A stretch of DNA of 64,000 bases. It comes from a bacterium (GTDB taxonomy: Bacteria > Bacteroidota > Rhodothermia > Balneolales > M1805). The stretch is taken from NCBI GenBank assembly GCA_006226965.1, contig SBGQ01000174.1:27919-91918 (forward strand), read 5' to 3'. The notes beneath the pieces were generated by a model. It had not been told where the DNA came from. It ran no database searches and was given only the letters and a program-made list of their open reading frames with translations. The position numbers and the translations under genes were made by a program. Below, piece after piece: positions 1 to 64,000 of this stretch (positions are counted from its first letter, which is position 1; every line of letters starts with the position of its first letter).

Positions 1-259
1 AGGTAAAGGCACCGATAAAAGCAGCTAAAATTGCAGGTATTCCGAATTTAACAAACACCTCTTTGTTAGCATGTTTTCCGATTAACAATCCTTTAAACAA
101 GTTGTTTAATAAATGAACCACACCTGTTAAGGCTATGGAAACATCAACCGGAAAAAACAACATAAAAACCGGAGCCAGAATTGTTCCAAGTCCAAATCCC
201 GAGAAGAATGTGAGCAAAGAAGTAAGAAAGGCAATAACACCAAGTAAGACGAATTCCAT
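1..259 (-). CDS. TauE/SafE (DUF81) family membrane permease, N-terminal part only; the gene runs off the window edge
   Basis: My translation of the reverse complement from the ATG at 257-259 gives MEFVLLGVIAFLTSLLTFFSGFGLGTILAPVFMLFFPVD... This is a hydrophobic multi-TM protein with the GFGLG motif typical of TauE/SafE. It is not in the ORF track because it is truncated. Confidence 0.55.
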   Translation of the reverse strand, partial: MEFVLLGVIAFLTSLLTFFSGFGLGTILAPVFMLFFPVDVSIALTGVVHLLNNLFKGLLIGKHANKEVFVKFGIPAILAAFIGAFT

Positions 260-311
260 TTCCGAACTTACTTGATGTATTGGTTCTAAAAAAGTGGTGC
301 TTTAAAATTGC

Positions 312-1133
312 TTATTTAATTTGTGACATCACAATGGAATCGAAAGCTTTATCTCCCAACCATTTTCTTATATAAACCATGAGTTTGGCAAACTTACCTT
401 TTAGATAACGAGTTTGGGGAGATTTGGATTGAATCGCTTTTAAAATGGTATTGGCAATTAAACTACTCGGAGAACCATTTCCCGGTTTATAACTCTGAGC
501 TGTTGTTCTTGCCATTTTATGAGCTAAATCGGCATAAGCACCATTTCCGGAAATTTTCATGAGCGGCTCTGACATAACATCTCCGAATTCCGTTTCAATA
601 ATTCCCGGTTCAATAATGATTACATCTATTCCGAAAGGTTTTACTTCCAAACGCAAACTATCGCTCCAACCCTCCAAAGCGTGTTTGGTTGAATGATACC
701 AAGCACCAAAAGGCATATAGATTTTTCCACCCATAGATGACACATTTACAATTTTTCCACTTTTTTGCGCTCTCATGAACGGAAGTATTAATTGGGTAAT
801 ACGTGCCAAACCGAACAGATTTACTTCGTATTGATAACGCGCCGCTTCAATTGTCACCTCTTCAACTGAACCGTATAGTCCAAACCCTGCATTGTTTATA
901 AGAATATCAATTCTTCCTTGTTCTTTGATGATTACATCAACTACCGATTGCACATCTTCGTCTTTAGTGATATCCATTTTTAGTGTTCGGGCGCCTATTG
1001 CTTTTAAATCTTCCATGTGCTCCAACCTTCTGGCAACGGCATAAACAGTATATCCGGCTTTAATCAAGGTGCTTGCTGTTGTTTTTCCGATTCCGGAAGA
1101 GGCACCGGTTATTATTACAATTTGATTCTTCAT
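312..1133 (-). CDS. Short-chain dehydrogenase/reductase (classical SDR)
   Basis: TGASSGIG cofactor motif near the N-terminus, NNAG motif, and the catalytic Y-x3-K (YHSTK). Length is 273 aa. Confidence 0.85.
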   Translation of the reverse strand: MKNQIVIITGASSGIGKTTASTLIKAGYTVYAVARRLEHMEDLKAIGARTLKMDITKDEDVQSVVDVIIKEQGRIDILINNAGFGLYGSVEEVTIEAARYQYEVNLFGLARITQLILPFMRAQKSGKIVNVSSMGGKIYMPFGAWYHSTKHALEGWSDSLRLEVKPFGIDVIIIEPGIIETEFGDVMSEPLMKISGNGAYADLAHKMARTTAQSYKPGNGSPSSLIANTILKAIQSKSPQTRYLKGKFAKLMVYIRKWLGDKAFDSIVMSQIK

Positions 1134-1147
1134 AATGAGTGATTACT
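1132..1147. promoter_or_regulatory. 16-nt repeat ATAATGAGTGATTACT abutting the SDR start codon; candidate TetR operator
   Basis: An identical 16-mer recurs at 1725-1740, upstream of the TetR gene. It contains the imperfect inverted repeat AGTAA-N4-TCACT. Confidence 0.3.
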
Positions 1148-1195
1148 TACTTTTATTTTATACACAAAGGAATAGCCATTTGCTTCAGACGCATT

Positions 1196-1717
1196 TTAAA
1201 TGCCGTATTTCTGCATAATTGCTTTTAAAATAGACACGGAATGTTCCGGTTTTTTCAACAGAACTGCTGTAGCTATTCCGTCTAAAATGAGCAAGACAGC
1301 TTCCGCTTCTGCTTCAGGATTTTGATACGCCAGCTTTGTGAACGCATCAATCAACAATGTTCTAATGGGCTCCGACATATCATTTAAATAGATATCCGAT
1401 TGCCATTTTAACGAATATGATAATTTCCAGTACGGATGTTGATCTTTGGGAATCAAAAATGGAAATGAAAGAATGGAAGCTAATACATCTTTTGGATTGG
1501 AAAAGGTAGAAGCTTGCTTATACAACTGATCTATCTGCGCCTTTCCGTGATTCATAATAGCGCGCAAGAGACCTTCTTTATTTTCGAAGTGACGGAAAAT
1601 TAAACCCTCTGAAACTCCAGCAGCCTTTGCAATCTTTGCCGTAGAGGTTGATGCATAACCTTGTTCAGCAAAAAGCTTTAAAGCCGCATCTAAGATTTGT
1701 TCTTTTTTTTCAGTCAT
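1196..1717 (-). CDS. TetR/AcrR family transcriptional regulator
   Basis: N-terminal HTH (STSTAKIAKAAGVSEGLIFRHFENKEGLL). Size is 173 aa. It lies directly upstream of the SDR gene on the same strand. Confidence 0.85.
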   Translation of the reverse strand: MTEKKEQILDAALKLFAEQGYASTSTAKIAKAAGVSEGLIFRHFENKEGLLRAIMNHGKAQIDQLYKQASTFSNPKDVLASILSFPFLIPKDQHPYWKLSYSLKWQSDIYLNDMSEPIRTLLIDAFTKLAYQNPEAEAEAVLLILDGIATAVLLKKPEHSVSILKAIMQKYGI

Positions 1718-1724
1718 GGATAAA

Positions 1725-1744
1725 ATAATGAGTGATTACTCACT
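1725..1744. promoter_or_regulatory. Candidate TetR operator: inverted repeat AGTGA-N4-TCACT inside the repeated 16-mer
   Basis: The same 16-mer occurs at 1132-1147. The 5-4-5 inverted repeat is at 1731-1744, 8-27 nt upstream of the TetR ATG. Confidence 0.35.
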
Positions 1745-1780
1745 AAATATATTTCACCCACAACTGAAATGCAAATCGTT

Positions 1781-1987
1781 TTATTTCTTTTTTGATCGTA
1801 GTTTTCGAAGTGCATATGCTGCTCCACCGGCAGCAATAATGCCAAGTCCGCCATCGATTGGCGCCTGAGACGGCGCTTGTGGCATTCCCGGTGGTTGAGC
1901 ATATCCGGATTGTATAGAAATAACAATCAGTAAAAGCAGTATTGAAAATAAAAGACGTAACAATTTTGTTAATGCTGAATATTTCAT
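1781..1987 (-). CDS. 68-aa mini-protein: signal peptide, short Pro-rich linker, P-I-D-G-G motif, one hydrophobic helix and a basic tail (C-terminal sorting-signal-like)
   Basis: MKYSALTKLLRLLFSILLLLIVISIQSGYA|QPPGMPQAPSQAPIDGGLGIIAAGGAAYALRKLRSKKK. The start codon lies 3 nt after the stop of the 1608-aa gene. A paralog with an identical core lies at 11821-11991. Confidence 0.6.
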   Translation of the reverse strand: MKYSALTKLLRLLFSILLLLIVISIQSGYAQPPGMPQAPSQAPIDGGLGIIAAGGAAYALRKLRSKKK

Positions 1988-1990
1988 GAT

Positions 1991-4900
1991 TTATTTAATT
2001 AGAGTCATTTTCATTGATTTATACATTCTTCCGTCTACACTCAAGGTGTAAAAATAAATTCCACTCGCTAAAGCTTCTGCATTGAAACTCTGTGCAAATT
2101 CACCGGCTTTAAATAGCCCTGAAATGGGCTCCGATACGAGTCTTCCAAGTACATCATAGACTTTAATTGACACCATTCCTGCGTTTGCCAAACTAAACTT
2201 AATCGTTGTTGTCGGGTTAAACGGATTCGGAAAATTTTGATATAAAGCCATTTGATATGATTTTTCCTGAGATTCATTGGATGTGGCTACCCCTGAAATA
2301 TCCAATCTAAATCTGTTTGATGTGTGTTGTTGCATGTGCACAGACGGCGCTTTCGTTGCATCAACACTAGTTTTTTGTGCGTTTTTCTCTAAGTCAAATG
2401 TATATGGTGTTGATAAGTCCGTTTCAGTTTGGGTAAGAATATCAACCAATTTTACATTCCATTCACTTGGAAACATAGTTTTGTCTAATGAAATTGTATG
2501 TCTTCCGCTTTCTGAACTGTTTACTTCAACAGGCAAACTAAAGTTGGCCACAGTTGTCGGTAAGTAGTTTATATCCATTACGTTTCCATCTTCTGAAACT
2601 GTACCAATTTGTACATATTTACTTGAAATCGGCGCTAATTTTAAAGCATCTTTTTTGTCTTTGTTAAATTCACCGTCTTCAGCAAATTGAATCCACGAAG
2701 TGTTTTTTAAGCCAGAATTATGAGTTATCTCTAGCTTAATCGCTGATATTTTCTTCGCCACTTCTTTTCCGAGAAAGGCATTCCCATCGTAATTTCGCGC
2801 AGATTGATAAATGGTTAGCGAAGGTGAATCATATTCGGTTTGTACAAAAAATCCATTTAAAGGCCCGATTAGTCCATTCGTCAACGAACCGACTGAACCA
2901 TTCCATGATTTCCATTCCGAATCGCTATTGTCCCATACATAGATGGATGAACTCAAATTACCTGGCGATAAACTATTCCAATCCAGATTAGCAATAAACG
3001 GATTTCCCAATAGAGTTAATCCGCCGACATTCTGATTTAGAAGGCTATCCACTTGTACATCGTTATATGAATCTTCAAAACCAGTAAAACTTATTTCTTT
3101 AGGAAATCCGGTATCTCCTTCTACTCCGGGACCATTATCATCACTAAACACATAAACCAGAACGCCTTTACCTCTTCGCAGGGTATCACTTAAGGAAGTG
3201 ATACTGTTCCAATTACTTAAAGAATCGTGATCAGTTGTGTTGTCCCATGTGTACACGTTAGAACTTCCGTGTGAAACAGAAGCGCCATCAAAACCTTGTG
3301 TCCAAATATCGGATAAAAGTGCTGAATACGGTTTTGAACCAACAGGCAATGATAATAATCGCCAGCCTTCTGTCCCGCTAAGCGTCAATGTTGCTTGTGG
3401 GTCTTGCAGATATAATTGGAAGTTATCATAACGTGCATACACGATGTCCATAACTCCGTCATTATTAAAATCTGCACTTTTATATAAGTAATAGCTGTTT
3501 TCAGGATCTAAAACAGCATAATCCGCAAAATTTCCACTTCCATTGTTAAGACGCACTTCAATCTCATCACCTTCACTAACCAAGATGTCTAAATCTCCGT
3601 CCGAATCCGCATCAATAAGATTTAAAATCTCGCCATATTTGTCGGCTTCATAACTATAAGGACTAGTAAACTCGCCATTTTCGTAAATAAAAATATAGAA
3701 ATCGTAATCATAGGTTGAGACTACCATATCCTTATCGCCATCGCCATCCAAATCTCCAAATTCAATTCTATTTGAGGAGTCAATCATAAATAGTGTTTGT
3801 GCATCTCCTAAGTAGGTATCACCAACATTTTCAATCCAATATATTTTTGGATCATCAGAGCCTTCGCTTACAACCAGATCTAATAATCCATCGTTATTCA
3901 TATCCATTAATTGAAAGCCTAAATAATCCTCTTCTGAATAATCTGTCGAAAAGGTTCCCGTAGTTACAAATTCTTGACCGCTATGATTTTTGAACACTTC
4001 GATTTCATAGTCTTCATAAATAACCAAGTCTATAAATCCATCATTATCTAAATCTCCAGCTCGCATTATTAATGCATCGTTAGATACGGAGTAGTTTTCA
4101 GAGGTTGTGAACGTACCGTTTCCATTATTTCTAAAAATGACTAACGCATTATAACCGGATGTAGCAATATCTATATCGCCGTCATTATCAAAATCTGCGG
4201 CTACAATTCCTAACACATAATTAGAGATATCGTACTCAACAGGAGTGGCAAAAGTACTATCCTGATTATTGATATAGATGTAGGTTTTCATGTTGGAACG
4301 GGATAAAATCACATCTGTGTAACCGTCACCATTTAAATCTGCCACCTCCATTGCCGTCGGATTTCCTGAATAACTATCCGTAAAGTAATCAGAAAAACTA
4401 CCTGCCCCAGGATTTGTAGCAATAGTGAATGTATAGGACTGAGAATTTTCAAAACTGTTATTTTCACCAAGAATATCTTTACTTAAACTAACCGTAACCG
4501 TTTCGCCTTCTTTGAAATCTGTTGTTGGGTCAAATATCAATTTGGCATTGCCATTGGCGTAGGAAATACTTCCGGCATGATTACCGCTTAAACTTCCATA
4601 TACTAAAAAGGTTGAATCGTTAGTAATGGTTGCTGTATCCAATGCATCACTAAACGTAATCTCAATATTTGTTGATTTTGAAACATTTAGACTGTTTTTT
4701 GCCGGACTAACTTGGGTTACATAGGTTGTTAACTCAATTTCTATGGATGATGTAGGTGCATCGGTTAGTAAATATTTTTCTACTCCTGATTCCCCGTTAA
4801 ACGAATACACCGCTATATAATACGTTTCGCCCGGCTCCAGATTTGTAATTCTCATTTCTGTTGATTGACCATTACTTATCACAAAATTACCGAAACCCAA

Positions 4901-6817
4901 TTCATCACCTGAACCAAAGTTCAATGAAGCATCATACGTAACTCCGTCTACCGGACTGGCATCAACAGCACTTCCCTGCTTCATAACAACCAAATTATTT
5001 ATTCCATTTCCGGCTGTAAAGGATAAATCAGCTGATGTAACTCCGTTGTTTTCTAAAGCCAGACTCGAAACTTGTACCGTTGGTGTAGATAGCGGTAAAT
5101 CAAGATTGTATTTATCTGATAAATAAGTTGCTACTTCTAGCCGTTCTTCTACACTAAGTTTTTTGTTGTAAATGATAATCTCAGCAATACGTCCACCCAT
5201 ATATGCGTAGGAATATTGACTATCTGTACCGATATAAATGGTATCGTCATCACCATTTTGAAAATCGAAACTATCATTTGAACCGTATAATTTTCCATTA
5301 ACTCTTATTTCACCGAGTGAACTCGTTCCACTTGCATTAACTACGTGAAAATTATTATCAAAAAATTCTGATGCCACACCTGCGCTTACCGATGCATTAC
5401 TGTTACCCCAAAATGCAATGCCATTTTCATACTCAAGTAATTGAATAAATGGAGCGGTTTGCCCGTAATTATTACCAATTATTGGAACATAATTGGCTTG
5501 ATTGGCTTGCACTACAATAAACATATCGTAGTCGGAATTTTGAATACCTAAGTCTCCCGATGTTGGCAATTCCATAAATTGAGTTGATCCATTGAATTGA
5601 ACTGCTCGAAGACTGTTTATTGCATTTTCAGTAACCGTTGGTTGAATACTATTATTAGATTGTTCGGCATTGTTTCCTTTTCCGGTGAGGTCGTGCCATA
5701 CAGAAATTGGGTCATCACTATCATAGGTATCCAAGGTTAAATCTGCGGCATACCACAATTTTAGACTGTCTTTTGTAAATGTTGTATTACCAACCCAAAT
5801 TGCCTGCATTTCTGAATAAACAGTCCCGTTTACATAGTTTGCGGCTAAGCTAGCATAATAAACGGTGTTTGAATCTAATTCTGTAACCTCAAATTGGATT
5901 GCATCATTCGAAATACCAGTTCCACCATTTATTACACTCGTTGTTGTAGATAAAGAATTAGGATTAGTGCCATATACTAATTGATAACTCGTGGTTGATG
6001 AAGTTTCAACAGTGGTACTAAACGTAAAGGATGTTGTTGAAGTATTGCTTAATTCTACATTTGTAAAGACAGGTTCTTGATTAATTCCGTATTTATTTTC
6101 TAAGTAATCTTCAACTGAATTTCTGTCTGTTTCACTTAATTCTGCACTATAAATAATTACTTCTGCTATATCGCCGCTAAATGGCAAGGTTAAATTTGAA
6201 CGAATTCCTAAATAAAGTGTCCCGGCATCATCTGTCTGTACATTCAATGCGCTTACTGTTGAATCAGCTCCATTCACTTGAACAATTCCATTCGAAGCCG
6301 TAGCTCGCATATTGAATATATAAGGCGCCGCATTTGAATAATCGCCAATAGAACCTTCATCAATATAGATTGATGCTTTGGGTATAAAACGAACTCCGGC
6401 GGAACCGTTCAAATGAACTTCATATCGTTCTATTGAACCACCTAATAAAAATATTGTGCTTGTTGTAACACTACTCGTTTTTGCAACAATGAATATTTCG
6501 TAATCATTGCTTTGAATAGCGAGCGTACCGGCTGATGGAAGAGTTAAATAATCATTAACTCCGTCAAAACGAATAACCGGATATCCGTTTATAACATCAT
6601 TTACGATAGTCGGTTTATTGGTTTCCGAAACTTGTGTTACCGAGTTTAGATTACCGGACTGATCTGCCCATGCACTAACATATCCGCCCGATGAGGTAAC
6701 TCCGGCATTAGCTTTAATATGTAATTCTAAATTCGTTGTTGGTATTTGTGCATGTAATAAAGTTGCCGAACTGAACACCAGCACAAATGTGAGTAGTTGA
6801 ATAGATAATCGTTTCAT
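1991..6817 (-). CDS. Giant secreted T9SS cargo protein (1608 aa): 2 LamG-like jelly-roll domains, FN3/Ig-like domains, FG-GAP/VCBS repeat block, conserved C-terminal module, T9SS C-terminal sorting domain
   Basis: Signal peptide (LLHA|Q). LamG-type signature DIAEVIIYSAELSETDRNSVEDYLENKYGI occurs twice. There are 7 or more D-x-N/D-x-D-G repeats (DLNGDGYTDV, DFDNDGDIDI, DLDNDGFIDL, DMNNDGLLDL, DLDGDGDKDM, DADSDGDLDI, DFNNDGVMDI) at about nt 3430-4400. The C-terminus NFPNPFNPTTTIKFSL...GIYFYTLSV...MTLIK is typical of T9SS type A CTDs. Confidence 0.85.
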   Translation of the reverse strand: MKRLSIQLLTFVLVFSSATLLHAQIPTTNLELHIKANAGVTSSGGYVSAWADQSGNLNSVTQVSETNKPTIVNDVINGYPVIRFDGVNDYLTLPSAGTLAIQSNDYEIFIVAKTSSVTTSTIFLLGGSIERYEVHLNGSAGVRFIPKASIYIDEGSIGDYSNAAPYIFNMRATASNGIVQVNGADSTVSALNVQTDDAGTLYLGIRSNLTLPFSGDIAEVIIYSAELSETDRNSVEDYLENKYGINQEPVFTNVELSNTSTTSFTFSTTVETSSTTSYQLVYGTNPNSLSTTTSVINGGTGISNDAIQFEVTELDSNTVYYASLAANYVNGTVYSEMQAIWVGNTTFTKDSLKLWYAADLTLDTYDSDDPISVWHDLTGKGNNAEQSNNSIQPTVTENAINSLRAVQFNGSTQFMELPTSGDLGIQNSDYDMFIVVQANQANYVPIIGNNYGQTAPFIQLLEYENGIAFWGNSNASVSAGVASEFFDNNFHVVNASGTSSLGEIRVNGKLYGSNDSFDFQNGDDDTIYIGTDSQYSYAYMGGRIAEIIIYNKKLSVEERLEVATYLSDKYNLDLPLSTPTVQVSSLALENNGVTSADLSFTAGNGINNLVVMKQGSAVDASPVDGVTYDASLNFGSGDELGFGNFVISNGQSTEMRITNLEPGETYYIAVYSFNGESGVEKYLLTDAPTSSIEIELTTYVTQVSPAKNSLNVSKSTNIEITFSDALDTATITNDSTFLVYGSLSGNHAGSISYANGNAKLIFDPTTDFKEGETVTVSLSKDILGENNSFENSQSYTFTIATNPGAGSFSDYFTDSYSGNPTAMEVADLNGDGYTDVILSRSNMKTYIYINNQDSTFATPVEYDISNYVLGIVAADFDNDGDIDIATSGYNALVIFRNNGNGTFTTSENYSVSNDALIMRAGDLDNDGFIDLVIYEDYEIEVFKNHSGQEFVTTGTFSTDYSEEDYLGFQLMDMNNDGLLDLVVSEGSDDPKIYWIENVGDTYLGDAQTLFMIDSSNRIEFGDLDGDGDKDMVVSTYDYDFYIFIYENGEFTSPYSYEADKYGEILNLIDADSDGDLDILVSEGDEIEVRLNNGSGNFADYAVLDPENSYYLYKSADFNNDGVMDIVYARYDNFQLYLQDPQATLTLSGTEGWRLLSLPVGSKPYSALLSDIWTQGFDGASVSHGSSNVYTWDNTTDHDSLSNWNSITSLSDTLRRGKGVLVYVFSDDNGPGVEGDTGFPKEISFTGFEDSYNDVQVDSLLNQNVGGLTLLGNPFIANLDWNSLSPGNLSSSIYVWDNSDSEWKSWNGSVGSLTNGLIGPLNGFFVQTEYDSPSLTIYQSARNYDGNAFLGKEVAKKISAIKLEITHNSGLKNTSWIQFAEDGEFNKDKKDALKLAPISSKYVQIGTVSEDGNVMDINYLPTTVANFSLPVEVNSSESGRHTISLDKTMFPSEWNVKLVDILTQTETDLSTPYTFDLEKNAQKTSVDATKAPSVHMQQHTSNRFRLDISGVATSNESQEKSYQMALYQNFPNPFNPTTTIKFSLANAGMVSIKVYDVLGRLVSEPISGLFKAGEFAQSFNAEALASGIYFYTLSVDGRMYKSMKMTLIK

Positions 6818-6872
6818 AGTATCTCAAACAATTGGGTTTAAACGCAGGAATAATCTACCCAAACTGTAGAGT

Positions 6873-6909
6873 GCAAACGTGTCAATTATCTGCGCATTTG
6901 TGTCAAAAA
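6873..6909 (-). promoter_or_regulatory. Conserved upstream motif of the giant genes, copy 1. Transcription sense: TTTTGACACAAATGCGCAGATAATTGACACGTTTGC
   Basis: Near-identical to 21841-21876 (2 mismatches in 36) and related to 11595-11629. It contains the direct repeat TTGACAC-N14-TTGACAC. It lies exactly 61 nt upstream of the ATG, as does the 21841 copy. Confidence 0.4.
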
Positions 6910-6950
6910 GGTGCACAATTAGCCAATAAGCCGATTTTATGCACCTTTTT
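6905..6950 (-). terminator. Possible intrinsic terminator after the 1523-aa gene
   Basis: AAAAAGGTGCA ... TGCACCTTTTT forms an 11-bp stem followed by a T-run on the minus strand. The loop is large (24 nt), so confidence is moderate. Confidence 0.4.
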
Positions 6951-6957
6951 GTTTCGC

Positions 6958-9900
6958 TTATTTAATCAACATTAATTTTTTTGTAACCACACCTTGTTTA
7001 CTGCTCAGTCTATAAAAGTACAAGCCTGATGCCAGATTTGATGCATTAAACTGTACTTGATGATATCCCGCATTTCGCATTCCGTTTACTAAGGTCTGCA
7101 CTAAACGACCTGTTACATCATAAATCTCTAGACTTACCTGATCTGCTTTCGGCAAAGAAAATTTTATGGTAGTACTTGGATTAAACGGGTTCGGATAGTT
7201 TTGAGCGAGTTCAAATTGTGCGGGAATCTGCGATTCGATGCTTGTGACTTCGCCACGTTTTATGCTTAACACGAAACGGTTTTCCATGGCTGTTTGACCC
7301 GTGATTTCAGGCTGTTTGCTCACATCAATGGCTTGCTTTTTGGAAACCGTGTTCGAAACAAAGCTGAGTTTGCCTTCACGGTTGATGAATGCTCCCGATT
7401 GTGTGTCGTGGAGTTCTACTTTCCAGTCTTGGGGCAAGTTTACATTCGAGATTGCCATTTCGTGTGTTCCCGAATACGTGCTGTTCACAAAAACCGGAAT
7501 TTCCACTTCGTTAAACTCTATCGGTAACTGATTGCTATCCAGTAATTTTCCGTCAGCGTCTTGGGTTGAGATTTGCACATAATCCCATGACAAAGGAACG
7601 AGTTTTAAAGCGTCGAGTGCGTCTTTTCCTTCGAGTCCATGTTCAGAGAATTCAACCCAGGCTTTGTTCGATTTACCTGATTCGGTATTAATCTGCAATT
7701 CAACCAAAAATTGATTTTTTGCCACTTCTTTGCCCAGAAATACCGAATTACCTTCCACTTTTGCTGATAATGGTACACTTAGTTCAGGAGAAGCATCCAT
7801 AGTTTCTACAAAAAAGCCATTGAACGGACCAATGAGCCCATTGGTGAGTCCGCCTGTGCTTCCATTCCAGGTTTTCCATTCGGATGCTGAATTATCCCAC
7901 ACATACACCGAGCCGGATAAATTGGGTTTACTCATCAAATCCCAATCGATGTTGGTGGAAAACGGATTTCCAACTAAGCTCCAGCCATTTGTATTTGGAT
8001 TGATGAAAGAATTCATATTCACATCTGCGCTTGGACTAAATCCATCGGCTCGTAGTGTTTTGGGGAATCCGGCATCGGTGGCATTGTCCGGTCCATCATC
8101 ATCGCTGTAGATGTAGGCTAAAATGCCTTGACCCGGAGTAAAGGTGCTGGCTGCATTGGTAAGCGGTGTCCACTGTGTAGAATCGCGGTTTCCGGAATTG
8201 ATCGGCCAGGTATAGACATTCGCTGCGCCTTGTTCGAACGCCGCGCCCGTAAAGCCTTGTGTCCACAGACCACGGAAAAACGAAGCGTACGAAGAATCGG
8301 CAACTGGCGAAGAAAGCAAGCGCCAGCCTTCGGTTCCTGTAAGACTCGCCGACTCGTTTTTGTAGTTCTGAATGGCATATTTCTCGAATAAATGTGTTTC
8401 TACTTGGTTTCGTTCTGCTGCGCTGAGTACCTTGTTGTAGATAATCACCTCTGCAATGTCTCCATAAAAGGTGAACGAATTATCAGCTCTCACACCCAAG
8501 TAAAGATGACCGGCCAAACTACTTCGGGCGCTTCCTGCGTGAGTGGTTTGCGTACGATTTACACTCATTACCCCTTCTGTATCCGACGCCCGCATATTAA
8601 ACACATGCGGCTTGGTATCGGTATAGTTTCCGGCAGTTCCCACATCCACATATTTTCCCGCATTGGGGATAAACCGCGCTCCAGCGGCTCCATTTAGATG
8701 CAACTCATATTGTTCCAGAGATTCGCTTCCAACCAGAAAATTAACAAAACTCGAATGGCTCACTCCCGATTGGGCAACTAGAAACAATTCGTAATCGGAA
8801 TTTTGAATTCCTAAATCCGCTGCGGTGGGAAGCGTTACATACGTGTCGGTTCCATTAAAACGCAATGCCGGCAAATGGTTGATGGCGCTATCCAACACAA
8901 CTGCTCGTCGCGCCAAATTATCCTGAAAAGCATTCTGATTGGCATCTGCCAAATTGCTCCATGTATTCACCGAATCGTTGGAAGTGATAAACCCAAGCCG
9001 TCCTGCATCCAGATGCAGTTTTAAATTTCCGGTGGGAATCGGACTTGGGAGTGTGGTAAAATTAGCGATTCGTGTAAATAACGGTTGATCTAGATAATCT
9101 GTAGAAAGAGACCCATCATTTAAGAAACCATTTCCAAAGGCTCCATAAGCTTTTGTTCCTTCTAAGACCCAGCCAAAACTTTGAACTGATCCATCCCCCA
9201 TTAATGCCAATCCATGATAAAGTTGTGCAGTAAAATCAATTACTTTTTTACCATCCAAATCGGAGCTTATCACCTGATAAGGAACCGTTCGATCTAGTAC
9301 TGGGCTTGTATTAAATCCCGCATATCTCACGGTTCCCCAGCTGAATAGTCTTCCGGATTCTGTACGTAACATTGAACTTTTAAATCCGGCTGAAATACTG
9401 AACACCCTTTCCCCATTGAGCATGGTATCAATAATTGCTGTGGGCGTTTTTACAATGGTTGAATTTTTATACCCGAGTCCCAATGCGCCATCAGAATTTT
9501 CACCCATAGCAAGTACTTGGTAATCTTCATTCAAAAACAGGAAGTGCGGAGAAATTACTGCACCTCCTCGATCTAAATATCCAATTGAGGCATCCAGAAT
9601 TTTCTTACCACCTACATTGATATGAGAAGCTAAAGTAGGCACATTCAAATCATTGGAGTTTCCAAAACCCATGTAATCATTGTTACCCTCTCCCCACATA
9701 TACACTGTTCCATCTGAAGCAATAGCAATACTCTGAAGTTGCCCTGCTACTACTTTCACAATGGATTTACCGGATAGATTCGCGGTTACCGGAGTAGGTA
9801 CAAACCGGTTTTGAAAATCTCCAACTCCCAATTGGCCACTTTCGTTATTTCCCATGGCAAAAACAGTTCCATCGTCTGCCAATAAGAGGGTATGACTATT

Positions 9901-11529
9901 ACTTTTATTTTCTACTTCTTGGTTAATAATACCATGAACTGAAACATCAACAATACGTTTTCCTGTCAGATTTGGATGTGTAATTAATGTAGGGATATAC
10001 ACATCAACACTATCCCCTAAACCCAGATTTCCGGAATTGCCCCTACCAAAACTAAATACTTTCCCTTCATCAGTGAGTAAATAGGTGTTGCTTCCACCGG
10101 CTTTAACATCCACGATCCGATGGCCCTCCAAATTACTATGCTCAAGTTTGGTCGGAACTGCTTTAATGGAATTAATATCCAGCAAAAAAAGGGGGAAACC
10201 GATTTGGTCAGAAGGAAAAAGTACATTAAAAGATTTTTCTATGTTCAGCAGAAAAACCTGACCATTTGTGCTTAGCAATAAGGCGATATTGCCATTTACC
10301 TCCATTCTGCTAATGGTTTCACCTTGCAAAAATGCCGTATTTATGGGTAGTGGTCGGGATAAAATGCCTGAATACCCCGTTCCTGCACCTATTCCTGAAC
10401 CATATAGAGTACCATCACTGGCGCGAAATAAAGAGAATTTTTCGCCAACTTTTGCTTCCACAATAGGTTTATTATCAAAATATGCGGCAGGGATTTTTGT
10501 CCAGGCTGTATCGGTATTTACAAAATCACCTTTACCTAAAACTCCGTTAGTAGCTTCCCCGACCACATATACAGAACCATCGGTTGTGGTAACTATGGTG
10601 CCTACAATGTTTGATAGACTTATCGTTGAAACACTGCTAATGGCTTTCCCTTCCAGGCTTGAATGGGTTACCGGTGCCGGAAACAGCAGGTCTGAACTCA
10701 AGGTACCCATGCCTAAACTTTCTCGAAAATTGCCAACCGAAAACAAGGTACCATCGGTAGTTAGGATTCTATGTACCCCCTGTGCGAGTGCCATATCTTT
10801 AATGGTTTTACCTGCAAAATATGACATAGGCATAGCCACAGGAATGGTTTGTGAAATAGTACTACCAATCCCAATCTGTCCGTTTGAATTTTCCCCAAAG
10901 GCGTACAAGGTATTGGCATCGGTGAGCAACAGCCTTGCATTGTCACTTCTGCCCATTTTTACCACTTTTTCCCCGTTCAGATTCGTAAGATTTAACGGGG
11001 TTATATGCGTCACTGTGCTTACTGATAGACTGGTACCTAGATATGCGTTGTTATTTTTTCCGGCCCCAAAAACGGTCCCGTTATCAGAGAGAAAGAAGGA
11101 AAAATCATCCCCTGCCAAAACCTGAATAATGTTGGCGGTATCTAACGCCGCATCGTTAAGTTGAAACAGTTCATCGAAATATTCACCTGTATAATTGATA
11201 CCGAATGGATTCTCGCTACCTCTTCCCGTTCCATATACGGCCCCATCGCTGGTTAGAAACAAAATGTGTGTGCTGGATATTGAGAAATCAACTACCGTTT
11301 TGCCAATTAACAGCGGATGGTTTATCGGACAGGCAAGATCCAAACGTTTATCGCCACCGTGACCAATCTCACCGTACAATCCAGCCCCAAAAGTATAGAC
11401 ATCATTATTTTCGTCGAGCACAACGCTATGGTAGGCGCCAACGGCAATTTTGGCTTTGTTGGTTTGCCCCAAGGCGGTTTGGAAGAGAAAAAGAACAAAC
11501 AAACAAATGTTAGTTACAATTCGAATCAT
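6958..11529 (-). CDS. Giant secreted T9SS cargo protein (1523 aa): N-terminal RCC1-like beta-propeller repeats, LamG-like domain, conserved C-terminal module, T9SS CTD
   Basis: Signal peptide (TALG|Q). Many RCC1-type motifs are present (GAGLYGEIGHGG, GENSNGQIGIGS, GRGNSGNLGLGD, GNNESGQLGVGD, GENSDGALGLG). LamG signature YGDIAEVIIYNKVLSAAERNQVETHLFEKYAI. The C-terminus is NYPNPFNPSTTIKFSL...GLYFYRLSS...LMLIK. Confidence 0.85.
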   Translation of the reverse strand: MIRIVTNICLFVLFLFQTALGQTNKAKIAVGAYHSVVLDENNDVYTFGAGLYGEIGHGGDKRLDLACPINHPLLIGKTVVDFSISSTHILFLTSDGAVYGTGRGSENPFGINYTGEYFDELFQLNDAALDTANIIQVLAGDDFSFFLSDNGTVFGAGKNNNAYLGTSLSVSTVTHITPLNLTNLNGEKVVKMGRSDNARLLLTDANTLYAFGENSNGQIGIGSTISQTIPVAMPMSYFAGKTIKDMALAQGVHRILTTDGTLFSVGNFRESLGMGTLSSDLLFPAPVTHSSLEGKAISSVSTISLSNIVGTIVTTTDGSVYVVGEATNGVLGKGDFVNTDTAWTKIPAAYFDNKPIVEAKVGEKFSLFRASDGTLYGSGIGAGTGYSGILSRPLPINTAFLQGETISRMEVNGNIALLLSTNGQVFLLNIEKSFNVLFPSDQIGFPLFLLDINSIKAVPTKLEHSNLEGHRIVDVKAGGSNTYLLTDEGKVFSFGRGNSGNLGLGDSVDVYIPTLITHPNLTGKRIVDVSVHGIINQEVENKSNSHTLLLADDGTVFAMGNNESGQLGVGDFQNRFVPTPVTANLSGKSIVKVVAGQLQSIAIASDGTVYMWGEGNNDYMGFGNSNDLNVPTLASHINVGGKKILDASIGYLDRGGAVISPHFLFLNEDYQVLAMGENSDGALGLGYKNSTIVKTPTAIIDTMLNGERVFSISAGFKSSMLRTESGRLFSWGTVRYAGFNTSPVLDRTVPYQVISSDLDGKKVIDFTAQLYHGLALMGDGSVQSFGWVLEGTKAYGAFGNGFLNDGSLSTDYLDQPLFTRIANFTTLPSPIPTGNLKLHLDAGRLGFITSNDSVNTWSNLADANQNAFQDNLARRAVVLDSAINHLPALRFNGTDTYVTLPTAADLGIQNSDYELFLVAQSGVSHSSFVNFLVGSESLEQYELHLNGAAGARFIPNAGKYVDVGTAGNYTDTKPHVFNMRASDTEGVMSVNRTQTTHAGSARSSLAGHLYLGVRADNSFTFYGDIAEVIIYNKVLSAAERNQVETHLFEKYAIQNYKNESASLTGTEGWRLLSSPVADSSYASFFRGLWTQGFTGAAFEQGAANVYTWPINSGNRDSTQWTPLTNAASTFTPGQGILAYIYSDDDGPDNATDAGFPKTLRADGFSPSADVNMNSFINPNTNGWSLVGNPFSTNIDWDLMSKPNLSGSVYVWDNSASEWKTWNGSTGGLTNGLIGPFNGFFVETMDASPELSVPLSAKVEGNSVFLGKEVAKNQFLVELQINTESGKSNKAWVEFSEHGLEGKDALDALKLVPLSWDYVQISTQDADGKLLDSNQLPIEFNEVEIPVFVNSTYSGTHEMAISNVNLPQDWKVELHDTQSGAFINREGKLSFVSNTVSKKQAIDVSKQPEITGQTAMENRFVLSIKRGEVTSIESQIPAQFELAQNYPNPFNPSTTIKFSLPKADQVSLEIYDVTGRLVQTLVNGMRNAGYHQVQFNASNLASGLYFYRLSSKQGVVTKKLMLIK

Positions 11530-11594
11530 AGTTACGTTAGCTATTAGTTACAATAAATCGGTACTTAACAAAAAAGTACACAAAAACCACCTGC

Positions 11595-11629
11595 GCAAAC
11601 TGTTTAATTATCTGCGTGAACTGTTCAAA
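11595..11629 (-). promoter_or_regulatory. Degenerate copy of the conserved upstream motif (sense: TTTGAACAGTTCACGCAGATAATTAAACAGTTTGC)
   Basis: It shares the CGCAGATAATT core and the GTTTGC tail with copies at 6873 and 21841. It lies upstream of the 1523-aa gene. Confidence 0.3.
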
Positions 11630-11820
11630 TTCGTACAAACGGCTTAATCTTTAACTTTTAATCAACTACTCCTATATGATTCAAAAGCATAAGGTGTAAA
11701 TAAACAAGACTTCAGTTGCAGTAGTCCTTATACCGTACTCAATTTACTCGAAATCGGATTGAATTTCATGTGACAAAATATTTACTAAACTGAGTCGTCT
11801 TGGGCATCAAGTTTACATGA

Positions 11821-11991
11821 TTACTTTTTCGATTTTAGCTTTTTGAGCGCATAACCTGCGCCGGCGATTGAAAGCACAGCGATTCCGCCATCTATAGGCG
11901 CCTGAGACGGTGCTTGTGGCATTCCCGGTGGTTGTGCGAATAGAATTTTGGGGGATACAAGTAGAAATATGGTGAGTAAAAAGGTTTTCAT
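11821..11991 (-). CDS. 56-aa mini-protein, paralog of 1781-1987 (signal peptide + QPPGMPQAPSQAPIDGG + TM helix + basic tail). Absent from the ORF track because it is under 60 aa
   Basis: My own translation gives MKTFLLTIFLLVSPKILFA|QPPGMPQAPSQAPIDGGIAVLSIAGAGYALKKLKSKK*. The 18-aa core is identical to the 68-aa ORF and about 45 nt are nearly identical at DNA level. It lies 95 nt downstream of the 3232-aa gene on the same strand. Confidence 0.6.
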   Translation of the reverse strand: MKTFLLTIFLLVSPKILFAQPPGMPQAPSQAPIDGGIAVLSIAGAGYALKKLKSKK

Positions 11992-12086
11992 AGAATTCGG
12001 TGGTTTAAGTTTCGTGTGATTGTTGTGCTCGTTTGATAATTGGTTCGGGATCGGTTATGCCTATTGCTTAAACCCAACACCTTTTT

Positions 12087-15000
12087 CTACTTTATCAGCA
12101 TCAACTTTTTTGTAACCACACCTTGTTTACTGCTCAGTCGGTAAAAATACAATCCCGAAGCTAATCCCGATGCATTGAACTGTACCTGATGATACCCCGC
12201 ATTTCGCATTCCGTTCACTAAGGTCTGCACTAAACGACCCGTTACATCATAAATCTCTAGACTTACCTGATCTGCTTTCGGCAAAGAAAATTTTATGGTA
12301 GTACTTGGATTAAACGGGTTCGGATAGTTTTGTGAAAGTCCAAACTCTGTGGGAATTTCATTTTCAATCGAGGAAACCAGATTATTTTTGATTCTCAATA
12401 TAAAACGTGATTCAGATGTGCTTTGACTTTGAATTTCCGGCTTATTAGAGTTTTCTGATTGAGATTTCTTAACTGAAACTGCGTAATCAAATGTAATCAC
12501 ATCATCCATTGCATACTCCACACCTGATTGTGTATCAAACCAACGAATAGTCCAATGCTCCGGAACAGAAGGCGCTTGCAATGATAATTGATGTGTTCCA
12601 TTGAATGTACTGTTTACATGAACAGGAATATCCAATTGGCTGAATTCCAATGGCAGTGTATTGATATCCAATAACTTACCATTTTCCAACTGTGTAGAAA
12701 CCTGAACATATTCAGATGTTAGCGGAACAAGTTTAATTGCATCAAAACGGTCTTTATTTAACAAACCTTCATTTGAAAATTCTATCCAGCTTTCATTTTC
12801 TAAACCTTGGTTGTTTTTTACTTGCAATGAAAGGGCAACGATTTCTTTCGTATTTGATTCGTTCTGAGAACTTGTGTTTGCTTTCCCTAAGAAAATAGCA
12901 TCGCTTGTTACTTTAGCCGTTTCCGATATGCTTAGTGTTGGCGAACTTGCCGAGGTTTCAACAAAAAAACCATTAAAAGAACCAATAATACCATCGCTAA
13001 GCGTACCGACAGAACCATTCCATGTTTTCCATGTTGATGCGCTGTTATCCCATACATAAACGGCTTCTGTTACATTCGTTTTGTTCACTAAATCCCAATC
13101 AATATTGGTATTAAACGGATTTCCAAGAAGAGTCCAACCGCCTGCATTCGGATTTAATAAGGAATTCAGATTTACATCTCCATAAGGTGTAAACCCGTCT
13201 ATTTGAAGTGTTTTGGGGAAACCCGCATCGCCTTCTACTTCCGAACCATTATCATCGCTAAACACATAAACCAAGGCTCCGCTTCCACGCTGGAAACTTG
13301 ACGCTGCGTTTGATAAAGGTACCCAGTTTGTAGAATCTCGATCGCTACCGTTAATTGGCCATGTGTACACATTTGAAAAACCATTCGGTACCGTTGCGCC
13401 TGTAAAACCTTGTGTCCAAATGCCATCGAAGAACGATGCGTAAGTCGAATCTACAACGGGTGTTGATACCAATCTCCAGCCTTCTGTTCCTGTAAAGGTG
13501 AGTTCATTGGAAATGGTTTGATTCATAGGAATTGTTGAATTTTTCCAATTGGAACCGGAATCATAATTGAAGTTTGACATCGACGCCGACAAATCATTTT
13601 GATTTTCTGATGTAAGCGTCCCGCCGCCTTCATTAAACTGGAAGTATGCGACTAAATCAGGATAATAATCATCGCTTAAGCTACTGTTTTTATTGTCTGA
13701 TATTTCTTGTTGTGTTCTCGCAGAATTCCAAATTCTGAACTCATCAATTTCACCTGCAAAATGTAAGTTTTGAGATACTTGTCTACGACCAATATTCACA
13801 GGATTATTTGTTACCATAATGGCTTGAGCTAAAGAGCCGGAAGTGGCTCCCGTAGCATCAACTCCGTTAATGTAGATTTTCCCTAAGGATTGAGAGGGGT
13901 CATAAACCGCAGCAAAATGAGTCCATTCTCCGGGCGTAAATGCTTCTGCAGGAGTATCTATATACACGCCGTATCTTGGAATAAAACGAATCCCGTTCGA
14001 GCCCATTCCGAGATGAACTTCCCATTCTTCACTCCCTCTTGATACAACAAACTCAACTGCACTTCCGCTATGACTCCATTTAAACCAAAACTCCATAGTA
14101 AGCTTGTTTATAGTAAAAGCAGAGTTATATGGAATTGAGAGAAAATCATTTGTTCCGTCGAATAGAATTGAGCTACCTGCAAAATCATCGAATCCAACCG
14201 TAAAATCACGCGCAATCATAAACTGACCAAATTGTGAGAGGGTATCAAATGTAACTGTATTTGATGTGGTAGAATTTGCAGAAGAACGTATTTCCTGCCA
14301 GTTACCAACCGACCCAAAATCTCTACGATATAATGTGAATTGAGTCGGATGTACCTCGCCGAATTTCATTAAAGATTCAGGAACTGTAAATGTTAATGAC
14401 GCTTTGTACGCACCTGCATTTCCGGCTTCATATACAACCCAATATTGATTATTCAAATTAATTGTATTCCCGGATGGAATCAGATTGGGTTCTACAGTAA
14501 ACCGTTTTGTTAATACAGAAACCGTGTTATCAAAATCTTCTGTTATTGTGATGTTTAAGTCGGACGCGTTTAAACTGCCTGATGTTAAATCGGTAAAAGC
14601 TGCGTAATCACCCTGTCCGAATGGAATAGCAGAGTCTCGCCATCCGTTTGTGCCATTAAACTCCATATTTTCTAAAACAGCATTCGTCCCTGAAATCGGA
14701 TCTACAGTAGTAGTTCCACTGCCTTCATTGAATTGTAAGTTCACCAATAAGTTTTCAAAACCTGAACTTATGTTCGTAAACATACCGCTTCGAATTTCTT
14801 CTACTGTTCTGATGTCATTCCAAAAACGAAATTCATCTATTTGACCCTCAAAACATAGAGCGTAACTTTTTCTGGCGCCTAATAACAAATCTAAACCTGT
14901 ATTTCTTAGTGCCGTTGTAAGCGGATTGCTTCCATTATTTGTAAGAGCTACTTCATTTCCGTTTATTACCATTCTTGCAAACGATTCATCAGGATTGTAA

Positions 15001-18000
15001 GAAACGGCGATATGGTTCCATTTTCCGAATTCAAATACATTTGCCGGCGAATCCAAATACACACCGACTGTTGGTATAAAACGAATAGATTTGTTTGAAT
15101 TAATAAGGTGAATTTCCAACTCCTCGCCGTCCATAGCGGTTAGAAACGGCACATCTGTTACTCCGGCTGTCGGGTTAAACCATAGTTCTAAGGTAAACTT
15201 ATCAACTATAAATTCCGGATTATGAGCTATTCGGACACCTTCGTCAGCGCCTCCAATAGCTATTGCTGATGATGCCGAATTAGTAGGAACTGATGTTAAC
15301 GTTTTTGTTGAAAATGTGAGTGGAGTAGTGGTTAAATAATCTTTCTCATAAACACCATTATACTCAAAAACGGCAATATTATATGTTGTTCCCGGTGTCA
15401 AGCCTGTTAAATAAATCGTAGAGTCTGAAACTACGGGAATAGCATAATTTCCTGTTCCTAATTGTTCCCCGCTGCCGAATACACTATTGGGTGAATAGAT
15501 ATTTCCATCAACCGGAACTGCATCCACAGCAGTAGTAGCTTTTGCAAGTACAAATCTTTTACTACCATTTCCTTTGTGAACGCTAAATCCTAGTGAATTT
15601 GTTGTTTTTGATATTACTTGCGGCGATGAAGCTTGAATAGTTGGTTCAGAAACATTGACTAAGTCTATTGCATATTTTCCAGAGAGATAGGCATTTATCG
15701 TGTTTCTTGTCGATATATCAAGAGCTTTATTGTAAACGATTACTTCAGCAATATCTCCATCATAGTAGAATGAACCTCCGGTTCGAGTTCCTAAAATAGG
15801 ATCACTCACATTTGCTGATCGTGTACTACTATTTAGCAAGCCTACCAATTCGTTATTAACCCGAATACTTCCTAATGCATCAGTTGATTGCACATTGATA
15901 ATCCTTGCCGTTCCATCTGTGTATTGGGTACTGCTGCCTGCATCAACATATTTGTCTCCAGTTGAAATAAACCGAACTCCGGAAGACCCGTTTAGTTGGA
16001 TTTCCTTGTGTCCTACTCCTGCGCTCCATACAAATTGAATGGCATCTGATGCAGATTTTAATACGATAAACAGTTCATAATCTGAATCTGTAATTCCGAG
16101 ATTTTCGGGATTTAAGGAAGCCAAATACTGATTAATTCCATTAAAACGTATCACCGGCTGGGAATTTATACCCTCTTGAACGACTACCGGTTGATTTGGA
16201 ATTCCTGTTTGTACAAAATCATTTTCAATAGAAGTTCCGTCTAACCAAGCTGCTACTGAACTTCCTGTACTTATTGTTAGGCCACGCCCGGCAGATAACC
16301 ACAACTTCAAACTATCTGAAGGGACAGATTCATCGTGCATAATGCGTCGTAAGTCTGAGGTATAAACCCCTTGAGCAAAAGAAACTTCAATTTTGTAAAA
16401 CAGAAAGTTTGTCAAATCAACTGAGTTTATCGTTTCATTAACTGTAATCTGAGCGATGCTTCCATCGAAGTTTTGCGATGAAGTTACTGATGAAAGATTA
16501 GAAGCATTTGCACCGTAAATCACACGATACGTGCCGCTCAGACCAAAACTTTCAAACTGCGCATGTAAGTCGAAAGAAGTCTCTGAAATATTACTTTCAT
16601 CCGATACGGTTATTAAAGATGATGCGATGTCTGAATAATCGTAGAAATCGGCCTCATTGGACGCAACGTTCGCATTAGCAGCTGTTCCAAACGTGTTATT
16701 AGATAAAATAACAACACCGTTTGCGTTAAAAATTGCACCTCCATAACTCTTCCCATTGTTTATTTCTGTATTCTGGCCACCAATACCGCCAATTGCAGTA
16801 TTTCGATTAAATACTGAGTTTTGAATAAATACTTGGCCTGAACGATTGAATACGGCTCCACCCATTCCGGCACCACCACCACCATAATTTGTTGAACCGG
16901 AATAAGTTGCACTTCCACCGCCAAACGCACTTACTCCCGGTGTTCGTTCTAACCAAATTCCATTTGGTTCCGCCGCCGCGCCGCCGCCGCCGCCAAATCC
17001 ACCGTTTCCACCATTAATAGGATCACTTTGTTGAGTTACAACTGCTCCGGAACCGCCACCAGCTGCAAACCCCCCATGTCCCCCATTTGGCCTTCCCGAA
17101 TTACCTCCGGCACCAACACCACCACTTTCTCCTAATTCCACTCCAGGATTTCCACCCAAATACCCGGAGTATCCTCCGTTACTGTTTAGAGCATCAGAAG
17201 CAAAACCACCGCCTTGACCAGAACCTCCACCAGCTGAATAGGATGCGCCTCCTTGTACCGTATTGTCTTCAAATAACATATTGTTAAGCGTCACATTTCC
17301 ATCATTTACAAAAATGGCCGCACCCATTCCGGCGCCCCCTCCACCTATGGAGTATGCATTTCCGCCTTTTCCATATCCATTAGTGACTGCCAAACCCTGC
17401 ATTGTTACTGTCGGAGCTGCAGGAATTTCAGGAGTAAAAGGAGTAAGCCCAGAGCCAATGAAAAACGGACGATATAAATTATTTCCACTTATAGTTAGAG
17501 AACCAGACCCCGGACCATTTATTTGCATATCATAATTGATAGCAGGTAAATCAGATGTGAGAGTAATTGTGCCACTAATTTTAGACATATCAACCACAGT
17601 AGTAGCTTCCGGTGCAGCTGTGTTGATGGTGTTCAACACATAACGAAGACTCCCGTATTGTCCCGAACCTACATTATCATCTAAGGTATTTGTTACAAAG
17701 TAATAGGGTAAAGTAACTGCATATTTTGCCGCCAAATAATGCTCAACATGAGCTAGTTCTAATTCTGTTAATTCAGCATTATAAATTAAGACTTCTGCAA
17801 TATCGCCATCAAAATAATACGTACCATCTCTACGAGCTCCCAAAATTAGATTCCCGGATGCATTTACCAAGGCATTTGAATTACCCGTAACACTGTTCCC
17901 GTCAATTCGCAACCCACCCGAACTTGAAGTCGCTTTTGCATTAATGATATGGAACTCACCGTCTGTGGAGTTTATCGGATTATCTATGTAATAACCTGAT

Positions 18001-21000
18001 TTGGGTATAAAACGTGTTCCAACTTCGCTTCCAGGACGAGTATGTATTTCGTAATTCGGAACTGGACCTCCCATTAAAAAACCAATCGAAGCAGACGAGG
18101 TTTTGGCAACAATGAATACTTCATAGTTATTGTTAATCAAACCTAAAGAATCAGTTAAAGGCAATTCCAAAAAGTCTGAAGAACCATCGAATCGAAGTAC
18201 AGATACGCCCGAATCTGTAACTCTTGTTGGACTATCAGCGACATTGATTTGATACGCTTTTGTTGCTTTACCAGATTGGTTCGACCAATTGCTAACCGCC
18301 TCACCTGAACTTGCAGTATAAGTTGCCTGATCTCCCGAAGCCCAAAATTTTAGTGACGGAAGACTGATGTGTTCCCGATAGGTAAATGTCACTATTTCAG
18401 ATTCGGTACTTCCGCCAACGTTTTCAGCAACAACTTTATAATAATATGTCGTATTTGCTGATATTCCTGAAAGTGCTATTTGAACGCTTTGTTCGGACGA
18501 TTGACTCCCAACTGCTTGTGCTGATGTACTCATGTTCAAATTATCATACGATGTTCCAAATACAACCTGTGCCGTTGTAGCGTAGCTATTTGGATTCACA
18601 AAAGCTATTACACTTGGCGTTGATGTATGGGTATTTTCAACCGAATACAAGGAAACGGCAGGTGGAATTACACTAGTCGTAGACTGGTTGGTTGATGCGG
18701 TTGAAGAAGTTCCATAAATCGGCAATCCTTCCATGAGATCGTATTCATATACATCGATAGTATATTCTGAACTAGCTGCTAGTCCGGTTAAGCTAACAGA
18801 CGTTCCAGTACCCTTTCCCACAACATAATTGCCGTTTCCAATATGTGATCCACTTCCAAAATTTGGATTGGCAGAATACGAAACACCTTCAGTAGGAGCT
18901 GTTTTTTGTGAACTACTAAGTCTGGCAACGATTAATCGTTCAGTCCCATTTCCTGCATCCATTGAAACCGAAAAACCGGTTGGTTGAATAGATGTGAAGG
19001 CGAGATTGGACGCTTCAATCGAAGGAATTGAGGGATTATATACAGAAACAGCATATCGGGTTGACAAGTATTGGGAAATTTCCATCCGTTGTTCCGCTGA
19101 TAGCGTAGATGCAAAAATCATTATCTCTGCAATTTGACCAATAAAATCTCTGGAACTATAGTGATTAATGCTTCCAAAGTATATTTCTGTACTAACTAGG
19201 GTTCCAGTATTCGCGTTTACTGCATAATCCCCATTATCAACCCGAATTGTTTTCGATGTTGAATTCCCTTTAAAGTGCATCACATGAGGATTCCCATCTG
19301 TGAATGCGTTTAGACTACCCGTATTCGCTCTATCATAATAACTTCCGGCTGACAATCCCGCTCCAACATTTGTACCTATTTCCAGTAAACTGTTGGTTGA
19401 TGTTGAAAGCAGATATTGTTGATTTGTATTGGTCGTTTTAAAAACGATAAAAATCTCTATATCCGTATTGATAACACCTAAGTCCGATGCACTTATTCTT
19501 AAATCGTTTGAGCCCGTAAATTCGAGTGCTGTTTTACCATTAACTGAAAGTGTTCGTGCTGGTGCTCCACTACCTAATTTTAGATCATGCACGTTACCAG
19601 ACATGTCTTTAAGAAAATTATTATTTGCTCCACCAAGTATATAATCCCCATAATCTGCTCGCCACCACGCTTTCATATCTGTGGTACTCATAGGAATAAA
19701 CATAAACACTTCGGACTCTACTGATCCTCGTAAGTTGGTGACTCTAACCTTTCCGTAATAAGTCTGACCTAATGTCAATCCTGTAACAGTAAGGGTATCA
19801 TTAAGATCTACTGCTCCGCTACCAACGGAATGACCGGCGGCTGTAGACCCAAAGGTGATATTATCGGTACCATATATAAAGTCTGCCGTAGTTTCCCATC
19901 CATTGGGATTCACGGCATAAACAAATGATCGCGTTGTTGCGGTTCCATCACCGTGCTCAACAGCCGATAAGGTTGGAAATGGGACAAGCGTTGTACTCTG
20001 CGAACCTACTGCCGGGCTTGTAGTTTTAAAACAAATTGTCCCGTTGTATTCATTGAATTCATACACCGCTACAAAGTAAGTAGTAGAATTTGATAAACCG
20101 GTAAGCGTAAACGAATTTCCATTGCCTTTATAGGCTACATAATTACCGCTTCCTAAATCTTGTCCGCTTCCAAAGCTCGAATTAGCAGAATAGTTTTGTC
20201 CATCGCCAGGAATTGCACTTACTGCTTGACCTTCTCTTACTATTACCAGACGATTTTGCCCATTTCCGGCAGTAAATGAAACAGTCATTTGATCTAATCC
20301 AACAGAAGAAAACTGCACGGCACTTGCAGAAGATGAGGGATATGTAATTCCTGAATTTACCGGAGGATTTACAACTTGATATTTTGGAACACCATTATAC
20401 ACTTCATATTCGTAAGCGGCTAAGTGATAAACGGAACTTGCTGCAAGCCCGTTTAGGCTAAAACTGCTTCCGTCTGATCCGGCATAAATCACATAATTTC
20501 CACTTCCAATTTCAGAGCCAGCTCCGAACGTTGCGTTTCCCGTGTACGAAACTCCATTTGATGGTGCTTGATTTACAGCACTTCCTGCGCGAGCTACAAC
20601 CAAACGATAGGTACCGTTTCCGGCAGAAACACCGCCTGTAAAAGCATTATCGGTTCTACTTATAATGCTTAATGAGCTAGCCTGAGTTAAATCTACTGTT
20701 GTTTGATTTCCTGAAACTGCACTTCCATATTGTGGAACGCCACCCACTAAATAGTATTCATAAACAGCAAAATGATAACTTGAATTAAACTCTAGTCCGC
20801 TTAATGCTGTTGATGTTCCATCTGTTCCGGCGTAAATAACGAAATTTCCATCACCTAAATTCGAACCGGCACCGAAAATTCCGCTTCCGGTGTAAGCAAC
20901 TCCATTAGTCGGCGCAACAGTAACAGATCCACCTTTACGCGCAACTACAACGCGATGTGTACCCGAACCTTTTGTTAAATTCACATTCATCGAACTCTTG

Positions 21001-21785
21001 GTTACACCTGTAAAATTGAACCCACTTGCCGGAGTTTGAGGTGCGCCATAAGCTGTAAACGGAGTCGAATATTTGTTTTTAAGATATTCCGAAACCTGCA
21101 TGCTTTCTGCATTGCTCAATTTTCGGTTATAGACAATAATTTCGGCTATATCCCCATCGAAACGATTAGAACCGTCGCTACGTGTCCCTAAATTAAATGC
21201 TACATCTATTGCATGGGTTCCATCACCCGCAGTAGTTGCAAAAACCCCGTCAACTCCCAATTGAATATTCGTTGTGGTTGCCACTGCATTTATTAAATGG
21301 AAAGCGCCATTATCTGCATCCGCCGGGTTATCTACAAATAAACCAGATTTTGCAATATAGCGAACCCCGCTAGCGCCATTATAATGAATCTCATTAAAGT
21401 TGATACCGCCGGCAAACGGAAATTGAACAGCAGAAGATGATGTTCGAGAAACTATAAATATTTCGTTTTCAGAATTTACTAAACCTAATGTTGAATGAGT
21501 CGGCAAATTCATATCCGTTGGCGCCGAAGGGTTAAATCTTACCGCAGGAATTCCGCCATCATTCACATATGTTGGTTGCCAATTCGTATTCGCTTCGGTT
21601 GCATGAAAACCATTTCCGCTTTGGTCATTCCATTGAGAAATTTTTTGGCCAGGTGTTGTAGTTGAAGTTCCTGCATCAGCTTTTAAATGAAGGCGCAATC
21701 CGCTTGTCGGAATTTGCGCAGTTGCATTTGGAGTAAATCCAAAAAAACTGATTAAAGCCAATAAAAGTGTGACGGTAGTTTTCAT
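12087..21785 (-). CDS. Giant secreted T9SS cargo protein (3232 aa): about 7 LamG-like domains, many FN3-like repeats, Gly-rich Pmp-type beta-helix region, conserved C-terminal module, T9SS CTD
   Basis: Signal peptide (NATA|Q). The signature DGDIAE(I/V)I(V/I)YN recurs. About 100-aa FN3-like units ending in VYEY/VFEY recur. GGA(I/V)F / FxxN motifs lie in a Gly-rich block at about nt 16680-17710. The CTD is nearly identical to that of the 1523-aa protein. Confidence 0.85.
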   Translation of the reverse strand: MKTTVTLLLALISFFGFTPNATAQIPTSGLRLHLKADAGTSTTTPGQKISQWNDQSGNGFHATEANTNWQPTYVNDGGIPAVRFNPSAPTDMNLPTHSTLGLVNSENEIFIVSRTSSSAVQFPFAGGINFNEIHYNGASGVRYIAKSGLFVDNPADADNGAFHLINAVATTTNIQLGVDGVFATTAGDGTHAIDVAFNLGTRSDGSNRFDGDIAEIIVYNRKLSNAESMQVSEYLKNKYSTPFTAYGAPQTPASGFNFTGVTKSSMNVNLTKGSGTHRVVVARKGGSVTVAPTNGVAYTGSGIFGAGSNLGDGNFVIYAGTDGTSTALSGLEFNSSYHFAVYEYYLVGGVPQYGSAVSGNQTTVDLTQASSLSIISRTDNAFTGGVSAGNGTYRLVVARAGSAVNQAPSNGVSYTGNATFGAGSEIGSGNYVIYAGSDGSSFSLNGLAASSVYHLAAYEYEVYNGVPKYQVVNPPVNSGITYPSSSASAVQFSSVGLDQMTVSFTAGNGQNRLVIVREGQAVSAIPGDGQNYSANSSFGSGQDLGSGNYVAYKGNGNSFTLTGLSNSTTYFVAVYEFNEYNGTICFKTTSPAVGSQSTTLVPFPTLSAVEHGDGTATTRSFVYAVNPNGWETTADFIYGTDNITFGSTAAGHSVGSGAVDLNDTLTVTGLTLGQTYYGKVRVTNLRGSVESEVFMFIPMSTTDMKAWWRADYGDYILGGANNNFLKDMSGNVHDLKLGSGAPARTLSVNGKTALEFTGSNDLRISASDLGVINTDIEIFIVFKTTNTNQQYLLSTSTNSLLEIGTNVGAGLSAGSYYDRANTGSLNAFTDGNPHVMHFKGNSTSKTIRVDNGDYAVNANTGTLVSTEIYFGSINHYSSRDFIGQIAEIMIFASTLSAEQRMEISQYLSTRYAVSVYNPSIPSIEASNLAFTSIQPTGFSVSMDAGNGTERLIVARLSSSQKTAPTEGVSYSANPNFGSGSHIGNGNYVVGKGTGTSVSLTGLAASSEYTIDVYEYDLMEGLPIYGTSSTASTNQSTTSVIPPAVSLYSVENTHTSTPSVIAFVNPNSYATTAQVVFGTSYDNLNMSTSAQAVGSQSSEQSVQIALSGISANTTYYYKVVAENVGGSTESEIVTFTYREHISLPSLKFWASGDQATYTASSGEAVSNWSNQSGKATKAYQINVADSPTRVTDSGVSVLRFDGSSDFLELPLTDSLGLINNNYEVFIVAKTSSASIGFLMGGPVPNYEIHTRPGSEVGTRFIPKSGYYIDNPINSTDGEFHIINAKATSSSGGLRIDGNSVTGNSNALVNASGNLILGARRDGTYYFDGDIAEVLIYNAELTELELAHVEHYLAAKYAVTLPYYFVTNTLDDNVGSGQYGSLRYVLNTINTAAPEATTVVDMSKISGTITLTSDLPAINYDMQINGPGSGSLTISGNNLYRPFFIGSGLTPFTPEIPAAPTVTMQGLAVTNGYGKGGNAYSIGGGGAGMGAAIFVNDGNVTLNNMLFEDNTVQGGASYSAGGGSGQGGGFASDALNSNGGYSGYLGGNPGVELGESGGVGAGGNSGRPNGGHGGFAAGGGSGAVVTQQSDPINGGNGGFGGGGGAAAEPNGIWLERTPGVSAFGGGSATYSGSTNYGGGGAGMGGAVFNRSGQVFIQNSVFNRNTAIGGIGGQNTEINNGKSYGGAIFNANGVVILSNNTFGTAANANVASNEADFYDYSDIASSLITVSDESNISETSFDLHAQFESFGLSGTYRVIYGANASNLSSVTSSQNFDGSIAQITVNETINSVDLTNFLFYKIEVSFAQGVYTSDLRRIMHDESVPSDSLKLWLSAGRGLTISTGSSVAAWLDGTSIENDFVQTGIPNQPVVVQEGINSQPVIRFNGINQYLASLNPENLGITDSDYELFIVLKSASDAIQFVWSAGVGHKEIQLNGSSGVRFISTGDKYVDAGSSTQYTDGTARIINVQSTDALGSIRVNNELVGLLNSSTRSANVSDPILGTRTGGSFYYDGDIAEVIVYNKALDISTRNTINAYLSGKYAIDLVNVSEPTIQASSPQVISKTTNSLGFSVHKGNGSKRFVLAKATTAVDAVPVDGNIYSPNSVFGSGEQLGTGNYAIPVVSDSTIYLTGLTPGTTYNIAVFEYNGVYEKDYLTTTPLTFSTKTLTSVPTNSASSAIAIGGADEGVRIAHNPEFIVDKFTLELWFNPTAGVTDVPFLTAMDGEELEIHLINSNKSIRFIPTVGVYLDSPANVFEFGKWNHIAVSYNPDESFARMVINGNEVALTNNGSNPLTTALRNTGLDLLLGARKSYALCFEGQIDEFRFWNDIRTVEEIRSGMFTNISSGFENLLVNLQFNEGSGTTTVDPISGTNAVLENMEFNGTNGWRDSAIPFGQGDYAAFTDLTSGSLNASDLNITITEDFDNTVSVLTKRFTVEPNLIPSGNTINLNNQYWVVYEAGNAGAYKASLTFTVPESLMKFGEVHPTQFTLYRRDFGSVGNWQEIRSSANSTTSNTVTFDTLSQFGQFMIARDFTVGFDDFAGSSILFDGTNDFLSIPYNSAFTINKLTMEFWFKWSHSGSAVEFVVSRGSEEWEVHLGMGSNGIRFIPRYGVYIDTPAEAFTPGEWTHFAAVYDPSQSLGKIYINGVDATGATSGSLAQAIMVTNNPVNIGRRQVSQNLHFAGEIDEFRIWNSARTQQEISDNKNSSLSDDYYPDLVAYFQFNEGGGTLTSENQNDLSASMSNFNYDSGSNWKNSTIPMNQTISNELTFTGTEGWRLVSTPVVDSTYASFFDGIWTQGFTGATVPNGFSNVYTWPINGSDRDSTNWVPLSNAASSFQRGSGALVYVFSDDNGSEVEGDAGFPKTLQIDGFTPYGDVNLNSLLNPNAGGWTLLGNPFNTNIDWDLVNKTNVTEAVYVWDNSASTWKTWNGSVGTLSDGIIGSFNGFFVETSASSPTLSISETAKVTSDAIFLGKANTSSQNESNTKEIVALSLQVKNNQGLENESWIEFSNEGLLNKDRFDAIKLVPLTSEYVQVSTQLENGKLLDINTLPLEFSQLDIPVHVNSTFNGTHQLSLQAPSVPEHWTIRWFDTQSGVEYAMDDVITFDYAVSVKKSQSENSNKPEIQSQSTSESRFILRIKNNLVSSIENEIPTEFGLSQNYPNPFNPSTTIKFSLPKADQVSLEIYDVTGRLVQTLVNGMRNAGYHQVQFNASGLASGLYFYRLSSKQGVVTKKLMLIK

Positions 21786-21840
21786 AGTATCTCAAACATT
21801 GGGTTCTTAACGCTCCACGAAGCTACCGATAAGCATCCGC

Positions 21841-21876
21841 GCAGACGTGTCAATTATCTGCGTATTTGTGTCAAAA
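21841..21876 (-). promoter_or_regulatory. Conserved upstream motif of the giant genes, copy 2 (sense: TTTTGACACAAATACGCAGATAATTGACACGTCTGC)
   Basis: Same sequence and same 61-nt distance to the ATG as the copy at 6873-6909. The leader end CCCAAT(T)GTTTGAGATACTATG is also shared. Confidence 0.4.
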
Positions 21877-21933
21877 GCACTCGTACCTTGACATAAATAT
21901 ATTTTTAAAAATATATCACCATTTTTTTGCGTG

Positions 21934-24900
21934 TTATTTCCCGGCAATAGGGTGTTCGCCAAACCGTTCCTGATACATTTTTCTAAAGCTGGTTGCACTT
22001 TTGTAACCCACCATATTTGCCAGTTCTTCTAAGCGAATGGTTTTATTTTTTGATACCAAATCTCGTGCTTTGGTTAAACGAACTTCGCGTATAAATTCTG
22101 CCGGAGACATCCCTGTTTCTATCTGCAAACTTCTGTAAAACGTACTTCTACTCATGGCAAAAGTTGTGGCAATGGTATCAACCGAGAGTGTTGTGTCTTT
22201 GATATTTTCTGAAATAAACACAGCAACTTTCTCTGCAAAATCGGTGGTTTCATTTAGCTCGTCTTCAGTGAGTTTAATCTTCAGAACATTCTTATTCTGA
22301 TAGTACTTCAACAAGTTTTGCGTTTTTAGAACCAATTGCTCTGCTGAAAACGGCTTGGTGATATAATCAACTACACCGATTCGTAACAACTTAGTGCGTT
22401 CATCATCCAGAGCTTTAGCGGTTAACACAACCACCGGAATGTCTTTCCATTTTTCATGTTCCGATAAAATCTGAATCAACTCAGTTCCATTCATTTCCGG
22501 CATCATTAGATCGGTTATGATGATATCCGGTTTTATTGTTTCTAACTTTTCTATTGCTTCACGACCATTTTTTGCCCATTCAATTGAACCAACCTGTTCA
22601 AGTATCGAACTAATGTAGTGCTTCAAGTCGTCGTTATCTTCAACCAATAAAACATTAACATCTTTAAGAGTAACAGGCTTCGTTTGCTTCGCTTCTTTCC
22701 CTCTTTCCAAGAAATGTATTTGTTCGCTGATTCGATACACTTCACCCGAGTTCGTTGAAATCGGCAGCTTTAATTCAAAAACGGAACCTTTCGGGTGATT
22801 CGCTTCCACTGTAATATCACCGGCATGCATTCTCGCTAAGGTTCGGCTCAACTCCAAGCCAACTCCCATTCCTTCCACATATTCGCCGTCAGGCTGAGAA
22901 ATGCGGTGAAAACGCTCAAATATGGATTCCCGTTTTTCTTCAGGAATTCCAAGTCCATTATCAGCTATGCTGAATACAAAGTAGCCATTTCGCTGAAAGG
23001 TTTTTATGATAATGTTCCCGCCGTCCGGTGTGTATTTAATGGCATTGGAAATCAGATTGTTTATCATGATTTCTGTGTTCGACTGATCTATTTCAATCAC
23101 AATATCTTCGTCGCTTGGCTCATAAATAAATGTATGACCATGATACTCTGCCAACGAACGAAACGATTCCACACAGAGATTCACCAAATCAGAAGCCACA
23201 ATATTTTTTTTGTTTAGGATAAGTTCATGATGATCGGCTTTGGTGAGTTCAATAATCTGATTCACCATATCATGAAGCCGCAACATATTCCGTTTTGCCA
23301 TCCATAAATCGTATCGAGTGCGTTCGTTTGGCAACTCGTCTTTATCGAGAATTTTTGTAATTACCCCTTCGCTAATCGTTAACGGTGTTCTGAATTCGTG
23401 TGATACATTGGCAAAAAATCGTTTTTGAAACTCATTGGCTTGTTTCAGTTTTTTCGTTCTATCTAGAACTTCATGTTCCAATTCATCTTGACGTTTCAAT
23501 AATTGACGTTCACGCAAACTCACAAATCCCCATAATCCACCGAAACCAATCAACATATACATTGCATATGCCCATAACGTTCTGTACCAAGGCGGTAACA
23601 CTCTAAACGAAAATGATGCTAATTCTGAATCTTTTGGATATAAAGATCCGCCCTTCACTTTAAAGGTATAGTTCCCTTCGGCCAAATTGGTGTAATCGCG
23701 ATAGCGTTCACTAGTCCAATCAGACCAATCTTTGTCTAAGCCCTCCAATTTAATTTGATAGTACAATCGGTCTTCGGGCAAGAACGCAATCATGCCATAA
23801 TTAAATCGAATTTTTTGATGCTCATATGTAATCGGAGTCTCTAATTCACTAGATGACAAACCTCTTGGCTGGAGTAAAATCGAATCTTTGTTTAAAACAA
23901 CGGAATTGATGTGTGCTTTAAACTCCGGCAAAGGCTTTGTTCTTAAAGTGGAATCAAAATAAGCTAGTTTTTGAGCGTAGGTTTGTAAGTAAACTCGGTT
24001 TTTATCACTTGGAAGAATAAAGTCGATGTCACGATAGGGTGCTGTTCGTGTGAATTCACCATCGTACCAATCAAATACCTTGCTTTGGGGATTATACACC
24101 GCTTTACCAATATGTGCGGCAGCCCATGCTAACCAAATTCCTCCATTTTTATCTTGAGTGACCGGCCAAACGGACTTATCCTGCAGTTTGAAAATCTCTG
24201 CAAAACGATCATCAATTACGATAGAATCCCGATTTTCAGTTAACCGATAAAATCCATTAGAAGTTATAAATCCTACATCATTACCAACCTCCATGGTATA
24301 ATTAAACCCATTGGTGGGGAGCCCATTAGCTGTTGTAAACTGACGAATTTTCTTAATGGAAATGATTTCGTTATTCGTTTGTTCACTTACAAAATGAAAA
24401 TCCCCTTTTGAACCGGTTCCTATCCATAAATCCCCATTACGATCTTCGTGGAGTGTGTACGATCTGGGTGTGTGATCAGCTAATTTAGTCTCTTTGTACT
24501 GGGTAGGTGATTCCAACACCAATTTCCGAAGTGAATGTTCAAAATGAGAAAAATAAACCACATTGGGATGTTCTCTATCCACAAGCACCATATCAACAAT
24601 TCCTTCTGTATAGAGGGGATAAAACCGGCCTGTTGTATCCAACAAAAACAAACCCTTCATTCCACCCACAAGCAATCCAAACTTGGTTTTTTTTAAGGTA
24701 TATACACGTTGATCCGTAAAAATTTGCTTAAAACGTCCATTTTCCCACACATACATCCCATTAAACCCTCCCAAATACAAATTACCATTGAATTCTTGCG
24801 AAAATCCTGTTTGCTCCGGAAGTCCTTGTGATGGTAAAAACTCACGCATGCCACGTCCAAACTCAAGAACACTTACCCCATTCAAACTGCTTACCCATAC

Positions 24901-25836
24901 ATTCCAATCTTTATCCTGATAGAGTTTTATTAAAAAATTATTGCACAATCCATCTGACTCATAAATTGTGTATAGGTAGCTTCCTTTCTGATCAAATATG
25001 TACAAACCGTTCGATGTAGCAATTACTAAGTAACCCGAGTCGGTCCATAAAAAGTCGTGCACCGATACAGGTACATTTTTTAGTGTAGCGGATACATCAG
25101 CTACTAAACTCCATTGTTCTTCTTCTCCAAACTCCCATAATTTGAAACTCCTATCCCACACCATTAATCGATTAGTTGATGATTTCATGAGATGAGCGTC
25201 TTTAATCTGCTTTGGTAAGACAAGCTTTTTTGAAGCTTCCTTAGAAGTAAAAAGCAAGGAGCCGTCCTCTTGCAAACTCACGATTTCATCACGCCAAAGA
25301 GCAACTGAAATTACTGGCGTATCGTTGTGCTTCCATGTTAAGCTATGCTCTTTATGGGAATAGGTGTACCACAATTTTTTAGATATAAAGTGAATATCAT
25401 CATTAAATAGATAGGTAAATTCAACATCCTTAATTTGTAAAACTGAATCAGCAAGTAGATAAGCCAAAGACTGATAAGAACGTCTCAACAAAGAATCTTT
25501 ACGCAGTACACCAAAATCAAACTGTCCGCCAACATAAATATCGCCATCCGGATGATTTGCAAATGAAAGTGCAGGTGAATTCCCCTCCATACGCATATTT
25601 CTCCATGACAATCCATCAGACTCTTGGATTCCATATCGCGTATTTCCAAAGTACAGTAAGCCGTCATCAGCTCGGAAAATACCATAAGTCTGACGCGAAC
25701 CCACAAAATCACCTCGGCGATAGGTTTGCATAAAAGGGAACCCTTCTGGTGGACTCTGTTGCGCATCTACCTGTTGAAAGGTGAGCAAGAAGGTTAAAAT
25801 GAACGTATATACATAACAAAAACTCATGAATAACAA
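21934..25836 (-). CDS. Hybrid two-component system sensor kinase/response regulator with AraC-type HTH output (Bacteroides HTCS architecture)
   Basis: Signal/TM segment, then a periplasmic beta-propeller-like region with a Y_Y_Y-like segment (YYQIKLEGLDKDWSDW), then a TM segment. H-box FFANVSHEFRTPLT. HATPase motifs DNGLGIPEE and GMGVGLELS. Receiver motifs VLLVEDNDD...DLMMPEMNG...LTAK. C-terminal AraC HTH. Confidence 0.9.
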   Translation of the reverse strand: MLFMSFCYVYTFILTFLLTFQQVDAQQSPPEGFPFMQTYRRGDFVGSRQTYGIFRADDGLLYFGNTRYGIQESDGLSWRNMRMEGNSPALSFANHPDGDIYVGGQFDFGVLRKDSLLRRSYQSLAYLLADSVLQIKDVEFTYLFNDDIHFISKKLWYTYSHKEHSLTWKHNDTPVISVALWRDEIVSLQEDGSLLFTSKEASKKLVLPKQIKDAHLMKSSTNRLMVWDRSFKLWEFGEEEQWSLVADVSATLKNVPVSVHDFLWTDSGYLVIATSNGLYIFDQKGSYLYTIYESDGLCNNFLIKLYQDKDWNVWVSSLNGVSVLEFGRGMREFLPSQGLPEQTGFSQEFNGNLYLGGFNGMYVWENGRFKQIFTDQRVYTLKKTKFGLLVGGMKGLFLLDTTGRFYPLYTEGIVDMVLVDREHPNVVYFSHFEHSLRKLVLESPTQYKETKLADHTPRSYTLHEDRNGDLWIGTGSKGDFHFVSEQTNNEIISIKKIRQFTTANGLPTNGFNYTMEVGNDVGFITSNGFYRLTENRDSIVIDDRFAEIFKLQDKSVWPVTQDKNGGIWLAWAAAHIGKAVYNPQSKVFDWYDGEFTRTAPYRDIDFILPSDKNRVYLQTYAQKLAYFDSTLRTKPLPEFKAHINSVVLNKDSILLQPRGLSSSELETPITYEHQKIRFNYGMIAFLPEDRLYYQIKLEGLDKDWSDWTSERYRDYTNLAEGNYTFKVKGGSLYPKDSELASFSFRVLPPWYRTLWAYAMYMLIGFGGLWGFVSLRERQLLKRQDELEHEVLDRTKKLKQANEFQKRFFANVSHEFRTPLTISEGVITKILDKDELPNERTRYDLWMAKRNMLRLHDMVNQIIELTKADHHELILNKKNIVASDLVNLCVESFRSLAEYHGHTFIYEPSDEDIVIEIDQSNTEIMINNLISNAIKYTPDGGNIIIKTFQRNGYFVFSIADNGLGIPEEKRESIFERFHRISQPDGEYVEGMGVGLELSRTLARMHAGDITVEANHPKGSVFELKLPISTNSGEVYRISEQIHFLERGKEAKQTKPVTLKDVNVLLVEDNDDLKHYISSILEQVGSIEWAKNGREAIEKLETIKPDIIITDLMMPEMNGTELIQILSEHEKWKDIPVVVLTAKALDDERTKLLRIGVVDYITKPFSAEQLVLKTQNLLKYYQNKNVLKIKLTEDELNETTDFAEKVAVFISENIKDTTLSVDTIATTFAMSRSTFYRSLQIETGMSPAEFIREVRLTKARDLVSKNKTIRLEELANMVGYKSATSFRKMYQERFGEHPIAGK

Positions 25837-26048
25837 ATAAGTCTACTAATTCAATTTTATATGGATATGAAAGCTTCCGAATTAAAATAGCAACTCTCAT
25901 TAAACTTTAGAACACACCGGAAAATTAGCTTAATCGATTGGAGCCCTTCAGCATTGTCAAACTTGTTAAACTCAATAGAAAAATAGGAGGCCTTGCTTAT
26001 TGTTTATGTAGCGGTTTACTTCATGTTTATACCTACCTTGTTTGAAAA

Positions 26049-27215
26049 ATGAAACCATCCAATCAAAACAATTCATCAAAACTGCGTGACTCCGGAAAAC
26101 TAAGCATTGAAGCCATACTTGCCATAACCGATTTGGTTGAGGAAATACACACAAGCCTTTCACTTACAAAACAAAAAAAAGGTGGAATCAGCGGGTTTGT
26201 GTATTGGTTGATTCGATTCATAACAAAGGCCGTTGGATTGGGAGTGGATTCACTGTTACGAAATCTTGAGCATCAATTTGATGGCATACCTACTGAACAA
26301 TTTCAAGGTGTTTCTCCAAGTAATCAAGCAGTATTATCGGCATTAAATGGAGTTTTAGGAGATTATCTTTTTGATCGAAACAGTGCTTTGGCTATTCCAA
26401 TGCAACTGGAAAAAGTGGAAAAAAATTCAGCTACGATAATTTTGTGGGTTCACGGCTTGTGCATGAATGCAAACCAATGGAATCGAAATAATGTGGATTT
26501 TCGAAGTGTTGTTCATCAAAATTTGGGGTTTTCCAACTGGAGTTTAACCTACAATACAGGTCGGCATATTTCGGAAAACGGCAAAGAATTAAGTTTTTTA
26601 TTGGAAAAGGAATTTCTAAATAATCCAGAGCTTGAAACCATGTCCATTGTGGCTCATTCCATGGGTGGATTAGTAATTCGAAGTGCCGTGTTTTATGCTG
26701 ATAAGTTGGGTCACAGTTGGTTAAAAAAACTCAAAAAGGTGATATTTCTTGGAACACCGCATCATGGCTCCCCTTTGGAAAAAGCAGGCAATTGGTTCGA
26801 AAATTTGCTTACTAAAACAGAATACACCAAAGCTTTTGCAAAACTTGGAACCGTTCGAAGCTCCGGCATCACCGACTTACGATTTGGCAACCTCACCGAC
26901 CAAGATTGGATGTATAACAATCGTTTTAAACGAGCCCACGACCCAAGAAATCCAATTCCCCTAGTACCGTCAATAGCATGGTATGCCGTGGCTGGCAGTA
27001 TAACGCAAACGGCTAATCAGGTCGGAGATTTTTTTCCCGGCGATGGGCTCGTTCCCGTTAAGAGTGCTATGGGAATTTCTACATATGATCGTTATACCTT
27101 AGTCTTTAAACCGGAAAACACGTTTATCGCTCGTGGTGTTGGTCATTTCGATTTATTGTGTGATGAAAAGATTGCTGAAAAAGTACTTATGTGGCTAGAA
27201 GAAGCATCAGTTTAA
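26049..27215 (+). CDS. Alpha/beta-fold hydrolase (esterase/lipase-like, PGAP1/DUF676-like)
   Basis: Nucleophile elbow AHSMGG (GxSxG) followed by GTPHHGSPLE. 388 aa with no signal peptide. Confidence 0.65.
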   Translation: MKPSNQNNSSKLRDSGKLSIEAILAITDLVEEIHTSLSLTKQKKGGISGFVYWLIRFITKAVGLGVDSLLRNLEHQFDGIPTEQFQGVSPSNQAVLSALNGVLGDYLFDRNSALAIPMQLEKVEKNSATIILWVHGLCMNANQWNRNNVDFRSVVHQNLGFSNWSLTYNTGRHISENGKELSFLLEKEFLNNPELETMSIVAHSMGGLVIRSAVFYADKLGHSWLKKLKKVIFLGTPHHGSPLEKAGNWFENLLTKTEYTKAFAKLGTVRSSGITDLRFGNLTDQDWMYNNRFKRAHDPRNPIPLVPSIAWYAVAGSITQTANQVGDFFPGDGLVPVKSAMGISTYDRYTLVFKPENTFIARGVGHFDLLCDEKIAEKVLMWLEEASV

Positions 27216-27222
27216 CGATTTC

Positions 27223-27251
27223 AAAAAAAAGGCTGAGTTTCCTCAGCCTTT
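27223..27251. terminator. Intrinsic terminator hairpin AAAAAAGGCTGAG-TTTC-CTCAGCCTTT, copy 1
   Basis: An 8-bp GC-rich stem flanked by an A-run on one side and T residues on the other. The T-run is strongest on the minus strand, so it ends the 27355-29547 operon. An identical 27-mer lies at 29595-29621. Confidence 0.6.
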
Positions 27252-27354
27252 GGGTCTATTAATTTTCAAATTCATGTTTTTTGAGAATGGGAATCAATAA
27301 CATATCTGAAATTGTCGTCAAATCGCCCGAAATACTCCGTTATTAATTAGCATT

Positions 27355-27996
27355 TCAAAAAGAGTAAGTCATTCCTGCCATTAACGACAATGTAATAAAA
27401 TGTTGATTGTAATCAGATAAATTACGCCCCCGAGCATCATACAATAAGCCGTATAAATACCTGACTTTTAAACCAACATAAACCTTCTGATTCTCAATAA
27501 CATGTTGCAGATATGCTGTTCCAGCGTAGCCTACATTAAGAGCCATCAAGCGATCTTCCAAAAAAAAGTCACTACGATTGTATTTAACCGTTCTATTTAC
27601 AATTGACAAAGATGGTCCATGACCAATAGATACAGACTTTTTCCACTCTTTGATAAACAAAACATCGATTGTATTAAACATCAACGACTCATATAAATTA
27701 ATAGTTCCTATATTAACCATTCTTTCGTCTGTAATTGGAATTTTATCAGCAACAATCTTACTGTAAACAAACGAATAATCGAATTGAATTGGCTGGTTAT
27801 AAGCCCTATCTTTTAAAAAACTAATATCAAAACCATAGTTAATAATAAAATTGCCTGTTTTCGTTATCGGTTTAAAATTTTCAGAGTTCAGGATAAATAA
27901 ACCAGCGTTGGGGCCGACTTGCAATTGGCTTTGGGCTGACACAGCAGACACCCCCATGAGCAATAAAAACAATAAATTAAATGTATTTTTTTTCAT
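27355..27996 (-). CDS. Putative outer-membrane beta-barrel protein
   Basis: Signal peptide (AVSA|Q), an alternating amphipathic beta-strand pattern, and a C-terminal aromatic residue (..GMTYSF). Its start overlaps the upstream gene by 4 nt. Confidence 0.5.
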   Translation of the reverse strand: MKKNTFNLLFLLLMGVSAVSAQSQLQVGPNAGLFILNSENFKPITKTGNFIINYGFDISFLKDRAYNQPIQFDYSFVYSKIVADKIPITDERMVNIGTINLYESLMFNTIDVLFIKEWKKSVSIGHGPSLSIVNRTVKYNRSDFFLEDRLMALNVGYAGTAYLQHVIENQKVYVGLKVRYLYGLLYDARGRNLSDYNQHFITLSLMAGMTYSF

Positions 27997-28325
27997 GGTT
28001 GATAATTAATCAAAATCATTCTTATTACTTGAACTTCTGAAACACTATTTGCAGTTCTACCCGTGTATAATTTACAAAAATAGACCCCTTCAATCAGGTC
28101 TGATGAATCTATTTCTATCGTATGTTGTCCAGCAGACAAAGGCTTATTTTCAATCACAGTTTGCACAATAGTACCATAGGAATTTTCAACTGTTACGGTA
28201 ACATAACTATTAGATTGAATAATGAATCCCACCATTATTCTTATGTCTTCCATAGAATCCATACTTGTTGATCTACAGGATGATAACACCATCATAAATA
28301 ATAAACCGTAAAGAACTTGTTTCAT
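27993..28325 (-). CDS. Small lipoprotein-like protein consisting essentially of a T9SS-type C-terminal sorting domain
   Basis: The internal start MKQVLYGLLFMMVLSSC is preferred because the longer ORF overlaps the upstream gene. The remainder (VTVENSYGTIVQTVIENKPLSAGQHTIEIDSSDLIEGVYFCKLY...) follows the T9SS CTD pattern. Confidence 0.45.
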   Translation of the reverse strand: MKQVLYGLLFMMVLSSCRSTSMDSMEDIRIMVGFIIQSNSYVTVTVENSYGTIVQTVIENKPLSAGQHTIEIDSSDLIEGVYFCKLYTGRTANSVSEVQVIRMILINYQP

Positions 28326-28359
28326 AAAAACCCTATTTAACTTTAGAATCCGATAAAAT

Positions 28360-28875
28360 TTAGTAATGCGGATTTGCACCTATCTCTGATTTTTTCAATT
28401 TCTCTTCAAAAAATTGAACCCTGACAGAATCCGCCTTTCCATACTTATACATCCACGCATTTTGATATATACCGTCTTTTTCGTGATAGTTTACAAATAG
28501 CCCTACCTCATCTTTAACTTGATATTTAACATAGACTTTAAGTGGGGATAAAATAACCTTCTCAAACTTGGCATTTGTATCCAGATTCTTTATTGAAGCC
28601 TCCCAATCTGTTAAGAATTCATCAAATGGTTTATTGGAAAAATGAACCCACTGCTGATATAACTCAGTCCAATTAGTTAAGCTCTCATGTTTTCTTACTG
28701 CTTCTGCGATATATCCGGAAGGAGATTGCTGCATATTTACCAATTTCCAACTATAAGTCGTGTCTTCTAAAACAACAAATGGTAATGTTTTCGTCGGCGT
28801 TGGAACATATTGAGTTGGTACACAAAACTGAATTAAAATTATACCTGTAATAAAAAGAAGTTTTTTCATAATCAT
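28360..28875 (-). CDS. Secreted hypothetical protein
   Basis: N-terminal hydrophobic signal (MKKLLFITGIILIQFC). No family recognised. Its start directly abuts the stop of the upstream gene. Confidence 0.45.
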   Translation of the reverse strand: MIMKKLLFITGIILIQFCVPTQYVPTPTKTLPFVVLEDTTYSWKLVNMQQSPSGYIAEAVRKHESLTNWTELYQQWVHFSNKPFDEFLTDWEASIKNLDTNAKFEKVILSPLKVYVKYQVKDEVGLFVNYHEKDGIYQNAWMYKYGKADSVRVQFFEEKLKKSEIGANPHY

Positions 28876-29547
28876 TTAATCATTATTTAATGAAAATTGT
28901 ATCAATTTATTTAATTCTTTATCAAGCAATGAGCTATCAGCGTTAACTGCTTTTTCGTAGGAGGTTTCTGCCTGCTTATATTCTCCTAAATAATATAGCG
29001 CCCAAGCTTTTTTGATATTCAAACCCCCATTTAAGGAATCAACTGCAAGTCCAAAGTTAACAACTGAATCAGCTTTTATTGCATATTTAACGGAATCTGT
29101 TTGACTTCTCAATGCCAAAAACATTTCAGACCAATCTCTAAAAAATGACGGGTGTTCATTTCCGAATGAATGTGATTTTTTAAAATAATGCTTAGAGCTT
29201 TCGAATTTACCTTTTGTAGCTTCAACAACAGCAAAACCCCAGTACGACCACGAATACGTTGAATCACATAACCAACCTTGATTAAAGCGAAACATTGCAT
29301 GTTCAATATCTTTTTGGTAATAATAATACCATCCGGCACTAACTAATTCTTCACTAGCTTCCCTCATACTCGAATACGACTTTTTCATATCCGCCAGAAA
29401 AATCATATCAACTCTTTTTTCCCAAGCATCTTTTTTAACATTTCCGTATTCAGGAAAATGATTCAACATAACAGTTCTTTGAGCACCAACACAATAAGTA
29501 AGGCCAACGGCTACAATACTGATTAATAACATTCTTGAAATTTTCAT
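28876..29547 (-). CDS. Secreted TPR-like protein
   Basis: The internal start MKISRMLLISIVAVGLTYCVGA|Q is preferred. TPR-like helical repeats are present (AWALYYLGEYKQAETSYEKAVNAD). Confidence 0.5.
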   Translation of the reverse strand: MKISRMLLISIVAVGLTYCVGAQRTVMLNHFPEYGNVKKDAWEKRVDMIFLADMKKSYSSMREASEELVSAGWYYYYQKDIEHAMFRFNQGWLCDSTYSWSYWGFAVVEATKGKFESSKHYFKKSHSFGNEHPSFFRDWSEMFLALRSQTDSVKYAIKADSVVNFGLAVDSLNGGLNIKKAWALYYLGEYKQAETSYEKAVNADSSLLDKELNKLIQFSLNND

Positions 29548-29594
29548 AACGTAAATTACAAGAAATGAGCAAGAATTCATTTATATAAGTAAAC

Positions 29595-29621
29595 AAAAAA
29601 GGCTGAGTTTCCTCAGCCTTT
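29595..29621 (-). terminator. Intrinsic terminator of glyQS, hairpin copy 2, identical to 27225-27251
   Basis: AAAAAAGGCTGAGTTTCCTCAGCCTTT. On the minus strand the stem is followed by TTTTTTGTTT, 8 nt after the glyQS stop. Confidence 0.65.
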
Positions 29622-29628
29622 CACTTAA

Positions 29629-31086
29629 TCAATCTTCCGGAGTCCAATTTTTAATCTTGGTTCGGATGTAATTTTCTAAATGATCTACTCCCACACGTTC
29701 TTGCTGCATGGTATCACGATCACGAACAGTTACTGTATTATCAGCTAAACCGTCAAAATCTACAGTTACGCAATACGGTGTTCCGCCTTCATCAAATCGG
29801 CGATAACGTTTACCAACAGAGCCTTTTTCATCAAACTGAACTTTAAACGACTCACTCAAGTCTTTGCGAATTTTCTCGCCAACCTGCATCAATTCATCTT
29901 TTTTGATGAGCGGTAAAACACCAACCGTTACTGGCGCTAATTTTGGGTGCATTTTAAGCACAACACGTGTTTCGCCTTCAAGTTCTTCTTCACGGTACGC
30001 ATCACAAAGAACCATTAAACAGCTTCTATCCAAACCAACGGAAGTTTCGATAACATAAGGAGTGTAACGCTCGTTGGCTTGCGGATCGAAATATTCCATT
30101 TTCTTACCGCTGAATTGGGAATGCTGACTCAAGTCGAAATCGGTACGGTTATGAATACCTTCAATTTCCTGCCATCCGATTGGAAATTTGTATTGAATAT
30201 CTACCGCAGCTTTTGCATAATGTGCCAATTTATCATGCGGATGATCCATAAAACGCAAGTTAGAACGGCGAATTCCATTTCCGACATGATAGTTGATGCG
30301 TTCTTCTTTCCACGCTTCGTAAGCATCCATATCCGTTCCCGGTTTCACGAAATATTGCATTTCCATTTGTTCGAACTCGCGCATACGAAACACAAACTGA
30401 CGAGCAACAATCTCATTTCTAAACGCTTTACCGATTTGAGCAATACCAAACGGAATTGCCTGACGTGAAGTTTGCTGTACGTTCAAAAAGTTCACAAAAA
30501 TACCTTGTGCCGTTTCCGGGCGGAGATACACAATGCTGTCTTCATCGTTTGAAGCAACAGCACCAAACTGAGTTTTAAACATCAGGTTAAACTGGCGAAC
30601 CTCAGTCCAATCGAACGAACCGGAAGCCGGAGATTTAATTTGTTCATCCAAAATAATTTGATACAAATCCTTTGCCATGGTTGAACGTGTTCCGGCTGTA
30701 TCTAAAAGATGTTGAACGGTATCAGCTTTATCTTTTTCGCCTTTTTCTTCTAATTTTGCGATGTGCATTTCAATCAAATGGTCGGCACGATAACGCATTT
30801 TAGATACTTTATCGTCAATCATCGGGTCGTTGAACGATGCTACGTGTCCGCTTGCTTCCCAAGTTTTGGGGTGCATCAAAATGGCAGCATCAATCCCTTC
30901 GATATTATCATGCTTTTGAGTCATAGCTTTCCACCATTCGCCGCTCACTCTGCGCTTTAATTCAACGCCAAGCGGACCGTAATCGTAAGTAGCTGCTAAT
31001 CCGCCATAAATTTCTGATGATTGAAAAATAAATCCTCTGCGTTTGCTCAGGGTGATAATCGTATCGAGGCTTTTAAGTTCTGCCAT
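29629..31086 (-). CDS. glyQS: Glycine--tRNA ligase (homodimeric class II type)
   Basis: [40 protein letters not shown] is a typical GlyRS N-terminus. Class II motif 2 region: [27 protein letters not shown]. The ATG at 31086 is preferred; the track ORF carries a 41-aa non-homologous extension. Confidence 0.9.
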
Positions 31087-31263
31087 ATAGGGTTGATGTA
31101 AGTCGTTTATGTTAAAAAAGTTTGAATTGATACCGAATAGGTACATGCAATAAAAACAGTGAACTAAATTGCATGAAATTCGGCTAAACAAGTGCGCAAA
31201 AATAGGCAATACAAGCCAAATAAGTGAAAGAATGTTTGGGATAGGAACTAAATGTCTCTTATT

Positions 31264-31581
31264 TCAAGACCGTTTATAAAACACTTTGCCAACTCGGTTA
31301 ATGTGATCGATAAGTGATTCGTTTTCCAATCGATTAAAAATGGAAACATCCACATAGTATGGTAAATAGGAATCATCTAATGCAGTTTGAATTTTTAGTA
31401 AATCAGCGAAACTCAAGTTTTCTCCTTTTAGGGTGATATCGATGTCAGATCCTTCTCGATAAGTCCCCATTGCTCGAGAGCCATAAATTATTGCTTCATC
31501 AACCGATGAATTTGATGATAGAATATCTTCTAGAATAGAAACAGATTGGTCACTTAACCCAAAATCGTGAGTCACTATCAA
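31264..31581 (-). CDS. Minimal nucleotidyltransferase (MNT/MntA-like antitoxin of a HEPN-MNT module)
   Basis: GSRAMGTYREGSDIDI matches the G-S-x(n)-D-x-D NTase motif. 105 aa. It overlaps the upstream HEPN gene by 4 nt. Confidence 0.8.
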   Translation of the reverse strand: MIVTHDFGLSDQSVSILEDILSSNSSVDEAIIYGSRAMGTYREGSDIDITLKGENLSFADLLKIQTALDDSYLPYYVDVSIFNRLENESLIDHINRVGKVFYKRS

Positions 31582-32042
31582 AACAACTCCGTTTGATCAT
31601 CGTTTATTGACAGTTTACCTATCATAACTCTTTCAAATGCTTCAAATTCAGGAAAGTAAGAATGAATAATATCCAAAAATATTTCATCAGCAGTACTTTT
31701 GTCGTAGGTATGTGAAGTCAAATTTCGACTTGCAATCATTTGCATCCACACATCTCCTGATCCAATTAGACCAATACTAAACGCTTCACGCGTTGCATCT
31801 TTAGATCCGGTAACACTTGAATTACCTTGAGATTGGGCAAAATCTTTAATCACTTTCCAAGCTAGTTCATGTGTATACTCAAATCGCTGAATTAGCCCTT
31901 CCATCTCTAAATCCGTTAATTGGTCATTTAATTCATTTTCTTTTTCTGTAAAATCCAGCCCTATTACTACTTCTCTAAGTTTAGCAAGAGCTTTTCTGTA
32001 ATTAGAGAATCGTTGCTCCCACCGAATATCTTTAGTTGACAT
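31578..32042 (-). CDS. HEPN-domain protein, HI0074-type nucleotidyltransferase substrate-binding subunit (HepT-like toxin)
   Basis: R-x4-H motif (RNLTSH) near the C-terminus. N-terminus is WEQRFSNYRKALAKL. 154 aa. Paired with the MNT gene. Confidence 0.8.
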   Translation of the reverse strand: MSTKDIRWEQRFSNYRKALAKLREVVIGLDFTEKENELNDQLTDLEMEGLIQRFEYTHELAWKVIKDFAQSQGNSSVTGSKDATREAFSIGLIGSGDVWMQMIASRNLTSHTYDKSTADEIFLDIIHSYFPEFEAFERVMIGKLSINDDQTELF

Positions 32043-32223
32043 AAATAGTATTTATTTCAATTTTGAAAGAATATACAATTCTGATATATCAGCTTCCCAA
32101 TCAAATTCAACATTCCTCATTTTTCCGTAAATTCAGCTCTAACCGCGTTTAAAACGGATTTTTCTTCCCTTATTTATTCAGCGAATCATCAATCATACTC
32201 GTATCAACCAAAAAACATCGTTC

Positions 32224-33285
32224 ATGAAAACCCAGTATTCAGTTGGCATTTTGGGCGCAACAGGCGCCGTTGGACAAAAATTTATTCGTTTATTAGAAAA
32301 TCACCCTTGGTTCACCATTAAAGCTTTAGGAGCCTCTGAGCGCTCAGCCGGAAAAACATACGCAGAAGCCGCCAATTGGATTGAAGCTGTTCCTTGTCCA
32401 GGCACTATTAAAAACATGACTGTTGCAGCTTGTGATCCTGAGTTTTTCAAAGGTATTGATTTTGTGTTCTCCGGTTTAGATTCATCCGTAGCAACCGAAG
32501 TGGAAGGAGCATTTGCCGCTGCCGGGATTCCGGTTATATCAAACGCAAAAAATTATCGCACCGGAAAATATGTCCCATTATTGGTTCCCGAAGTGAACCC
32601 CGACCATATCCATTCTATTAAGCAACAAACGTACGATCCTAGTGGGAAAGGTTTTATTGTAACGAACCCGAATTGTGTTACGGTTCCTTTAGTTATGGCT
32701 TTGAAACCGTTACAAGAAGCGTTTGGAATCAACTACGTTATTTTAACTTCTATGCAAGCTGTTTCCGGCGCTGGTTATCCCGGCGTACCATCTCTTGACA
32801 TCATGGGAAATATTGTTCCTTTTATTAGTGGCGAAGAACCAAAAATCGCTTCTGAACCTTTAAAATTATTGGGGGAATTGCAATCTGACGGAACTGTTAA
32901 AGACGCTTCATTCCCTGTTCAAGCCACTGCTGTTCGCGTTCCGGTTTTAGAAGGTCATTTATTAAGCGTTTCTGTTTCGCTTAAAAACAAACCTGCTTCA
33001 ATTGAAGAAGTGGAAGCAGTTTGGAATAACTGGAAGAATCCATTGGCAGAATTAAACTTGCCTTTCGCCCCTGAAAAACCGATTGTGGTAACTAAAGAAG
33101 ACCGTTATCCGCAACCTCGTCTTCATTCTTATGATGAAAACGGCATGAGAACTACAATTGGTCGTGCTCGTTTGACTACCATTACTGACCTTTCTTTTGT
33201 GGCACTTGCACACAATACAGTTCGTGGTGCAGCTGGCGGCGCTATTCTCAACGCAGAATTACTGGTAAAAGAAGGTTATTTATAA
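32224..33285 (+). CDS. asd: Aspartate-semialdehyde dehydrogenase
   Basis: ILGATGAVGQ Rossmann motif, NPNC active-site cysteine context, and SGAGYPG. 353 aa. Confidence 0.9.
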   Translation: MKTQYSVGILGATGAVGQKFIRLLENHPWFTIKALGASERSAGKTYAEAANWIEAVPCPGTIKNMTVAACDPEFFKGIDFVFSGLDSSVATEVEGAFAAAGIPVISNAKNYRTGKYVPLLVPEVNPDHIHSIKQQTYDPSGKGFIVTNPNCVTVPLVMALKPLQEAFGINYVILTSMQAVSGAGYPGVPSLDIMGNIVPFISGEEPKIASEPLKLLGELQSDGTVKDASFPVQATAVRVPVLEGHLLSVSVSLKNKPASIEEVEAVWNNWKNPLAELNLPFAPEKPIVVTKEDRYPQPRLHSYDENGMRTTIGRARLTTITDLSFVALAHNTVRGAAGGAILNAELLVKEGYL

Positions 33286-33305
33286 GCTGATTCATCTCAG
33301 GTTAT

Positions 33306-33345
33306 TGAAACAAAAAAGGCGCGAATGAGCGCCTTTTTTGTTTCA
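33306..33345. terminator. Bidirectional intrinsic terminator between asd (+) and the barrel gene (-)
   Basis: GAAACAAAAAAGGCGC-GAATGA-GCGCCTTTTTTGTTTC, a 16-nt perfect inverted repeat with A and T runs on both sides. Confidence 0.7.
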
Positions 33346-33369
33346 ATGGTTACTTACAATTTTTACAAA

Positions 33370-34041
33370 TCAAAAACTATACAGATAAGCAACACTTACA
33401 CCAAAAATATCAAAATCCACTATATATGGAAAGTCTCCATCCACCCTTGCGTCATATCCAGTAGTAACACCAACCCTAAATAGACTATTGTTAAATTTTA
33501 AGTAAGGATGAAAACTTATTCGAACATAATTATAATAATCATATGGATCGAATGGATCGAACCCTTTATTTGCACCATTGATGCTAATACCAATTTGATT
33601 TACCATCAATACTCCCCAAGACTGATTTGAAAAAATCTTCCAGTAAATACCAAGTCCTCCTCCTTTGCTATTTGCAACTAGACCATCTTCATCTTTATTC
33701 GTAAAGTATGACCTAGAGTATTGTACATCGGCTGATAATCCAATAGGTAAATTCCAAGTATCCTTATCCTTTATTAATAGATAGGATAAATTCCCGCCAA
33801 CCGTGTAATATGGGCCTAAACTATAAGCCATATTTGAATTACCTGTTTCTCCATAATACAATGAAAAATCCCACCTGTTAAAAGCATAGCCCAACCCAAC
33901 AATTTGGGTTTCAGCAAAATTCATATTCATTTTGCCAGCCTCTACATACAATGCATTTTTATAATTAGACAAAAACACATGTTGTGCAAATAAATTTGAA
34001 CTAACAAATGAAAACCCAAGTAGGATGAATAATTTTAGCAT
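33370..34041 (-). CDS. Putative outer-membrane beta-barrel protein
   Basis: Signal peptide (NLFA|Q), alternating beta-strand pattern rich in Y/G, and C-terminal ..AYLYSF. Confidence 0.5.
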   Translation of the reverse strand: MLKLFILLGFSFVSSNLFAQHVFLSNYKNALYVEAGKMNMNFAETQIVGLGYAFNRWDFSLYYGETGNSNMAYSLGPYYTVGGNLSYLLIKDKDTWNLPIGLSADVQYSRSYFTNKDEDGLVANSKGGGLGIYWKIFSNQSWGVLMVNQIGISINGANKGFDPFDPYDYYNYVRISFHPYLKFNNSLFRVGVTTGYDARVDGDFPYIVDFDIFGVSVAYLYSF

Positions 34042-34154
34042 AGCTTACCCTTATTTATTTTTAAACCGGACCAAAATATAGGAATCAAACAAATAGAAAC
34101 GCATTACCACAAACAAAAAAAGTCTTACAAGTATTTCACTCATAAGACTTTGCG

Positions 34155-34238
34155 TGCCCTGGACTGGACTCGAACCAGCATGCCGTTTCCAGCACCACCC
34201 CCTCAAGATGGCGTGTCTACCAATTTCACCACCAGGGC
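34155..34238 (-). tRNA. tRNA-Leu (anticodon GAG), type II with long variable arm; CCA not encoded
   Basis: I folded it manually. Acceptor GCCCTGG/CCAGGGC. D arm GTG-AAATTGGTAGA-CAC. Anticodon stem CCATC/GGTGG with loop TTGAGGG. Long variable arm. T arm GCTGG-TTCGAGT-CCAGT. Discriminator A. Confidence 0.85.
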
Positions 34239-34409
34239 TCTTGAAAAAAGGAACGCAAAAATACAGTGAAATTTTGTTTTTCACAATAGCCCACCACACT
34301 CTTTCAGTCTTGCCTATCTGCGTATTTCTCTTAAAAATCACAATCTTGGCTTGGTTTTTGTCCACTATTCTCTAAATAGTTATAAAGTCGTTATTTAAAC
34401 TTCAGAATT

Positions 34410-37400
34410 ATGCTTAAGTACGAAGGTTGGCAAACTAGTCTCGAATCTAAAGATTTTACGGGGATTTGGAACGCTATTGCATCTTTATCAAATGAAAAAA
34501 TCATTGATAGACAATTAGTTAGCAATACAGATTCCGATATTTATTTGCAGCTATTCAGCCTGTTACAACACAAACAGATTCAAGAATCGCAATCCCTTTT
34601 AAGCTCGATAATTCCTCAACCTGAAACTGCTTATGTATTCGGCTTAGCCTCAGCTTTGGGCGCACTTTTCGGCATCCCAATCGATTCAAAAAAAATGAAT
34701 ACGGCACTTCTTTACGATAAAGGAGAGCTTTTTTCCTCTGTTATTGCTGCTATCCCGACTTATGCCGGACTCGTTGAAACCTTATTTTCCACTGATACTA
34801 TTCGTCCATATTTACTTGAATCAGCCTATAAATACCTGAATTATCCTTGGCTTTACGAAGAGCTTATTCAGTCTGAGACAACTCAAAAAGCAATAGCGTC
34901 TTTTTCGGAATCCCATTTAAAAGGGCTGCTTTACTTCTTCAATAACCAATTCGAAAAATCACTTTTATCTTTAATCCCCTTATTAAAAACAGGTTCTACA
35001 CATTGGACTATTCACTGGTTAATCGCAAAAGCAGCGTATGCAACAAAGCGATTCGATTTAGTTGAAAGACAATGTCAACATCTTTTAAGCATAAAGCCAA
35101 ACTTTTGGTACGCAAGAGAATTGAGTCTTCATGTAAGCGGATATTTTGCGCAAATTGCTCAGGACAAAGTCGCTGAAAAGTTCTTTAAATCATTCAAACC
35201 ACAATACAAAACCAGTATTGAAGTCGGAGCGTTTGATGGCGTTCACTATAGTAATGTCCGCCATTTCACATTATTTGAAGATTGGTCTTCCATTCACATT
35301 GAACCGGTTTCTGACAATTTCAATCGCCTTAAACGAGCCTATTCCAATCATCCGAAAGCAAAGCTATTTAATAATGCGGTGAGTCCGGATGCCGGAACGA
35401 TTGACATTCACGTTTCGTCGTATTCCAACCTAAGCGAATGGGGTTCTGATGTTGCCAGTGTATTAGAAGGTGAAAAAAAACGTTGGGACTCCTTCAAACC
35501 CGATTGGCACGTTGAAAAAGCGCCGACAATCACCTTAGACGATGCTATTAAACAGGCCGGTTTTGAAGGTGTAGATTTAATTTCGATTGATGCAGAAGGC
35601 TACGATTTAGAAGTTCTTCAAACCATAAACTTGGAGCAATACCGCCCGCAACTTATCATTATTGAGTACGGAACCAAGCGGAAAGAAATTTTGAGTTATG
35701 CCAACTCTTTTGGTTACACTTTATATGATGATAACGGACAGGATTTATTTCTAACTCCCGGCGAGTACAGAGAAATCAATGAAATCAAACATTTGTTTAA
35801 TCCTCATTTCTTGAAGGTACATGAAGTTACCGGATCTGTTTTTCTCCAAAAAGTTCTCCCCATTCATTTACTCTCACGATATCGATTCGATTTAAGCATC
35901 AAATATGCCTATGCGAAACATTATCTGAGTAATACGCTCAATCCTTTTATTGTTGATGCCTACAAAGCACACATTAAAGCATTCAACGATTTTAACGAAG
36001 GTGACGGTTCCGGGAAAGTTGGCTTCGAAGCATTTAAAACGGCGTTTGAGAACGTTATAGATTCCATAAAAGAACATGGATTCAGCGCAGAGACAACGGT
36101 TCTTCCTTTGAGCAAAGAAGGCGTTTTAATGGATGGCGCACATCGTTTAGCTGCCGCATTAGCTCTGAATGTTCCCGTGCTTGTAGCTCGAACATCGCTT
36201 GCCGGACCGATGGGAAATTTTGAATACTTCAAAGCCAGAGGTTTGTCGGAAGAGTTTTTAGATTTCGGAGCCCTGACGTTTGTTAACATGGATTCCAGCG
36301 CAAAAACGCTCACGTTATTTCCAAGTGCTGAAGGCAAACAAAAAGAAGTACTGGAGTTAATACACTCAACTGTTCCGGTTGTCTATCAAAAAACGTTGGA
36401 ATTAAGTTCGCAAGCAGGGTTTAATTTAGTCCGCCAGATGTATCAAGACGAAGCTTGGCTGGGAAATTTCCAAAACGGATTTGCCGGAGCTCGATTCAAG
36501 GCCAGCGAATGTTTCAAAGGCTCAGACAGTGTGCGTCTGTTTATCATTCAATCGCACAATTTGGACGCTTTGCGAGAATTAAAGGAAAAAATTCGTGCTT
36601 TATATCAGGTTGAAAATCACTCGGTTCATATAAACGACACGCATCCTGAAACAGAACTCATTGCGGGAGCTTTATTAAATAAAAATTCGCTTCACTTTTT
36701 AGACAATGCCCAAATTCGTCCGTTCGCCAATTTTTACGGGCTTATACACCAATTCGAACAATGGCTTAAATCTGTCGGGATTTCAAAAAATCTTGTTTGT
36801 GTGGATGGAAGTGCAACGCTTTCCGTTTACGGCTTAAGAGAATGCGGCGATTTAGACTTCTTGCACGAGGGCGAGCAACCTTGGGGCACAGGACTCATCA
36901 ATATAAACAGCCACAATATTGCCTCTCAGCTGCAATATCATGCTTGGGGCAAAGACGAAATTTTATATAATCCTGAACTTCATTTCTATTATAACGGAAT
37001 AAAATTCATAACTCCGAACGCCATAAAAGCCATGAAACAAAAACGTGGTGAAGGCAAAGATGTGCAAGACGTAAATCTTATCGAGGAGCTTATGAACCAA
37101 ACCATTCGATTAGTTACGCTTTCCGATTATGCGCATCTATCTGATGTTGAAGCCGGTAAAAAAATTATTGGTTTGATTCCTGTAAAAAACGAAGCCACTT
37201 TTATTCAGCTTTGTATTCGAGCTCTTGCCAAAATAACCGATGCGATTATTGTTTTAGATGATCATTCTGAGGATAACACACTTGCCCTAATCAACGAAAT
37301 AAAAGAAGAATGCAAGGTGGTTGAGATTATCGAAAAAACAAATTGGCACAGAGATGAGCCGGGTGATAGAAATTTACTGTTAGAGGCCGGAAGAAATCAC

Positions 37401-38219
37401 GGCGGAACTCATTTTGTTGTGATTGATGCCGATGAGGTTTTCACTTCAAACCTAACAGAAAACAATATTCTTCGCCGAGCCATTTTATCGCTAAAACCTG
37501 GAGATAAACTCCTGTTTAACTGGATTCAGTTGTGGCGGGATATTTCTTATTATCGTTTCGATCAATCTGTTTGGACGTGGAATATAAAACCGTTCATTTT
37601 CTGTGATGACGGCATTTCTCGCTACGAATCCGAATTTATACATACGAACCGCTTTCCGACACCGCTAAAAGGAATGTTCTATGTTTTTAAAACATACGAG
37701 CACGGGCTTTTACACTTTCAGTTTGTGAACTGGCACAATTTATTGGTTAAACAAGCTTGGTATCGAGTATTAGAACGTATTCGTGATCCGAAAAAATCAT
37801 CGCAGGATATTAACTCGCGTTATTTCCCATCGAAAGATGAACGAGGTTTGCAACGCTCTGTTAGCCCACTACTTTGGTTTAAAGAATATTTGCCTTGGTT
37901 GAATTTGGATTCCATCATGCAAAAAGAAAGTTGGCGAACCGAACAAATACGAACTTGGTTCAACGAATATGGAACCGCGCATTTTAGTGATTTAGATATT
38001 TGGGATATCGATTGGGGAATTGACACGCCGATTGACGCCTTTGGTTTAAATATCCATGAACAATGGAATGCCAGAATTGAAAAAGTGAAATCAGCCTTAG
38101 CGAAACAAGAATTCCAAAATGCGACTTCCTTATTGGAGGCCTTTTTAGGTACAGAATATCACAATCAGGCAAGCCAGACCATTCAAAAAATCGAAACGAT
38201 TTCAAATCAACAATCATGA
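34410..38219 (+). CDS. 1269-aa multidomain enzyme: N-terminal helical/TPR-like region, FkbM-type methyltransferase, ParB/Srx-like DGxHR segment, NTase-like G-D-L-D segment, C-terminal GT2 glycosyltransferase
   Basis: FkbM-like segments IEVGAFDGVHYSNV...ISIDAEGYDLEVL...IIIEYG (about nt 35217-35730). LMDGAHRLAAALALN at about 36132. YGLRECGDLDFLHEG at about 36840. GT2-like IGLIPVKNEATFIQLCIRALAKITDAIIVLDDHSEDNT...VVIDADEVF (about 37170-37800). Confidence 0.7.
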   Translation: MLKYEGWQTSLESKDFTGIWNAIASLSNEKIIDRQLVSNTDSDIYLQLFSLLQHKQIQESQSLLSSIIPQPETAYVFGLASALGALFGIPIDSKKMNTALLYDKGELFSSVIAAIPTYAGLVETLFSTDTIRPYLLESAYKYLNYPWLYEELIQSETTQKAIASFSESHLKGLLYFFNNQFEKSLLSLIPLLKTGSTHWTIHWLIAKAAYATKRFDLVERQCQHLLSIKPNFWYARELSLHVSGYFAQIAQDKVAEKFFKSFKPQYKTSIEVGAFDGVHYSNVRHFTLFEDWSSIHIEPVSDNFNRLKRAYSNHPKAKLFNNAVSPDAGTIDIHVSSYSNLSEWGSDVASVLEGEKKRWDSFKPDWHVEKAPTITLDDAIKQAGFEGVDLISIDAEGYDLEVLQTINLEQYRPQLIIIEYGTKRKEILSYANSFGYTLYDDNGQDLFLTPGEYREINEIKHLFNPHFLKVHEVTGSVFLQKVLPIHLLSRYRFDLSIKYAYAKHYLSNTLNPFIVDAYKAHIKAFNDFNEGDGSGKVGFEAFKTAFENVIDSIKEHGFSAETTVLPLSKEGVLMDGAHRLAAALALNVPVLVARTSLAGPMGNFEYFKARGLSEEFLDFGALTFVNMDSSAKTLTLFPSAEGKQKEVLELIHSTVPVVYQKTLELSSQAGFNLVRQMYQDEAWLGNFQNGFAGARFKASECFKGSDSVRLFIIQSHNLDALRELKEKIRALYQVENHSVHINDTHPETELIAGALLNKNSLHFLDNAQIRPFANFYGLIHQFEQWLKSVGISKNLVCVDGSATLSVYGLRECGDLDFLHEGEQPWGTGLININSHNIASQLQYHAWGKDEILYNPELHFYYNGIKFITPNAIKAMKQKRGEGKDVQDVNLIEELMNQTIRLVTLSDYAHLSDVEAGKKIIGLIPVKNEATFIQLCIRALAKITDAIIVLDDHSEDNTLALINEIKEECKVVEIIEKTNWHRDEPGDRNLLLEAGRNHGGTHFVVIDADEVFTSNLTENNILRRAILSLKPGDKLLFNWIQLWRDISYYRFDQSVWTWNIKPFIFCDDGISRYESEFIHTNRFPTPLKGMFYVFKTYEHGLLHFQFVNWHNLLVKQAWYRVLERIRDPKKSSQDINSRYFPSKDERGLQRSVSPLLWFKEYLPWLNLDSIMQKESWRTEQIRTWFNEYGTAHFSDLDIWDIDWGIDTPIDAFGLNIHEQWNARIEKVKSALAKQEFQNATSLLEAFLGTEYHNQASQTIQKIETISNQQS

Positions 38220-39508
38220 GTACAACTGCACAACCATTAGTTTCGGCCATTGTATCTACCTATAAAGCGGAACGTTTTATAAAAGGTCTGTTAGATGATT
38301 TGTTATTGCAAACGATTGGCTCAAGATTAGAAATTATTGTAATCGATTCCGGTTCTCCTGAAAATGAAGGGGGAATTGTACAGGAATATCAAAAAAAGCA
38401 CCCAAATATTAAATATGTACGAACCGAGCGTGAAACCGTTTATGCAGCCTGGAATCGGGCAATAAAATTAGCAAGCGGTATATACATCACAAATGCCAAT
38501 ACAGACGACCGACGAAAAACAGACGCGTATGAAATTATGAGTGATTATTTAGACGCTCATCCAGAAATCGGCTTAGTCTATTCAGACGTCGTAATAACTC
38601 ACGAACCCAACGAAACCTTTAATTGCAATTCAGGCAGAGGAATTTTTAAGTTTGATGAACACGATCGGGAAAAATTATTAAACGGATTATGTTATGTGGG
38701 ACCAATGCCCATGTGGAGAGCATCCATTCATAATAAAGTTGGATTCTTTGATCCTGATTTCGTTACATCGGGCGATTTAGAGTTTTGGGTTCGCGTTTCT
38801 GAGTTTTATGAATTCAAAAAAATTCCGCAATTGCTTGGGCTATACCAAAAGCGTCCGGATAGTGTAGAAAACAGCAACGAAGTTGAAAAATCAATTGAGA
38901 ATCTGGTTATCAAATACAAATACAGTCCAAGCAGACAACACTATTTGCATAGTTGGCCTAAGGATAAAATTGTTGAACACATAAAAAAGATTCAACGTTG
39001 CTCGGCTTATATTGCAGAAAACAAATTTTCTGAATGTATTACTTTGGCTGATGAGCTCTTGGCTATCATTCCATCGGATGCTGATGCTCTCTATTTAAAA
39101 GCTACCGCACTATATCGCATCCAAAAAGTAAGCGAGGCCATTCCGTTATTTGAAAAAGTAATTGAATTAAATCCGCTACACAGCATTTCTCTCAACAATC
39201 TTGCGGTTTGGTTTTGGTCAAAAGGAGAAAAGCAAAAAGCCATAGCATATATGGAACGGTGTGTAGAGTCCGACATGAATAACAATGCTGCCCGAATAAA
39301 TCTGGCAGAAATGCTCATTCAGACCAATAAAACAGAAAAAGCAATTGCCGTACTGAGTGAAAGTATTCGGCGAAATCTTTTTCTCAAAGAAGCTTTGGAG
39401 TTATTAATTAACTATCAAAAAAAGAGTAATCCTGTTTTATCAACCTATTATCAGGACCTATTAAAACACTATAATCAATTAGTTTCTAAGCCTTTTTTAA
39501 AAAAATAA
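38216..39508 (+). CDS. GT2 glycosyltransferase fused to C-terminal TPR repeats
   Basis: VSAIVSTYKAERFIKGLLDDLLLQT...IIVIDSGSPENE...NADTDD is a GT-A signature. The C-terminal TPRs include ALYLKATALYRIQKVSEAIPLFEKVIELNP. It overlaps the upstream gene by 4 nt. Confidence 0.8.
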   Translation: MSTTAQPLVSAIVSTYKAERFIKGLLDDLLLQTIGSRLEIIVIDSGSPENEGGIVQEYQKKHPNIKYVRTERETVYAAWNRAIKLASGIYITNANTDDRRKTDAYEIMSDYLDAHPEIGLVYSDVVITHEPNETFNCNSGRGIFKFDEHDREKLLNGLCYVGPMPMWRASIHNKVGFFDPDFVTSGDLEFWVRVSEFYEFKKIPQLLGLYQKRPDSVENSNEVEKSIENLVIKYKYSPSRQHYLHSWPKDKIVEHIKKIQRCSAYIAENKFSECITLADELLAIIPSDADALYLKATALYRIQKVSEAIPLFEKVIELNPLHSISLNNLAVWFWSKGEKQKAIAYMERCVESDMNNNAARINLAEMLIQTNKTEKAIAVLSESIRRNLFLKEALELLINYQKKSNPVLSTYYQDLLKHYNQLVSKPFLKK

Positions 39509-39617
39509 ATCCTTTTTTTAAAAAATCATTCTTCACGTAATCTATTGACTATCAATCAATTATATAAAGAGCACCTTGCTCGTAGCGTAATTCTATAATT
39601 TTTTTTTGATTAAAAAC

Positions 39618-39645
39618 TAAAGTCGGCTATTTGGCTACACGATAA
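39618..39645 (+). promoter_or_regulatory. Candidate sigma28 (FliA) promoter of flagellin gene 1
   Basis: TAAA-N16-CACGATAA compared with the consensus TAAA-N15-GCCGATAA. It ends 44 nt upstream of the ATG. Confidence 0.45.
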
Positions 39646-39688
39646 GAAGCTCAGTAACAAAATAAACCGCAACTTAAGCTTCAACATT

Positions 39689-40534
39689 ATGGCTTTCGCT
39701 GACTTCAACAGAATTAACACAAACGTACAGTCTTTAGAGGCTCGTTTTTCGCTTGATAAAATCAACAAGCGTTTAGGTAACACTCAGTTAAGACTTTCTA
39801 CAGGTCTTCGCATAAATAAAGCAGAAGATGATGCTGCGGGATTTTCAATCGCTGCAAAACTTTCTTCTCGTATCGCCGGCTTAGAACAAGCTTTACAAAA
39901 CACCGGTGATTCTAAATCAGTTCTTGATATCGCTGAATCTAGCTTGAACAGCATCTTAGATATCTTAAACACCTTAAAAACAAAAGCTACTCAGGCTGCC
40001 AACGATACATATGGCACTGACGAAAGAGATTTCATTCAATCTCAGGTTGATGCATTAGTAAATGAATTGGATTCATTAATTGGCCAAACAGTTTACCAAG
40101 GAAACGCATTATTAGATGGTACTTACAACGCTACGTTCCAAGTTGGCGAACGTACTGCTGATATCATCAATGTTCAATTAAACTCTGGCGGAACCGCCGG
40201 ATTTGATGCTGCAGGCTTAGGCGTTGACTCATTAGGAGTTACTTCACACGCACTTTCACAGTCAGCAATGGCTAGTATTGATGCTGCTATTTCAACTGTG
40301 GCAACAGTAGTTAACTCTTTAGGTATTTACCAAACACAGTTATCCATCCGTGAAGAAATTTTAACTCAGGCTATTAATAGCAACTTCTCTGCTCGTAGCC
40401 GAGTACGTGATGCTGACTTTGCTAAAGAACAATCTGAAGCAATCAAGCTTCAAATTTTACAACAAACTGCAATTTCTGCACTAGCTCAGGCAAACGCAGC
40501 TCCACAAGCAGTTCTTGGCTTCATCGGTCAATAA
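39689..40534 (+). CDS. fliC: Flagellin (copy 1 of 3)
   Basis: N-terminal INTNVQSLEA...LSTGLRINKAEDDAAGFSIAAKL and C-terminal RDADFAKEQSE..KLQILQQTAISALAQAN are flagellin D0/D1 signatures. 281 aa. Confidence 0.92.
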   Translation: MAFADFNRINTNVQSLEARFSLDKINKRLGNTQLRLSTGLRINKAEDDAAGFSIAAKLSSRIAGLEQALQNTGDSKSVLDIAESSLNSILDILNTLKTKATQAANDTYGTDERDFIQSQVDALVNELDSLIGQTVYQGNALLDGTYNATFQVGERTADIINVQLNSGGTAGFDAAGLGVDSLGVTSHALSQSAMASIDAAISTVATVVNSLGIYQTQLSIREEILTQAINSNFSARSRVRDADFAKEQSEAIKLQILQQTAISALAQANAAPQAVLGFIGQ

Positions 40535-40613
40535 TCGCCGGCCGATCCGTTAAAAAAATTGTTTCTGTTAGATTTAAATCGTTCTTTGAAATATTGATTT
40601 TACGTGTGGTCGA

Positions 40614-40641
40614 TTTAAGCAATTTCTTTTTTGTTCGATAA
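40614..40641 (+). promoter_or_regulatory. Candidate sigma28 promoter of flagellin gene 2
   Basis: TTAA-N15-TTCGATAA (-35-like at 40615-40618, -10-like at 40634-40641). This is weaker than the copy-1 promoter. Confidence 0.35.
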
Positions 40642-40673
40642 TGTTAGATGCCTCAAGGAAGAGGCATCTAACA
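40642..40673 (+). promoter_or_regulatory. 5' leader hairpin presenting AAGGAA in its loop; candidate CsrA binding site 1 of flagellin 2
   Basis: Perfect 13-bp inverted repeat TGTTAGATGCCTC-AAGGAA-GAGGCATCTAACA. A second GGA lies in the SD AAGGAG at 40688-40693. Confidence 0.5.
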
Positions 40674-40698
40674 GAAAACAATTAAAGAAGGAGCTATT

Positions 40699-41544
40699 AT
40701 GGCATTCGGCGATTTTAACCGAATTAGTACCAACGTTCAGAGCCTTGAAGCACGCTTCTCTCTGGATAAAATTAACAAGCGTTTAGGTGCAACTCAGTTA
40801 AAACTCTCAACTGGTCTTCGCATTAACAAAGCGGAAGATGATGCTGCGGGATTCTCAATCTCAGCAAAATTATCATCTCGTATTGCCGGTCTAGAGCAAG
40901 CATTGTCAAATACAGGTGATGCAAAATCTGTATTGGATATTGCTGAAGCAAGTTTTAACAGTATTCTCGACATCCTAACTACTCTAAAAACCAAAGCTAC
41001 CCAAGCTGCTAACGACACTTACGGTACTGACGAAAGAGCATTCATCCAATCACAAGTAGATTCACTTCTTACTGAATTGGACGCTTTAGTAGCTCAAACT
41101 GTATATCAAGGAAACAGCTTATTAAGCGGTAGTTATAATGCTACTTTCCAGGTAGGTGAACGTACAGCGGATACCATTAATGTGGCTATTGCTGTTACAG
41201 GAACTACCGGTTACAATGCATCAGGTTTAGGTGTTAGCGGAATATCTGTAACAAGCTTTGCTAACGCACAATCTGCTCTTGCCAGCGTTGATGCAGCTAT
41301 TAATACAGTTGCCAGTGTTGTAAACGAGTTGGGTATTTATCAAACGCAATTATCTATCCGCGAAGAAATTCTTACTCAATCGATTAATTCAAACTTTTCT
41401 GCACGAAGCCGTATTCGTGACGCCGATTTTGCAAAAGAGCAAAGTGAAGGTTTAAAACTTCAAATCCTCCAACAAACTGCAATTGCTGCATTAGCTCAAG
41501 CTAACGTTGCTCCGCAAGCTGTTCTTGGATTTATCTCTGCTTAG
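40699..41544 (+). CDS. fliC: Flagellin (copy 2 of 3)
   Basis: Same conserved termini as copy 1. The centre (about residues 160-200) is divergent. Strong SD GAAGGAGCT. Confidence 0.92.
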   Translation: MAFGDFNRISTNVQSLEARFSLDKINKRLGATQLKLSTGLRINKAEDDAAGFSISAKLSSRIAGLEQALSNTGDAKSVLDIAEASFNSILDILTTLKTKATQAANDTYGTDERAFIQSQVDSLLTELDALVAQTVYQGNSLLSGSYNATFQVGERTADTINVAIAVTGTTGYNASGLGVSGISVTSFANAQSALASVDAAINTVASVVNELGIYQTQLSIREEILTQSINSNFSARSRIRDADFAKEQSEGLKLQILQQTAIAALAQANVAPQAVLGFISA

Positions 41545-41555
41545 CAAATACAAAG

Positions 41556-41575
41556 GAGCTCCAGGGATGGAGCTC
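41556..41575 (+). promoter_or_regulatory. 5' leader hairpin GAGCTCCA-GGGA-TGGAGCTC; candidate CsrA binding site of flagellin 3
   Basis: 8-bp stem. CAGGGATG across the loop matches the core CARGGAUG of the CsrA SELEX consensus. SD AAGGAG lies at 41593-41598. Confidence 0.5.
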
Positions 41576-41604
41576 TAAACTTTAACACATAGAAGGAGCT
41601 AATC

Positions 41605-42450
41605 ATGGCATTCGGTGATTTTAATCGCATTAATACGAATGTTCAATCACTCGAGTCTCGTTTTTCTCTCGACAAGATTAACAAAAGACTCGGAACTACA
41701 CAGTTAAGATTGTCAACTGGTCAGCGCATCAACAAAGCTGAAGATGATGCTGCCGGTTTCTCAATTGCTGCTAAACTTTCTTCTCGTATTGCGGGATTAG
41801 AGCAAGCTTTATCAAATACTGGTGATGCAAAATCAGTTCTTGATATCGCTGAAGCTAGCATTAACAGTGTATTAGACATCTTGACCACACTAAAAACAAA
41901 AGCTACACAAGCTGCAAACGATACCTACGGTACAGACGAAAGAGCATTCATTCAATCACAGGTTGATAGCCTCGTAAATGAATTAGATTCTCTCGTAAAC
42001 CAAACTGTATTCCAAGGTGTTTCATTATTAGATGGAACTTACAACGCTACTTTCCAAGTTGGCGAACGTACTGCTGACATCATTAATGTGCAGTTAACCT
42101 CAGGTGGTGGCGCCGCTGCTTTTACTTCTAACGGATTAGGTGTAAATAACTTAAGCGTAGGAAGTTTTGCATCTGCACAAGCTGCAATGACAAGCATTGA
42201 TACCGCGATCAACCAAATGGCTGGTGTAGTAAATCAGTTGGGTATTTATCAAACCCAGCTATCCATCCGTGAGGAAATTCTTACTCAAGCTATCAACAGT
42301 AATTTCTCTGCTCGTAGCCGCATACGTGATGCTGACTTTGCTAAAGAACAAAGTGAAAACATCAAATTGCAAATTCTACAGCAAACAGCGATTGCTTCAT
42401 TGGCACAAGCTAATGCTGCACCGCAAGCAGTTCTGGGATTCTTGGGATAA
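41605..42450 (+). CDS. fliC: Flagellin (copy 3 of 3)
   Basis: Same conserved termini as copies 1 and 2. 281 aa. Strong SD. Confidence 0.92.
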   Translation: MAFGDFNRINTNVQSLESRFSLDKINKRLGTTQLRLSTGQRINKAEDDAAGFSIAAKLSSRIAGLEQALSNTGDAKSVLDIAEASINSVLDILTTLKTKATQAANDTYGTDERAFIQSQVDSLVNELDSLVNQTVFQGVSLLDGTYNATFQVGERTADIINVQLTSGGGAAAFTSNGLGVNNLSVGSFASAQAAMTSIDTAINQMAGVVNQLGIYQTQLSIREEILTQAINSNFSARSRIRDADFAKEQSENIKLQILQQTAIASLAQANAAPQAVLGFLG

Positions 42451-42475
42451 TTTTTCTCATACGTTGAAGTGGGAT

Positions 42476-42498
42476 GGGAATATCAGTGTGGTATTCCC
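42476..42498 (+). terminator. Possible terminator after the flagellin array
   Basis: GGGAATA-TCAGTGTGG-TATTCCC, a 7-bp stem followed by a T-rich tract (TCCATTTCTAATTTT). Weak. Confidence 0.35.
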
Positions 42499-42527
42499 TC
42501 CATTTCTAATTTTAAAACTTATTTGCT

Positions 42528-42854
42528 ATGAATTCAGCTCTCAATACATATCAAGTTCAACAAATCAAAAATGCTAACCCGGATGAATTAATCGGGATAC
42601 TTTACGATATGGCTATTCAAGCCACTTATCGCAAAGATGAAACACGTTTGATTAAAATTCTCTCACTTTTAATTCGTTCATTAAATTACGATTATGAGTT
42701 CGCCGAGAATTTTTACAGCTTGTACGAATATTGCCAGCACATTACCGGTCAAAAAAAGTTTGATGAGGTACGAGATTTGCTAAGTGGTATTCGTGATGCT
42801 TGGTATGAAGCTGTTATTAACGGCAAAAAAGGAGCTATAGCATCGACTGCTTAA
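42528..42854 (+). CDS. fliS: Flagellin-specific chaperone FliS
   Basis: 108 aa with the FliS-like pattern (..PDELIGILYDMAIQA..., ...FYSLYEYCQHI..., ...IRDAWYEAV). It lies next to the flagellins and fliD. Confidence 0.8.
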   Translation: MNSALNTYQVQQIKNANPDELIGILYDMAIQATYRKDETRLIKILSLLIRSLNYDYEFAENFYSLYEYCQHITGQKKFDEVRDLLSGIRDAWYEAVINGKKGAIASTA

Positions 42855-42881
42855 TAAAACGATTTAATTCAGACAACAACA

Positions 42882-44423
42882 ATGGCAACCTCTGTTAATT
42901 CTGCGCTTTTTGGATTAAGTGATACTTACGAATCTCTGATTGCAAATTTGATTACGCTTGAAAGTACTCGAAAATTTGCGATTGAAGATCAGGTAACAGA
43001 ACAACAGTCAAGAAAATCGGCAATTTCTTCCGTTGGCTCGAAGTTAACTTCATTTAACCGAACATTAGTTGACTTCGCATCACCGGCGAATAATTTGTTT
43101 GATTTGTATGCAGCCACTTCATCTAATGAAGCGGCTTTTACTGTTTCTAATACGTCCAAATTAACCACTTCCGGAAGCTTTAACGTAGAAGTTCAACAGA
43201 TTGCCAAAGCAGATGTTCGAGTTTCTGCCCAATTTAGTGCAGCTGGAACCGATATCGCCACAGCGGTAAATTCAGTTGGCGGAGATGACGAATTAGATTT
43301 TGACATCACCGTAAACGGTAACACGTATAATATCACTATTGGTGATATCACCGGGCTAACCAACGAAGATGTTTTACAAGCCGTTGTTGATGAAATTAAC
43401 AGCAATGCCAGCGACGATGTTCAGGCTACCATATTAAGAGAAACTAGCGGCACTGTACGTTTATCCATCCGTAGTAAAGAAAGCGGCCAAGATGCAGCGA
43501 TTTCATTCTCGAATACGATTGATGCGGACGGCCAGACCAACTTAGCTGAAGTTTTACAATTAACTGTTGATAATGGCGGTTTAACAGCTGATGATAACGG
43601 TTCTGTTCTGGCTCCGGCTTCGTTAAGCGGAGGTCGTTTATTTGCTCTTGGAACATTAGACGCACAATTCACCATAGACGGATTAAGCTTTGTAAGAAGT
43701 TCTAATGTTGTCTCTGATGCTATAACAGGTTTATCACTCACATTGAAGCAGACTACTTCTGCAACTGAAACCATTTCAATTGAATCAGATACCGCTTCTG
43801 CATTAGATAATATCAATACATTTATTAGTTCTTTTAATGGCGTAGTTTCTGAGATTCGCTCTCAAACCTATTTAAATGGAACATCCGGCGAAAGAGGTCC
43901 TCTTTACAAAGACCGTTCTTTCAGAGAGCTTAGTTACACGTTACGCCAAAATTTAATTTCAACGGCATTAGATACCAGTATTGTTGTTGGCGGAACTCCG
44001 TCCAACCCGATTATACCTGGCGGGGTTGAAATTCAAACCATATTAGATATTGGTTTAAATGTAAGACAAGACGGCTCTTTATACATTGAAGATCAATCAA
44101 AATTAGAAGAAGTTTTACGGGATAATCCGAACGCTGTTAAAACCCTATTTTCGAGCGATCGAACGGATGGGTATAGTGGAATCGCCGGAAAACTTCAGGA
44201 TAGCATCGATTTGTTTATCAAAGCAGACGGGTTAGTAACATCTTTAACAACCAGCATTGATGAACGGATTGCGCAGTTAAATAAACGAATTGAAGTTCAG
44301 GACGAATATTTAGCAAGACGTGAAACCCAACTTCGAAATCAGTTTATTCAATTGCAAGCATTAGCCGACGAAGCGACAAGTCAGTACCAAACTATTGCCA
44401 GTATTGGTTCTTATTACAGTTAG
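42882..44423 (+). CDS. fliD: Flagellar filament cap protein FliD (HAP2)
   Basis: 513 aa. N-terminal and C-terminal coiled-coil segments (..RRETQLRNQFIQLQALADEATSQYQTIASI). Flagellar context. Confidence 0.85.
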   Translation: MATSVNSALFGLSDTYESLIANLITLESTRKFAIEDQVTEQQSRKSAISSVGSKLTSFNRTLVDFASPANNLFDLYAATSSNEAAFTVSNTSKLTTSGSFNVEVQQIAKADVRVSAQFSAAGTDIATAVNSVGGDDELDFDITVNGNTYNITIGDITGLTNEDVLQAVVDEINSNASDDVQATILRETSGTVRLSIRSKESGQDAAISFSNTIDADGQTNLAEVLQLTVDNGGLTADDNGSVLAPASLSGGRLFALGTLDAQFTIDGLSFVRSSNVVSDAITGLSLTLKQTTSATETISIESDTASALDNINTFISSFNGVVSEIRSQTYLNGTSGERGPLYKDRSFRELSYTLRQNLISTALDTSIVVGGTPSNPIIPGGVEIQTILDIGLNVRQDGSLYIEDQSKLEEVLRDNPNAVKTLFSSDRTDGYSGIAGKLQDSIDLFIKADGLVTSLTTSIDERIAQLNKRIEVQDEYLARRETQLRNQFIQLQALADEATSQYQTIASIGSYYS

Positions 44424-44446
44424 TCTTAAACACAGACAGATAGATT

Positions 44447-44845
44447 ATGAACTCACAGTCCATTTCAAACACCAATTCAGCAGCTACACTAGATACAAGT
44501 GCAAAAATCAAGCAGGTTGATTTAGCAAAAGATCAATCAGTAAAAGTTGCTGTACCTGATTTAACTGTACTTCGAGATAAACAAGTTCAATCCGGAATTA
44601 CTTTAGAAGATGCCGAATCTCTAAAAAAGGCTGAAGTTGCCATAAACGAAGCTCTGTTAAGCAGATTAAATCAAAAACTATCGTTCTCTGTTGATGAAAA
44701 CACGGGCAGAACGGTGATTAAGATTTTAGATAAACAGACGGAAGAAGTTGTGAAACAGTTTCCTCCCCAAGAATTTTTGGATATGGTTTACAGCTTAAAT
44801 AAAGCTGCCTCAGTAATCCTAAAAGATTTGCCAAAGTATATTTAA
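44447..44845 (+). CDS. flaG: FlaG family flagellar protein
   Basis: The C-terminal LSFSVDENTGRTVIKILDKQTEEVVKQFPPQEFLDM matches the FlaG signature. Confidence 0.75.
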   Translation: MNSQSISNTNSAATLDTSAKIKQVDLAKDQSVKVAVPDLTVLRDKQVQSGITLEDAESLKKAEVAINEALLSRLNQKLSFSVDENTGRTVIKILDKQTEEVVKQFPPQEFLDMVYSLNKAASVILKDLPKYI

Positions 44846-44851
44846 CAGATT

Positions 44852-45235
44852 ATGGCGCTCGAATCCATTGAATATCAGTTATTTAACAAAGCTATCGAGC
44901 TTACGCAACAAATGATTCATTCATTGGAAATGGAGCAGGAAAGCTATCAAGATGTAACTCGTTTACTCTTAGAGCGCGGAAGTATTTATAAAGAATTAGA
45001 TAATTACATTAAAACTTTAGACCGCACTAAAATATCCGATAAAGATATTATCAAACAAAGGTATGATGAACTGATGCAATTAGATCACGATTTTCGTTCT
45101 TTGTTGAAAGTTCAGTCAGATCGGTTAAGAGCTAAAACATCGATTGCCAAAAAGGATCAAATGGCACATCGATCTTACTCAAAACCGAAATCACCAAAAG
45201 AATCAATGTTTTTTTCCTCAAAACTTGAGGGGTAA
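44852..45235 (+). CDS. Hypothetical helical protein in the flagellar late-gene cluster (possibly a FliT-like chaperone)
   Basis: 127 aa, predicted helical, located between flaG and flgM. No motif recognised; the call rests on position only. Confidence 0.35.
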   Translation: MALESIEYQLFNKAIELTQQMIHSLEMEQESYQDVTRLLLERGSIYKELDNYIKTLDRTKISDKDIIKQRYDELMQLDHDFRSLLKVQSDRLRAKTSIAKKDQMAHRSYSKPKSPKESMFFSSKLEG

Positions 45236-45237
45236 TT

Positions 45238-45687
45238 ATGGATATTAAATCATTACTAAATAATCAACTTATTGACCGCAAGCGAAGCGAAAGAGTTGCT
45301 ACAGGTAAAACTGATGCTGAAAAAGCTTCGAATGGCGCTCAAGAATATCCCGGCGTAAAAGATGAAGTATCTATCAGTCAGGATGCGGTAAGTGATTTAA
45401 ATTTTGCTAAAAACATCTACAAAAAATTAGATGAATCTTCTTTAGATAGAATCAGAACTATTCGCGGTAAAGTAGAAAGCGGTGATTATACCAACGAATC
45501 TGCTATTAAAAATCTGGCTGCTTCTGTTGAAAAAGACATTTATCAACTGGAAAGCGACTCCTATATTTCTGAGCCATTTCATCAATATCCTGTTGATATC
45601 AACAAACTAAAGCAACAATTAGTCGAAAATCAGGACATTTACACCGAAGTTGCTGACCGATTGTCAAAAATCCTTTCAAATTTCTAG
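45238..45687 (+). CDS. flgM: Anti-sigma-28 factor FlgM-like
   Basis: The C-terminal RIRTIRGKVESGDYTNESAIKNLAASV resembles the FlgM sigma28-binding helix region (kV..ik.aI..G.Y.vd). Flagellar context. Confidence 0.6.
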   Translation: MDIKSLLNNQLIDRKRSERVATGKTDAEKASNGAQEYPGVKDEVSISQDAVSDLNFAKNIYKKLDESSLDRIRTIRGKVESGDYTNESAIKNLAASVEKDIYQLESDSYISEPFHQYPVDINKLKQQLVENQDIYTEVADRLSKILSNF

Positions 45688-45755
45688 TAATTCAGTAGAA
45701 ATATACCTTTCTAACAGCTACATTAAACCCGTTAACTTTTAAAGGGTTTTGCATT

Positions 45756-47192
45756 TTGAAAGGATCTATTTTACTTATCGAGGACGATGCATCTTTGCTT
45801 CAGTATTTGGAGATGCATTTAACATCAAACGGGTTTACCGTTCACGCCTATAATTCTCCAGTAAGCGCTCTGGAATCACTCGCTAAATCTTCTGTTGATC
45901 TTGTTTTAACAGATGTTAAAATGCCGGAAATGACTGGCGATGAAGTTTTATCTCACTTGAAAACGCACCATCCGGAAATCGGCTTAATCATGATGACCGG
46001 ATTCGGAAGTATTGAACATGGTGTGAACGCCATCCAAAAAGGCGCCTTTGATTACATTACTAAACCTTTTCAGGGACCGGAAATACTGGCTCGAATCAAT
46101 CGTTTTTTTAAATTAAAAACTCAGGGCACCATTGCTTTTACTACAAATCATGGGTTTGAAGCACCTAAACGTGTTGAATCGTCAACAAAAGAAACCAAAT
46201 CAGATTCACCTTCTGATGTAGTTACAGAAACGATTGATTTTAAACTAATCGGTTCGCATCCTAGAATTAAAGCATTGATAGATGCCTTGCCACAAATTGC
46301 TCAAAACAACGCTCCTGTGTTAATTCAGGGCGAAAGTGGCGTCGGAAAAGAAGTGTTTGCCGGACTAATACATTACAACAGCGACCGCGTTGGAAAACCG
46401 TACGTAAAAATAAATTGTGCAAATTTACCAACCGAATTAGTGGAGAGCACCTTATTCGGGCACATTAAAGGTTCTTTTACAGGCGCTTTAGCTGATGCCA
46501 AAGGTGCTTTTGATGAAGCTGATGGCGGGACTCTGCTTCTCGATGAAATCACTGAAATTCAACTAAACGTACAAGCAAAATTACTACGAGTACTTCAAGA
46601 AAAAGAATTTCGTCCGGTTGGTAGCCAACATGCCAAAAAAGTAGATGTCCGAATCATCGCTACATCAAACAGAAATATCTCAAAAACTATTCAAGAAGGA
46701 CAATTTCGCGAAGATTTATTCTATCGTTTAAATGTGTTTCCAATCGTTATCCCTTCTCTGAGAGAGCGTAAAGACGATATCCCCGATTTGGTGAATTACT
46801 TTATTTCGAAGTACGCATCTGAATATGGAATGGCGGAAAAATCAGCGGCTCCGGAGCTATTATCTTATTTAGTTCAGCAATCCTGGAAAGGGAATGTTCG
46901 TGAATTAAATAATTTAATTCAGCGTGGAGTTCTGATGTCTGGAAGCTCAAAAAACATTACTTTAGCACATATTCAGAATAGCTTATTTTCTACCTTAGAA
47001 AGTTCTGCTGAAAATAAAGAATCACAAGAATTACCATTAATTCCAATCGAAGAAATGGAACTTCAATTGATAAAAAAAGCATTAGAACGAACTGGCGGTA
47101 ACCAGAAAGAAGCTGCAGAATTATTAGGTATTTCAGACCGAACAATCAGAAATAAATTAAAGAAATTACGATTAGACGATCAGGAAGATTAA
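45756..47192 (+). CDS. Sigma54-dependent response regulator (NtrC/FleR/FlrC-like): REC + AAA+ + Fis-type HTH
   Basis: TTG start. Receiver motifs LLIEDD...LVLTDVKMPEMTG. Walker A GESGVGKE. GSFTGA, a variant of GAFTGA. Walker B LLLDEI. C-terminal HTH QKEAAELLGISDRTIRNKLKK. Confidence 0.9.
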   Translation: MKGSILLIEDDASLLQYLEMHLTSNGFTVHAYNSPVSALESLAKSSVDLVLTDVKMPEMTGDEVLSHLKTHHPEIGLIMMTGFGSIEHGVNAIQKGAFDYITKPFQGPEILARINRFFKLKTQGTIAFTTNHGFEAPKRVESSTKETKSDSPSDVVTETIDFKLIGSHPRIKALIDALPQIAQNNAPVLIQGESGVGKEVFAGLIHYNSDRVGKPYVKINCANLPTELVESTLFGHIKGSFTGALADAKGAFDEADGGTLLLDEITEIQLNVQAKLLRVLQEKEFRPVGSQHAKKVDVRIIATSNRNISKTIQEGQFREDLFYRLNVFPIVIPSLRERKDDIPDLVNYFISKYASEYGMAEKSAAPELLSYLVQQSWKGNVRELNNLIQRGVLMSGSSKNITLAHIQNSLFSTLESSAENKESQELPLIPIEEMELQLIKKALERTGGNQKEAAELLGISDRTIRNKLKKLRLDDQED

Positions 47193-47195
47193 ACC

Positions 47196-49496
47196 ATGCA
47201 AACTATCAGCAAAAATGCTTCTGATATCATTAACTCTTTAGCGAGTAGAATCGTTTTGCTTGAAGCAGACGATATTCAAGCTTTAGGGGATATTCTTAAG
47301 TTATTAGACGAACTTCATGCAGATGCTATTAAAGATTATGTGCTTCAAGTTCGCGGAATAGTTGAACGATTAATTCTTGACGAATACGAATCAGCCAGTG
47401 TTGGAATGTCTGAACTAAATGCTGCCATAGAACAGTTACAACTGGCATTTAGTGAAACGGAGCTCATAAGCGACAATGAATTCAAGAAAAAGCAAGACGA
47501 GCTTACCGACGATGCCACACAAGCTGATGAAACAGATTTACACACGATTGAGTTGGATGATGAGCCGGTTGTTAACATAACTAAATCTGAACCGGAACCA
47601 CCTGCAAAACCTAAAGCTAAAGTAGAACCTAAGGTTGAAAAAAAACCTGAACCCTCACTGAAAAAAGAACTTTCTATTCCTAAATCTGAAGTAGTTGTTG
47701 ATCACACCCATTTTAAGAACCGTGATGATTTAGGCCTTATCAATCAAACTCTAAAAGACGATCCGGAACTCCTCCAAGGGTTTATTGATGAAACTGCAGA
47801 GCACATTCAGTTAATCGAAAACGGGTTAATTGACTGGGAATCATCCCCAAAAGATTTAACCATCATCGATTCTATTTTTAGACCGTTTCATACTATTAAA
47901 GGTGTTGCAGGCTTCTTAAACCTTACGGATATCAATAATTTTTCGCACATGTATGAAGATGTGCTAGATGATGTTCGAAAAGGGAAACTACATTATTCCG
48001 ACTCTTTAGCTGATGCTATTTTCAAAGGAGTGGATGCCCTAAAACAAATGATTAGCGCCCTAATTAGTGCAACAAAGACCGGAAAATACAATGGTCATAC
48101 TGTCGATTTGCACAAGTTTGAAATTATCGTACATCATGCAAAATCCGGTGGTCTGCTTCAAGTTGATGAAGAACCTGAGGTTAAAACTCCTGTTTTAGCA
48201 AATACTCCCGCAAAACCAAGCCAGGAAAAACCGGCGAAAGCACCGACACCGACGCCTTCATCTGCTCAAGATGATTCCGAAAAGGTTATTGGTACAAGAG
48301 CTATGGCTAGTACTAAAGATTCAACGTTGCGTGTAAGCACGTTAAAAATGGATTCTTTAATTGATTTAGTCGGCGAGCTTGTTGTAACCCAAAACATGGT
48401 GGTTCAAAATAATGTTGTTAAAAACAGCAGCGATAAACGTTTATTACAAGATGTAGGTCAACTAAAACGCATTACAAGTAATCTACAAGATTTATCAATG
48501 TCACTAAGAATGATTCCTATTAAGGATACATTCCAAAAAATGCACCGTATTGTGCGCGATTTGGCCAGAAAATCAGGCAAAAAAATCGTTCTTGAAGTGT
48601 ATGGCGAAGAAACCGAAATTGACCGGAACATGGTTGATGAATTATATGATCCGCTCGTACATATGATTCGAAATAATTGTGACCATGGAATTGAAGGCCC
48701 CGATATTCGTAAAGCGCGCGGCAAAAGAGAAACCGGAACAATTACATTAAACGCTTACTACAAAGGCGGAATGGTTGTTATCGAAGTTACTGATGACGGT
48801 AATGGTATTGATGTAAACTACGTTCGTAAACGTGCAATAGCAAAAGGCTTGTGTAAAGAGTCTGACAAACTGAGTGAGCAGGAAGTCCTCAATTTTATTT
48901 TTGCTTCAGGTTTTTCTACAAGCGAAACTATTACCGACGTTTCAGGCAGAGGTGTTGGAATGGACGTAGTAAAAAGAGCGATTACCAATTTACGCGGCAA
49001 CATTGAAATCCAAACCAAGGTAGGCAAAGGCACCACATTTACACTTAGACTACCCCTTACGCTTGCCATTATCGATGGAGTTATTGTTGAAATCGGCTCG
49101 GAAAAATACATTATCCCAACGGTAAGTATTAAAGAATCTCTTGTCATCAAAAAAGACCAATTGAATAAAATAGCAGGTAAAGGCGAAACCGTTTTTATTC
49201 GTGATAAAGTATTACCTTTAATCCGTGTAGGTAAACATTTCGGCATATCTGATGCTGTGCAAAACCCATCAGATGGATTAATCATTATCGTTGAAAGCGA
49301 TAAACAGGAAGCCGCTTTATTAGTTGATAAAATGATTGACAAACAAGAAATCGTTATTAAATCCTTAGGTGAAAGTTTAAGTAAACTAGAAGGCCTTGCA
49401 GGCGGTGCAATTTTATCAGACGGAACGGTCGGTTTAATTGTTGACGTTCCTACACTTTTACCTAAATCCGGACGCTCATTTAAAGATTATAATTAA
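47196..49496 (+). CDS. cheA: Chemotaxis histidine kinase CheA
   Basis: Hpt motif FRPFHTIKGVAGFL. Pro/Lys-rich linkers. HATPase motifs (DHGIE, DDGNGID, GRGVGMD). C-terminal CheW-like domain. Confidence 0.92.
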   Translation: MQTISKNASDIINSLASRIVLLEADDIQALGDILKLLDELHADAIKDYVLQVRGIVERLILDEYESASVGMSELNAAIEQLQLAFSETELISDNEFKKKQDELTDDATQADETDLHTIELDDEPVVNITKSEPEPPAKPKAKVEPKVEKKPEPSLKKELSIPKSEVVVDHTHFKNRDDLGLINQTLKDDPELLQGFIDETAEHIQLIENGLIDWESSPKDLTIIDSIFRPFHTIKGVAGFLNLTDINNFSHMYEDVLDDVRKGKLHYSDSLADAIFKGVDALKQMISALISATKTGKYNGHTVDLHKFEIIVHHAKSGGLLQVDEEPEVKTPVLANTPAKPSQEKPAKAPTPTPSSAQDDSEKVIGTRAMASTKDSTLRVSTLKMDSLIDLVGELVVTQNMVVQNNVVKNSSDKRLLQDVGQLKRITSNLQDLSMSLRMIPIKDTFQKMHRIVRDLARKSGKKIVLEVYGEETEIDRNMVDELYDPLVHMIRNNCDHGIEGPDIRKARGKRETGTITLNAYYKGGMVVIEVTDDGNGIDVNYVRKRAIAKGLCKESDKLSEQEVLNFIFASGFSTSETITDVSGRGVGMDVVKRAITNLRGNIEIQTKVGKGTTFTLRLPLTLAIIDGVIVEIGSEKYIIPTVSIKESLVIKKDQLNKIAGKGETVFIRDKVLPLIRVGKHFGISDAVQNPSDGLIIIVESDKQEAALLVDKMIDKQEIVIKSLGESLSKLEGLAGGAILSDGTVGLIVDVPTLLPKSGRSFKDYN

Positions 49497-49510
49497 CCCT
49501 AGGAGAACGT

Positions 49511-50164
49511 ATGGCAAAAAAAGAAAAAGACTTAAGTGATGAAATGAAAGCTTTGTTAGCCGAAATTGAAAACGATCCAAATCTTTCAACTAACAATAAA
49601 ATCTCTGAAGAAGAAGCTCTGATTTTGCAATCTGAAGTGATGAAAGAACAACGTATCGAATCTATTAAACAAACTGAAGTTTCTGAAATTAAAGCCGTAC
49701 GAGCAAAAGCCGGTAAGTATATTACATTCACTCTCGCTGGTGAAGATTATGGCTTATTTATTTTAAGCGTTAAAGAAATTATCGGAATGATGTCCATCAC
49801 CCGAGTGCCTAGAACTCCTGATTTTGTAAGAGGCGTTATTAACTTACGCGGTAAAGTTCACCCTGTTATTGACTTAAGAAAACGTTTTGGATTAGACCAA
49901 CGAGATGATGACGCAAGAACACCAATTATTATCGTAGAAATTAGTCATAGAGGCGGAAGTCAATATCTTGGCATAGTAGTAGATTCTGTTTCTGAGGTTG
50001 TGAATCTGGAAGATTCTATGATTGAAGACACTCCTGCTTTTGGTGTTGATTTAGACACCGATTTTATTTTGGGAATTGCAAAGGTTAGCAACAAAGTAGT
50101 TACACTGTTAGATATCGATAAGATCTTAACAAGTAAGCAACTTGTAATGCTCCAAAATCAGTAA
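49511..50164 (+). CDS. cheW: CheW coupling protein with a charged N-terminal extension of about 70 aa
   Basis: CheW-like core YITFTLAGEDYGLFILSVKEIIGM...VINLRGKVHPVIDLRKRFG. Confidence 0.85.
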   Translation: MAKKEKDLSDEMKALLAEIENDPNLSTNNKISEEEALILQSEVMKEQRIESIKQTEVSEIKAVRAKAGKYITFTLAGEDYGLFILSVKEIIGMMSITRVPRTPDFVRGVINLRGKVHPVIDLRKRFGLDQRDDDARTPIIIVEISHRGGSQYLGIVVDSVSEVVNLEDSMIEDTPAFGVDLDTDFILGIAKVSNKVVTLLDIDKILTSKQLVMLQNQ

Positions 50165-50175
50165 TAATTGATTGA

Positions 50176-51030
50176 ATGGCTCAGGTTAGCATCAATGATT
50201 TTCAACATTATGAAATAGGGGAAAAAGATTTTCACTATTTACAACAGCTTGTATATCGGGAAGCCGGTATAAACCTGACAGATGCTAAAAAATGCTTGGT
50301 GCAAACTCGCATAGGTAAATTAATGCGTCGCCATCAAATTGATGGATATAAGTCTTTATTTACCCTACTCGACTCAGACCATAGCGGTAAAACATTGGAA
50401 ATGGTTTTAGACGCTATCTCTACCAATCATACCTTTTTCTTTAGAGAAGATTCTCATTTTACTTACCTGAGCCAAACCATAGTTCCGGATTTAGTTCGTA
50501 ATCATCAGAAAAGAAATATTCGTATATGGAGTGCTGCATCTTCTAGCGGCGAAGAACCTTACTCCATCGCGATAACCATGATGGAAGCTCTGAAAACATA
50601 CCCCGGCGTAAGTTTTTCACTTTATGCCAGCGATATTTCAGTTACTGTTTTGGATAAAGCGAAAAAGGGGATTTATCCTTTAGAAGAAATTCAGTATATG
50701 CCGGATACCTTGCAAAAAAAGTATTTCCAAAAAGGGAAAGACCAATTTGCACATTTAGTAAAAATTAAAAATTCAGTAAAAGAACTCGTAACATTTGCCA
50801 GACACAATTTGTTAGAGCCTTTACAATCACAAGAGGATTTTGATATCGTTTTTTGCAGGAATGTGATGATTTATTTCGACAACCCAACCAAAGAACGTAT
50901 CGTCGCATTAATTTCATCAAAAATGAAAAAAAATGCGTATTTCATAAATGGACATTCAGAAAGTTTAGGGGCGATTAAACACCCTTTTAAAATGGTACAA
51001 CCTACCATTTATATAAATTCAAATGGGTAA
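50176..51030 (+). CDS. cheR: Chemotaxis protein methyltransferase CheR
   Basis: TNHTFFFRE motif, the SAM-binding IWSAASSSGEEPYSIA, and FCRNVMIYFD. Confidence 0.9.
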   Translation: MAQVSINDFQHYEIGEKDFHYLQQLVYREAGINLTDAKKCLVQTRIGKLMRRHQIDGYKSLFTLLDSDHSGKTLEMVLDAISTNHTFFFREDSHFTYLSQTIVPDLVRNHQKRNIRIWSAASSSGEEPYSIAITMMEALKTYPGVSFSLYASDISVTVLDKAKKGIYPLEEIQYMPDTLQKKYFQKGKDQFAHLVKIKNSVKELVTFARHNLLEPLQSQEDFDIVFCRNVMIYFDNPTKERIVALISSKMKKNAYFINGHSESLGAIKHPFKMVQPTIYINSNG

Positions 51031-51033
51031 TAG

Positions 51034-51564
51034 ATGAGTAATGTAAGTGTTGATAAAAACACCAAAATCACGATTGGGATATCAGATATGGCCATAAGTA
51101 ATAATGTATCTGATACATTAATTACATATTCGCTTGGTTCGTGTATAGCTGTTTTAATTTACGACCCAACCGTTCGGGTTGCCGGTATGATTCACGTAAT
51201 GCTTCCGGATTCAAGTATTGAAAAAATGGCAAAACAGTCCCTTTCATTTAATCCGTATAAATATATGGATACCGGTGTGCCACTGTTAATTAAAAAGTGC
51301 CTCGCTTTAGGTGCAAAAAAGGCCACGATGAGTATTAGTGTTTTTGGAGGCGCACAGGTTTTTGACAGGGAAGACTATTTTAATATCGGGAAACGTAACT
51401 ATGTAGCACTAAGGAAAGTGCTATGGCAAGAAGGCTTGTTAATTCGTAACGAGCATGTTGGAGGAAGAGTACATCGAACCGTTCGAATCGATGTAAACAG
51501 CGGCAATATTTTGCTAGATGTAAATAAAGAAGAAATAATCACCTACTCAAGCTTAATCAGATAA
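51034..51564 (+). CDS. cheD: Chemoreceptor glutamine deamidase CheD
   Basis: LGSCIAVLIYDP...AGMIHVMLP matches the CheD catalytic Cys/His context. Confidence 0.85.
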   Translation: MSNVSVDKNTKITIGISDMAISNNVSDTLITYSLGSCIAVLIYDPTVRVAGMIHVMLPDSSIEKMAKQSLSFNPYKYMDTGVPLLIKKCLALGAKKATMSISVFGGAQVFDREDYFNIGKRNYVALRKVLWQEGLLIRNEHVGGRVHRTVRIDVNSGNILLDVNKEEIITYSSLIR

Positions 51565-51575
51565 TCGGAAAAACC

Positions 51576-51962
51576 ATGGCATTCAATTTTTTAATCGTAG
51601 ATGACTCCCCAATAATGCGTAAAGTAATTATCAAAACTGTACGTATGTCTGGCGTTGATGTAGGTGAGATTTTTGAAGCAAATAACGGCGCGGAAGGACT
51701 TATAGAAGCTCGAGACAATTGGATTGACCTCATTCTTACTGATATCAATATGCCCATCATGGATGGGATAACGTTTATTGAACATCTTAAAAGCGATGAT
51801 GTTCTAAGCTCAATTCCAATTATTGTTATCTCAACCGAAGGCAGAGATGACGTTGTACAACGCGCATTGGATATTGGAGCTGCAGATTATATTACTAAAC
51901 CATTTAGGCCTGAGGAAATCGGTGCCGATGTACTTAAAATCTTGGGGTACACAGATGCGTAA
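51576..51962 (+). CDS. cheY: CheY-like single-domain response regulator
   Basis: LIVDDSPIMR...LILTDINMPIMDG...VISTEG...YITKPF. Confidence 0.85.
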   Translation: MAFNFLIVDDSPIMRKVIIKTVRMSGVDVGEIFEANNGAEGLIEARDNWIDLILTDINMPIMDGITFIEHLKSDDVLSSIPIIVISTEGRDDVVQRALDIGAADYITKPFRPEEIGADVLKILGYTDA

Positions 51963-52419
51963 TTTGAATAACAAAGAACTAATTATTCAGGTTATTGATG
52001 AAATCATGACAGATATGTTTTTCATTTTTCCTGATTTAGACGACGATGGTAATCAGGTAACAACCGGTGAGCCATCTTTACAATCAACACATGTTGGTAT
52101 TCATTTCAACACTGATTTTTATTTGCATTTCCAAATTGATAATCAACTTCTTGCTGAAATGGCGGCAAACTTTATGGGCATCTCTCCCGATGAGTTAACC
52201 ACCGAGCATATCGAATCGATGGCTTGTGAAACAGCCAATATTATTGGCGGAAATTATTTGGTTCGGGCCGACCCCGGTGCAACGTATAAATTATCCATTC
52301 CGGAAGTATTACTAGCAGATTCCATATTGGAGTCTGACAAAATTGATGAACATTGGACTATCTCATTTGTAGCTAATGGACAAGTGATGGCCATTTCACC
52401 CTATAAACGAAAAGCATAA
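51955..52419 (+). CDS. cheX: CheX/CheC-family CheY-P phosphatase (CheX-like)
   Basis: The internal ATG at 51955 (ATGCGTAA overlap with the cheY stop) is preferred over the 198-aa track ORF. The motif S-x3-E-x2-N-x20-P (SMACETAN...P) is close to the CheC/CheX signature [DS]x3Ex2Nx22P. Confidence 0.6.
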   Translation: MRNLNNKELIIQVIDEIMTDMFFIFPDLDDDGNQVTTGEPSLQSTHVGIHFNTDFYLHFQIDNQLLAEMAANFMGISPDELTTEHIESMACETANIIGGNYLVRADPGATYKLSIPEVLLADSILESDKIDEHWTISFVANGQVMAISPYKRKA

Positions 52420-52422
52420 TTC

Positions 52423-53493
52423 ATGATTCGGGTTTTTGTAGTTGATGATTCTGCAATTGTTCGGAAAAAATTAACCGAAGAATTAAATAAATATCCTGAT
52501 ATACAGGTTGTAGGATCGGCTATAGACCCCTATGTAGCACGCGATAAGATAGTTCGTTTAAATCCTGATGTAATTACATTAGATGTTGAAATGCCGCGCA
52601 TGGATGGAATCACGTTCCTAAAAAAAATCATGCGCTTTTTCCCTAAGCCCGTCATTATTATTTCATCGCTAACAAAAGAAGGTTCTGAGTTAGCTCTGGA
52701 AGCATTGGAATCCGGTGCTGTAGATGTTTTATGTAAACCAGGTGGCTCCTATTCTGTTGGTGATTTGAGTATGCAACTGGCGCGAGTTATTCGTGCAGCA
52801 GCAAAAGCAAACATGCGCAATAAGCATGTTTATGATTTTAAAAGTCAAGAGCGTGCACACACGCCAGAAATTCAAAAACCATTAGGCGGCAATCAATTAA
52901 AGCATACTACGGACAAAATTATTGCCATTGGCGCATCTACAGGAGGTACAGAAGCCATCAAACAGGTTTTATATGGTCTTCCTGCAGATTCACCCGGTAT
53001 TGTGATTGTACAGCATATGCCGCCTAAATTCACGACATCCTTTGCCGAGCGTTTAAACTCCTTGGTTCCTTTAGAAGTTAAAGAAGCTGAAGACGGTGAC
53101 CGAGTATTGATGGGAAGAGTGTTAATTGCACCCGGAAATTTCCACATGTTGCTCAAAAAAAGTGGTGCAGATTACTTTGTTCAGGTAAAAGAAGGGCCTA
53201 TGGTTCATCACCACCGACCATCCGTCGATGTATTGTTTCACTCTGTTGCACAAGTTGCGGCTAATAATGCTATCGGTGTTATGCTTACAGGAATGGGTGC
53301 AGATGGGGCTATCGGGTTAAAAGAAATGCACGATAACGGCTCGTTCACTGTTGCGCAAAATGAAGAAAGCTGTGTCGTATATGGAATGCCGCGCGAAGCA
53401 GTAAAGTTAGGTGCAATAGATCGAGTTGAACATATCAATTCTGTTGCATCTGCAATTTTGGATGGGCTCGCCCATTTAAGAAATCATCCTTAA
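52423..53493 (+). CDS. cheB: Chemotaxis response regulator protein-glutamate methylesterase CheB
   Basis: REC motifs VVDDSAIVR...ITLDVEMPRMDG. Esterase motifs GASTGG, VQHMP and TGMGADG. Confidence 0.92.
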   Translation: MIRVFVVDDSAIVRKKLTEELNKYPDIQVVGSAIDPYVARDKIVRLNPDVITLDVEMPRMDGITFLKKIMRFFPKPVIIISSLTKEGSELALEALESGAVDVLCKPGGSYSVGDLSMQLARVIRAAAKANMRNKHVYDFKSQERAHTPEIQKPLGGNQLKHTTDKIIAIGASTGGTEAIKQVLYGLPADSPGIVIVQHMPPKFTTSFAERLNSLVPLEVKEAEDGDRVLMGRVLIAPGNFHMLLKKSGADYFVQVKEGPMVHHHRPSVDVLFHSVAQVAANNAIGVMLTGMGADGAIGLKEMHDNGSFTVAQNEESCVVYGMPREAVKLGAIDRVEHINSVASAILDGLAHLRNHP

Positions 53494-53496
53494 AAT

Positions 53497-53525
53497 AAAA
53501 AAGCCCGCAGTAGCGGGCTTTTTTT
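53497..53525. terminator. Bidirectional intrinsic terminator between cheB (+) and cheZ-like (-)
   Basis: AAAAAAGCCCGC-AGTA-GCGGGCTTTTTTT. Confidence 0.7.
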
Positions 53526-54198
53526 ATCCGAATAAATCGTCAATATCATCTTGGTTAAAGGAAGCAGCTGGAGCTTGTTTCTCTGTATTTGGCGCAGGTG
53601 AATCAGCAGTTAATCTGTGATCAACGTGAATTTTTGTATCCATAATTTTATGGAATTTTTCAATGTTGACACCAAATGTGGTAAGAATATTTTCTTTGAT
53701 TTCTTCTTCAATATGAAGCTCATATACTCTGGTAAACAACTGTAGCATTTTTTGCTGTATTTCAGCCATAACCTTACGCACATGAACTAATTTTTGTGAA
53801 ACGATATCATGGAACTGTAGGGCTGTCATAATAGCCATTGCATCGGTTCTGATTTCGCTTAACATTTGTGAAGCTTCTGTATCATCAGGATTTTGTGCCA
53901 TTTCCAATGAATCAATTTGACTCATAATATGCTCAACGCGATTCATGATTTGATAAGTAGCATCGGTAGTTTCAGCAACGGCTGTATCTAACTCATTTGC
54001 GGCATCCGGCATTAAACCGGTTGTATTCATGATAGACTCAGAAACATCATTCAACAATGGTGATACTTCTTTTAAGAACACAAATAACTCTTCCAAAAAC
54101 GGCAGAATACCTTCACCGAAAGCAAATAGACTTTTAATTTGTTTAATTCGTGTTAAAATCTCGCCGTAATCATCATTTTTAATCATATTCGATCCCAT
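53524..54198 (-). CDS. cheZ: CheZ-like CheY-P phosphatase
   Basis: D-x3-Q catalytic spacing in LQFHDIVSQKLVHV (compare E. coli QDLTGQ). The acidic C-terminal peptide NQDDIDDLFG resembles the CheY-binding tail DQVDDLLDSLGF. 224 aa, immediately downstream of cheY. Confidence 0.65.
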   Translation of the reverse strand: MGSNMIKNDDYGEILTRIKQIKSLFAFGEGILPFLEELFVFLKEVSPLLNDVSESIMNTTGLMPDAANELDTAVAETTDATYQIMNRVEHIMSQIDSLEMAQNPDDTEASQMLSEIRTDAMAIMTALQFHDIVSQKLVHVRKVMAEIQQKMLQLFTRVYELHIEEEIKENILTTFGVNIEKFHKIMDTKIHVDHRLTADSPAPNTEKQAPAASFNQDDIDDLFG

Positions 54199-54221
54199 TT
54201 AATCCCCTTCTGCGTTACAGC

Positions 54222-54593
54222 TTAGGAAAGTAGTTTTTGAATTTTTTGTTCGAGTGTTTCCGGTGTAAAAGGCTTCACAATGTAATTGTTTACACCAGCT
54301 TGAACTGCTTGTAAAACATCATCTTTCATTCCACGAGTAGTAATCATGAGAACAGGCAAAGCCTCATACTCAGGAGTTGCTCGTAACTCCGTAACAAACT
54401 CTAAGCCGTTCATTTCCGGCATATTCCAGTCAGTTACAACAAAGTTAATCGGATGTTCTTTCAACTGTTGGAGAGCTTCTTTCCCATTGCCTGCTTCAAC
54501 AGATTCCCTGTGTCCAAGACGCTCTAAGGTATTTTTAATAATTCTTCGCATCGTAGGCGAGTCATCAACAATCAGAATAAAAAGATTACTCAT
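54222..54593 (-). CDS. cheY: Chemotaxis response regulator CheY
   Basis: LIVDDSPTMRRI...VVTDWNMPEMNGLEF...MITTRG...YIVKPFT. 123 aa. Confidence 0.9.
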   Translation of the reverse strand: MSNLFILIVDDSPTMRRIIKNTLERLGHRESVEAGNGKEALQQLKEHPINFVVTDWNMPEMNGLEFVTELRATPEYEALPVLMITTRGMKDDVLQAVQAGVNNYIVKPFTPETLEQKIQKLLS

Positions 54594-54712
54594 AATAATT
54601 TAAAGGCTTTGTTAAACCCTATTAGTTAAAAAGTGATACTGGTTTAGTCTTTAAAATCTTGGTTATTATAGCAAATACCCATCAAAAAACACTCTTTTTT
54701 TTATCCAAATAT

Positions 54713-55939
54713 TTAAGATTGTTCAATTTTTTGAATCAGTTCTTGATATTTGTTTATCAATGTTTTTTGATACAGCTTAACATGTTGTTTTTCAAAAACC
54801 TTTACGGCCTCTTTTAACACATGAACCGCTGCTGCTTTATTTCCCAACATCATTTCATTTTTAGCGATAATTGAATAAACATGCGAAGACATCGGGCTTA
54901 CCTCAATCGCTTTGTACAGGTTACTTAAAGAACGTTTCAAATACCCGTCATGAATATCCATTAAAGATAAATTTGTATATGCGTTTACCAAGTTCGGTAG
55001 CAGCGCAAAGTCTTCATCTCCCAAAAGTTTTCCTTTTGGCGGATTATTGCAAATTTCTACAAATTGATTATAAAACGTTCTTGCAGCTTCTAATTCACCA
55101 ATTTTTTGCATCATTAAAGCTCTGTAATAACTTAATTCCGGGAAAGCCAGTTCATTAGGAATGGTCTTTTCTATATCGGCAAACCCTTGAATGTTCTGAG
55201 ATTCCGTTAAATGGGCGAATACAATTCTGTACACATGAGATCTCACAGGATAGGTAACTCCCAAATTCAGCGCTTTTACACATGCTTTGTAAGCTTCTTC
55301 CGATTTCCCCATCGACATATAACTTTGAGCCGCATAATAATGATTAAAGGGGTCTTTGGGGTTTTCTTTGATTACGTTCAGCAAGATTTGCAAATTCCTC
55401 TCAGACTTTGCTTCATTATTTACATCTTTTGCATAGCCTTTATGCAAAATTTGAGCATCGCTTTGCCCAATAATTCCTGATGAAATAATGATGTTCTCGT
55501 GAATTTTAAATTTATAATGAATCTCAGGGTGATTTCTGTAGAAACGAATGAGCTTATGGGTTAATAGTATTTCGTCGGATGATGCATCTCTTAAGTTATG
55601 AAGTTGCACATAAAATCCGTCGTTATCTAACCATGGGTATGTATCAAAAAACCAAGGTACTGTGTCTTGTATAATTTCCTCATCTGCATCGAGCTGTAAA
55701 ATCCAAGGGTTTGTTGCTTTAGAAATAGACTCGTTTCGAGCCGCAGAAAAATCTCCAATCCACTCAAAATACGATACTTTAGCTCCGTTCTCTTTCGCTA
55801 TTTCAACGGTTCTGTCAGTTGAACCGGTATCTACTACGATTATTTCGTTAACCCAATCTTTTACTGATTTTAAGCAAGAATCCAGATATTGCTCTTCATT
55901 TTTGGTAATCAGACAAACAGAAATCGGCAAACGCTTCAT
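54713..55939 (-). CDS. GT2 glycosyltransferase fused to TPR repeats
   Basis: ISVCLITKNEEQYLDSCLKSV...IIVVDTGSTDRT...QLDADE is a GT-A signature. The C-terminal half is TPR-like. Confidence 0.8.
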   Translation of the reverse strand: MKRLPISVCLITKNEEQYLDSCLKSVKDWVNEIIVVDTGSTDRTVEIAKENGAKVSYFEWIGDFSAARNESISKATNPWILQLDADEEIIQDTVPWFFDTYPWLDNDGFYVQLHNLRDASSDEILLTHKLIRFYRNHPEIHYKFKIHENIIISSGIIGQSDAQILHKGYAKDVNNEAKSERNLQILLNVIKENPKDPFNHYYAAQSYMSMGKSEEAYKACVKALNLGVTYPVRSHVYRIVFAHLTESQNIQGFADIEKTIPNELAFPELSYYRALMMQKIGELEAARTFYNQFVEICNNPPKGKLLGDEDFALLPNLVNAYTNLSLMDIHDGYLKRSLSNLYKAIEVSPMSSHVYSIIAKNEMMLGNKAAAVHVLKEAVKVFEKQHVKLYQKTLINKYQELIQKIEQS

Positions 55940-55949
55940 CAGAAAGAAA

Positions 55950-56465
55950 TTATGCTTGAGATTTTAGAGCATTAGCAACATCATAATAGGTCTGTGCTTT
56001 TTCATCCATTCCGACACGCATCATCAAATCGCCCATCATTTCAAAATTTTCCGGGTCTTCTTGTTTTGTTTGAATGCGCACAGTTAAATAATCAATTGCT
56101 TCTTGCACATGGTTACTTACAATCATCCAGAGAACCATATTTCGGTGTGCAGGCTCGTAATCTTCTAAAGAAATTGCTTCTGAAAAATCAGCTTTTGCAC
56201 TTGGCAATTCGCTAAGATTTAAATAGGCAAACCCTCTGAAGTTAAACAATGCGGGATCGTAAGGTGATTGCTCTATAGCTTTGGTTAACGCGGTAATAGA
56301 CTCTTCCCATTTTGCACTCGATTGATGAACCAATCCCTCAATATGAAAACCGACTGATTGTTTTGGCGCAGCTTTTTGAATCTGTAATGCTAACGCTAAG
56401 GCTTCATCAAGCTTTTCTTGCTCTAAGGCTTCAATTCCTTTAGCAATTAATTCGTTTACTTCCAT
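55950..56465 (-). CDS. TPR repeat protein
   Basis: 171 aa of TPR-like helical hairpins (ALFNFRGFAYLNLSELPSAKADFSEAISLED). Confidence 0.6.
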   Translation of the reverse strand: MEVNELIAKGIEALEQEKLDEALALALQIQKAAPKQSVGFHIEGLVHQSSAKWEESITALTKAIEQSPYDPALFNFRGFAYLNLSELPSAKADFSEAISLEDYEPAHRNMVLWMIVSNHVQEAIDYLTVRIQTKQEDPENFEMMGDLMMRVGMDEKAQTYYDVANALKSQA

Positions 56466-56471
56466 ATTACC

Positions 56472-56726
56472 CTACTCTGCTTTCTCTTTAGAATCTGCAT
56501 TCTTTTTTAAAAAACCCGGTATTTCTTCTATACTTGGCTTTTTAATAGCCAGACCTTTTGTGTTTTCTTCTTTTACAATCGTATAAATTTCTTCTCGTAA
56601 AATGGATACATCTTTGGGTGCGTTAATACCCAATTTTATTTGACGTCCTTTTACCTCAATAATGGTAATGGTAATATCACCGCCAATTTGAATCGATTCA
56701 TTTTCTTTTCTTGAAAGTACTAGCAT
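56472..56726 (-). CDS. csrA: Carbon storage regulator CsrA (flagellar type)
   Basis: [48 protein letters not shown] is canonical CsrA. The internal ATG at 56726 is preferred; the track start would overlap fliW. Confidence 0.88.
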
Positions 56727-56736
56727 GTGGTGAATT

Positions 56737-57147
56737 TTACTCGTTACCTGTTTTATCAAAAACTAATTGTTTCCCAAGACGTTTTTCCGGATCTATAACT
56801 ATTGGAGCCCGCAAGCTAACCTGCTTAACTGATTGATCCAGTTTTAAAATTACATAGGAAACATATTCAGGCGATGTTTTTAAAGTCTTGTCCAACATTG
56901 GTTTAAAAAACTGCCTTGATTCGCTGTCAAAATCGTTAAAATCTATTGTACTGGTTTTCACTAAAGGAAAATGATATACGCCATTAGTTGAAATCATCCA
57001 GATAATCGGGTCGTATTCTTCTATGCTAACCATTGCATAGTCTGTTACTTTTTCCAAACCCGGTATTCCTTGGTCAAAATGAACTATCGCACCCTCATCT
57101 ACACTAAATAGCCCAAAAATTTTAGATAATATCTCCACTTTTTCCAT
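56737..57147 (-). CDS. fliW: Flagellar assembly factor FliW
   Basis: 136 aa. [17 protein letters not shown]...PIIWMIS matches the FliW pattern. Adjacent to csrA. Confidence 0.85.
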
Positions 57148-57165
57148 TTTACATTAAACATCCGA

Positions 57166-58053
57166 TTATAAATAATTGAGTAATGACAATTGTGACATTC
57201 TCGATGTAACGGCTAAAGCCGCCTGATAGGCAACATCCAAATTTTGTAATTGAGTAGCAACTTCAGCGTAATCTGTATCCATTAAACGACTTACCTGATT
57301 TGCTAAATTGATATTGGTTGATTCGTATTGCTCGTATGCATATTCCATCTGATTAATGGCGTTACCGATGCGTCCCCCAACGCGAGCAACATATTCAACA
57401 GCTAAATTCACGTTCTCTAATTCTGCATTTACCGCACTCGCATCTTGCGCTCTCATAGCCGTTTCAATGCGACCTAATAAATCAAATACAGACTCAGAGT
57501 TATAATCAAACAAAGTCTCACCCGACGGAGCGATAGTTACATCCGTAGTTCCATTTGCTTTAATCACTAAATCCTGATTATTTCCTTCGTAAGTAACCGT
57601 TGTACCGCTTAGTGAATAAGCCGGTGCCTGTGTTCTGGTGCCGGCAAAAATATATCTTCCGTTTGCCTGAGTATTCGCTAAATCGACCAGTTTTTCTCGA
57701 ATGGCAGCCACATTATCAGCTAATGTTTCCATGTCGCTATCGGTTAATGCAGAACCGTTTGCACCCTTTGTTGTAAGGGTTTTTAAATCGAATAATTGCT
57801 CCAGCATTGATGTAATGGAATCGTCAACTATACGAGCTTGCTCTATTCCGTTTGCTAAATTTGATTGATACTGTTCATTTCGGCTAATGATTGATTTTTT
57901 TTCTTCGCCGGTACCGTATGCTAACGCATCATCAGAAGGCAGACTTACTCTTTTTTGACTCGCCAATTGCTTGTTTAAAGTCGCATATTTGCTTCGATTT
58001 TTATTGAGCTCAGCTAATAAATTATCAATAACGCCATTTTGAGTAACTCGCAT
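57166..58053 (-). CDS. flgL: Flagellar hook-associated protein 3 FlgL
   Basis: Flagellin-like N and C termini (MRVTQNG...; ..DYAEVATQLQNLDVAYQAALAVTSRM). Located downstream of flgK. Confidence 0.85.
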   Translation of the reverse strand: MRVTQNGVIDNLLAELNKNRSKYATLNKQLASQKRVSLPSDDALAYGTGEEKKSIISRNEQYQSNLANGIEQARIVDDSITSMLEQLFDLKTLTTKGANGSALTDSDMETLADNVAAIREKLVDLANTQANGRYIFAGTRTQAPAYSLSGTTVTYEGNNQDLVIKANGTTDVTIAPSGETLFDYNSESVFDLLGRIETAMRAQDASAVNAELENVNLAVEYVARVGGRIGNAINQMEYAYEQYESTNINLANQVSRLMDTDYAEVATQLQNLDVAYQAALAVTSRMSQLSLLNYL

Positions 58054-58065
58054 CTTAACCTCCTA

Positions 58066-59424
58066 TTAAATCAGCGATAGAACCGTATCGTACATATCCT
58101 GAACGGTTGCTATAACCCGTGCAGATGCTTGATATGCATTTTGGAATTTAATCATATTTGCCAATTCCTCGTCCATATTTACACCGGAAATTTCTTCCTG
58201 CTGACTTTCTAACATCAATTTAGAAGACTCAGCCGATTCCACACGTGTGCGCAAATTATTTAACGCAAACCCGGTTTCAGATGAGATGGATAAAGAATAT
58301 TCGATAAAGGATTTGTCACCGACAGCACTGGTTGAATCAATCAACCCAAAAATATTTCTGGCAACAGTGCTATTGCCATTAGCGCCGGCTGTATCTGATG
58401 CAGCAATTCTGCTCACATCATTTGCTAAAAATGAACTTATTGAAATTGTACTTGCCGTTGTATTAGCAGAATCAAAAAACTCATTTCCGGTGTTCCCGTT
58501 CAAATCGAAACCGTTAACATGCAAGGCATTCACTTTCTCAACAACATTTTGAGCCAATGAATCCAGTTTTTCTTTGAAAGACGGTAAAACTTGAGAATAT
58601 ACCTCAACTGAAGCGCCTAACTTGCCGCCAACATCTTTTACGGTTCTTCCATTATTGAGACGTAAACGAAAAACGTTGTTCACAGAATCGAATTCCGGTT
58701 CAACTACGGATGCTTTTCCGCTTTGAACAACTACGATATTACCCATGCGAACTTCAGCCATTCCTGTTGAATCGTAAATCACATTTACATCAACATATTG
58801 TGCTAAATCATTTAAACGCTGATTTCGCAAATCCAATGAATAGTTATCTGGCTGTCCGGTTGAAGCACCGTTTGCAATAGCAACATTTAAACGAGCAATA
58901 TCTGCTGTTAAACGGTTTACTTCATCAATAACCATGGTAGAATCTTTAACCAGGCTATTTTGAATTTCGTCAAGTGAAGTTGATAATTCACCAAATCGTG
59001 TTGTTAAATTTTGAGCCGAAAACAACACATTTTCACGTAATGCTAAACTTTCAGGATTGTTTGATAATTCTGAAAATGAGTTAAAGAAACTGGTGATTAA
59101 TTTATCTAAATCGTTATCTGCACCAGAAGCGAATAATACTTCTAACTGCTCGTAAACTTTAATTTTTTCGTTGAATTCGCCTACTTCACCTTCTTTTTGG
59201 CGAACCTGAGCATCGATAATAGAATCGCGCAATTGAGTCACTTGTGCAACGTTCACGCCTAATCCAATCGACATCCCGTTGCTTTTATAATCAAGCGGTA
59301 CAAGGTCAGCACGTTGACGTGTATATCCTGGAGTTGCAGCATTGGCTATATTTTGGCCGATCACATCAAGTGAGCGTTGCCCTGCAAACATGCCTCTTTT
59401 TCCAATTTCGAGTAACTCGCGCAT
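58066..59424 (-). CDS. flgK: Flagellar hook-associated protein 1 FlgK
   Basis: N-terminal GMFAGQRSLDVIGQNIANAATPGYTRQ and C-terminal GVNMDEELANMIKFQNAYQASARVI. Confidence 0.9.
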   Translation of the reverse strand: MRELLEIGKRGMFAGQRSLDVIGQNIANAATPGYTRQRADLVPLDYKSNGMSIGLGVNVAQVTQLRDSIIDAQVRQKEGEVGEFNEKIKVYEQLEVLFASGADNDLDKLITSFFNSFSELSNNPESLALRENVLFSAQNLTTRFGELSTSLDEIQNSLVKDSTMVIDEVNRLTADIARLNVAIANGASTGQPDNYSLDLRNQRLNDLAQYVDVNVIYDSTGMAEVRMGNIVVVQSGKASVVEPEFDSVNNVFRLRLNNGRTVKDVGGKLGASVEVYSQVLPSFKEKLDSLAQNVVEKVNALHVNGFDLNGNTGNEFFDSANTTASTISISSFLANDVSRIAASDTAGANGNSTVARNIFGLIDSTSAVGDKSFIEYSLSISSETGFALNNLRTRVESAESSKLMLESQQEEISGVNMDEELANMIKFQNAYQASARVIATVQDMYDTVLSLI

Positions 59425-59432
59425 AGAATGTC

Positions 59433-59939
59433 CTAAACGGTTTGGTTAATCAGTTTTGATGAAATCGGAGCCAATGCTTTTTTACCTGTCGATTTATAAT
59501 GTGTGCTGCTTGCATCAGACAACTGAAAAATAGCGCGCATGGTTTCAGCCACGTGTTCTTGCGCAAATTGCAATAATTGTAACAAATGAACTTGCTTGCT
59601 CTTTGTTTTGTGAATTACGTCTTTTAACGCATCACGCAATTCAACAATCTCTTCATCACTGCGATCGATATAAGGTAAAAGTGTGGTGAGCGAATAGGAT
59701 TTTGTTTTCACTTTGATTGAATTGAAAGCAATAATCAACGACTGACGAAATTCTTCTTCCAAACTATTAATGGTTGAATTCACTGTATTCTGATGTTCAA
59801 TATGTTCGTTCAATTCTTCCAATTGTTGGCGAACCACACACTGAATCTGTAAGGAAATAAGTGAATGAGCCTGATCGAACTGTTCGATAAGGTTGCGAAG
59901 AAGATCTTTAATCGTATTCAGATTTGAAATAACAGCCAT
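59433..59939 (-). CDS. flgN: Putative FlgN-like export chaperone
   Basis: 168-aa helical protein directly upstream of flgK. The call is by position and composition only. Confidence 0.4.
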   Translation of the reverse strand: MAVISNLNTIKDLLRNLIEQFDQAHSLISLQIQCVVRQQLEELNEHIEHQNTVNSTINSLEEEFRQSLIIAFNSIKVKTKSYSLTTLLPYIDRSDEEIVELRDALKDVIHKTKSKQVHLLQLLQFAQEHVAETMRAIFQLSDASSTHYKSTGKKALAPISSKLINQTV

Positions 59940-59947
59940 GTGACTTC

Positions 59948-60235
59948 CTATTCTTTGATTTTCCAGTGCTTCATAACTAAATCGGCCATACCAAGCTTGC
60001 GTTGATTTGCGATTTCGTTAGCAAGACTTTCTGTGATATGTTCACGATATAAGCCAAAAGAACCGGCTCCTATCGCGTTATCGTCCATTTTAAAACTCCC
60101 TTTAGTCATTTCCTCGACTAGGTGCTTTGCAAACAAACGTTCAAATTCCATTGCCATTTCACGCTTCTTTTCTAATAAAGCGTCATTTTTGGACTCTTTT
60201 AAATTGATGGGACCATGTAGTGGTTTTATTTCCAT
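59948..60235 (-). CDS. Rod-binding protein (FlgJ N-terminal domain-like, no muramidase domain)
   Basis: EFERLFAKHLVEEMTKGSF matches the rod-binding family pattern. 95 aa, downstream of flgI. Confidence 0.65.
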   Translation of the reverse strand: MEIKPLHGPINLKESKNDALLEKKREMAMEFERLFAKHLVEEMTKGSFKMDDNAIGAGSFGLYREHITESLANEIANQRKLGMADLVMKHWKIKE

Positions 60236-60251
60236 GATTAGATTTTCCTAA

Positions 60252-61376
60252 TTACATGATTACCAGTTCAGCCTTTAGGGCGCCTGCCTGATGTATCGCC
60301 TGAAATATGGCAATGATATCACGCGGACTTAATCCCAAAGTGTTTAATGCCGCAGCTAACGAGGTCACATTTGTATTAGGTTCTAACACAAATGTTTTAT
60401 TCGGCCCTTCTGTTATGCTAGCTGATGAAATATTTCCTGATATGGTTTCTCCGCCAACTGATAAGGGCGCAGGCTGAGATACAAACGGCGTTTCTTGTGT
60501 TGCAATTCGAATATTTCCGTGGCTAACCAAAACCTCGGCAATGCGAACTGTCCCTCCGGCTACAATGGTTCCAGTACGTTCATTAATAACCACACGTGCA
60601 GGTGTTTCCGTTTCTATTTCCAATTCAAAAATCTGACTTACAAAACGGTTTAATTCACTCAACTCCGTTAATTGTGCCGGCCAGTTTACATATATCAATC
60701 CGGCATTATGCACATTTGCCAAGGGTGCGCTGTATGTCTGATTAATTATTTCAGCTATACGGTCGGCATTGGCATACGAAGGTTTAGAAAGCACCAAACC
60801 AAGCGGTTGGTTTCTATCTAATTGAAAAGAACCATTACTCATTACAATTCCGCCATTCGGAACAGCACCGGTCAATGTTTGGTTTTGAGTAACACGCGAA
60901 CCGGGAATCTCGGCAGTTATACCACCAACGACTAATGGTCCTTGTGCTTTTACATAATAATCTTTGTCTTCGGGGTCTATCAACGGCGTTTGTAATAAAA
61001 CACCTCCAACTAAACTTGTTGCATCACCCAAAGAAGAAACGGTAACATCGACATTACTTCCTAATGCATTATATGGCGTTAAACGTGCCGTAACCATAAC
61101 TGCCGCAACGTTTCGGGTACGCATTAAATCCGGATCAACATTAATCCCAAAATTCTGGAGCATATTGGCAATTGACTGCACAGTAAATGCAGCTCCTTGT
61201 CTACGAATTGTTCGGTCACCTGTACGATCGAGACCTGTAACCAAACCATAACCAATTATAACACGGTCGTTTGCACCAAGTACTTTGGTCAAATCTCGGA
61301 GCTTCGTTTGTGCAAAAACTCCTTGTACACTAACTATAATTACTAAAAAAAGGAATGCAAACTTCTTCATATTCAA
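60252..61376 (-). CDS. flgI: Flagellar P-ring protein FlgI
   Basis: LRDLTKVLGANDRVIIGYGLVTGLDRTGD and the C-terminal ...DIIAIFQAIHQAGALKAELVIM. Confidence 0.92.
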   Translation of the reverse strand: MNMKKFAFLFLVIIVSVQGVFAQTKLRDLTKVLGANDRVIIGYGLVTGLDRTGDRTIRRQGAAFTVQSIANMLQNFGINVDPDLMRTRNVAAVMVTARLTPYNALGSNVDVTVSSLGDATSLVGGVLLQTPLIDPEDKDYYVKAQGPLVVGGITAEIPGSRVTQNQTLTGAVPNGGIVMSNGSFQLDRNQPLGLVLSKPSYANADRIAEIINQTYSAPLANVHNAGLIYVNWPAQLTELSELNRFVSQIFELEIETETPARVVINERTGTIVAGGTVRIAEVLVSHGNIRIATQETPFVSQPAPLSVGGETISGNISSASITEGPNKTFVLEPNTNVTSLAAALNTLGLSPRDIIAIFQAIHQAGALKAELVIM

Positions 61377-61380
61377 TTAC

Positions 61381-61986
61381 CTAGAAAACTCCTACATAAG
61401 CAGCTACACCCAGGCCAACGCCCAATGCGCCCCAAAACATCTTTTGCCAGAAGTTTGGACGGGAAGTAAGCGGATTGTTTTTTCCGCCTTGTTTTACATA
61501 CACAATTTCTGCATTGGCTATTCGATAAGAAGAAACCTGATTATACCCATCAATATCGTTGCTTCTCACATAACCTTTAATCTGCATTTTGTGCAATTCG
61601 CCATTAATCTCGTTGCTTCTGCTGCCAACCAAATACAAATCACCGTTTGGCATAATTTCTTCTATTCTGGCTGAAATCGTACCTCTCAATAACTGGCTCT
61701 GTTGTGCGGAATTTCTGTCATCTGCTTGATAATCAACGGAAGCATTTGCCCCGAATAAAGGTAAAAACGGACTTAAATTTCCTGTAAGTGAACCGGAAGC
61801 GCCGCCGTTTACACCGGATTGATTAGAATTATCCGTGGAAGATGTACCGGAAATATTCTCTTGCAAAATGATGGTAATGATATCGCCAATACGCTTTGCC
61901 TTGTAATCCTGATACAGAGACATTTGCGCGGAAGCTATTGAGTTCCATGCAATTGCGACTAAGAATAAAACGATGATTTTTTTCAT
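61381..61986 (-). CDS. flgH: Flagellar L-ring protein FlgH (no lipobox cysteine)
   Basis: The internal ATG at 61986 (ATGA overlap with the flgA stop) gives MKKIIVLFLVAIAWNSIASA|QMSLYQDYKAKRIGDIITIILQEN... FlgH core motifs are present. Confidence 0.88.
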   Translation of the reverse strand: MKKIIVLFLVAIAWNSIASAQMSLYQDYKAKRIGDIITIILQENISGTSSTDNSNQSGVNGGASGSLTGNLSPFLPLFGANASVDYQADDRNSAQQSQLLRGTISARIEEIMPNGDLYLVGSRSNEINGELHKMQIKGYVRSNDIDGYNQVSSYRIANAEIVYVKQGGKNNPLTSRPNFWQKMFWGALGVGLGVAAYVGVF

Positions 61987-62777
61987 AAAGTTTGCTCCCA
62001 TTGAACGGTGGAAGATGAAGCCACACGGGCTCTGTAAGTTTTTCTGGTTGTCTCGCACCAAACATTTATCACTTCACCTTTTGATGCAGACACACGACTG
62101 ATAACCGGTAATGCTAAGAGTATGCCATTTTGCTCGTAGTATAGCGTAAGTGAATTCCCGGCCTCAACAATTGGCGGCGCACTTAAATCGGACGGGCGAA
62201 TTGGATATCCGTTTCTTAGTAATCCGTTTGCCACTTTTCCATTTACATCCGAAGCTTGCTTAATAATCTCGCCTCGTAAATTCGTTATATCAACCCATTG
62301 ATACGTAAACATAGTTTCACGAAGCATTTCACCAGCCGTAATTCTATCTAAAGGAACGGGTAACATTTCCATCACCTGAATATTAAATTGAACTTTGGTT
62401 TGGCGAGTTTGATTATTTATTTGATACATCACATCAAAAACGGTATAGCCTTTAGGCAAACCTGTATCAACCTGCTTTACTTGTTGAATAACAACGCCTT
62501 TTTGATCTAATTGAGACGGAATTCGTTTTGCAATTACATCAAACTGATACCGATCTCCTTCATAAACCGACTTCACCAATTCGGTAACTTTGGCTTCTAA
62601 TGCTTCCTGTACTTTACTTTGTGTAAGTTCAACTGAAGAACTTTTTTCTATAAACTTCCAACTTGCAAAACCCATCGAATTAGCTCGATTATTCTCACGA
62701 ACGGATGCCTCACCTAAACTGGTGAACGCAATCAGTACTGAAATAATGGAAGCCAACGGAATTTGCAGGATGTTCAT
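61983..62777 (-). CDS. flgA: Flagellar P-ring assembly chaperone FlgA
   Basis: Signal peptide. C-terminal SAF-like region (GNSLTLYYEQNGILLALPVISRVSASKGEVINV). Located between flgG and flgH. Confidence 0.8.
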   Translation of the reverse strand: MNILQIPLASIISVLIAFTSLGEASVRENNRANSMGFASWKFIEKSSSVELTQSKVQEALEAKVTELVKSVYEGDRYQFDVIAKRIPSQLDQKGVVIQQVKQVDTGLPKGYTVFDVMYQINNQTRQTKVQFNIQVMEMLPVPLDRITAGEMLRETMFTYQWVDITNLRGEIIKQASDVNGKVANGLLRNGYPIRPSDLSAPPIVEAGNSLTLYYEQNGILLALPVISRVSASKGEVINVWCETTRKTYRARVASSSTVQWEQTL

Positions 62778-62795
62778 GGTGATTAAGCTTCAGAA

Positions 62796-63590
62796 TTAAC
62801 GTTTAATACCGTTTGTAATACCCATCATCTCTTCAGCGGTTTGAACCATTTTTGAGTTGGTTTCATATGCACGTTGAGCTACAATGAGTTTTACCATTTC
62901 ATTTACGATGTCCACGTTCGAGTTTTCAACAAAACCCTGCATCATCGTTCCAAAACCATCGGAGCCGGGAATACCTAAGAATGGTTCGCCGGAAGCATCC
63001 GTTGCTTCAAATAAGTTATCGCCAACCGCACGCAAGCCAGCCGGATTAATGAATTTTGCTAATTCAATTTGGCCTAAATCAACCGGACTTGTTTGCCCCT
63101 GTAACATGGCAGCTACGGTTCCATCTTGAGTAATACTTATAGATACGGCATCAGATGGGATTTCAATTTGGTCAGCTAAAGGCAAGCCTGAACTGTTCAC
63201 CATTAAGCCGGAACCGTTTAAGGTAAAGTTACCGTCACGTGAATAAGCTACACTTCCGTCAGGTCTTGTAATTTGATAAAAACCGATACCGTTAATTGCC
63301 AAATCAAGCGGGTTTCCGGTTTCTTCAATCGAACCTTGGCTAAAATTTCTGATTGTTGATACAGGACGTGAACCGTGACCAATTTGTAATTCCGGCGCAT
63401 CGTTACCTACGTTGTTTACCGAAGCTCCCATTCTTGAAGCAGAAAGTGTTTGATAAAACAAATCCTGGAACGCAATGGTTGTGCGTTTAAACCCTTGGGT
63501 ATTCACGTTTGCCAAGTTGTTGGCAATGTTATCAACTGAAAGTTGCTGGGCACTCATACCCAAAGCGGCTGTTCTTAAGGCTCTGAACAT
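62796..63590 (-). CDS. flgG: Flagellar distal rod protein FlgG
   Basis: MFRALRTAALGMSAQQLSVDNIANNLANVNTQGFKR and the C-terminal SNVDIVNEMVKLIVAQRAYETNSKMV. Confidence 0.92.
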   Translation of the reverse strand: MFRALRTAALGMSAQQLSVDNIANNLANVNTQGFKRTTIAFQDLFYQTLSASRMGASVNNVGNDAPELQIGHGSRPVSTIRNFSQGSIEETGNPLDLAINGIGFYQITRPDGSVAYSRDGNFTLNGSGLMVNSSGLPLADQIEIPSDAVSISITQDGTVAAMLQGQTSPVDLGQIELAKFINPAGLRAVGDNLFEATDASGEPFLGIPGSDGFGTMMQGFVENSNVDIVNEMVKLIVAQRAYETNSKMVQTAEEMMGITNGIKR

Positions 63591-63607
63591 AATCTTTCTC
63601 CTGTTAA

Positions 63608-64000
63608 TTAAAATCGGCTGAGGTTGGTGGTAACGCGACCTAACAATTCATCGCTGGTTCTCAAATTGCGCTGTTGCGATTCAAATAAGCGCATGTCGGT
63701 TGTCATGGAAATCATTTCCGTTAATGGGTTAACATTTCCTGATTCATAAAACCCTTGGTTCAATGTGCTTTCCAAGTCAATCTCGGAATCAAATCCCTCT
63801 TTTACACTCAGATAGGAATTGGTCATGCGTTCTAAATTTTGTAAGTCAGAAACTCGGTGTAACTGAATTTTATCAACTACTTCATCATTAATTCGAATGG
63901 CACCGTCTTTAGCAACTTCAAACTTTAATTTTGAGTTCTGTAATAAGTTTGAGTTCAATAATTGAGGAAGGTAAATATCGCCTGAACCGCCTTGGACAAA
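63608..64000 (-). CDS. flgF: Flagellar proximal rod protein FlgF, C-terminal part; the gene continues past the window edge
   Basis: Rod-family C-terminus ESGNVNPLTEMISMTTDMRLFESQQRNL. The track start at 63958 is a TTG inside an open frame. My translation stays open to nt 64000 (..FVQGGSGDIYLPQLLNSN..). Confidence 0.7.
   Translation of the reverse strand, partial: FVQGGSGDIYLPQLLNSNLLQNSKLKFEVAKDGAIRINDEVVDKIQLHRVSDLQNLERMTNSYLSVKEGFDSEIDLESTLNQGFYESGNVNPLTEMISMTTDMRLFESQQRNLRTSDELLGRVTTNLSRF

Follow-up and report, generated by a model that had tools for sequence, protein, structure and literature searches.

The 64,000-nucleotide stretch of DNA analyzed here (the window) carries an island of genes on its minus strand, in the order HTCS, giant C, giant B and giant A. 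The HTCS gene (21934-25836, with its likely true start at the ATG at 25827) codes for a hybrid two-component sensor with an AraC-type output domain, and the other three code for very large proteins: giant C (12087-21785, 3232 aa), giant B (6958-11529, 1523 aa), and giant A (1991-6817, 1608 aa). Two mini-ORFs lie on the same strand: m56 (11821-11991, 56 aa), 95 nt past giant C, and m68 (1781-1987, 68 aa), which starts 3 nt past the giant A stop codon. None follows giant B, and the spacing between giants B and A is only 140 nt. An earlier note on this DNA had described three same-strand giants of these sizes with a HTCS upstream, and this observation was confirmed as a whole by the gene layout and by domain searches, Pfam among them.

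The three giants start with Sec signal peptides that were read by eye from the sequence, with a basic N-region, a hydrophobic core and an A-x-A/G↓Q cleavage site (ending in HA↓QIP, LG↓QTN, and TA↓QIP), and they finish with a type-A T9SS C-terminal sorting domain (CTD; 12090-12326 in giant C, 6961-7197 in giant B, and 1994-2233 in giant A, all on the minus strand). At the extreme C-terminus all three matched TIGR04183 (36.7, 51.3, and 47.9 bits; cutoff 23) and Pfam Por_Secre_tail, PF18962 (39.9, 50.0, and 46.6; cutoff 27), and the CTD profile also matched solved T9SS CTDs. The C-terminal ~460 aa are common to the three proteins, at 45-48% identity. Their remaining parts carry distinct payloads. 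Giant A consists of signal peptide, two LamG domains, a FN3-like region, Big_5, eight FG-GAP_3 repeats, a module described below, and CTD (Pfam matches: Laminin_G_3, Big_5, FG-GAP_3 x8, and Por_Secre_tail); giant B of signal peptide, RCC1 propellers, one LamG, module, and CTD (RCC1/WD40_RLD, Laminin_G_3, and Por_Secre_tail); and giant C of signal peptide, six LamG-like domains with interleaved FN3-like arrays, a Gly-rich region (aa 1360-1730), module, and CTD (Laminin_G_3 x5, weak fn3/Pur_ac_phosph_N, and Por_Secre_tail). Pfam bore out the FG-GAP and RCC1 payloads, in A and B, and the fn3 match in C was weak. The LamG signature G(D)IAE[VI][IL][IV]Y..LS does occur in all three giants as had been claimed, with two copies in A, one in B and four in C. 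The "Pmp-like beta-helix" proposed for giant C at aa ~1360-1730 found no support in Pfam: no family, including the Chlam_PMP and Beta_helix models, matched there even at E<=10, and this Gly-rich region shows no more than two GGA[IV] and five FxxN motifs.

Immediately before the CTD, each giant contains a module of about 383 aa (12327-13502, aa 2762-3153 in C; 7198-8346, aa 1062-1444 in B; 2234-3385, aa 1145-1528 in A; all on the minus strand), as anticipated from an unrecognized C-terminal module of about 350-400 aa. Searches of Pfam and NCBIfam with this module gave no match. Its AF2 model (pLDDT 85, pTM 0.85) predicted an all-beta protein with two subdomains, and no solved structure in the PDB matched the model. 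Conserved positions are occupied by Gly, Pro, Trp, Asn, Asp, Arg, Gln, and a small number of hydrophobics (Tyr, Leu, Ile, Phe, and Val), with no conserved Cys, His, Ser, or Lys. Residue conservation and the predicted fold indicate that the module is, in all appearance, a non-enzymatic domain.

The HTCS contains Reg_prop, Y_Y_Y, HisKA, HATPase_c, Response_reg, and HTH_18/AraC domains, all above the Pfam cutoffs, in one polypeptide with two membrane segments flanking the sensor: a signal/TM segment, the periplasmic Reg_prop and Y_Y_Y sensor, a TM segment at ~aa 752-775, HisKA, HATPase_c, receiver, and AraC HTH. A putative HTCS operator, TTGACAC-N14-TTGACAC, a direct repeat in a 21-nt register, was located upstream of giant C (21841-21876) and giant A (6873-6908), on the minus strand and ending 56 nt before the ATG in both cases; the two copies are identical at 34 of 36 nt. 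The copy upstream of giant B (11595-11630, minus strand) is degenerate, being 64% identical to that upstream of A, so the upstream motif formerly ascribed to all three giants is strong at A and C only. The window has two instances of the pattern TTGNCAC-N14-TTGNCAC, each at -56 relative to a giant. Related loci totaling 2.6 Mb yielded eight more, in eight loci, all 44-88 nt ahead of the ORF of an orthologous giant; seven of the eight come directly after a HTCS gene.

Both mini-ORFs follow one plan: signal peptide, QPPGMPxAPxQAPIDGG, transmembrane helix, and basic tail; in m56 this is a signal peptide, QPPGMPQAPSQAPIDGG, the TM helix, and KKLKSKK. They matched the NCBIfam PID-CTERM model NF046080 (m68, 34.0 bits; m56, 29.3 bits; cutoff 26) at the C-terminus, with motif, TM helix, and basic cluster, and PF28310 is precomputed for both. 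Sorting-signal mini-ORFs after two of the giants had been reported in the earlier note, and they are present after C and A; with the NF046080 match above cutoff, their signal was reassigned from T9SS to the exosortase-type PID-CTERM family. Membership of the PEP-CTERM/exosortase (EpsH) system was also rejected: the motif is QAPI(D)GG, and neighborhood clustering revealed no conserved exopolysaccharide gene or other neighbor. Sixteen close homologs are all 56-72 aa long with an invariant Q...P..P..P.QAPIDGG, and the family comprises 1345 representative clusters at E<=1e-3, the best 150 of which are all 40-154 aa long and match at the C-terminal end. Over their shared codons, m56 and m68 differ by 9 synonymous and 11 non-synonymous changes. 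Since all the non-synonymous changes fall in the TM helix or tail, the mature peptide is under strong purifying selection. The homologs and clusters indicate that the mini-ORFs are real genes.

The giant and mini-ORF pair was seen hundreds of times in related bacteria. A genome scan yielded 153 confirmed sites, nearly all in Balneolaceae/Balneolales. In 77 Balneolales loci, 81 genes precede a mini-ORF; 74 of these finish with a CTD (...MTLIK), 73 have the full module directly before it, and the gaps from cargo gene to mini-ORF are mostly 10-130 nt. Within the same loci, module-bearing cargo is followed by a mini-ORF 67 times and lacks one 7 times, whereas T9SS cargo without the module is followed by one 10 times (mostly fragments) and lacks it 25 times. 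A second sample was picked by the module instead of the mini-ORF: 54 of these 68 metagenome loci contain a mini-ORF, which follows 59 of the 90 scorable module genes. The partnership is not strictly one-to-one, since giant B and about a third of the module genes in the module-selected sample have no mini-ORF. LamG domains proved to be rare across the family: a LamG profile derived from the window matched only 9 of the 81 cargo genes, and Pfam Laminin_G_3 matched 2 of 50 payloads. The common chassis proposed earlier therefore stands as to module and CTD, and signal peptide plus LamG falls away as its conserved part. The conserved core is a variable payload, the 383-aa module, and the CTD, followed by the mini-ORF. 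Payload shuffling is real and extends far beyond three genes, with FG-GAP, LTD, DUF285, GLUG, LamG, PKD, and CBM35 domains in the module family.

Orthologs of each giant were found in related loci (L numbers). Those of giant C (3212-3213 aa in L069 and L017) share 55-56% identity over the first ~1500 aa (single HSP), full-length orthologs of giant B (L058, L067, and L068) share 42%, and that of giant A shares 38.5% over 1383 aa. A- and B-type orthologs have an adjacent HTCS-type gene, the same direct repeat upstream, and usually a mini-ORF downstream; in L043, the HTCS that precedes an A-type giant shares 56% identity with that of the window over 1287 aa. Among C-type orthologs, L070 has HTCS, motif, and mini-ORF, and L017 has motif and mini-ORF. 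Linkage to regulator and mini-ORF is thus kept in other genomes, and the giants are not scattered, unlinked paralogs. The three-giant island itself is not conserved: relatives mostly have one HTCS per giant, and the closest relative lacks the HTCS and the three giants at the syntenic site, which has kept nothing but an orphan mini-ORF. An HTCS(AraC) gene lies less than 1 kb from 11 of 67 cargo/mini-ORF pairs, mostly with giants of at least ~1050 aa, including every LamG giant whose locus extends upstream. No two-component regulator lies within 1 kb of 47 of the 67 pairs, and HTCS control therefore characterizes a subfamily, not the system as a whole. The earlier interpretation holds for HTCS linkage, mini-ORF linkage, and payload swapping, and calls for changes as to the LamG chassis, the sorting type of the mini-ORFs, and the island as a unit.

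The pairing could also have arisen by genomic hitch-hiking, with CTD and mini-ORF copied by recombination as a 3' cassette and the mini-protein having a function independent of the cargo, or none. The CTD-coding DNA of giants B and C is 89% identical (repeat family D1) and the rest of the two genes has diverged, tandem cassettes inside one genome have near-identical CTDs and mini-ORFs, and the orphan mini-ORF has persisted where the island is absent. We nevertheless regard this explanation as unlikely: the pairing outlasts deep divergence, from Balneolales to Marinimicrobia-labeled contigs, where modules are ~30% identical and the mini-protein motifs have changed; the mature mini-peptide is conserved between m56 and m68; and module-free cargo in the same loci usually has no mini-ORF.

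In 19 module-selected metagenome loci (apparently from Marinimicrobia), an exosortase gene directly follows, and the order cargo, mini-ORF, exosortase is unbroken in 15 of them. The best NCBIfam match of these exosortases was NF046081, exosortase X, at 71-144 bits, which is below the NCBI cutoff of 170; the TIGR04178 signature was above its own cutoff, and homologs are labeled Marinimicrobia or Fidelibacterota. The adjacent mini-proteins lack the Asp of "PID"; this Asp is dispensable, and QAPI(D)GG is the conserved core. Judged by their sequences, the mini-ORFs belong to an exosortase-type sorting system. Neither the window nor the 77 Balneolales loci (~1.3 Mb) contain an exosortase-like ORF, so exosortase X in this organism is assumed. 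Likewise, no SprA, PorV, PorU, or GldKLMN genes were found within the 64-kb window.

The giants resemble type-A T9SS cargo such as SprB, RemA, and ChiA of Flavobacterium johnsoniae and the gingipains of Porphyromonas gingivalis in their Sec signal with Gln at +1, their modular beta-rich adhesin-like body and their ~75-aa CTD scoring above the curated cutoffs (TIGR04183/PF18962). They differ in the conserved two-subdomain 383-aa module before the CTD and in being systematically followed by a gene for an exosortase-type mini-protein; we came across no literature report in which any T9SS cargo has a partner of this kind. The sorting systems closest to the mini-ORFs are PEP-CTERM/exosortase, PGF-CTERM/archaeosortase A, and GlyGly-CTERM/rhombosortase (Haft 2006, 2011, as summarized in PMC7468200), among which the NCBIfam models PID-CTERM (NF046080) and exosortase X (NF046081) are counted. 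The mini-ORFs share with them a C-terminal signal in three parts (short motif, Gly/Ala-rich TM helix, and basic cluster) and, in some lineages, an adjacent small exosortase-family gene. However, the mini-protein is nearly all signal, with ~15 mature extracytoplasmic residues, and the mini-ORFs pair gene-for-gene with T9SS cargo and do not cluster with exopolysaccharide genes. A published description of this arrangement of cargo, mini-protein, and exosortase was not found.

Bacteroides HTCSs, e.g., BT1754 and BT4663, control polysaccharide utilization loci. That of the window has the same one-polypeptide architecture and is likewise encoded beside its presumed targets, but these are T9SS giants and not SusC/SusD and glycoside hydrolases, and its candidate operator is a conserved 7-nt direct repeat in a 21-nt register. 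The shared architecture raises the alternative that the island is an ordinary accessory of this type, in which the HTCS senses a glycan and induces LamG/CBM-like binders, and module and mini-ORF have no special role. LamG and CBM35 payloads do occur, the Gracilimonas tropica cassette sits within an ECF-sigma/FecR/SusC/SusD cluster, and L070 adjoins SusC/SusD genes. However, the island contains no SusC/SusD genes and no recognizable glycoside hydrolase. Moreover, this alternative leaves the association of conserved module, mini-ORF, and exosortase unexplained, and as a full account we judge it improbable; as a statement on payload function it is compatible with the best explanation. That the mini-proteins modulate neighboring sensor kinases, as MgrB does PhoQ, in a feedback on the HTCS and not as cargo partners, is very unlikely: they are small single-pass membrane proteins, the mini-ORFs of the window are co-oriented with and downstream of presumed HTCS-controlled genes and Reg_prop-type sensors are frequent neighbors of the cassettes, but no two-component gene is found within 1 kb of most pairs (the 47 of 67), the presence of a mini-ORF goes with the 383-aa module and not with the regulator, the mini-ORF lies between cargo and exosortase genes in the 19 loci, and it matches a curated sorting-signal model.

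We consider it probable that the island encodes a sensor-controlled set of three T9SS-exported surface binding proteins, members of a payload-module-CTD class with an exosortase-processed mini-protein partner. The host would be a flagellated, Balneolales-like member of the FCB group (Fibrobacterota-Chlorobiota-Bacteroidota), and the giants would represent a large, previously unannotated cargo class, with interchangeable non-enzymatic binding payloads, the 383-aa all-beta module and a type-A CTD; the next gene, in the same orientation, typically encodes a ~60-aa mini-protein. The Reg_prop/Y_Y_Y periplasmic sensor would detect a ligand, probably a glycan, and the AraC output domain, as the conservation of the repeat suggests, would bind TTGNCAC-N14-TTGNCAC 56 nt upstream of C and A and switch on transcription; the degenerate copy ahead of B would be bound weakly, if at all. 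From their domains, the giants would cross the inner membrane by Sec and then be exported by the T9SS upon recognition of the CTD. The mini-protein would reside in the inner membrane with a ~15-residue proline-rich ectopeptide, and a small exosortase of the exosortase X type would cleave it at QAPI(D)GG and, by analogy with exosortase and archaeosortase, might move the peptide to a lipid or glycan acceptor. In the most speculative step, the processed mini-protein would partner the 383-aa module and, most likely as an anchor or adaptor, help to retain this cargo class at the surface or to mature it. Cargo, mini-protein, and exosortase would then cooperate. The Gln at +1 of the mini-protein is presumably cyclized (Bacteroidetes Q-rule), and its ectopeptide, having no Lys, would not easily be an amine acceptor; these features, and a module with no conserved Lys, argue against simple covalent-attachment models.

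In P. gingivalis, a dedicated anchor molecule is needed in the PorU/A-LPS system to keep T9SS cargo on the surface after CTD removal (PMC7468200). Unlike the A-LPS glycolipid, the candidate partner here is a gene-encoded, exosortase-processed peptide, and its anchoring role is hypothetical. We suggest tentatively that exosortase sorting is coupled to the T9SS, the ~15-residue proline-rich peptide of the cleaved mini-protein, probably on a membrane lipid or glycan, being a surface anchor or adaptor recognized by the 383-aa module. If true, a proteinaceous anchor, delivered along with each cargo gene, would take the place that A-LPS has in P. gingivalis. The pairing of giant and mini-protein genes hints that two protein-sorting systems are connected in a way not yet described.

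On the minus strand, the island is transcribed in the order hybrid two-component AraC regulator (HTCS), giant C, mini-ORF m56, giant B, giant A, mini-ORF m68, a TetR gene and a short-chain dehydrogenase (SDR) gene. The domain calls made in the earlier note for the regulator and the three large T9SS cargo proteins were borne out by Pfam and NCBIfam. The HTCS (21934-25836) contains Reg_prop, Y_Y_Y, HisKA, HATPase_c, receiver and AraC HTH domains; giant C (12087-21785, 3232 aa) shows five Laminin_G_3 matches and weak FN3-type matches; giant B (6958-11529, 1523 aa) carries RCC1 propellers and one LamG; and giant A (1991-6817, 1608 aa) carries LamG, Big_5 and eight FG-GAP_3 repeats. The "Pmp-like" label given to residues 1360-1730 of giant C found no support in any model. 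All three giants end in a type-A T9SS C-terminal sorting domain (CTD) scoring above cutoff, and their signal peptides, the Gln at +1 and the signature GDIAE[VI][IL][IV]Y..LS are readable in the sequence. Their C-terminal ~460 aa are 45-48% identical and consist of an unannotated module of ~383 aa followed by the CTD. Two overlapping ORFs in alternative frames (1714-1926 and 21807-21998) had zero family matches and were discarded as spurious, and a scan for sigma-70 promoters and terminators was uninformative, giving fewer matches than shuffled sequence. Past the alpha/beta hydrolase gene adjoining the HTCS, four small co-directional ORFs (27355-29580) code for proteins of 213 aa, 128 aa (with a sub-threshold Por_Secre_tail match), 171 aa and 234 aa (with TPR repeats); no mini-ORF was found 3' of the 128-aa ORF.

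The two mini-ORFs, m56 (11821-11991, minus strand, 56 aa) 3' of giant C and m68 (1781-1987, minus strand, 68 aa) 3' of giant A, had been taken for T9SS sorting signals. Instead, both matched the NCBIfam exosortase-type sorting-signal family PID-CTERM (NF046080; 29.3 bits for m56 and 34.0 for m68, cutoff 26) and Pfam PF28310. In each, a signal peptide that ends A|Q precedes the peptide QPPGMPQAPSQAPIDGG, followed by a TM helix rich in Gly/Ala and a Lys/Arg tail. The peptide is encoded in m56 and m68 by the same codons save for four synonymous changes, while TM helix and tail are divergent, and every close homologue is 56-72 aa long with a nearly invariant mature peptide. An exhaustive search of 1.84 billion representatives with a mini-ORF HMM yielded 1345 clusters at E<=1e-3. 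Since the best 150 of these were all 40-154 aa long, with the match at the C-terminal end, PID-CTERM is a family of mini-proteins and not a tag on large proteins. A second mini-protein subfamily, AQG[VI]xFPxxPxQAPIGG, which has no Asp, was present in metagenome loci selected by the module, and a contig with a protein labelled Marinimicrobia by NCBI carries this type.

The association of these mini-proteins with T9SS cargo was found to be family-wide. A one-genome-per-species scan confirmed mini-ORFs at 153 sites, of which almost all belong to Balneolaceae/Balneolales (Gracilimonas, Balneola, Aliifodinibius); there are several per genome, in places as tandem cassettes of cargo gene plus mini-ORF. 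Among 81 same-strand ORFs ending <=700 nt 5' of a mini-ORF, 74 terminated in the CTD (...MTLIK) and 73 had the full 383-aa module directly before it, the gap to the mini-ORF being mostly 10-130 nt. A LamG profile derived from the domains of the window matched only 9/81 of them, and the N-terminal payloads of 50 family members included FG-GAP, lamin-tail, DUF285, GLUG, LamG, PKD, CBM35 and NHL. In these loci, chosen by mini-ORF, module-bearing genes were followed by a mini-ORF in 67 cases and lacked one in 7; for T9SS cargo without the module, the figures were 10 (mostly fragments) and 25. Because the loci had been sampled by mini-ORF, the pairing was retested on loci sampled by module. Two individual look-ups were both positive, and a module-based metagenome scan gave 325 confirmed matches, from which 80 loci were retained. 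Here a mini-ORF lay 3' of 59 of the 90 scorable module genes and was present in 54 of the 68 loci that extended far enough downstream. Six collected loci (L046, L057, L062, L072, L077 and L085) contain two or three cassettes in tandem, ~3 kb apart. Within these arrays the CTDs and mini-ORFs are near-identical and the N-terminal payloads different, which suggests cassette duplication with payload exchange.

The module itself, with at least 325 confirmed metagenome occurrences, has no Pfam or PDB counterpart. An AF2 model built from 23 sequences (pLDDT 85, pTM 0.85) was all-beta with two subdomains. Foldseek found nothing in the PDB at E<=0.001 (TM scores ~0.1); as it aligns locally, a match to a single subdomain would already have appeared. 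A profile search of PDB sequences matched the CTD part only, and in a comparison with Pfam at E<=10 the sole match, to LBP_BPI_CETP, was at chance level. Across 148 distinct module sequences, the conserved residues were Gly, Pro, Trp, Asn, Asp, Arg and Gln plus a few hydrophobic ones (Tyr, Leu, Ile, Phe, Val), in motifs including GW-R, W-QG, LxGNP and I-P-QGF-V, and no Cys, His, Ser or Lys was conserved. This pattern fits a binding or structural domain better than an enzyme. One Balneolaceae cargo of 1901 aa with a B-like RCC1 N-terminus (L060, 4228-9930) has two tandem module copies (aa 1048-1415 and 1431-1821) before its CTD.

A candidate enzyme for the mini-proteins was found in one lineage. 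In 19 module-selected loci the next gene codes for a polytopic protein of ~170-180 aa whose best NCBIfam match was NF046081, "exosortase X" (71-144 bits, under the cutoff of 170), and which scored over the model cutoff for the exosortase/archaeosortase signature TIGR04178. The order was cargo, mini-ORF, exosortase in 15 of the 19, and homologues of the protein are labelled Marinimicrobia or Fidelibacterota. NF046080 and NF046081 are consecutive accessions, which suggests that they were curated together at NCBI, as a sorting signal with its enzyme. In Marinimicrobia-type cassettes, the exosortase-X-like gene is often followed by a conserved, unannotated gene for another polytopic membrane protein of ~165-190 aa (L143, 8018-8554; L131, 2446-2967; L122, 2107-2631; L148, 4124-4630; and similar), which has no NCBIfam match and is possibly a subunit associated with the exosortase. 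Neither the window nor the 77 Balneolales loci yielded an exosortase, and a protein search with the exosortase returned only Marinimicrobia/Fidelibacterota-type sequences and none from Balneolales. All-against-all clustering of ORFs >=90 aa from the 77 genome loci revealed no linked sorting enzyme or other conserved neighbour: only cargo, HTCS-type regulators and the mini-ORF recurred in more than nine loci. The clusters considered as candidates corresponded to an alpha/beta hydrolase, RmuC and a PvdQ-like acylase. By the many-to-one logic of such systems, a Balneolales exosortase would sit elsewhere in the genome.

These data are compatible with a scheme in which the giants would be exported by the T9SS, exosortase X would cleave the mini-protein, and the mini-protein might then serve as an anchor or adaptor partner of the module, this last being the weakest step. 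A covalent link between the mini-peptide and a conserved Lys of the module is disfavoured, given that Lys is conserved nowhere in the module. Its absence favours non-covalent recognition by the module of a lipid- or glycan-attached peptide. The Gln at +1 of the mini-protein is probably cyclised and the ectopeptide contains no Lys, so that a role for it as acyl donor is likelier than one as amine acceptor.

With regard to regulation, the earlier note had proposed an upstream motif shared by all three giants. This was upheld for A and C; the copy at B is degenerate. The direct repeat TTGACAC-N14-TTGACAC occurs only twice in the window (<=1 mismatch, either strand), and both copies end 56 nt 5' of a giant's ATG, one at A and the other at C. 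In 2.6 Mb of related loci (both strands), TTGNCAC-N14-TTGNCAC was found eight times, against a chance expectation, by our own arithmetic for 12 fixed bases, of ~0.16. All eight copies lie 44-88 nt 5' of a giant ORF opening with LamG or RCC1 domains, and seven are directly 3' of an HTCS-type gene, the eighth being at a locus edge. A sigma-54 promoter was rejected: the TTGGCAC variants lack a correctly spaced -12 TTGC, and the element is a direct repeat in a 21-nt register. The HTCS is predicted to switch on the giants through this operator-like repeat. Orthologues of giants A, B and C exist elsewhere, those of A- and B-type with their own upstream HTCS or AraC hybrid kinase. An HTCS within 1 kb of only 11 of 67 cassettes points to HTCS control being a predicted conserved trait of a subfamily, mostly of larger giants and including the LamG giants, rather than of the whole system. 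Some regulator lies <=5 kb from 28 of the 67. The neighbours of other cassettes are a Reg_prop kinase plus GerE-type response regulator, a solo receiver, or ECF sigma/FecR together with SusC/SusD.

The island is variable between close relatives. Among the loci collected, the closest contig, CAZIQX010000001.1 (~74% DNA identity), aligns over 1-3717 with window 339-27045, comprising the alpha/beta hydrolase gene beyond the HTCS (window 26025-27045), then an m56-like mini-ORF (82% identity to m56), then the TetR and SDR genes. Missing from this syntenic site, where a Uma2-family gene is found, are the HTCS, giants A, B and C and m68. The difference of ~24 kb between the aligned flanks is therefore an insertion or deletion, its site marked by an orphan mini-ORF. 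The MAG containing this contig is labelled "Chitinophagales", and its content matches the Balneolales-like window. Within the island, giants B and C share 89% DNA identity over 269 nt at their 3' ends, where the CTD is encoded (6959-7227 and 12088-12356). This has the appearance of a recent gene conversion affecting the sorting domain; the homology ends exactly at the stop codon, and the modules upstream share only ~54% protein identity.

Best matches throughout the window were to Balneolaceae/Balneolales, and its remainder codes for flagellins, FliD, FlgK, FlgI and a Che cluster, indicating a flagellated organism. This large flagellar/chemotaxis cluster (39689-42450, 42882-45687, 45756-53493 and 57166-63958) includes three tandem 281-aa flagellin paralogues, FliD, FlaG, a sigma-54 activator, FlgL/FlgK and FlgI, together with CheA/W/R/D/B and a CheZ-like gene. 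T9SS cargo and flagellar genes in one genome region are consistent with a flagellated Balneolales-type FCB bacterium. The flagellin genes are flanked by a 1269-aa FkbM methyltransferase-GT2 glycosyltransferase fusion and two GT2-TPR proteins (34410-39508 and 54713-55939), which may form a flagellin glycosylation module.

Individually, T9SS cargo, exosortase signals and HTCS regulators are familiar; to our knowledge, little is established about what exosortases produce biochemically. Literature searches returned nothing on "PID-CTERM", nothing relevant on "XrtX" or "exosortase X", and no paper linking T9SS cargo to exosortase substrates. The systematic pairing, gene for gene, of one class of T9SS cargo with a putative exosortase-substrate mini-protein therefore appears to be undescribed: the components are of known kinds, and what is new is their combination, along with the 383-aa domain and the operator. 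The module represents a new domain family, and HTCS, operator and giant form a clean, testable putative regulon that does not belong to a classical PUL context. In one phylum an exosortase gene adjoins the cargo/mini-ORF pair, and a 15-residue substrate with a defined partner protein would offer an unusually tractable exosortase test system. Finally, the pairing suggests a route for the retention or maturation of T9SS cargo in Balneolales and Marinimicrobia lineages, outside Bacteroidia.

Follow-up and report, generated by a model that had tools for sequence, protein, structure and literature searches.

The 68-codon reading frame at positions 1781..1987 (minus strand) of the window, the 64-kb stretch of DNA that was analysed, belongs to a catalogued family of very small proteins, PID-CTERM, and is not a new kind of element. 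Genes of this family, here called minis, nearly always follow a gene for a T9SS cargo protein with one shared, unannotated domain, and in another phylum they adjoin an exosortase gene, an arrangement that points to a link between two protein-sorting systems, the exosortases and T9SS. On balance the evidence tips slightly towards the mini protein being a dedicated substrate of exosortase X that works with the neighbouring T9SS cargo. Judged from its sequence, the frame is a real gene and far beyond a chance reading frame: its product passes the cutoff of the family model NF046080, a paralogue carries an identical QPPGMPQAPSQAPIDGG segment, codon-position entropy and pN/pS (0.23) speak for a coding sequence, and 1345 protein clusters match the family profile.

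Mini gene 1 follows the gene for a 1608-aa protein (cargo gene 1). An earlier, sequence-only reading of the window had put the distance between the two at 3 nt, and this is what the minus-strand junction (...TTA ATT AAA TAA ATC ATG AAA...) gives, as TAA-ATC-ATG. The translation of mini gene 1 is MKYSALTKLLRLLFSILLLLIVISIQSGYAQPPGMPQAPSQAPIDGGLGIIAAGGAAYALRKLRSKKK, and all of its parts are given here on the minus strand. It opens with a predicted Sec-type signal peptide (residues 1-30, MKYSALTKLLRLLFSILLLLIVISIQSGYA; 1898..1987) in which a basic n-region leads into a hydrophobic core and the predicted G-Y-A|Q site has G at -3 and A at -1. Among 16 homologues there is little or no variation at A30, Q31 and P32, while the remaining N-terminus is variable; signal-peptide cleavage probably takes place at A|Q. 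The proline-rich segment that follows (residues 31-47, QPPGMPQAPSQAPIDGG; 1847..1897) ends in P-I-D-G-G and is predicted to be periplasmic. Its columns Q31, P33, P36, P39, Q41, A42, P43, I44, D45, G46 and G47 are invariant among the first 16 homologues, and across 90 genes the entropy of its first and second codon positions is near zero, with third positions saturated. Next come a Gly/Ala-rich hydrophobic span of 13 residues (residues 48-60, LGIIAAGGAAYAL; 1808..1846) and a basic tail, RKLRSKKK (residues 61-68; 1784..1807), which is predicted to be cytoplasmic and in which K62 is invariant (16 homologues). In 88 of 92 homologues exactly 13 residues separate PIDGG from the first charged residue. 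The tripartite layout that had been described for the protein, with motif, membrane span and basic cluster, is confirmed, as the sequence reads APIDGG-LGIIAAGGAAYAL-RKLRSKKK.

The sequence-only reading had also likened the motif to a PID-CTERM class of sorting signals and had proposed a search of the NCBIfam sorting-domain models. Such a class exists: the product of mini gene 1 scores 34 bits against NCBIfam NF046080 (PID_CTERM), above the curated cutoff of 26, with residues 43-66 of 68 aligned to profile positions 2-25 of 25, i.e. at the extreme C-terminus, and PF28310 (PID_CTERM) from Pfam is recorded on the public gene call for the same product. A six-frame motif scan revealed a second member in the window, the 56-aa mini gene 2 (MKTFLLTIFLLVSPKILFAQPPGMPQAPSQAPIDGGIAVLSIAGAGYALKKLKSKK; 11821..11991, minus strand), which scores 29.4 bits against the same cutoff, carries a QPPGMPQAPSQAPIDGG segment identical to that of mini gene 1 and lies 95 nt downstream of cargo gene 3. 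The want of any other PIDGG-tailed protein in the genome had been named as grounds for giving up the idea; one is thus present within the window itself. With their C-terminal P-I-D motif, hydrophobic span and basic tail, the window minis show no difference from PID-CTERM (NF046080; PF28310) at the level of the models. The product of mini gene 1 does not match the T9SS CTD models (TIGR04183 and PF18962), the GlyGly-CTERM model even at E <= 10, or TIGR04200 (PExPT-CTERM, cutoff 40 bits).

For the comparison with relatives one genome per GTDB species was scanned, which gave 153 confirmed loci, 77 of which were analysed. The confirmed loci are nearly all from Balneolaceae or Balneolales, with isolates of Gracilimonas and Aliifodinibius among them, and several genomes have many minis, all of them placed in the same way with respect to a cargo gene. 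In a gap-free block of 28 codons from 90 distinct homologous genes, codon-position entropy is 0.54, 0.40 and 1.65 bits for positions 1, 2 and 3, and pooled pN/pS is 0.23. The mini gene family is under strong purifying selection, and the conservation of the reading frame in relatives, the absence of which was to have counted against the gene, is evident over the 90 genes.

The name PID-CTERM suggests a tail on larger proteins, whereas the members detected here are 40-154 aa long and the domain makes up approximately the whole mature product. All 92 occurrences of APIDGG (90 in related loci and two in the window) lie within mini ORFs of 56-86 aa. A search of 1.84 billion representative proteins with the family profile gave 1345 clusters (50% identity) at E <= 1e-3, and the best 150 of these are 40-154 aa long, with the match always C-terminal. 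No large ORF with a PID-CTERM tail was found when a tail HMM was run, filters off, over all ORFs of at least 40 aa in 1.4 Mb of related DNA; the exclusion of large tail carriers rests on this DNA, scanned locally with permissive settings, as a tail-only match of about 25 residues is too short for significance in a library of 1.8 billion proteins. To the sequence-only reading a protein consisting of the signal alone had looked unusual; in this family it is the rule, seen in 92/92 genomic copies and in the best 150 of the 1345 clusters. Thus the PID-CTERM domain is a stand-alone mini-protein in every member detected. Some members carry an addition at the N-terminus: in 13 of the best 150 clusters a CxxC...CxxC element of zinc-ribbon type and a basic linker precede the first hydrophobic segment, an extension for which no significant Pfam match was found. 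Two loci with minis of this type, L060 and L041, also have them downstream of cargo with the module described below. In these variants the order of the segments implies a cytoplasmic N-terminus and, presumably, a hairpin topology.

The window holds three giant cargo genes, all on the minus strand. Cargo gene 1 (1608 aa; 1991..6817) encodes Laminin_G_3, Big_5 and FG-GAP repeats, then a stretch that we call module X, and lastly a T9SS type-A CTD (TIGR04183, 36.7 bits; PF18962, 39.9 bits). Cargo gene 2 (1523 aa; 6958..11529) has RCC1 repeats and Laminin_G_3 before module X (residues ~1058-1430) and a T9SS CTD, and is without a downstream mini gene of its own. In cargo gene 3 (3232 aa; 12087..21785) repeated Laminin_G_3 domains lead to module X (residues ~2759-3143) and a T9SS CTD. 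Module X, which a home-made HMM finds in all three, is a beta-rich and unannotated region of about 385 aa directly before the CTD (residues ~1136-1523 of cargo 1; 2249..3412, minus strand). The stretch in cargo 1 has no Pfam or NCBIfam match, and a confident AF2 model of the module is all-beta (pLDDT 77.5, pTM 0.78). Its fold was not found in the PDB (best Foldseek E-value 0.23, query TM-scores <=0.12), and a profile search of PDB sequences matched the CTD alone. The module merits a family model of its own.

Comparison across loci shows that the conserved unit is a two-gene cassette, namely a cargo gene with a variable N-terminus, module X and a type-A CTD, followed by a mini gene. A same-strand ORF of at least 80 aa ends within ~600 nt upstream of 82 of the 92 minis. 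Among these 82 upstream genes 74 have a T9SS CTD homologous to that of the window's cargo, and 63 have module X in a single phmmer pass; with an HMM, module X was found in 97 ORFs. In loci that were selected for containing a mini gene, a mini lies downstream of 86 of the 95 CTD ORFs with module X as against 6 of the 37 without it (Fisher p = 2.5e-16). The cargo N-termini are diverse (LamG, FG-GAP, RCC1, LTD, DUF285 and others) and the proteins range from ~600 to 3200 aa, with one complete upstream ORF of just 360 aa. Since N-termini and sizes vary so widely, it is module X, and not the size of the gene, that is the mini's partner. The earlier suggestion of a partner for the giant T9SS cargo therefore fits in so far as the synteny of cargo and mini is conserved, but the partner is module-X cargo of any size. 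The pairing implies that the mini product works with that cargo.

Translational coupling to the giant gene had also been proposed. The 3-nt gap is real at mini gene 1, but it is not conserved across the family: the gap between cargo and mini has a median of 89 nt and is 15 nt or less in only 4 of 79 cassettes, which rules out coupling as a family feature. A promoter of the mini's own was likewise considered and found unconvincing, with the Bacteroidota-type TAnnTTTG element in 13 of 91 upstream regions as against 7 in a control region.

A hybrid sensor kinase / response regulator / AraC regulator (21934..25836, minus strand; Pfam) is encoded directly upstream of the cargo genes, and its homologues occur within 7 kb of a mini gene in 22 related loci. 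When the neighbours of the Balneolaceae minis were clustered, only the cargo genes and this regulator recurred. The hybrid kinase/AraC gene may be a regulator of the cargo-mini cluster.

What enzyme could act on the minis? The sequence-only reading had seen no exosortase-, rhombosortase- or sortase-like gene in the window, and this stands after Pfam scans, tblastn and a home-made exosortase HMM. The Pfam scan covered the non-nested ORFs of at least 150 aa except those of 173 and 273 aa, which are on record as a TetR protein and a short-chain dehydrogenase. By tblastn and an HMM of 85 sequences, neither the 64-kb window nor the DNA up to 10 kb from any of about 90 Balneolaceae minis gave an XrtX-like gene; the ~8 kb of the source contig beyond the left edge of the window hold no exosortase X either. 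If present in Balneolaceae, XrtX is unlinked to the minis.

The picture is different in Marinimicrobia, where module X is found too and where the cargo gene is followed, 10-20 nt downstream, by an ORF of 56-58 aa. These minis, for example MNKIMWIMVFLSIGLLMAQPEFPSAPNQAPIGGLGVLAAAGGALALKKLWEKKKGN and ...AQPGFPDDPPQGPIGGLGLLAAAGGALAIKKLRDRRKN, are clear homologues with P-I-G-G, the Asp being missing. In five Marinimicrobia/Fidelibacterota lineages (L084/085, L087-089, L091, L092 and L093) the gene order is module-X cargo, mini, exosortase and small TM partner; the exosortase gene overlaps the mini or starts no more than 40 nt past its stop. The exosortases are 168-183 aa long, and the gene that usually follows encodes a membrane protein of 164-171 aa. 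Against NF046081, "exosortase X", they score 137-159 bits over the full length (cutoff 170), and the next-best specific subfamilies, XrtF and XrtY, give 44-58 bits. Cys94, Arg135 and His154 are invariant in 85 exosortase sequences, the Marinimicrobia enzymes included. With 27.5 bits, one of the exosortase-adjacent minis clears the PID_CTERM cutoff. The accession numbers NF046080 and NF046081 follow directly on each other, a hint that the curators built the two models as a pair. A word-indexed protein search with a Marinimicrobia enzyme, which extended no further than relatives of at least 50% identity, gave proteins of which those with names are from Marinimicrobia or Fidelibacterota, plus one from Caldithrix. 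Genetic association with an exosortase-family gene is thus found for the mini family, in Marinimicrobia, and not for the genome of the window, and an exosortase-X-like enzyme is a nameable candidate for the sorting enzyme of PID-CTERM minis.

In the reading that we favour, the mini protein would be exported by Sec and cut at A|Q by signal peptidase I, which would leave a mature peptide of 38 residues with the 17-residue proline-rich QPPGMPQAPSQAPIDGG in the periplasm, the 13-residue span in the inner membrane and the Lys/Arg tail in the cytoplasm. A small cysteine transpeptidase of the inner membrane, of the exosortase X (XrtX) type, would recognise the mature mini as a whole; at exactly 13 residues the span is short for a helix that sits stably in the inner membrane, but it suits a recognition element. 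By analogy with PEP-CTERM/exosortase and PGF-CTERM/archaeosortase, the enzyme would cut at or beside P-I-D-G-G and move the proline-rich peptide of ~14 residues onto an acceptor, while the membrane span would stay behind. For exosortases the proposal is that they cut near their motif and conjugate the new C-terminus, the helix remaining behind in the inner membrane (PMC7468200). There is also database precedent for a mini-protein that is purely an exosortase target in TIGR04200, "targ_of_XrtJ, PExPT-CTERM protein", the profile of which has only 57 residues. The mini product would act with the upstream T9SS cargo, specifically with module X next to the CTD, perhaps in physical contact with it; the most plausible joint role of the two would be surface attachment or handling of the cargo. 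Against the substrate reading stand the Marinimicrobia enzymes, which score below the XrtX cutoff of 170 bits and whose minis are without the Asp, and the lack of an XrtX-like gene in the window and up to 10 kb from ~90 Balneolaceae minis.

Some features of the family would not be expected of a pure sorting signal, and they give some weight to another reading, less probable in our view though a serious one, in which the mini is an unprocessed small inner-membrane protein and not a sorting substrate, acting as a cargo-specific accessory or as a signaller of secretion status. Such a protein would be bitopic once its signal peptide is removed; with the first segment retained, it would form a helical hairpin. 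It might hold or present module-X cargo in the periplasm ahead of export by T9SS, or report the status of secretion to the cytoplasm or the hybrid sensor kinase nearby. Conservation reaches ~12 residues upstream of the P-I-D motif and takes in the entire 17-residue loop, more than a sorting motif needs. An acidic extension after the basic tail (e.g. ...EEENIDL) is conserved in 50 of 92 homologues, and 13 of the top 150 clusters have the zinc-ribbon fusion, which would put the N-terminus in the cytoplasm and make the first segment a membrane helix; membrane parts that are simply thrown away would not be expected to show either feature. In Balneolaceae, moreover, the minis are tightly linked to module X and to no enzyme, and 22 loci share the hybrid kinase/AraC gene. 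Modulation of sensor kinases by small membrane proteins is familiar from MgrB and SafA. What weighs against an unprocessed protein is the exosortase gene directly after the mini, often overlapping it, in five Marinimicrobia lineages, together with a hydrophobic span that at 13 residues is short for a stable transmembrane helix and an architecture that matches exosortase signals, as which the curators filed the family.

We think it very unlikely that the tail is instead the substrate of another intramembrane protease, either a rhombosortase in the manner of GlyGly-CTERM or a site-2 protease. Rhomboids cut helix-destabilising segments rich in Gly and Ala, and the G-G pair of the minis stands directly before just such a span; in two Marinimicrobia loci a rhomboid-family gene is convergent to the gene for the XrtX-like enzyme's partner. 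The rhomboid gene is, however, missing from the other three Marinimicrobia arrangements and, by the Pfam scans, from the window, the GlyGly-CTERM model gives no match at E <= 10, and it is the exosortase that is the consistently adjacent enzyme. That the ORF is a decoy, a decayed leftover of some larger PID-CTERM protein or an untranslated chance ORF is scarcely credible. It is indeed very short, but it is under strong purifying selection, the family has 1345 clusters with small size seen in the best 150 of them, neither the 1.4-Mb scan nor those best 150 clusters gave a large relative that could have decayed into it, and there are multiple copies per genome in the same position relative to the cargo. 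The idea of a decoy, which the sequence-only reading had put forward, finds no support and is effectively refuted by these conservation data.

Seen as an exosortase substrate, the mini has several counterparts among known systems. With the PEP-CTERM proteins of the exosortase EpsH it shares a layout in which a signal peptide is followed by a short motif with proline, a membrane span and a basic cluster, as well as multiple paralogues per genome and, in Marinimicrobia, a linked exosortase-family enzyme. Classical PEP-CTERM proteins, in contrast, have a substantial passenger and linkage to EPS loci, whereas the minis have a passenger of ~14 residues and linkage to T9SS cargo; the mini-linked enzyme is minimal (~170-180 aa), the mini tail is rich in Lys and not in Arg, and the hydrophobic span has a set length of 13 residues. 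The closest likeness in size is to the PExPT-CTERM proteins of XrtJ (TIGR04200), which are also mini-proteins of approximately signal peptide, motif and TM segment with a dedicated exosortase, though the motif differs (PExPT). Two mini gene 1 homologues align weakly to TIGR04200 over the full length (E = 3e-4 and 0.05), and homologues reach 13-20 bits against a cutoff of 40. We know of no T9SS link for XrtJ.

On the side of the enzyme, XrtF of Flavobacteriia resembles the XrtX-like proteins of Marinimicrobia as a small FCB-group exosortase of ~170-180 aa whose gene is followed by one for a small membrane partner, but the XrtF model gives the Marinimicrobia enzymes 46-58 bits as against 137-159 on the XrtX model. 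We know of no report of a mini substrate for XrtF. On the side of the cargo, an individual T9SS cargo gene with a dedicated accessory gene beside it is known from SprB and SprF of F. johnsoniae. The concept of an accessory gene adjoining an individual cargo gene is thus shared with the PorP/SprF-like partners; these, however, are outer-membrane beta-barrels for type-B CTDs, while the mini would be a mature peptide of 38 residues with an exosortase-type signal and its cargo has a type-A CTD (TIGR04183).

In F. johnsoniae, mutants in xrtF and its partner gene show reduced sand colonisation and much-reduced biofilm, and the formation of zorbs is abolished, phenotypes that are common to the T9SS mutants porU, porV and porZ (PMC10936215). 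The substrates of XrtF in this organism are described by the authors as unknown and unlike PEP-CTERM (PMC10936215). These shared phenotypes make the connection between T9SS and exosortases a live question, one that can be tested through the cassette. There is here a hint that a sorting enzyme of the inner membrane and a secretion and attachment system of the outer membrane are in cross-talk, and the mini, the XrtX-like enzyme and the module-X cargo form a concrete, testable triad for the small exosortases of the FCB group.

A bolder proposal, and in our judgement an improbable one, is that XrtX and T9SS are mechanistically coupled, with the proline-rich peptide released by XrtX and joined to a carrier or to the cargo so as to act as a cargo-specific linker, anchor or ligand of module X. 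Each module-X cargo gene would then bring its own mini gene, the carrier would be a lipid, a glycan or the cargo itself, and the peptide conjugate would be used when the T9SS sortase attaches the cargo to the cell surface. If true, a peptide would here take the place that A-LPS has as an anchor in Porphyromonas, and the scheme would also suggest the targets of orphan small exosortases of Bacteroidota such as XrtF.

PID-CTERM and exosortase X are known only from database models: literature searches on PID-CTERM, XrtX and exosortase X found no paper in the library searched that mentions any of them, and a search on exosortase and T9SS together gave background papers only. What may be new is the restriction of the family to minis, the cassette of module-X cargo and mini, the extension to Marinimicrobia with an XrtX-like gene and the zinc-ribbon subfamily. 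The name under which such genes are annotated, "protein-sorting domain-containing protein", is misleading for the minis.

Two minor observations concern the ends of the cargo. Gln at +1 after the cleavage site of the signal peptide is known in Bacteroidota as the "Q-rule", and Gln at +1 of the mini and of the predicted sites of all three giant proteins is in line with it. At the other end, generic promoter and terminator scans of the two cargo-mini junctions in the window gave background levels, and neither junction has a hairpin after the cargo stop. Of the 58 gaps of 50-200 nt in the related loci, 42 have a very stable hairpin directly after the cargo stop (z < -2, median z = -4.5), which keeps its structure while changing in sequence.

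Directly before the T9SS CTD of each of the three cargo proteins (T9SS type-A CTD proteins) lies an unannotated stretch of about 385 aa, module X, whose paralogous copies occupy positions 2249-3412, 7240-8358 and 12357-13511 on the reverse strand. Module X is predicted to be all-beta, carries the conserved motifs EGWRLLS, WTQGF, LLGNPF..IDW and VYVWD, and has no match in Pfam, NCBIfam or PDB; we regard it as a candidate new domain family.

The module-X cargo gene is typically followed by a mini gene, which encodes a small PID-CTERM protein. The RCC1-repeat cargo at 6958-11529 (reverse strand; 1523 aa, with module X and CTD) has no mini gene of its own, and the same is true of 9 of the 95 genes with module X and CTD in the sample. 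Thus the minis may act in trans, or the mini that follows the next gene may serve the 1523-aa cargo as well. The closest fetched relative, L029, is 70-82% identical at the nucleotide level (window 339-1751 and 11833-12048 against L029:1357-3717). In that locus no more than about 0.7 kb separates the mini gene 2 homologue from the TetR-SDR pair. The roughly 10 kb that contain cargo 2, cargo 1 and mini 1 therefore seem to have been inserted or duplicated in the lineage of the window, or else deleted in L029. Directly upstream of the cargo cluster is a gene for a hybrid sensor kinase/receiver/AraC regulator (21934-25836, reverse strand; Reg_prop, Y_Y_Y, HisKA, HATPase, Response_reg and HTH_18), homologues of which occur less than 7 kb from a mini gene in 22 related loci.

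Where cargo and mini genes are separated by 50-200 nt, 42 of 58 related cassettes have a long hairpin of very high stability (median z = -4.5 relative to shuffled sequences) directly 3' of the cargo stop codon, in the gap leading to the mini start, as in L007, L008, L012, L050, L055, L075 and others. Its sequence varies from locus to locus while the structure is kept, and a U-tract is usually missing. Both junctions in the window lack this hairpin, the gap being 3 nt at mini 1 and 95 nt (z = +0.3) at mini 2.

The mini proteins themselves include a subfamily of 129-154 aa in which the "signal peptide" is preceded by a CxxC...CxxC zinc-ribbon at the N-terminus and then by a basic linker, an arrangement that implies a cytoplasmic N-terminus and a hairpin topology. 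Members score above the PID_CTERM cutoff, and the extension has no match in Pfam. They are found at L060:9779-10210 and L041:9764-10180 and, among the best 150 of 1345 family-profile matches, in clusters P0038, P0043, P0049, P0061, P0063, P0071, P0074, P0075, P0080, P0085, P0097, P0100 and P0102.

In Marinimicrobia, the 3' end of the XrtX-like exosortase gene adjoining the mini is overlapped by a gene (L084:5705-6220; L087:588-1088; L092:3983-4477; L093:3989-4498) for a membrane protein that is conserved, 164-171 aa long and without a match in Pfam or NCBIfam, a pairing like that of XrtF and the "exosortase F-associated protein". Convergent to this partner, in two lineages and missing from the other three arrangements, is a rhomboid-family gene (L092:4474-5298; L093:4499-5332).

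Elsewhere in the window, a 128-aa ORF (27993-28379, reverse strand) encodes a small protein that resembles a CTD standing on its own (E = 1e-7 against the home-made T9SS CTD profile) and is flanked by two OM-barrel-like or lipoprotein-like ORFs (27355-27996 and 28360-28875) that have no match in Pfam. The flagellar and chemotaxis region (39689-44423 and 45756-63590; three tandem flagellins, fliD, a sigma-54 activator, cheA/W/R/D/X/B/Z, flgK/L/N and flgI/H/A/G) indicates that the organism has both flagella and a T9SS, a combination expected in Balneolaceae.

Follow-up and report, generated by a model that had tools for sequence, protein, structure and literature searches.

Criteria for tripartite C-terminal sorting signals have been set out by Haft (bioRxiv 10.1101/2023.06.07.544157). 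Among systems of this kind, PEP-CTERM/exosortase and PGF-CTERM/archaeosortase A combine a signal peptide, a Pro-containing motif, a short helix and a C-terminal basic cluster in several proteins per genome; exosortase cleavage and conjugation are described in the literature as proposed, and the conjugated compound is not identified there. The 56-aa mini-protein analyzed here (W56) and its 68-aa paralogue (W68), both encoded in the 64,000-nt stretch of Balneolales DNA that we refer to as the window, share this layout, and their Marinimicrobia counterpart, as in PEP-CTERM/exosortase systems, is encoded next to an exosortase-family gene. They differ from both systems in that their family (PID-CTERM) has no unrelated cargo proteins bearing the tag, the basic cluster is rich in Lys instead of Arg, the mini-gene is tied to a type IX secretion system (T9SS) cargo gene rather than to an exopolysaccharide locus, and the enzyme gene is not adjacent in Balneolales loci. 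The pairing of T9SS type-B cargo with PorP-SprF provides another precedent, a cargo-specific partner gene lying directly downstream and being repeated for several substrates per genome; however, the cargos of the window carry type-A CTDs (the kind served by the general PorV shuttle), and the partner is a 56–70-aa protein with a signal peptide and a single helix, not an outer-membrane beta-barrel. By analogy, the locus may also be compared with GlyGly-CTERM/rhombosortase acting with T2SS and with MYXO-CTERM/myxosortase, where an inner-membrane-processed tripartite signal is coupled to separate outer-membrane secretion, leading to surface retention, and where a Gly-Gly pair likewise opens a Gly/Ala-rich helix. 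In those systems the tag is carried by the secreted enzyme, whereas here it is a separate gene product beside the secreted protein, and neither W56 nor W68 matched the GlyGly-CTERM or MYXO-CTERM models at E up to 10.

W56 is an ATG-started ORF at 11821..11991 on the minus strand (as are all features given below unless marked otherwise), with the translation MKTFLLTIFLLVSPKILFAQPPGMPQAPSQAPIDGGIAVLSIAGAGYALKKLKSKK, identical to that given in the first-pass annotation. It comprises a signal peptide (M1-A19, 11991-11935), a Pro-rich stub (Q20-A31, 11934-11899), the PIDGG motif (11898-11884), a Gly/Ala-rich membrane helix (I37-L49, 11883-11845), a Lys-rich tail (K50-K56, 11844-11824) and a stop codon (11823-11821). 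The gap between the two giant genes that enclose it measures 557 nt, correcting an earlier count of 558. Its start codon lies, as previously stated, 95 nt past the stop of the 3232-aa gene (12087..21785), and in this spacer (11992..12086) no terminator was predicted and no significant fold was found (z = +0.89), in line with the first reading of the spacer as terminator-free. Co-transcription of W56 with the 3232-aa gene is consistent with this spacer and with a gene order kept in 54 of 65 related loci. The previous description of W56 as unannotated holds for the ORF track used at that time; both mini-proteins are, however, already public with a precomputed match to Pfam PF28310 (PID-CTERM protein-sorting domain).

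Both proteins display the P-I-D signature, the hydrophobic segment and the basic cluster at the extreme C-terminus, share the K-K-L-R/K cluster of the family, and score 29.3 bits (W56) and 34.0 bits (W68) on the NCBIfam model NF046080 PID_CTERM, above its curated cutoff of 26; relatives in Gracilimonas and Balneola carry NCBI's PID-CTERM name. The family has a uniform layout, in which a signal peptide ending A|Q is followed by the motif P(G)LPxxPxQAPIDGG, then by a membrane helix rich in Gly/Ala and finally by a Lys-rich tail. Proteins are 59–92 aa long in the best 120 of 3475 matches of a database-wide search and 40–180 aa long in the best 150 of 1739 cluster representatives of an exhaustive search, and these 120 and 150 best matches have the Pro-rich stub in common, with no other domain. 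A single 737-aa match was rejected as a spurious repeat match. Thus, although the name implies a tag carried by other proteins, the family appears to consist almost only of 40–180-aa proteins without a cargo domain. The first six Haft attributes (C-terminal site, several members per genome, at least three invariant motif residues, helix, basic cluster and signal peptide) are all present, the signal peptides being judged by inspection (in nearly all, MKT and a hydrophobic N-terminal stretch that ends A|Q), while attributes 7 and 8, unrelated proteins sharing the tag and tagless homologues, were not seen among the same 120 and 150 best matches. Many members have a conserved acidic extension past the basic cluster, and one sub-family has an N-terminal CxxC...CQxC zinc-ribbon domain ahead of the first hydrophobic segment; neither the zinc-ribbon extension nor the long GC-rich relatives matched a Pfam family. 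W56 and W68 are ordinary members of the family with nothing to set them apart, and the "hidden gene" as such is no discovery. The family identity, as well as the pairing with T9SS cargo described below, had been missed by the first-pass annotation.

W68 occupies 1781..1987 (ORF and PID_CTERM model; PIDGG at 1861-1847) and starts 3 nt past the stop codon of a 1608-aa T9SS gene, in the same frame. Searching the six-frame translation with the family profile returned exactly two copies in the window (W56 81 bits, W68 85 bits) and no third, the next-best match reaching 5 bits. As first reported, the 18-aa core AQPPGMPQAPSQAPIDGG is identical in both, the near-identical plus-strand string quoted for it (~39 nt) is present with one C/T difference, and the signal peptides and membrane segments differ at most positions with their hydrophobicity kept. 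The C-termini read PIDGG-IAVLSIAGAGYAL-KKLKSKK-stop in W56 and PIDGG-LGIIAAGGAAYAL-RKLRSKKK-stop in W68. Read-through of the stop codon joining cargo and mini-protein, suggested by the shared frame at W68, was dropped in view of the separate MKT-type signal peptide of each mini-gene and of spacers of 8–487 nt.

The shared core could in principle be a conserved DNA or RNA element of 45–54 nt (a regulatory site, a repeat or a small RNA) with the ORFs accidental. Such a reading would draw on the low synonymous divergence of the core in the window, where W56 and W68 differ at 4 of 54 nt (18 codons), all synonymous third positions, and on about 0.2 differences per synonymous site in the Pro-rich part vs. 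0.70 in the membrane helix. We assign it next to no probability, because frame, start codon and signal peptide are kept at every locus, homologous proteins number in the thousands, and the codon-position test on 62 distinct homologues refutes it: at the key residues codon positions 1 and 2 are invariant and position 3 is saturated (about 1.9 bits), which shows selection on the protein and excludes a frame-independent element. The proposal that W56 is a real, selected coding sequence is borne out by all 65 related loci, each of which has the ORF intact and provided with a start codon and a signal peptide of its own, and the recommended check for purifying selection, run on the 62 distinct homologous genes, gave pN/pS of 0.23 (pS 0.78, pN 0.18), with pN = 0 at PIDGG. 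The residues P-I-D-G-G, G, Y-A and K never change among these 62 relatives; invariant or nearly so family-wide are A19, Q20, P22, P25, P28, Q30, A31, P32, I33, D34, G35 and G36, as well as L40, A41-A43, G44, G45, Y47, A48, K50, K51 and L52 of the helix and tail. Hence the view that the Pro-rich peptide is the constrained part is right for the core, whose residues are nearly invariant, but incomplete, since membrane-helix and tail residues are also constrained. The residues responsible for the likeness of the two window copies (G-M-P-Q-A, S) are variable positions family-wide. For the excess identity of their cores, a short gene-conversion tract is a better explanation than a DNA or RNA element, a reading that is also suggested by conversion elsewhere in the cluster (two CTDs 90% identical, see below). 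Taken together, these sequence comparisons establish that W56 is a true gene and codes for a PID-CTERM pre-protein of 56 aa.

The cluster around the two mini-genes is built of giant T9SS type-A cargos. The 3232-aa upstream partner of W56 (12087..21785) has the signal peptide ...ATA|QIPT, four Laminin_G_3 domains, fn3-like domains and Por_Secre_tail (Pfam), and contains ahead of the CTD a module of ~386 aa (12339..13496) delimited by aligning the three window copies. The 1608-aa upstream partner of W68 (1991..6817) carries Laminin_G_3, Big_5, seven FG-GAP repeats, the module (2246-3382) and a CTD. Between them lies a 1523-aa cargo without a mini-gene of its own (6958..11529; RCC1 repeats, Laminin_G_3, module at 7210-8343, CTD), directly 3' of which a strong terminator-like hairpin (6904..6951; dG -23.6 kcal/mol, z = -6.2) divides it from the 1608-aa/W68 unit. 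The CTDs of the 1523-aa and 3232-aa genes share 90% identity along 270 nt, and this likeness breaks off at the stop codon. Assignment to type A follows from PF18962 scores of 40–50 bits in all three giants, together with a signal peptide, and from 57.6 bits on TIGR04183 for the CTD of the 1523-aa cargo (cutoff 23); the type-B model TIGR04131 gave 13.3 bits against a cutoff of 35, and the downstream product, at 56–68 aa, is not PorP/SprF-like. All signal peptides that we read in the window have A|Q or G|Q at their end, which fits the Bacteroidetes Q-rule (PMC5837995, PMC10653852). The module is predicted to be all-beta (pLDDT 82, pTM 0.84), and it belongs to no Pfam or NCBIfam family; its model had no significant fold match in the PDB (best E 0.014, TM <=0.16), and no PDB sequence match was obtained outside the CTD. 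At the head of the cluster stands a hybrid two-component regulator (21934..25836; Reg_prop/Y_Y_Y, HisKA, HATPase_c, receiver, AraC HTH), and in 18 of the 65 loci a similar regulator is encoded no more than 6 kb from the mini-gene; one is also present at a Gracilimonas tropica locus (L001).

Comparison of related loci revealed a consistent arrangement. A T9SS-CTD gene lies 8–487 nt upstream of the mini-gene on the same strand in the 54 Balneolales loci (of 65) mentioned above, and nearly all paired cargos have the ~380-aa module just ahead of the sorting domain. Among 76 CTD-bearing ORFs, a mini-gene follows 59 of 63 with the module vs. 3 of 13 without it (Fisher p = 2.5e-7); when only ORFs other than those prompting locus retrieval are counted, the figures are 7/11 vs. 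1/11 (p = 0.024). Eight more cargo-mini pairs occur in locus flanks, and at least five mini-gene copies in G. tropica. The only recurrent neighbors across the 65 loci are T9SS cargo (56 loci) and the hybrid two-component regulators (18 loci). A close relative has an orphan W56-like gene with no adjoining cargo; near the orphan mini-genes of two loci (L013 and L030) no sorting enzyme was seen. Outside Balneolales, in Marinimicrobia and on one unassigned contig, a module-bearing cargo is followed after 10–14 nt by a 56–58-aa gene with a QAPIGG motif, the products of which score 41–69 bits on the Balneolales profile, the Marinimicrobia ones scoring ~18 bits on PID_CTERM, below its cutoff of 26. 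Judged by gene order, the module-bearing T9SS type-A cargo gene and the mini-gene downstream of it form a conserved cassette of two genes, and the comparison demonstrates linkage of the mini-gene to T9SS cargo in two phyla.

A link to exosortases emerges from the Marinimicrobia side. At one such locus (L075) an exosortase-family gene overlaps the mini-gene; its product scores 62 bits on TIGR04178 (cutoff 23), and its best model is NF046081 (exosortase X) with 148 bits, under the curated XrtX cutoff of 170. Among 26 metagenome loci with related exosortases (75–99% identity), the mini-gene is directly upstream in 25 and a T9SS CTD motif is upstream in all 26, a gene neighborhood that demonstrates linkage of mini-gene and exosortase gene in Marinimicrobia. 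Such adjacency of enzyme and target genes, which for Haft marks a dedicated sorting system and can stand in for attributes 2, 7 and 8, is seen in Marinimicrobia but is absent from the window and from all 65 loci of Balneolales. A Pfam and/or NCBIfam scan of ORFs >=150 aa found no exosortase-family gene in the window (two likely spurious antisense-nested ORFs, 10268-11125(+) and 48818-49342(-), were left out), and the Marinimicrobia exosortase and its 171-aa neighbor, used as phmmer queries, gave no match in the window or the 65 loci. That NF046080 and NF046081 are consecutive accessions is no more than a hint of a pairing of PID-CTERM with exosortase X by the curators. Our literature searches returned no paper on PID-CTERM, nothing relevant on exosortase X/Y and no paper combining exosortase with Balneol*.

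The reading that we consider on balance probable is that W56 is a cargo-less, exosortase-type sorting substrate dedicated to the neighboring T9SS surface protein, its processing and function being deduced from the features above. The Sec signal peptide would be cut after ...LFA, leaving Gln as the new N-terminus, and this Gln would probably be cyclised to pyroGlu as the Q-rule predicts; a pyroGlu N-terminus of the mini-protein is plausible. The mini-protein would then be inserted in the inner membrane beside its cargo, with the 16-residue Pro-rich stub QPPGMPQAPSQAPIDG at the periplasmic membrane face, followed by the short Gly/Ala-rich helix and a Lys-rich tail kept in the cytoplasm. PIDGG plus the helix would be recognized by an exosortase-family enzyme (closest curated model exosortase X), the gene of which would lie at another place in the genome; this enzyme would cut the mini-protein at the motif, and the resulting short Pro-rich peptide, with both ends blocked or modified, could serve as a dedicated adaptor or anchor for the neighboring surface protein. 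We infer the cleavage, the acceptor of the peptide and its role for the cargo. In grading this reading we counted against it the lack of a Balneolales-side exosortase gene in the window and 65 loci, the sub-cutoff Marinimicrobia scores, the lack of unrelated proteins sharing the tag among the best matches (Haft attribute 7) and the orphan W56-like gene of a close relative.

Somewhat unlikely, in our estimate, is that the mini-protein stays uncleaved as a small inner-membrane protein, which would span the membrane once when the signal peptide has been removed or, in the zinc-ribbon forms, fold as a hairpin of two helices. It might then escort one particular cargo or assist in its assembly, for instance docking the module of the giant protein that is exported last, or it might be an MgrB-like regulator of the neighboring hybrid sensor kinase. 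Strong conservation of the membrane helix (G44, Y47, A48 and K51 invariant) speaks for it, while the acidic cytoplasmic tail of many members and the N-terminal zinc ribbon of one sub-family suggest that the membrane-embedded protein acts itself rather than being a discarded remnant; tight coupling of mini-gene and cargo gene would favor assembly in cis, and no sorting enzyme is encoded nearby in Balneolales loci. Against this, the tripartite layout with a conserved Pro-x-(Asp)-Gly-Gly at the membrane face is that of exosortase-type signals, and the Marinimicrobia mini-gene overlaps an exosortase gene in 25 of 26 loci; the regulator form is favored by the hybrid regulator that adjoins the cluster in the window and recurs in 18/65 loci, but most loci have none within 6 kb. 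Far less probable is a covalent role, in which the free N-terminal amine of the signal-peptidase-cut mini-protein (or of its lipid-linked peptide) would be the nucleophile for ligation of cargo by PorU after CTD removal, taking the place that the Ser/Gly-bearing A-LPS linking sugar has in Porphyromonas. PorU does attach the C-termini of its cargo, through an amide bond, to the free amine of an amino acid (PMC7468200), it is specifically type-A cargo that the mini-gene follows, and the module lies directly ahead of the CTD cleavage region; yet the invariant N-terminal Gln, pyroGlu in Q-rule organisms, would leave no free amine (PMC10653852), and from the positive-inside tail one would expect the helix to be held in the inner membrane, a long way from surface-located PorU. 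Extending the preferred reading of a dedicated exosortase-type substrate, we consider it improbable that the cargo-mini(-exosortase) cassette constitutes a T9SS type-A surface-anchoring route in lineages without the Porphyromonas A-LPS pathway, whereby an exosortase-made Pro-rich peptide, probably with a lipid or glycan at its C-terminus, would reach the outer membrane and hold the giant adhesin via the ~380-aa module or by direct ligation.

Overall, bare sorting signals of the PID-CTERM type exist in thousands, with no paper on them found. The present comparison ties such genes individually to one defined subclass of giant T9SS surface proteins, and does so for two phyla or more, in one of which an exosortase gene belongs to the same operon; this points to a link between two bacterial protein-sorting systems that has so far gone unstudied. 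The cassette may bear on the surface retention of T9SS type-A cargo outside Porphyromonas and Tannerella. Should the anchoring-route reading prove true, the exosortase pathway would for the first time be functionally connected with type IX secretion, and exosortases would gain a defined substrate whose phenotype can be read. The two-gene cassette would make both exosortase action and cargo retention testable in cultivable Gracilimonas or Balneola. As for the genomic setting, a run search placed the source of the window in a freshwater-sediment metagenome, with a single run matching and no RNA runs found, and the rest of the window is occupied by housekeeping genes and a flagellar/chemotaxis island.

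W56, the 56-aa ORF at 11821..11991(-), has an ATG start and exactly the translation quoted in the first-pass annotation, and its second copy, the 68-aa W68, was likewise recovered at 1781..1987(-), the 18-residue identity between the two, AQPPGMPQAPSQAPIDGG, holding on translation. The DNA encoding this core differs at 4 of 54 nt (all synonymous third positions), the N-terminal hydrophobic segments have no sequence relation, and the C-terminal hydrophobic segment plus tail shows ~12.5 non-synonymous and 11.5 synonymous differences over 19 codons. A family profile applied to the six-frame translation of the window retrieved W56 and W68 only (81 and 85 bits; runner-up 5 bits). Against NCBIfam NF046080, "PID-CTERM protein-sorting domain-containing protein", W56 scores 29.3 bits and W68 34.0, both above the curated threshold of 26, PF28310 (PID_CTERM) is listed by the public protein collection for both and for all close relatives, and several relatives in Gracilimonas and Balneola carry the NCBI name PID-CTERM. 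W56 is thus a new but otherwise ordinary addition to a curated family. Since both proteins are already in this collection, precomputed Pfam match included, the description of W56 as unannotated holds only for the first-stage ORF track, with its length cutoff.

The layout of W56 and W68 is that of the tripartite C-terminal sorting signals described by Haft, in which a signature motif, a membrane helix and a basic cluster accompany an N-terminal signal peptide (bioRxiv 10.1101/2023.06.07.544157); the term PID-CTERM occurs in no paper of the literature searched. The family consensus comprises MKT, ~20 hydrophobic residues, an A↓Q junction, P(P)GLPxxPxQAPIDGG, LGLLAAAGGAYAL and KKLR, often followed by an acidic tail, and in GC-rich relatives a disordered stretch of 50-100 residues separates the signal peptide from the conserved PGLPxxPxQ[AV]P[IV]DGG. 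The best 120 of 3475 matches from a word-indexed search of 5.8 billion proteins are all 59-92 aa long, and the best 150 of 1739 matches from an exhaustive search of 1.84 billion cluster representatives (E at most 1e-3) are 40-180 aa long; therefore, the PID-CTERM "sorting domain" defines a family of mini-proteins rather than a tag carried by diverse proteins. Among the strong matches, Haft's attribute 7 (unrelated proteins with a common signal) was not observed; the single 737-aa match is spurious, resting on a repeated QPGLPSCPSQ motif. A length of 129-154 aa is seen in about 15 of the top 150 representatives; in those read (homologous proteins P0154, P0164 and P0168, and the Balneola loci), a zinc-ribbon-like domain (CxxC...CQxC, spacing about 29 aa) lies at the N-terminus, before the first hydrophobic segment. 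This domain, found at retrieved loci L031 (5755-6177), L036 (5767-6192), L044, L052, L066 and L068, matches nothing in Pfam; its presence implies that part of the protein is cytoplasmic, with a two-helix hairpin as a possible topology. The invariant A↓Q junction of the family matches the Bacteroidetes Q-rule, by which signal peptidase I exposes a Gln that is then cyclised to pyroGlu (PMC5837995, PMC10653852). All signal peptides read in the window end in A↓Q or G↓Q; therefore, the pyroGlu N-terminus proposed earlier is reasonable, and the N-terminal Gln is no special feature of this family.

A pattern scan using one genome per species yielded 65 loci (in places several per genome, e.g., five from G. 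tropica), all but two from Balneolales or Bacteroidota-labelled MAGs, and in all 65 the ORF is intact, starts at a codon of its own and encodes a hydrophobic N-terminus. When 62 distinct genes were compared, the third codon position proved nearly saturated (about 1.9 bits), and the first two positions of the P-I-D-G-G, G44, Y47-A48 and K51 codons showed no variation; mean pS is 0.78 vs. 0.18 for pN. The pN/pS ratio is 0.23 overall, 0 within PIDGG, 0.24 in the helix plus tail and 0.35 in the Pro-rich stub. This codon-position pattern indicates that selection acts on the mini-protein; it bears out the coding inference of the first-pass annotation and rules out the refuting case named there, a DNA or RNA element conserved independently of frame. 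W56 is a genuine PID-CTERM gene under selection. Between W56 and W68, synonymous differences per site amount to about 0.2 in the Pro-rich part vs. 0.70 in the helix, most simply explained by gene conversion of a short tract. Signs of conversion are seen elsewhere in the cluster, too. Namely, the sorting-domain DNA of the 3232-aa and 1523-aa genes (12088-12356 and 6959-7227, minus strand) is 90% identical over 270 nt, ending exactly at the stop codons, while the rest of the two proteins is far more diverged, which probably reflects gene conversion within the cluster.

The cluster runs on the minus strand from a hybrid two-component regulator through the 3232-aa protein, W56, the 1523-aa protein, a strong A-tract/U-tract hairpin (6904-6951; dG -23.6 kcal/mol, z = -6.2), a 1608-aa protein, W68 (starting 3 nt past the stop of the 1608-aa gene) and a TetR regulator to a short-chain dehydrogenase. 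The hairpin, directly 3' of the 1523-aa gene, is the sole clear terminator-like structure among these giant genes. W56 starts 95 nt past the stop codon of the 3232-aa gene and, in keeping with the initial reading of this spacer as having no obvious terminator, none is predicted there (folding no better than shuffled sequence, z = +0.9). The three giants resemble adhesins in their domains (Laminin_G_3, FG-GAP, RCC1, fn3) and have a type-A T9SS sorting domain at the C-terminus (PF18962; TIGR04183 at 57.6 bits), immediately preceded by a ~380-aa region that all three have in common (7210-8343, 12339-13496 and 2246-3382, minus strand). This module, which belongs to no Pfam or NCBIfam family, has a confident all-beta predicted structure (pLDDT 82, pTM 0.84) with no significant match in the PDB; it is also present in Marinimicrobia T9SS proteins and looks like an undescribed domain family. 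Antisense within the 1523-aa gene runs a 285-aa GTG ORF (10268-11125 (+)), most likely present by chance given the length of the gene.

The association of mini-genes with such large T9SS surface proteins (cargo) extends well beyond the window. At 54 of the 65 loci, the mini-gene is preceded on its own strand by a large ORF that ends in a T9SS sorting domain, with 8-487 nt between the two, and across 76 T9SS ORFs a mini-gene follows 59/63 with the module vs. 3/13 without it (Fisher p = 2.5e-7). The trend persists among ORFs other than those that had prompted locus retrieval (7/11 vs. 1/11, p = 0.024); the four module-bearing exceptions each lie directly downstream of a mini-gene, adjacency on either side being 11/11 with the module vs. 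1/11 without. Eight additional cargo-mini pairs, some in tandem arrays, occur in the flanks of the loci, and the only other recurrent neighbours are hybrid two-component regulators (18 of the 65 loci). Together with the Marinimicrobia loci described below, these data establish, for two phyla, an obligatory-looking linkage between the mini-gene and one defined subclass of type-A T9SS cargo.

Some mini-genes are orphans. In locus L006 (CAZIQX010000001.1, 1-5007, aligned to window 27045-9; a MAG labelled Chitinophagales with Balneolales-like content), the block from the hybrid regulator to W68, with ~24 kb of giant genes, is absent, and an orphan W56-like mini-gene (82% nt identity) is retained between an esterase-like gene and Uma2/TetR/SDR. 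L013 and L030 (987-5318) have orphan mini-genes with no T9SS gene upstream and a common synteny with dnaB; in L030 (Halalkalibaculum), the neighbours, judged by inspection only, are polysaccharide-export- and epimerase-like genes, the classical setting of exosortase systems.

In Marinimicrobia and one unassigned contig, module homologues are followed, 10-14 nt past the stop codon, by a gene for a 56-58-aa protein with a signal peptide, A↓Q, ..FPSxPxQAPIGG, a Gly/Ala helix and KKLK. These proteins score about 18 bits, below cutoff, on the 25-residue PID_CTERM model, and 41-69 bits with the full-length Balneolales profile (E 3e-14 to 9e-6 for a library of 1.84 billion). Marinimicrobia have a conserved operon here: in L075 (4997-6154), type-A cargo is followed by a 58-aa QAPIGG mini-protein, a 187-aa exosortase/archaeosortase-family protein whose gene overlaps the mini-gene (TIGR04178, 62 bits, cutoff 23; best model NF046081, exosortase X, 148 bits, below its cutoff of 170) and a conserved 171-aa membrane protein of no known family. 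A metagenome scan with this exosortase yielded 30 loci (L076-L105; 75-99% identity); among the 26 with enough upstream sequence, the mini-gene lies directly upstream of the exosortase gene in 25, overlapping by 22-43 nt, and a T9SS sorting-domain motif lies upstream in all 26. In several MAGs, enzyme and mini-protein bear consecutive NCBI accession numbers. In this one phylum, the mini-gene is thus linked to an exosortase gene, the "enzyme next to target" pattern accepted by Haft for dedicated sorting systems (bioRxiv 10.1101/2023.06.07.544157). The PID_CTERM and exosortase X models have neighbouring accession numbers, which is no more than a hint that the curators pair the two. No exosortase homologue was found in the window or in the 65 Balneolales loci.

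We propose that the pre-protein would be exported by Sec and cut at A↓Q, that the PIDGG-helix-Lys signal may be recognised and cut by an exosortase-type enzyme, and that the released Pro-rich peptide of ~14-16 residues could serve as an adaptor or anchor for the neighbouring surface protein. The main rival holds that the mini-protein stays uncut as a small inner-membrane partner or regulator, a role that would suit the conserved helix, the acidic tails and the zinc-ribbon variants. An attractive but disfavoured alternative makes it a covalent acceptor for the T9SS sortase PorU, which ligates cargo to an amino-acid amine (PMC7468200); its inner-membrane topology and a pyroGlu-prone N-terminal Gln argue against such a role.

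The closest functional analogy to the cargo-mini pair is type-B T9SS cargo with its cognate PorP/SprF shuttle gene immediately downstream (PMC12618676), except that here the cargo is of type A and its partner a 56-aa sorting-signal protein. The literature searched appears to contain no description of the cargo-mini-exosortase operon of Marinimicrobia, nor of the way in which PID-CTERM mini-genes are systematically paired with module-bearing T9SS cargo.

Elsewhere, the window carries a large flagellar and chemotaxis island (34410-44423 and 45756-63590) with three tandem 281-aa flagellin genes (39689-42450), FliD, FlgK/L/N/I/H/A/G and CheA/W/R/D/X/B/Z, preceded by a 1269-aa FkbM-methyltransferase/glycosyltransferase and TPR-glycosyltransferases, which look like a flagellin-glycosylation set.
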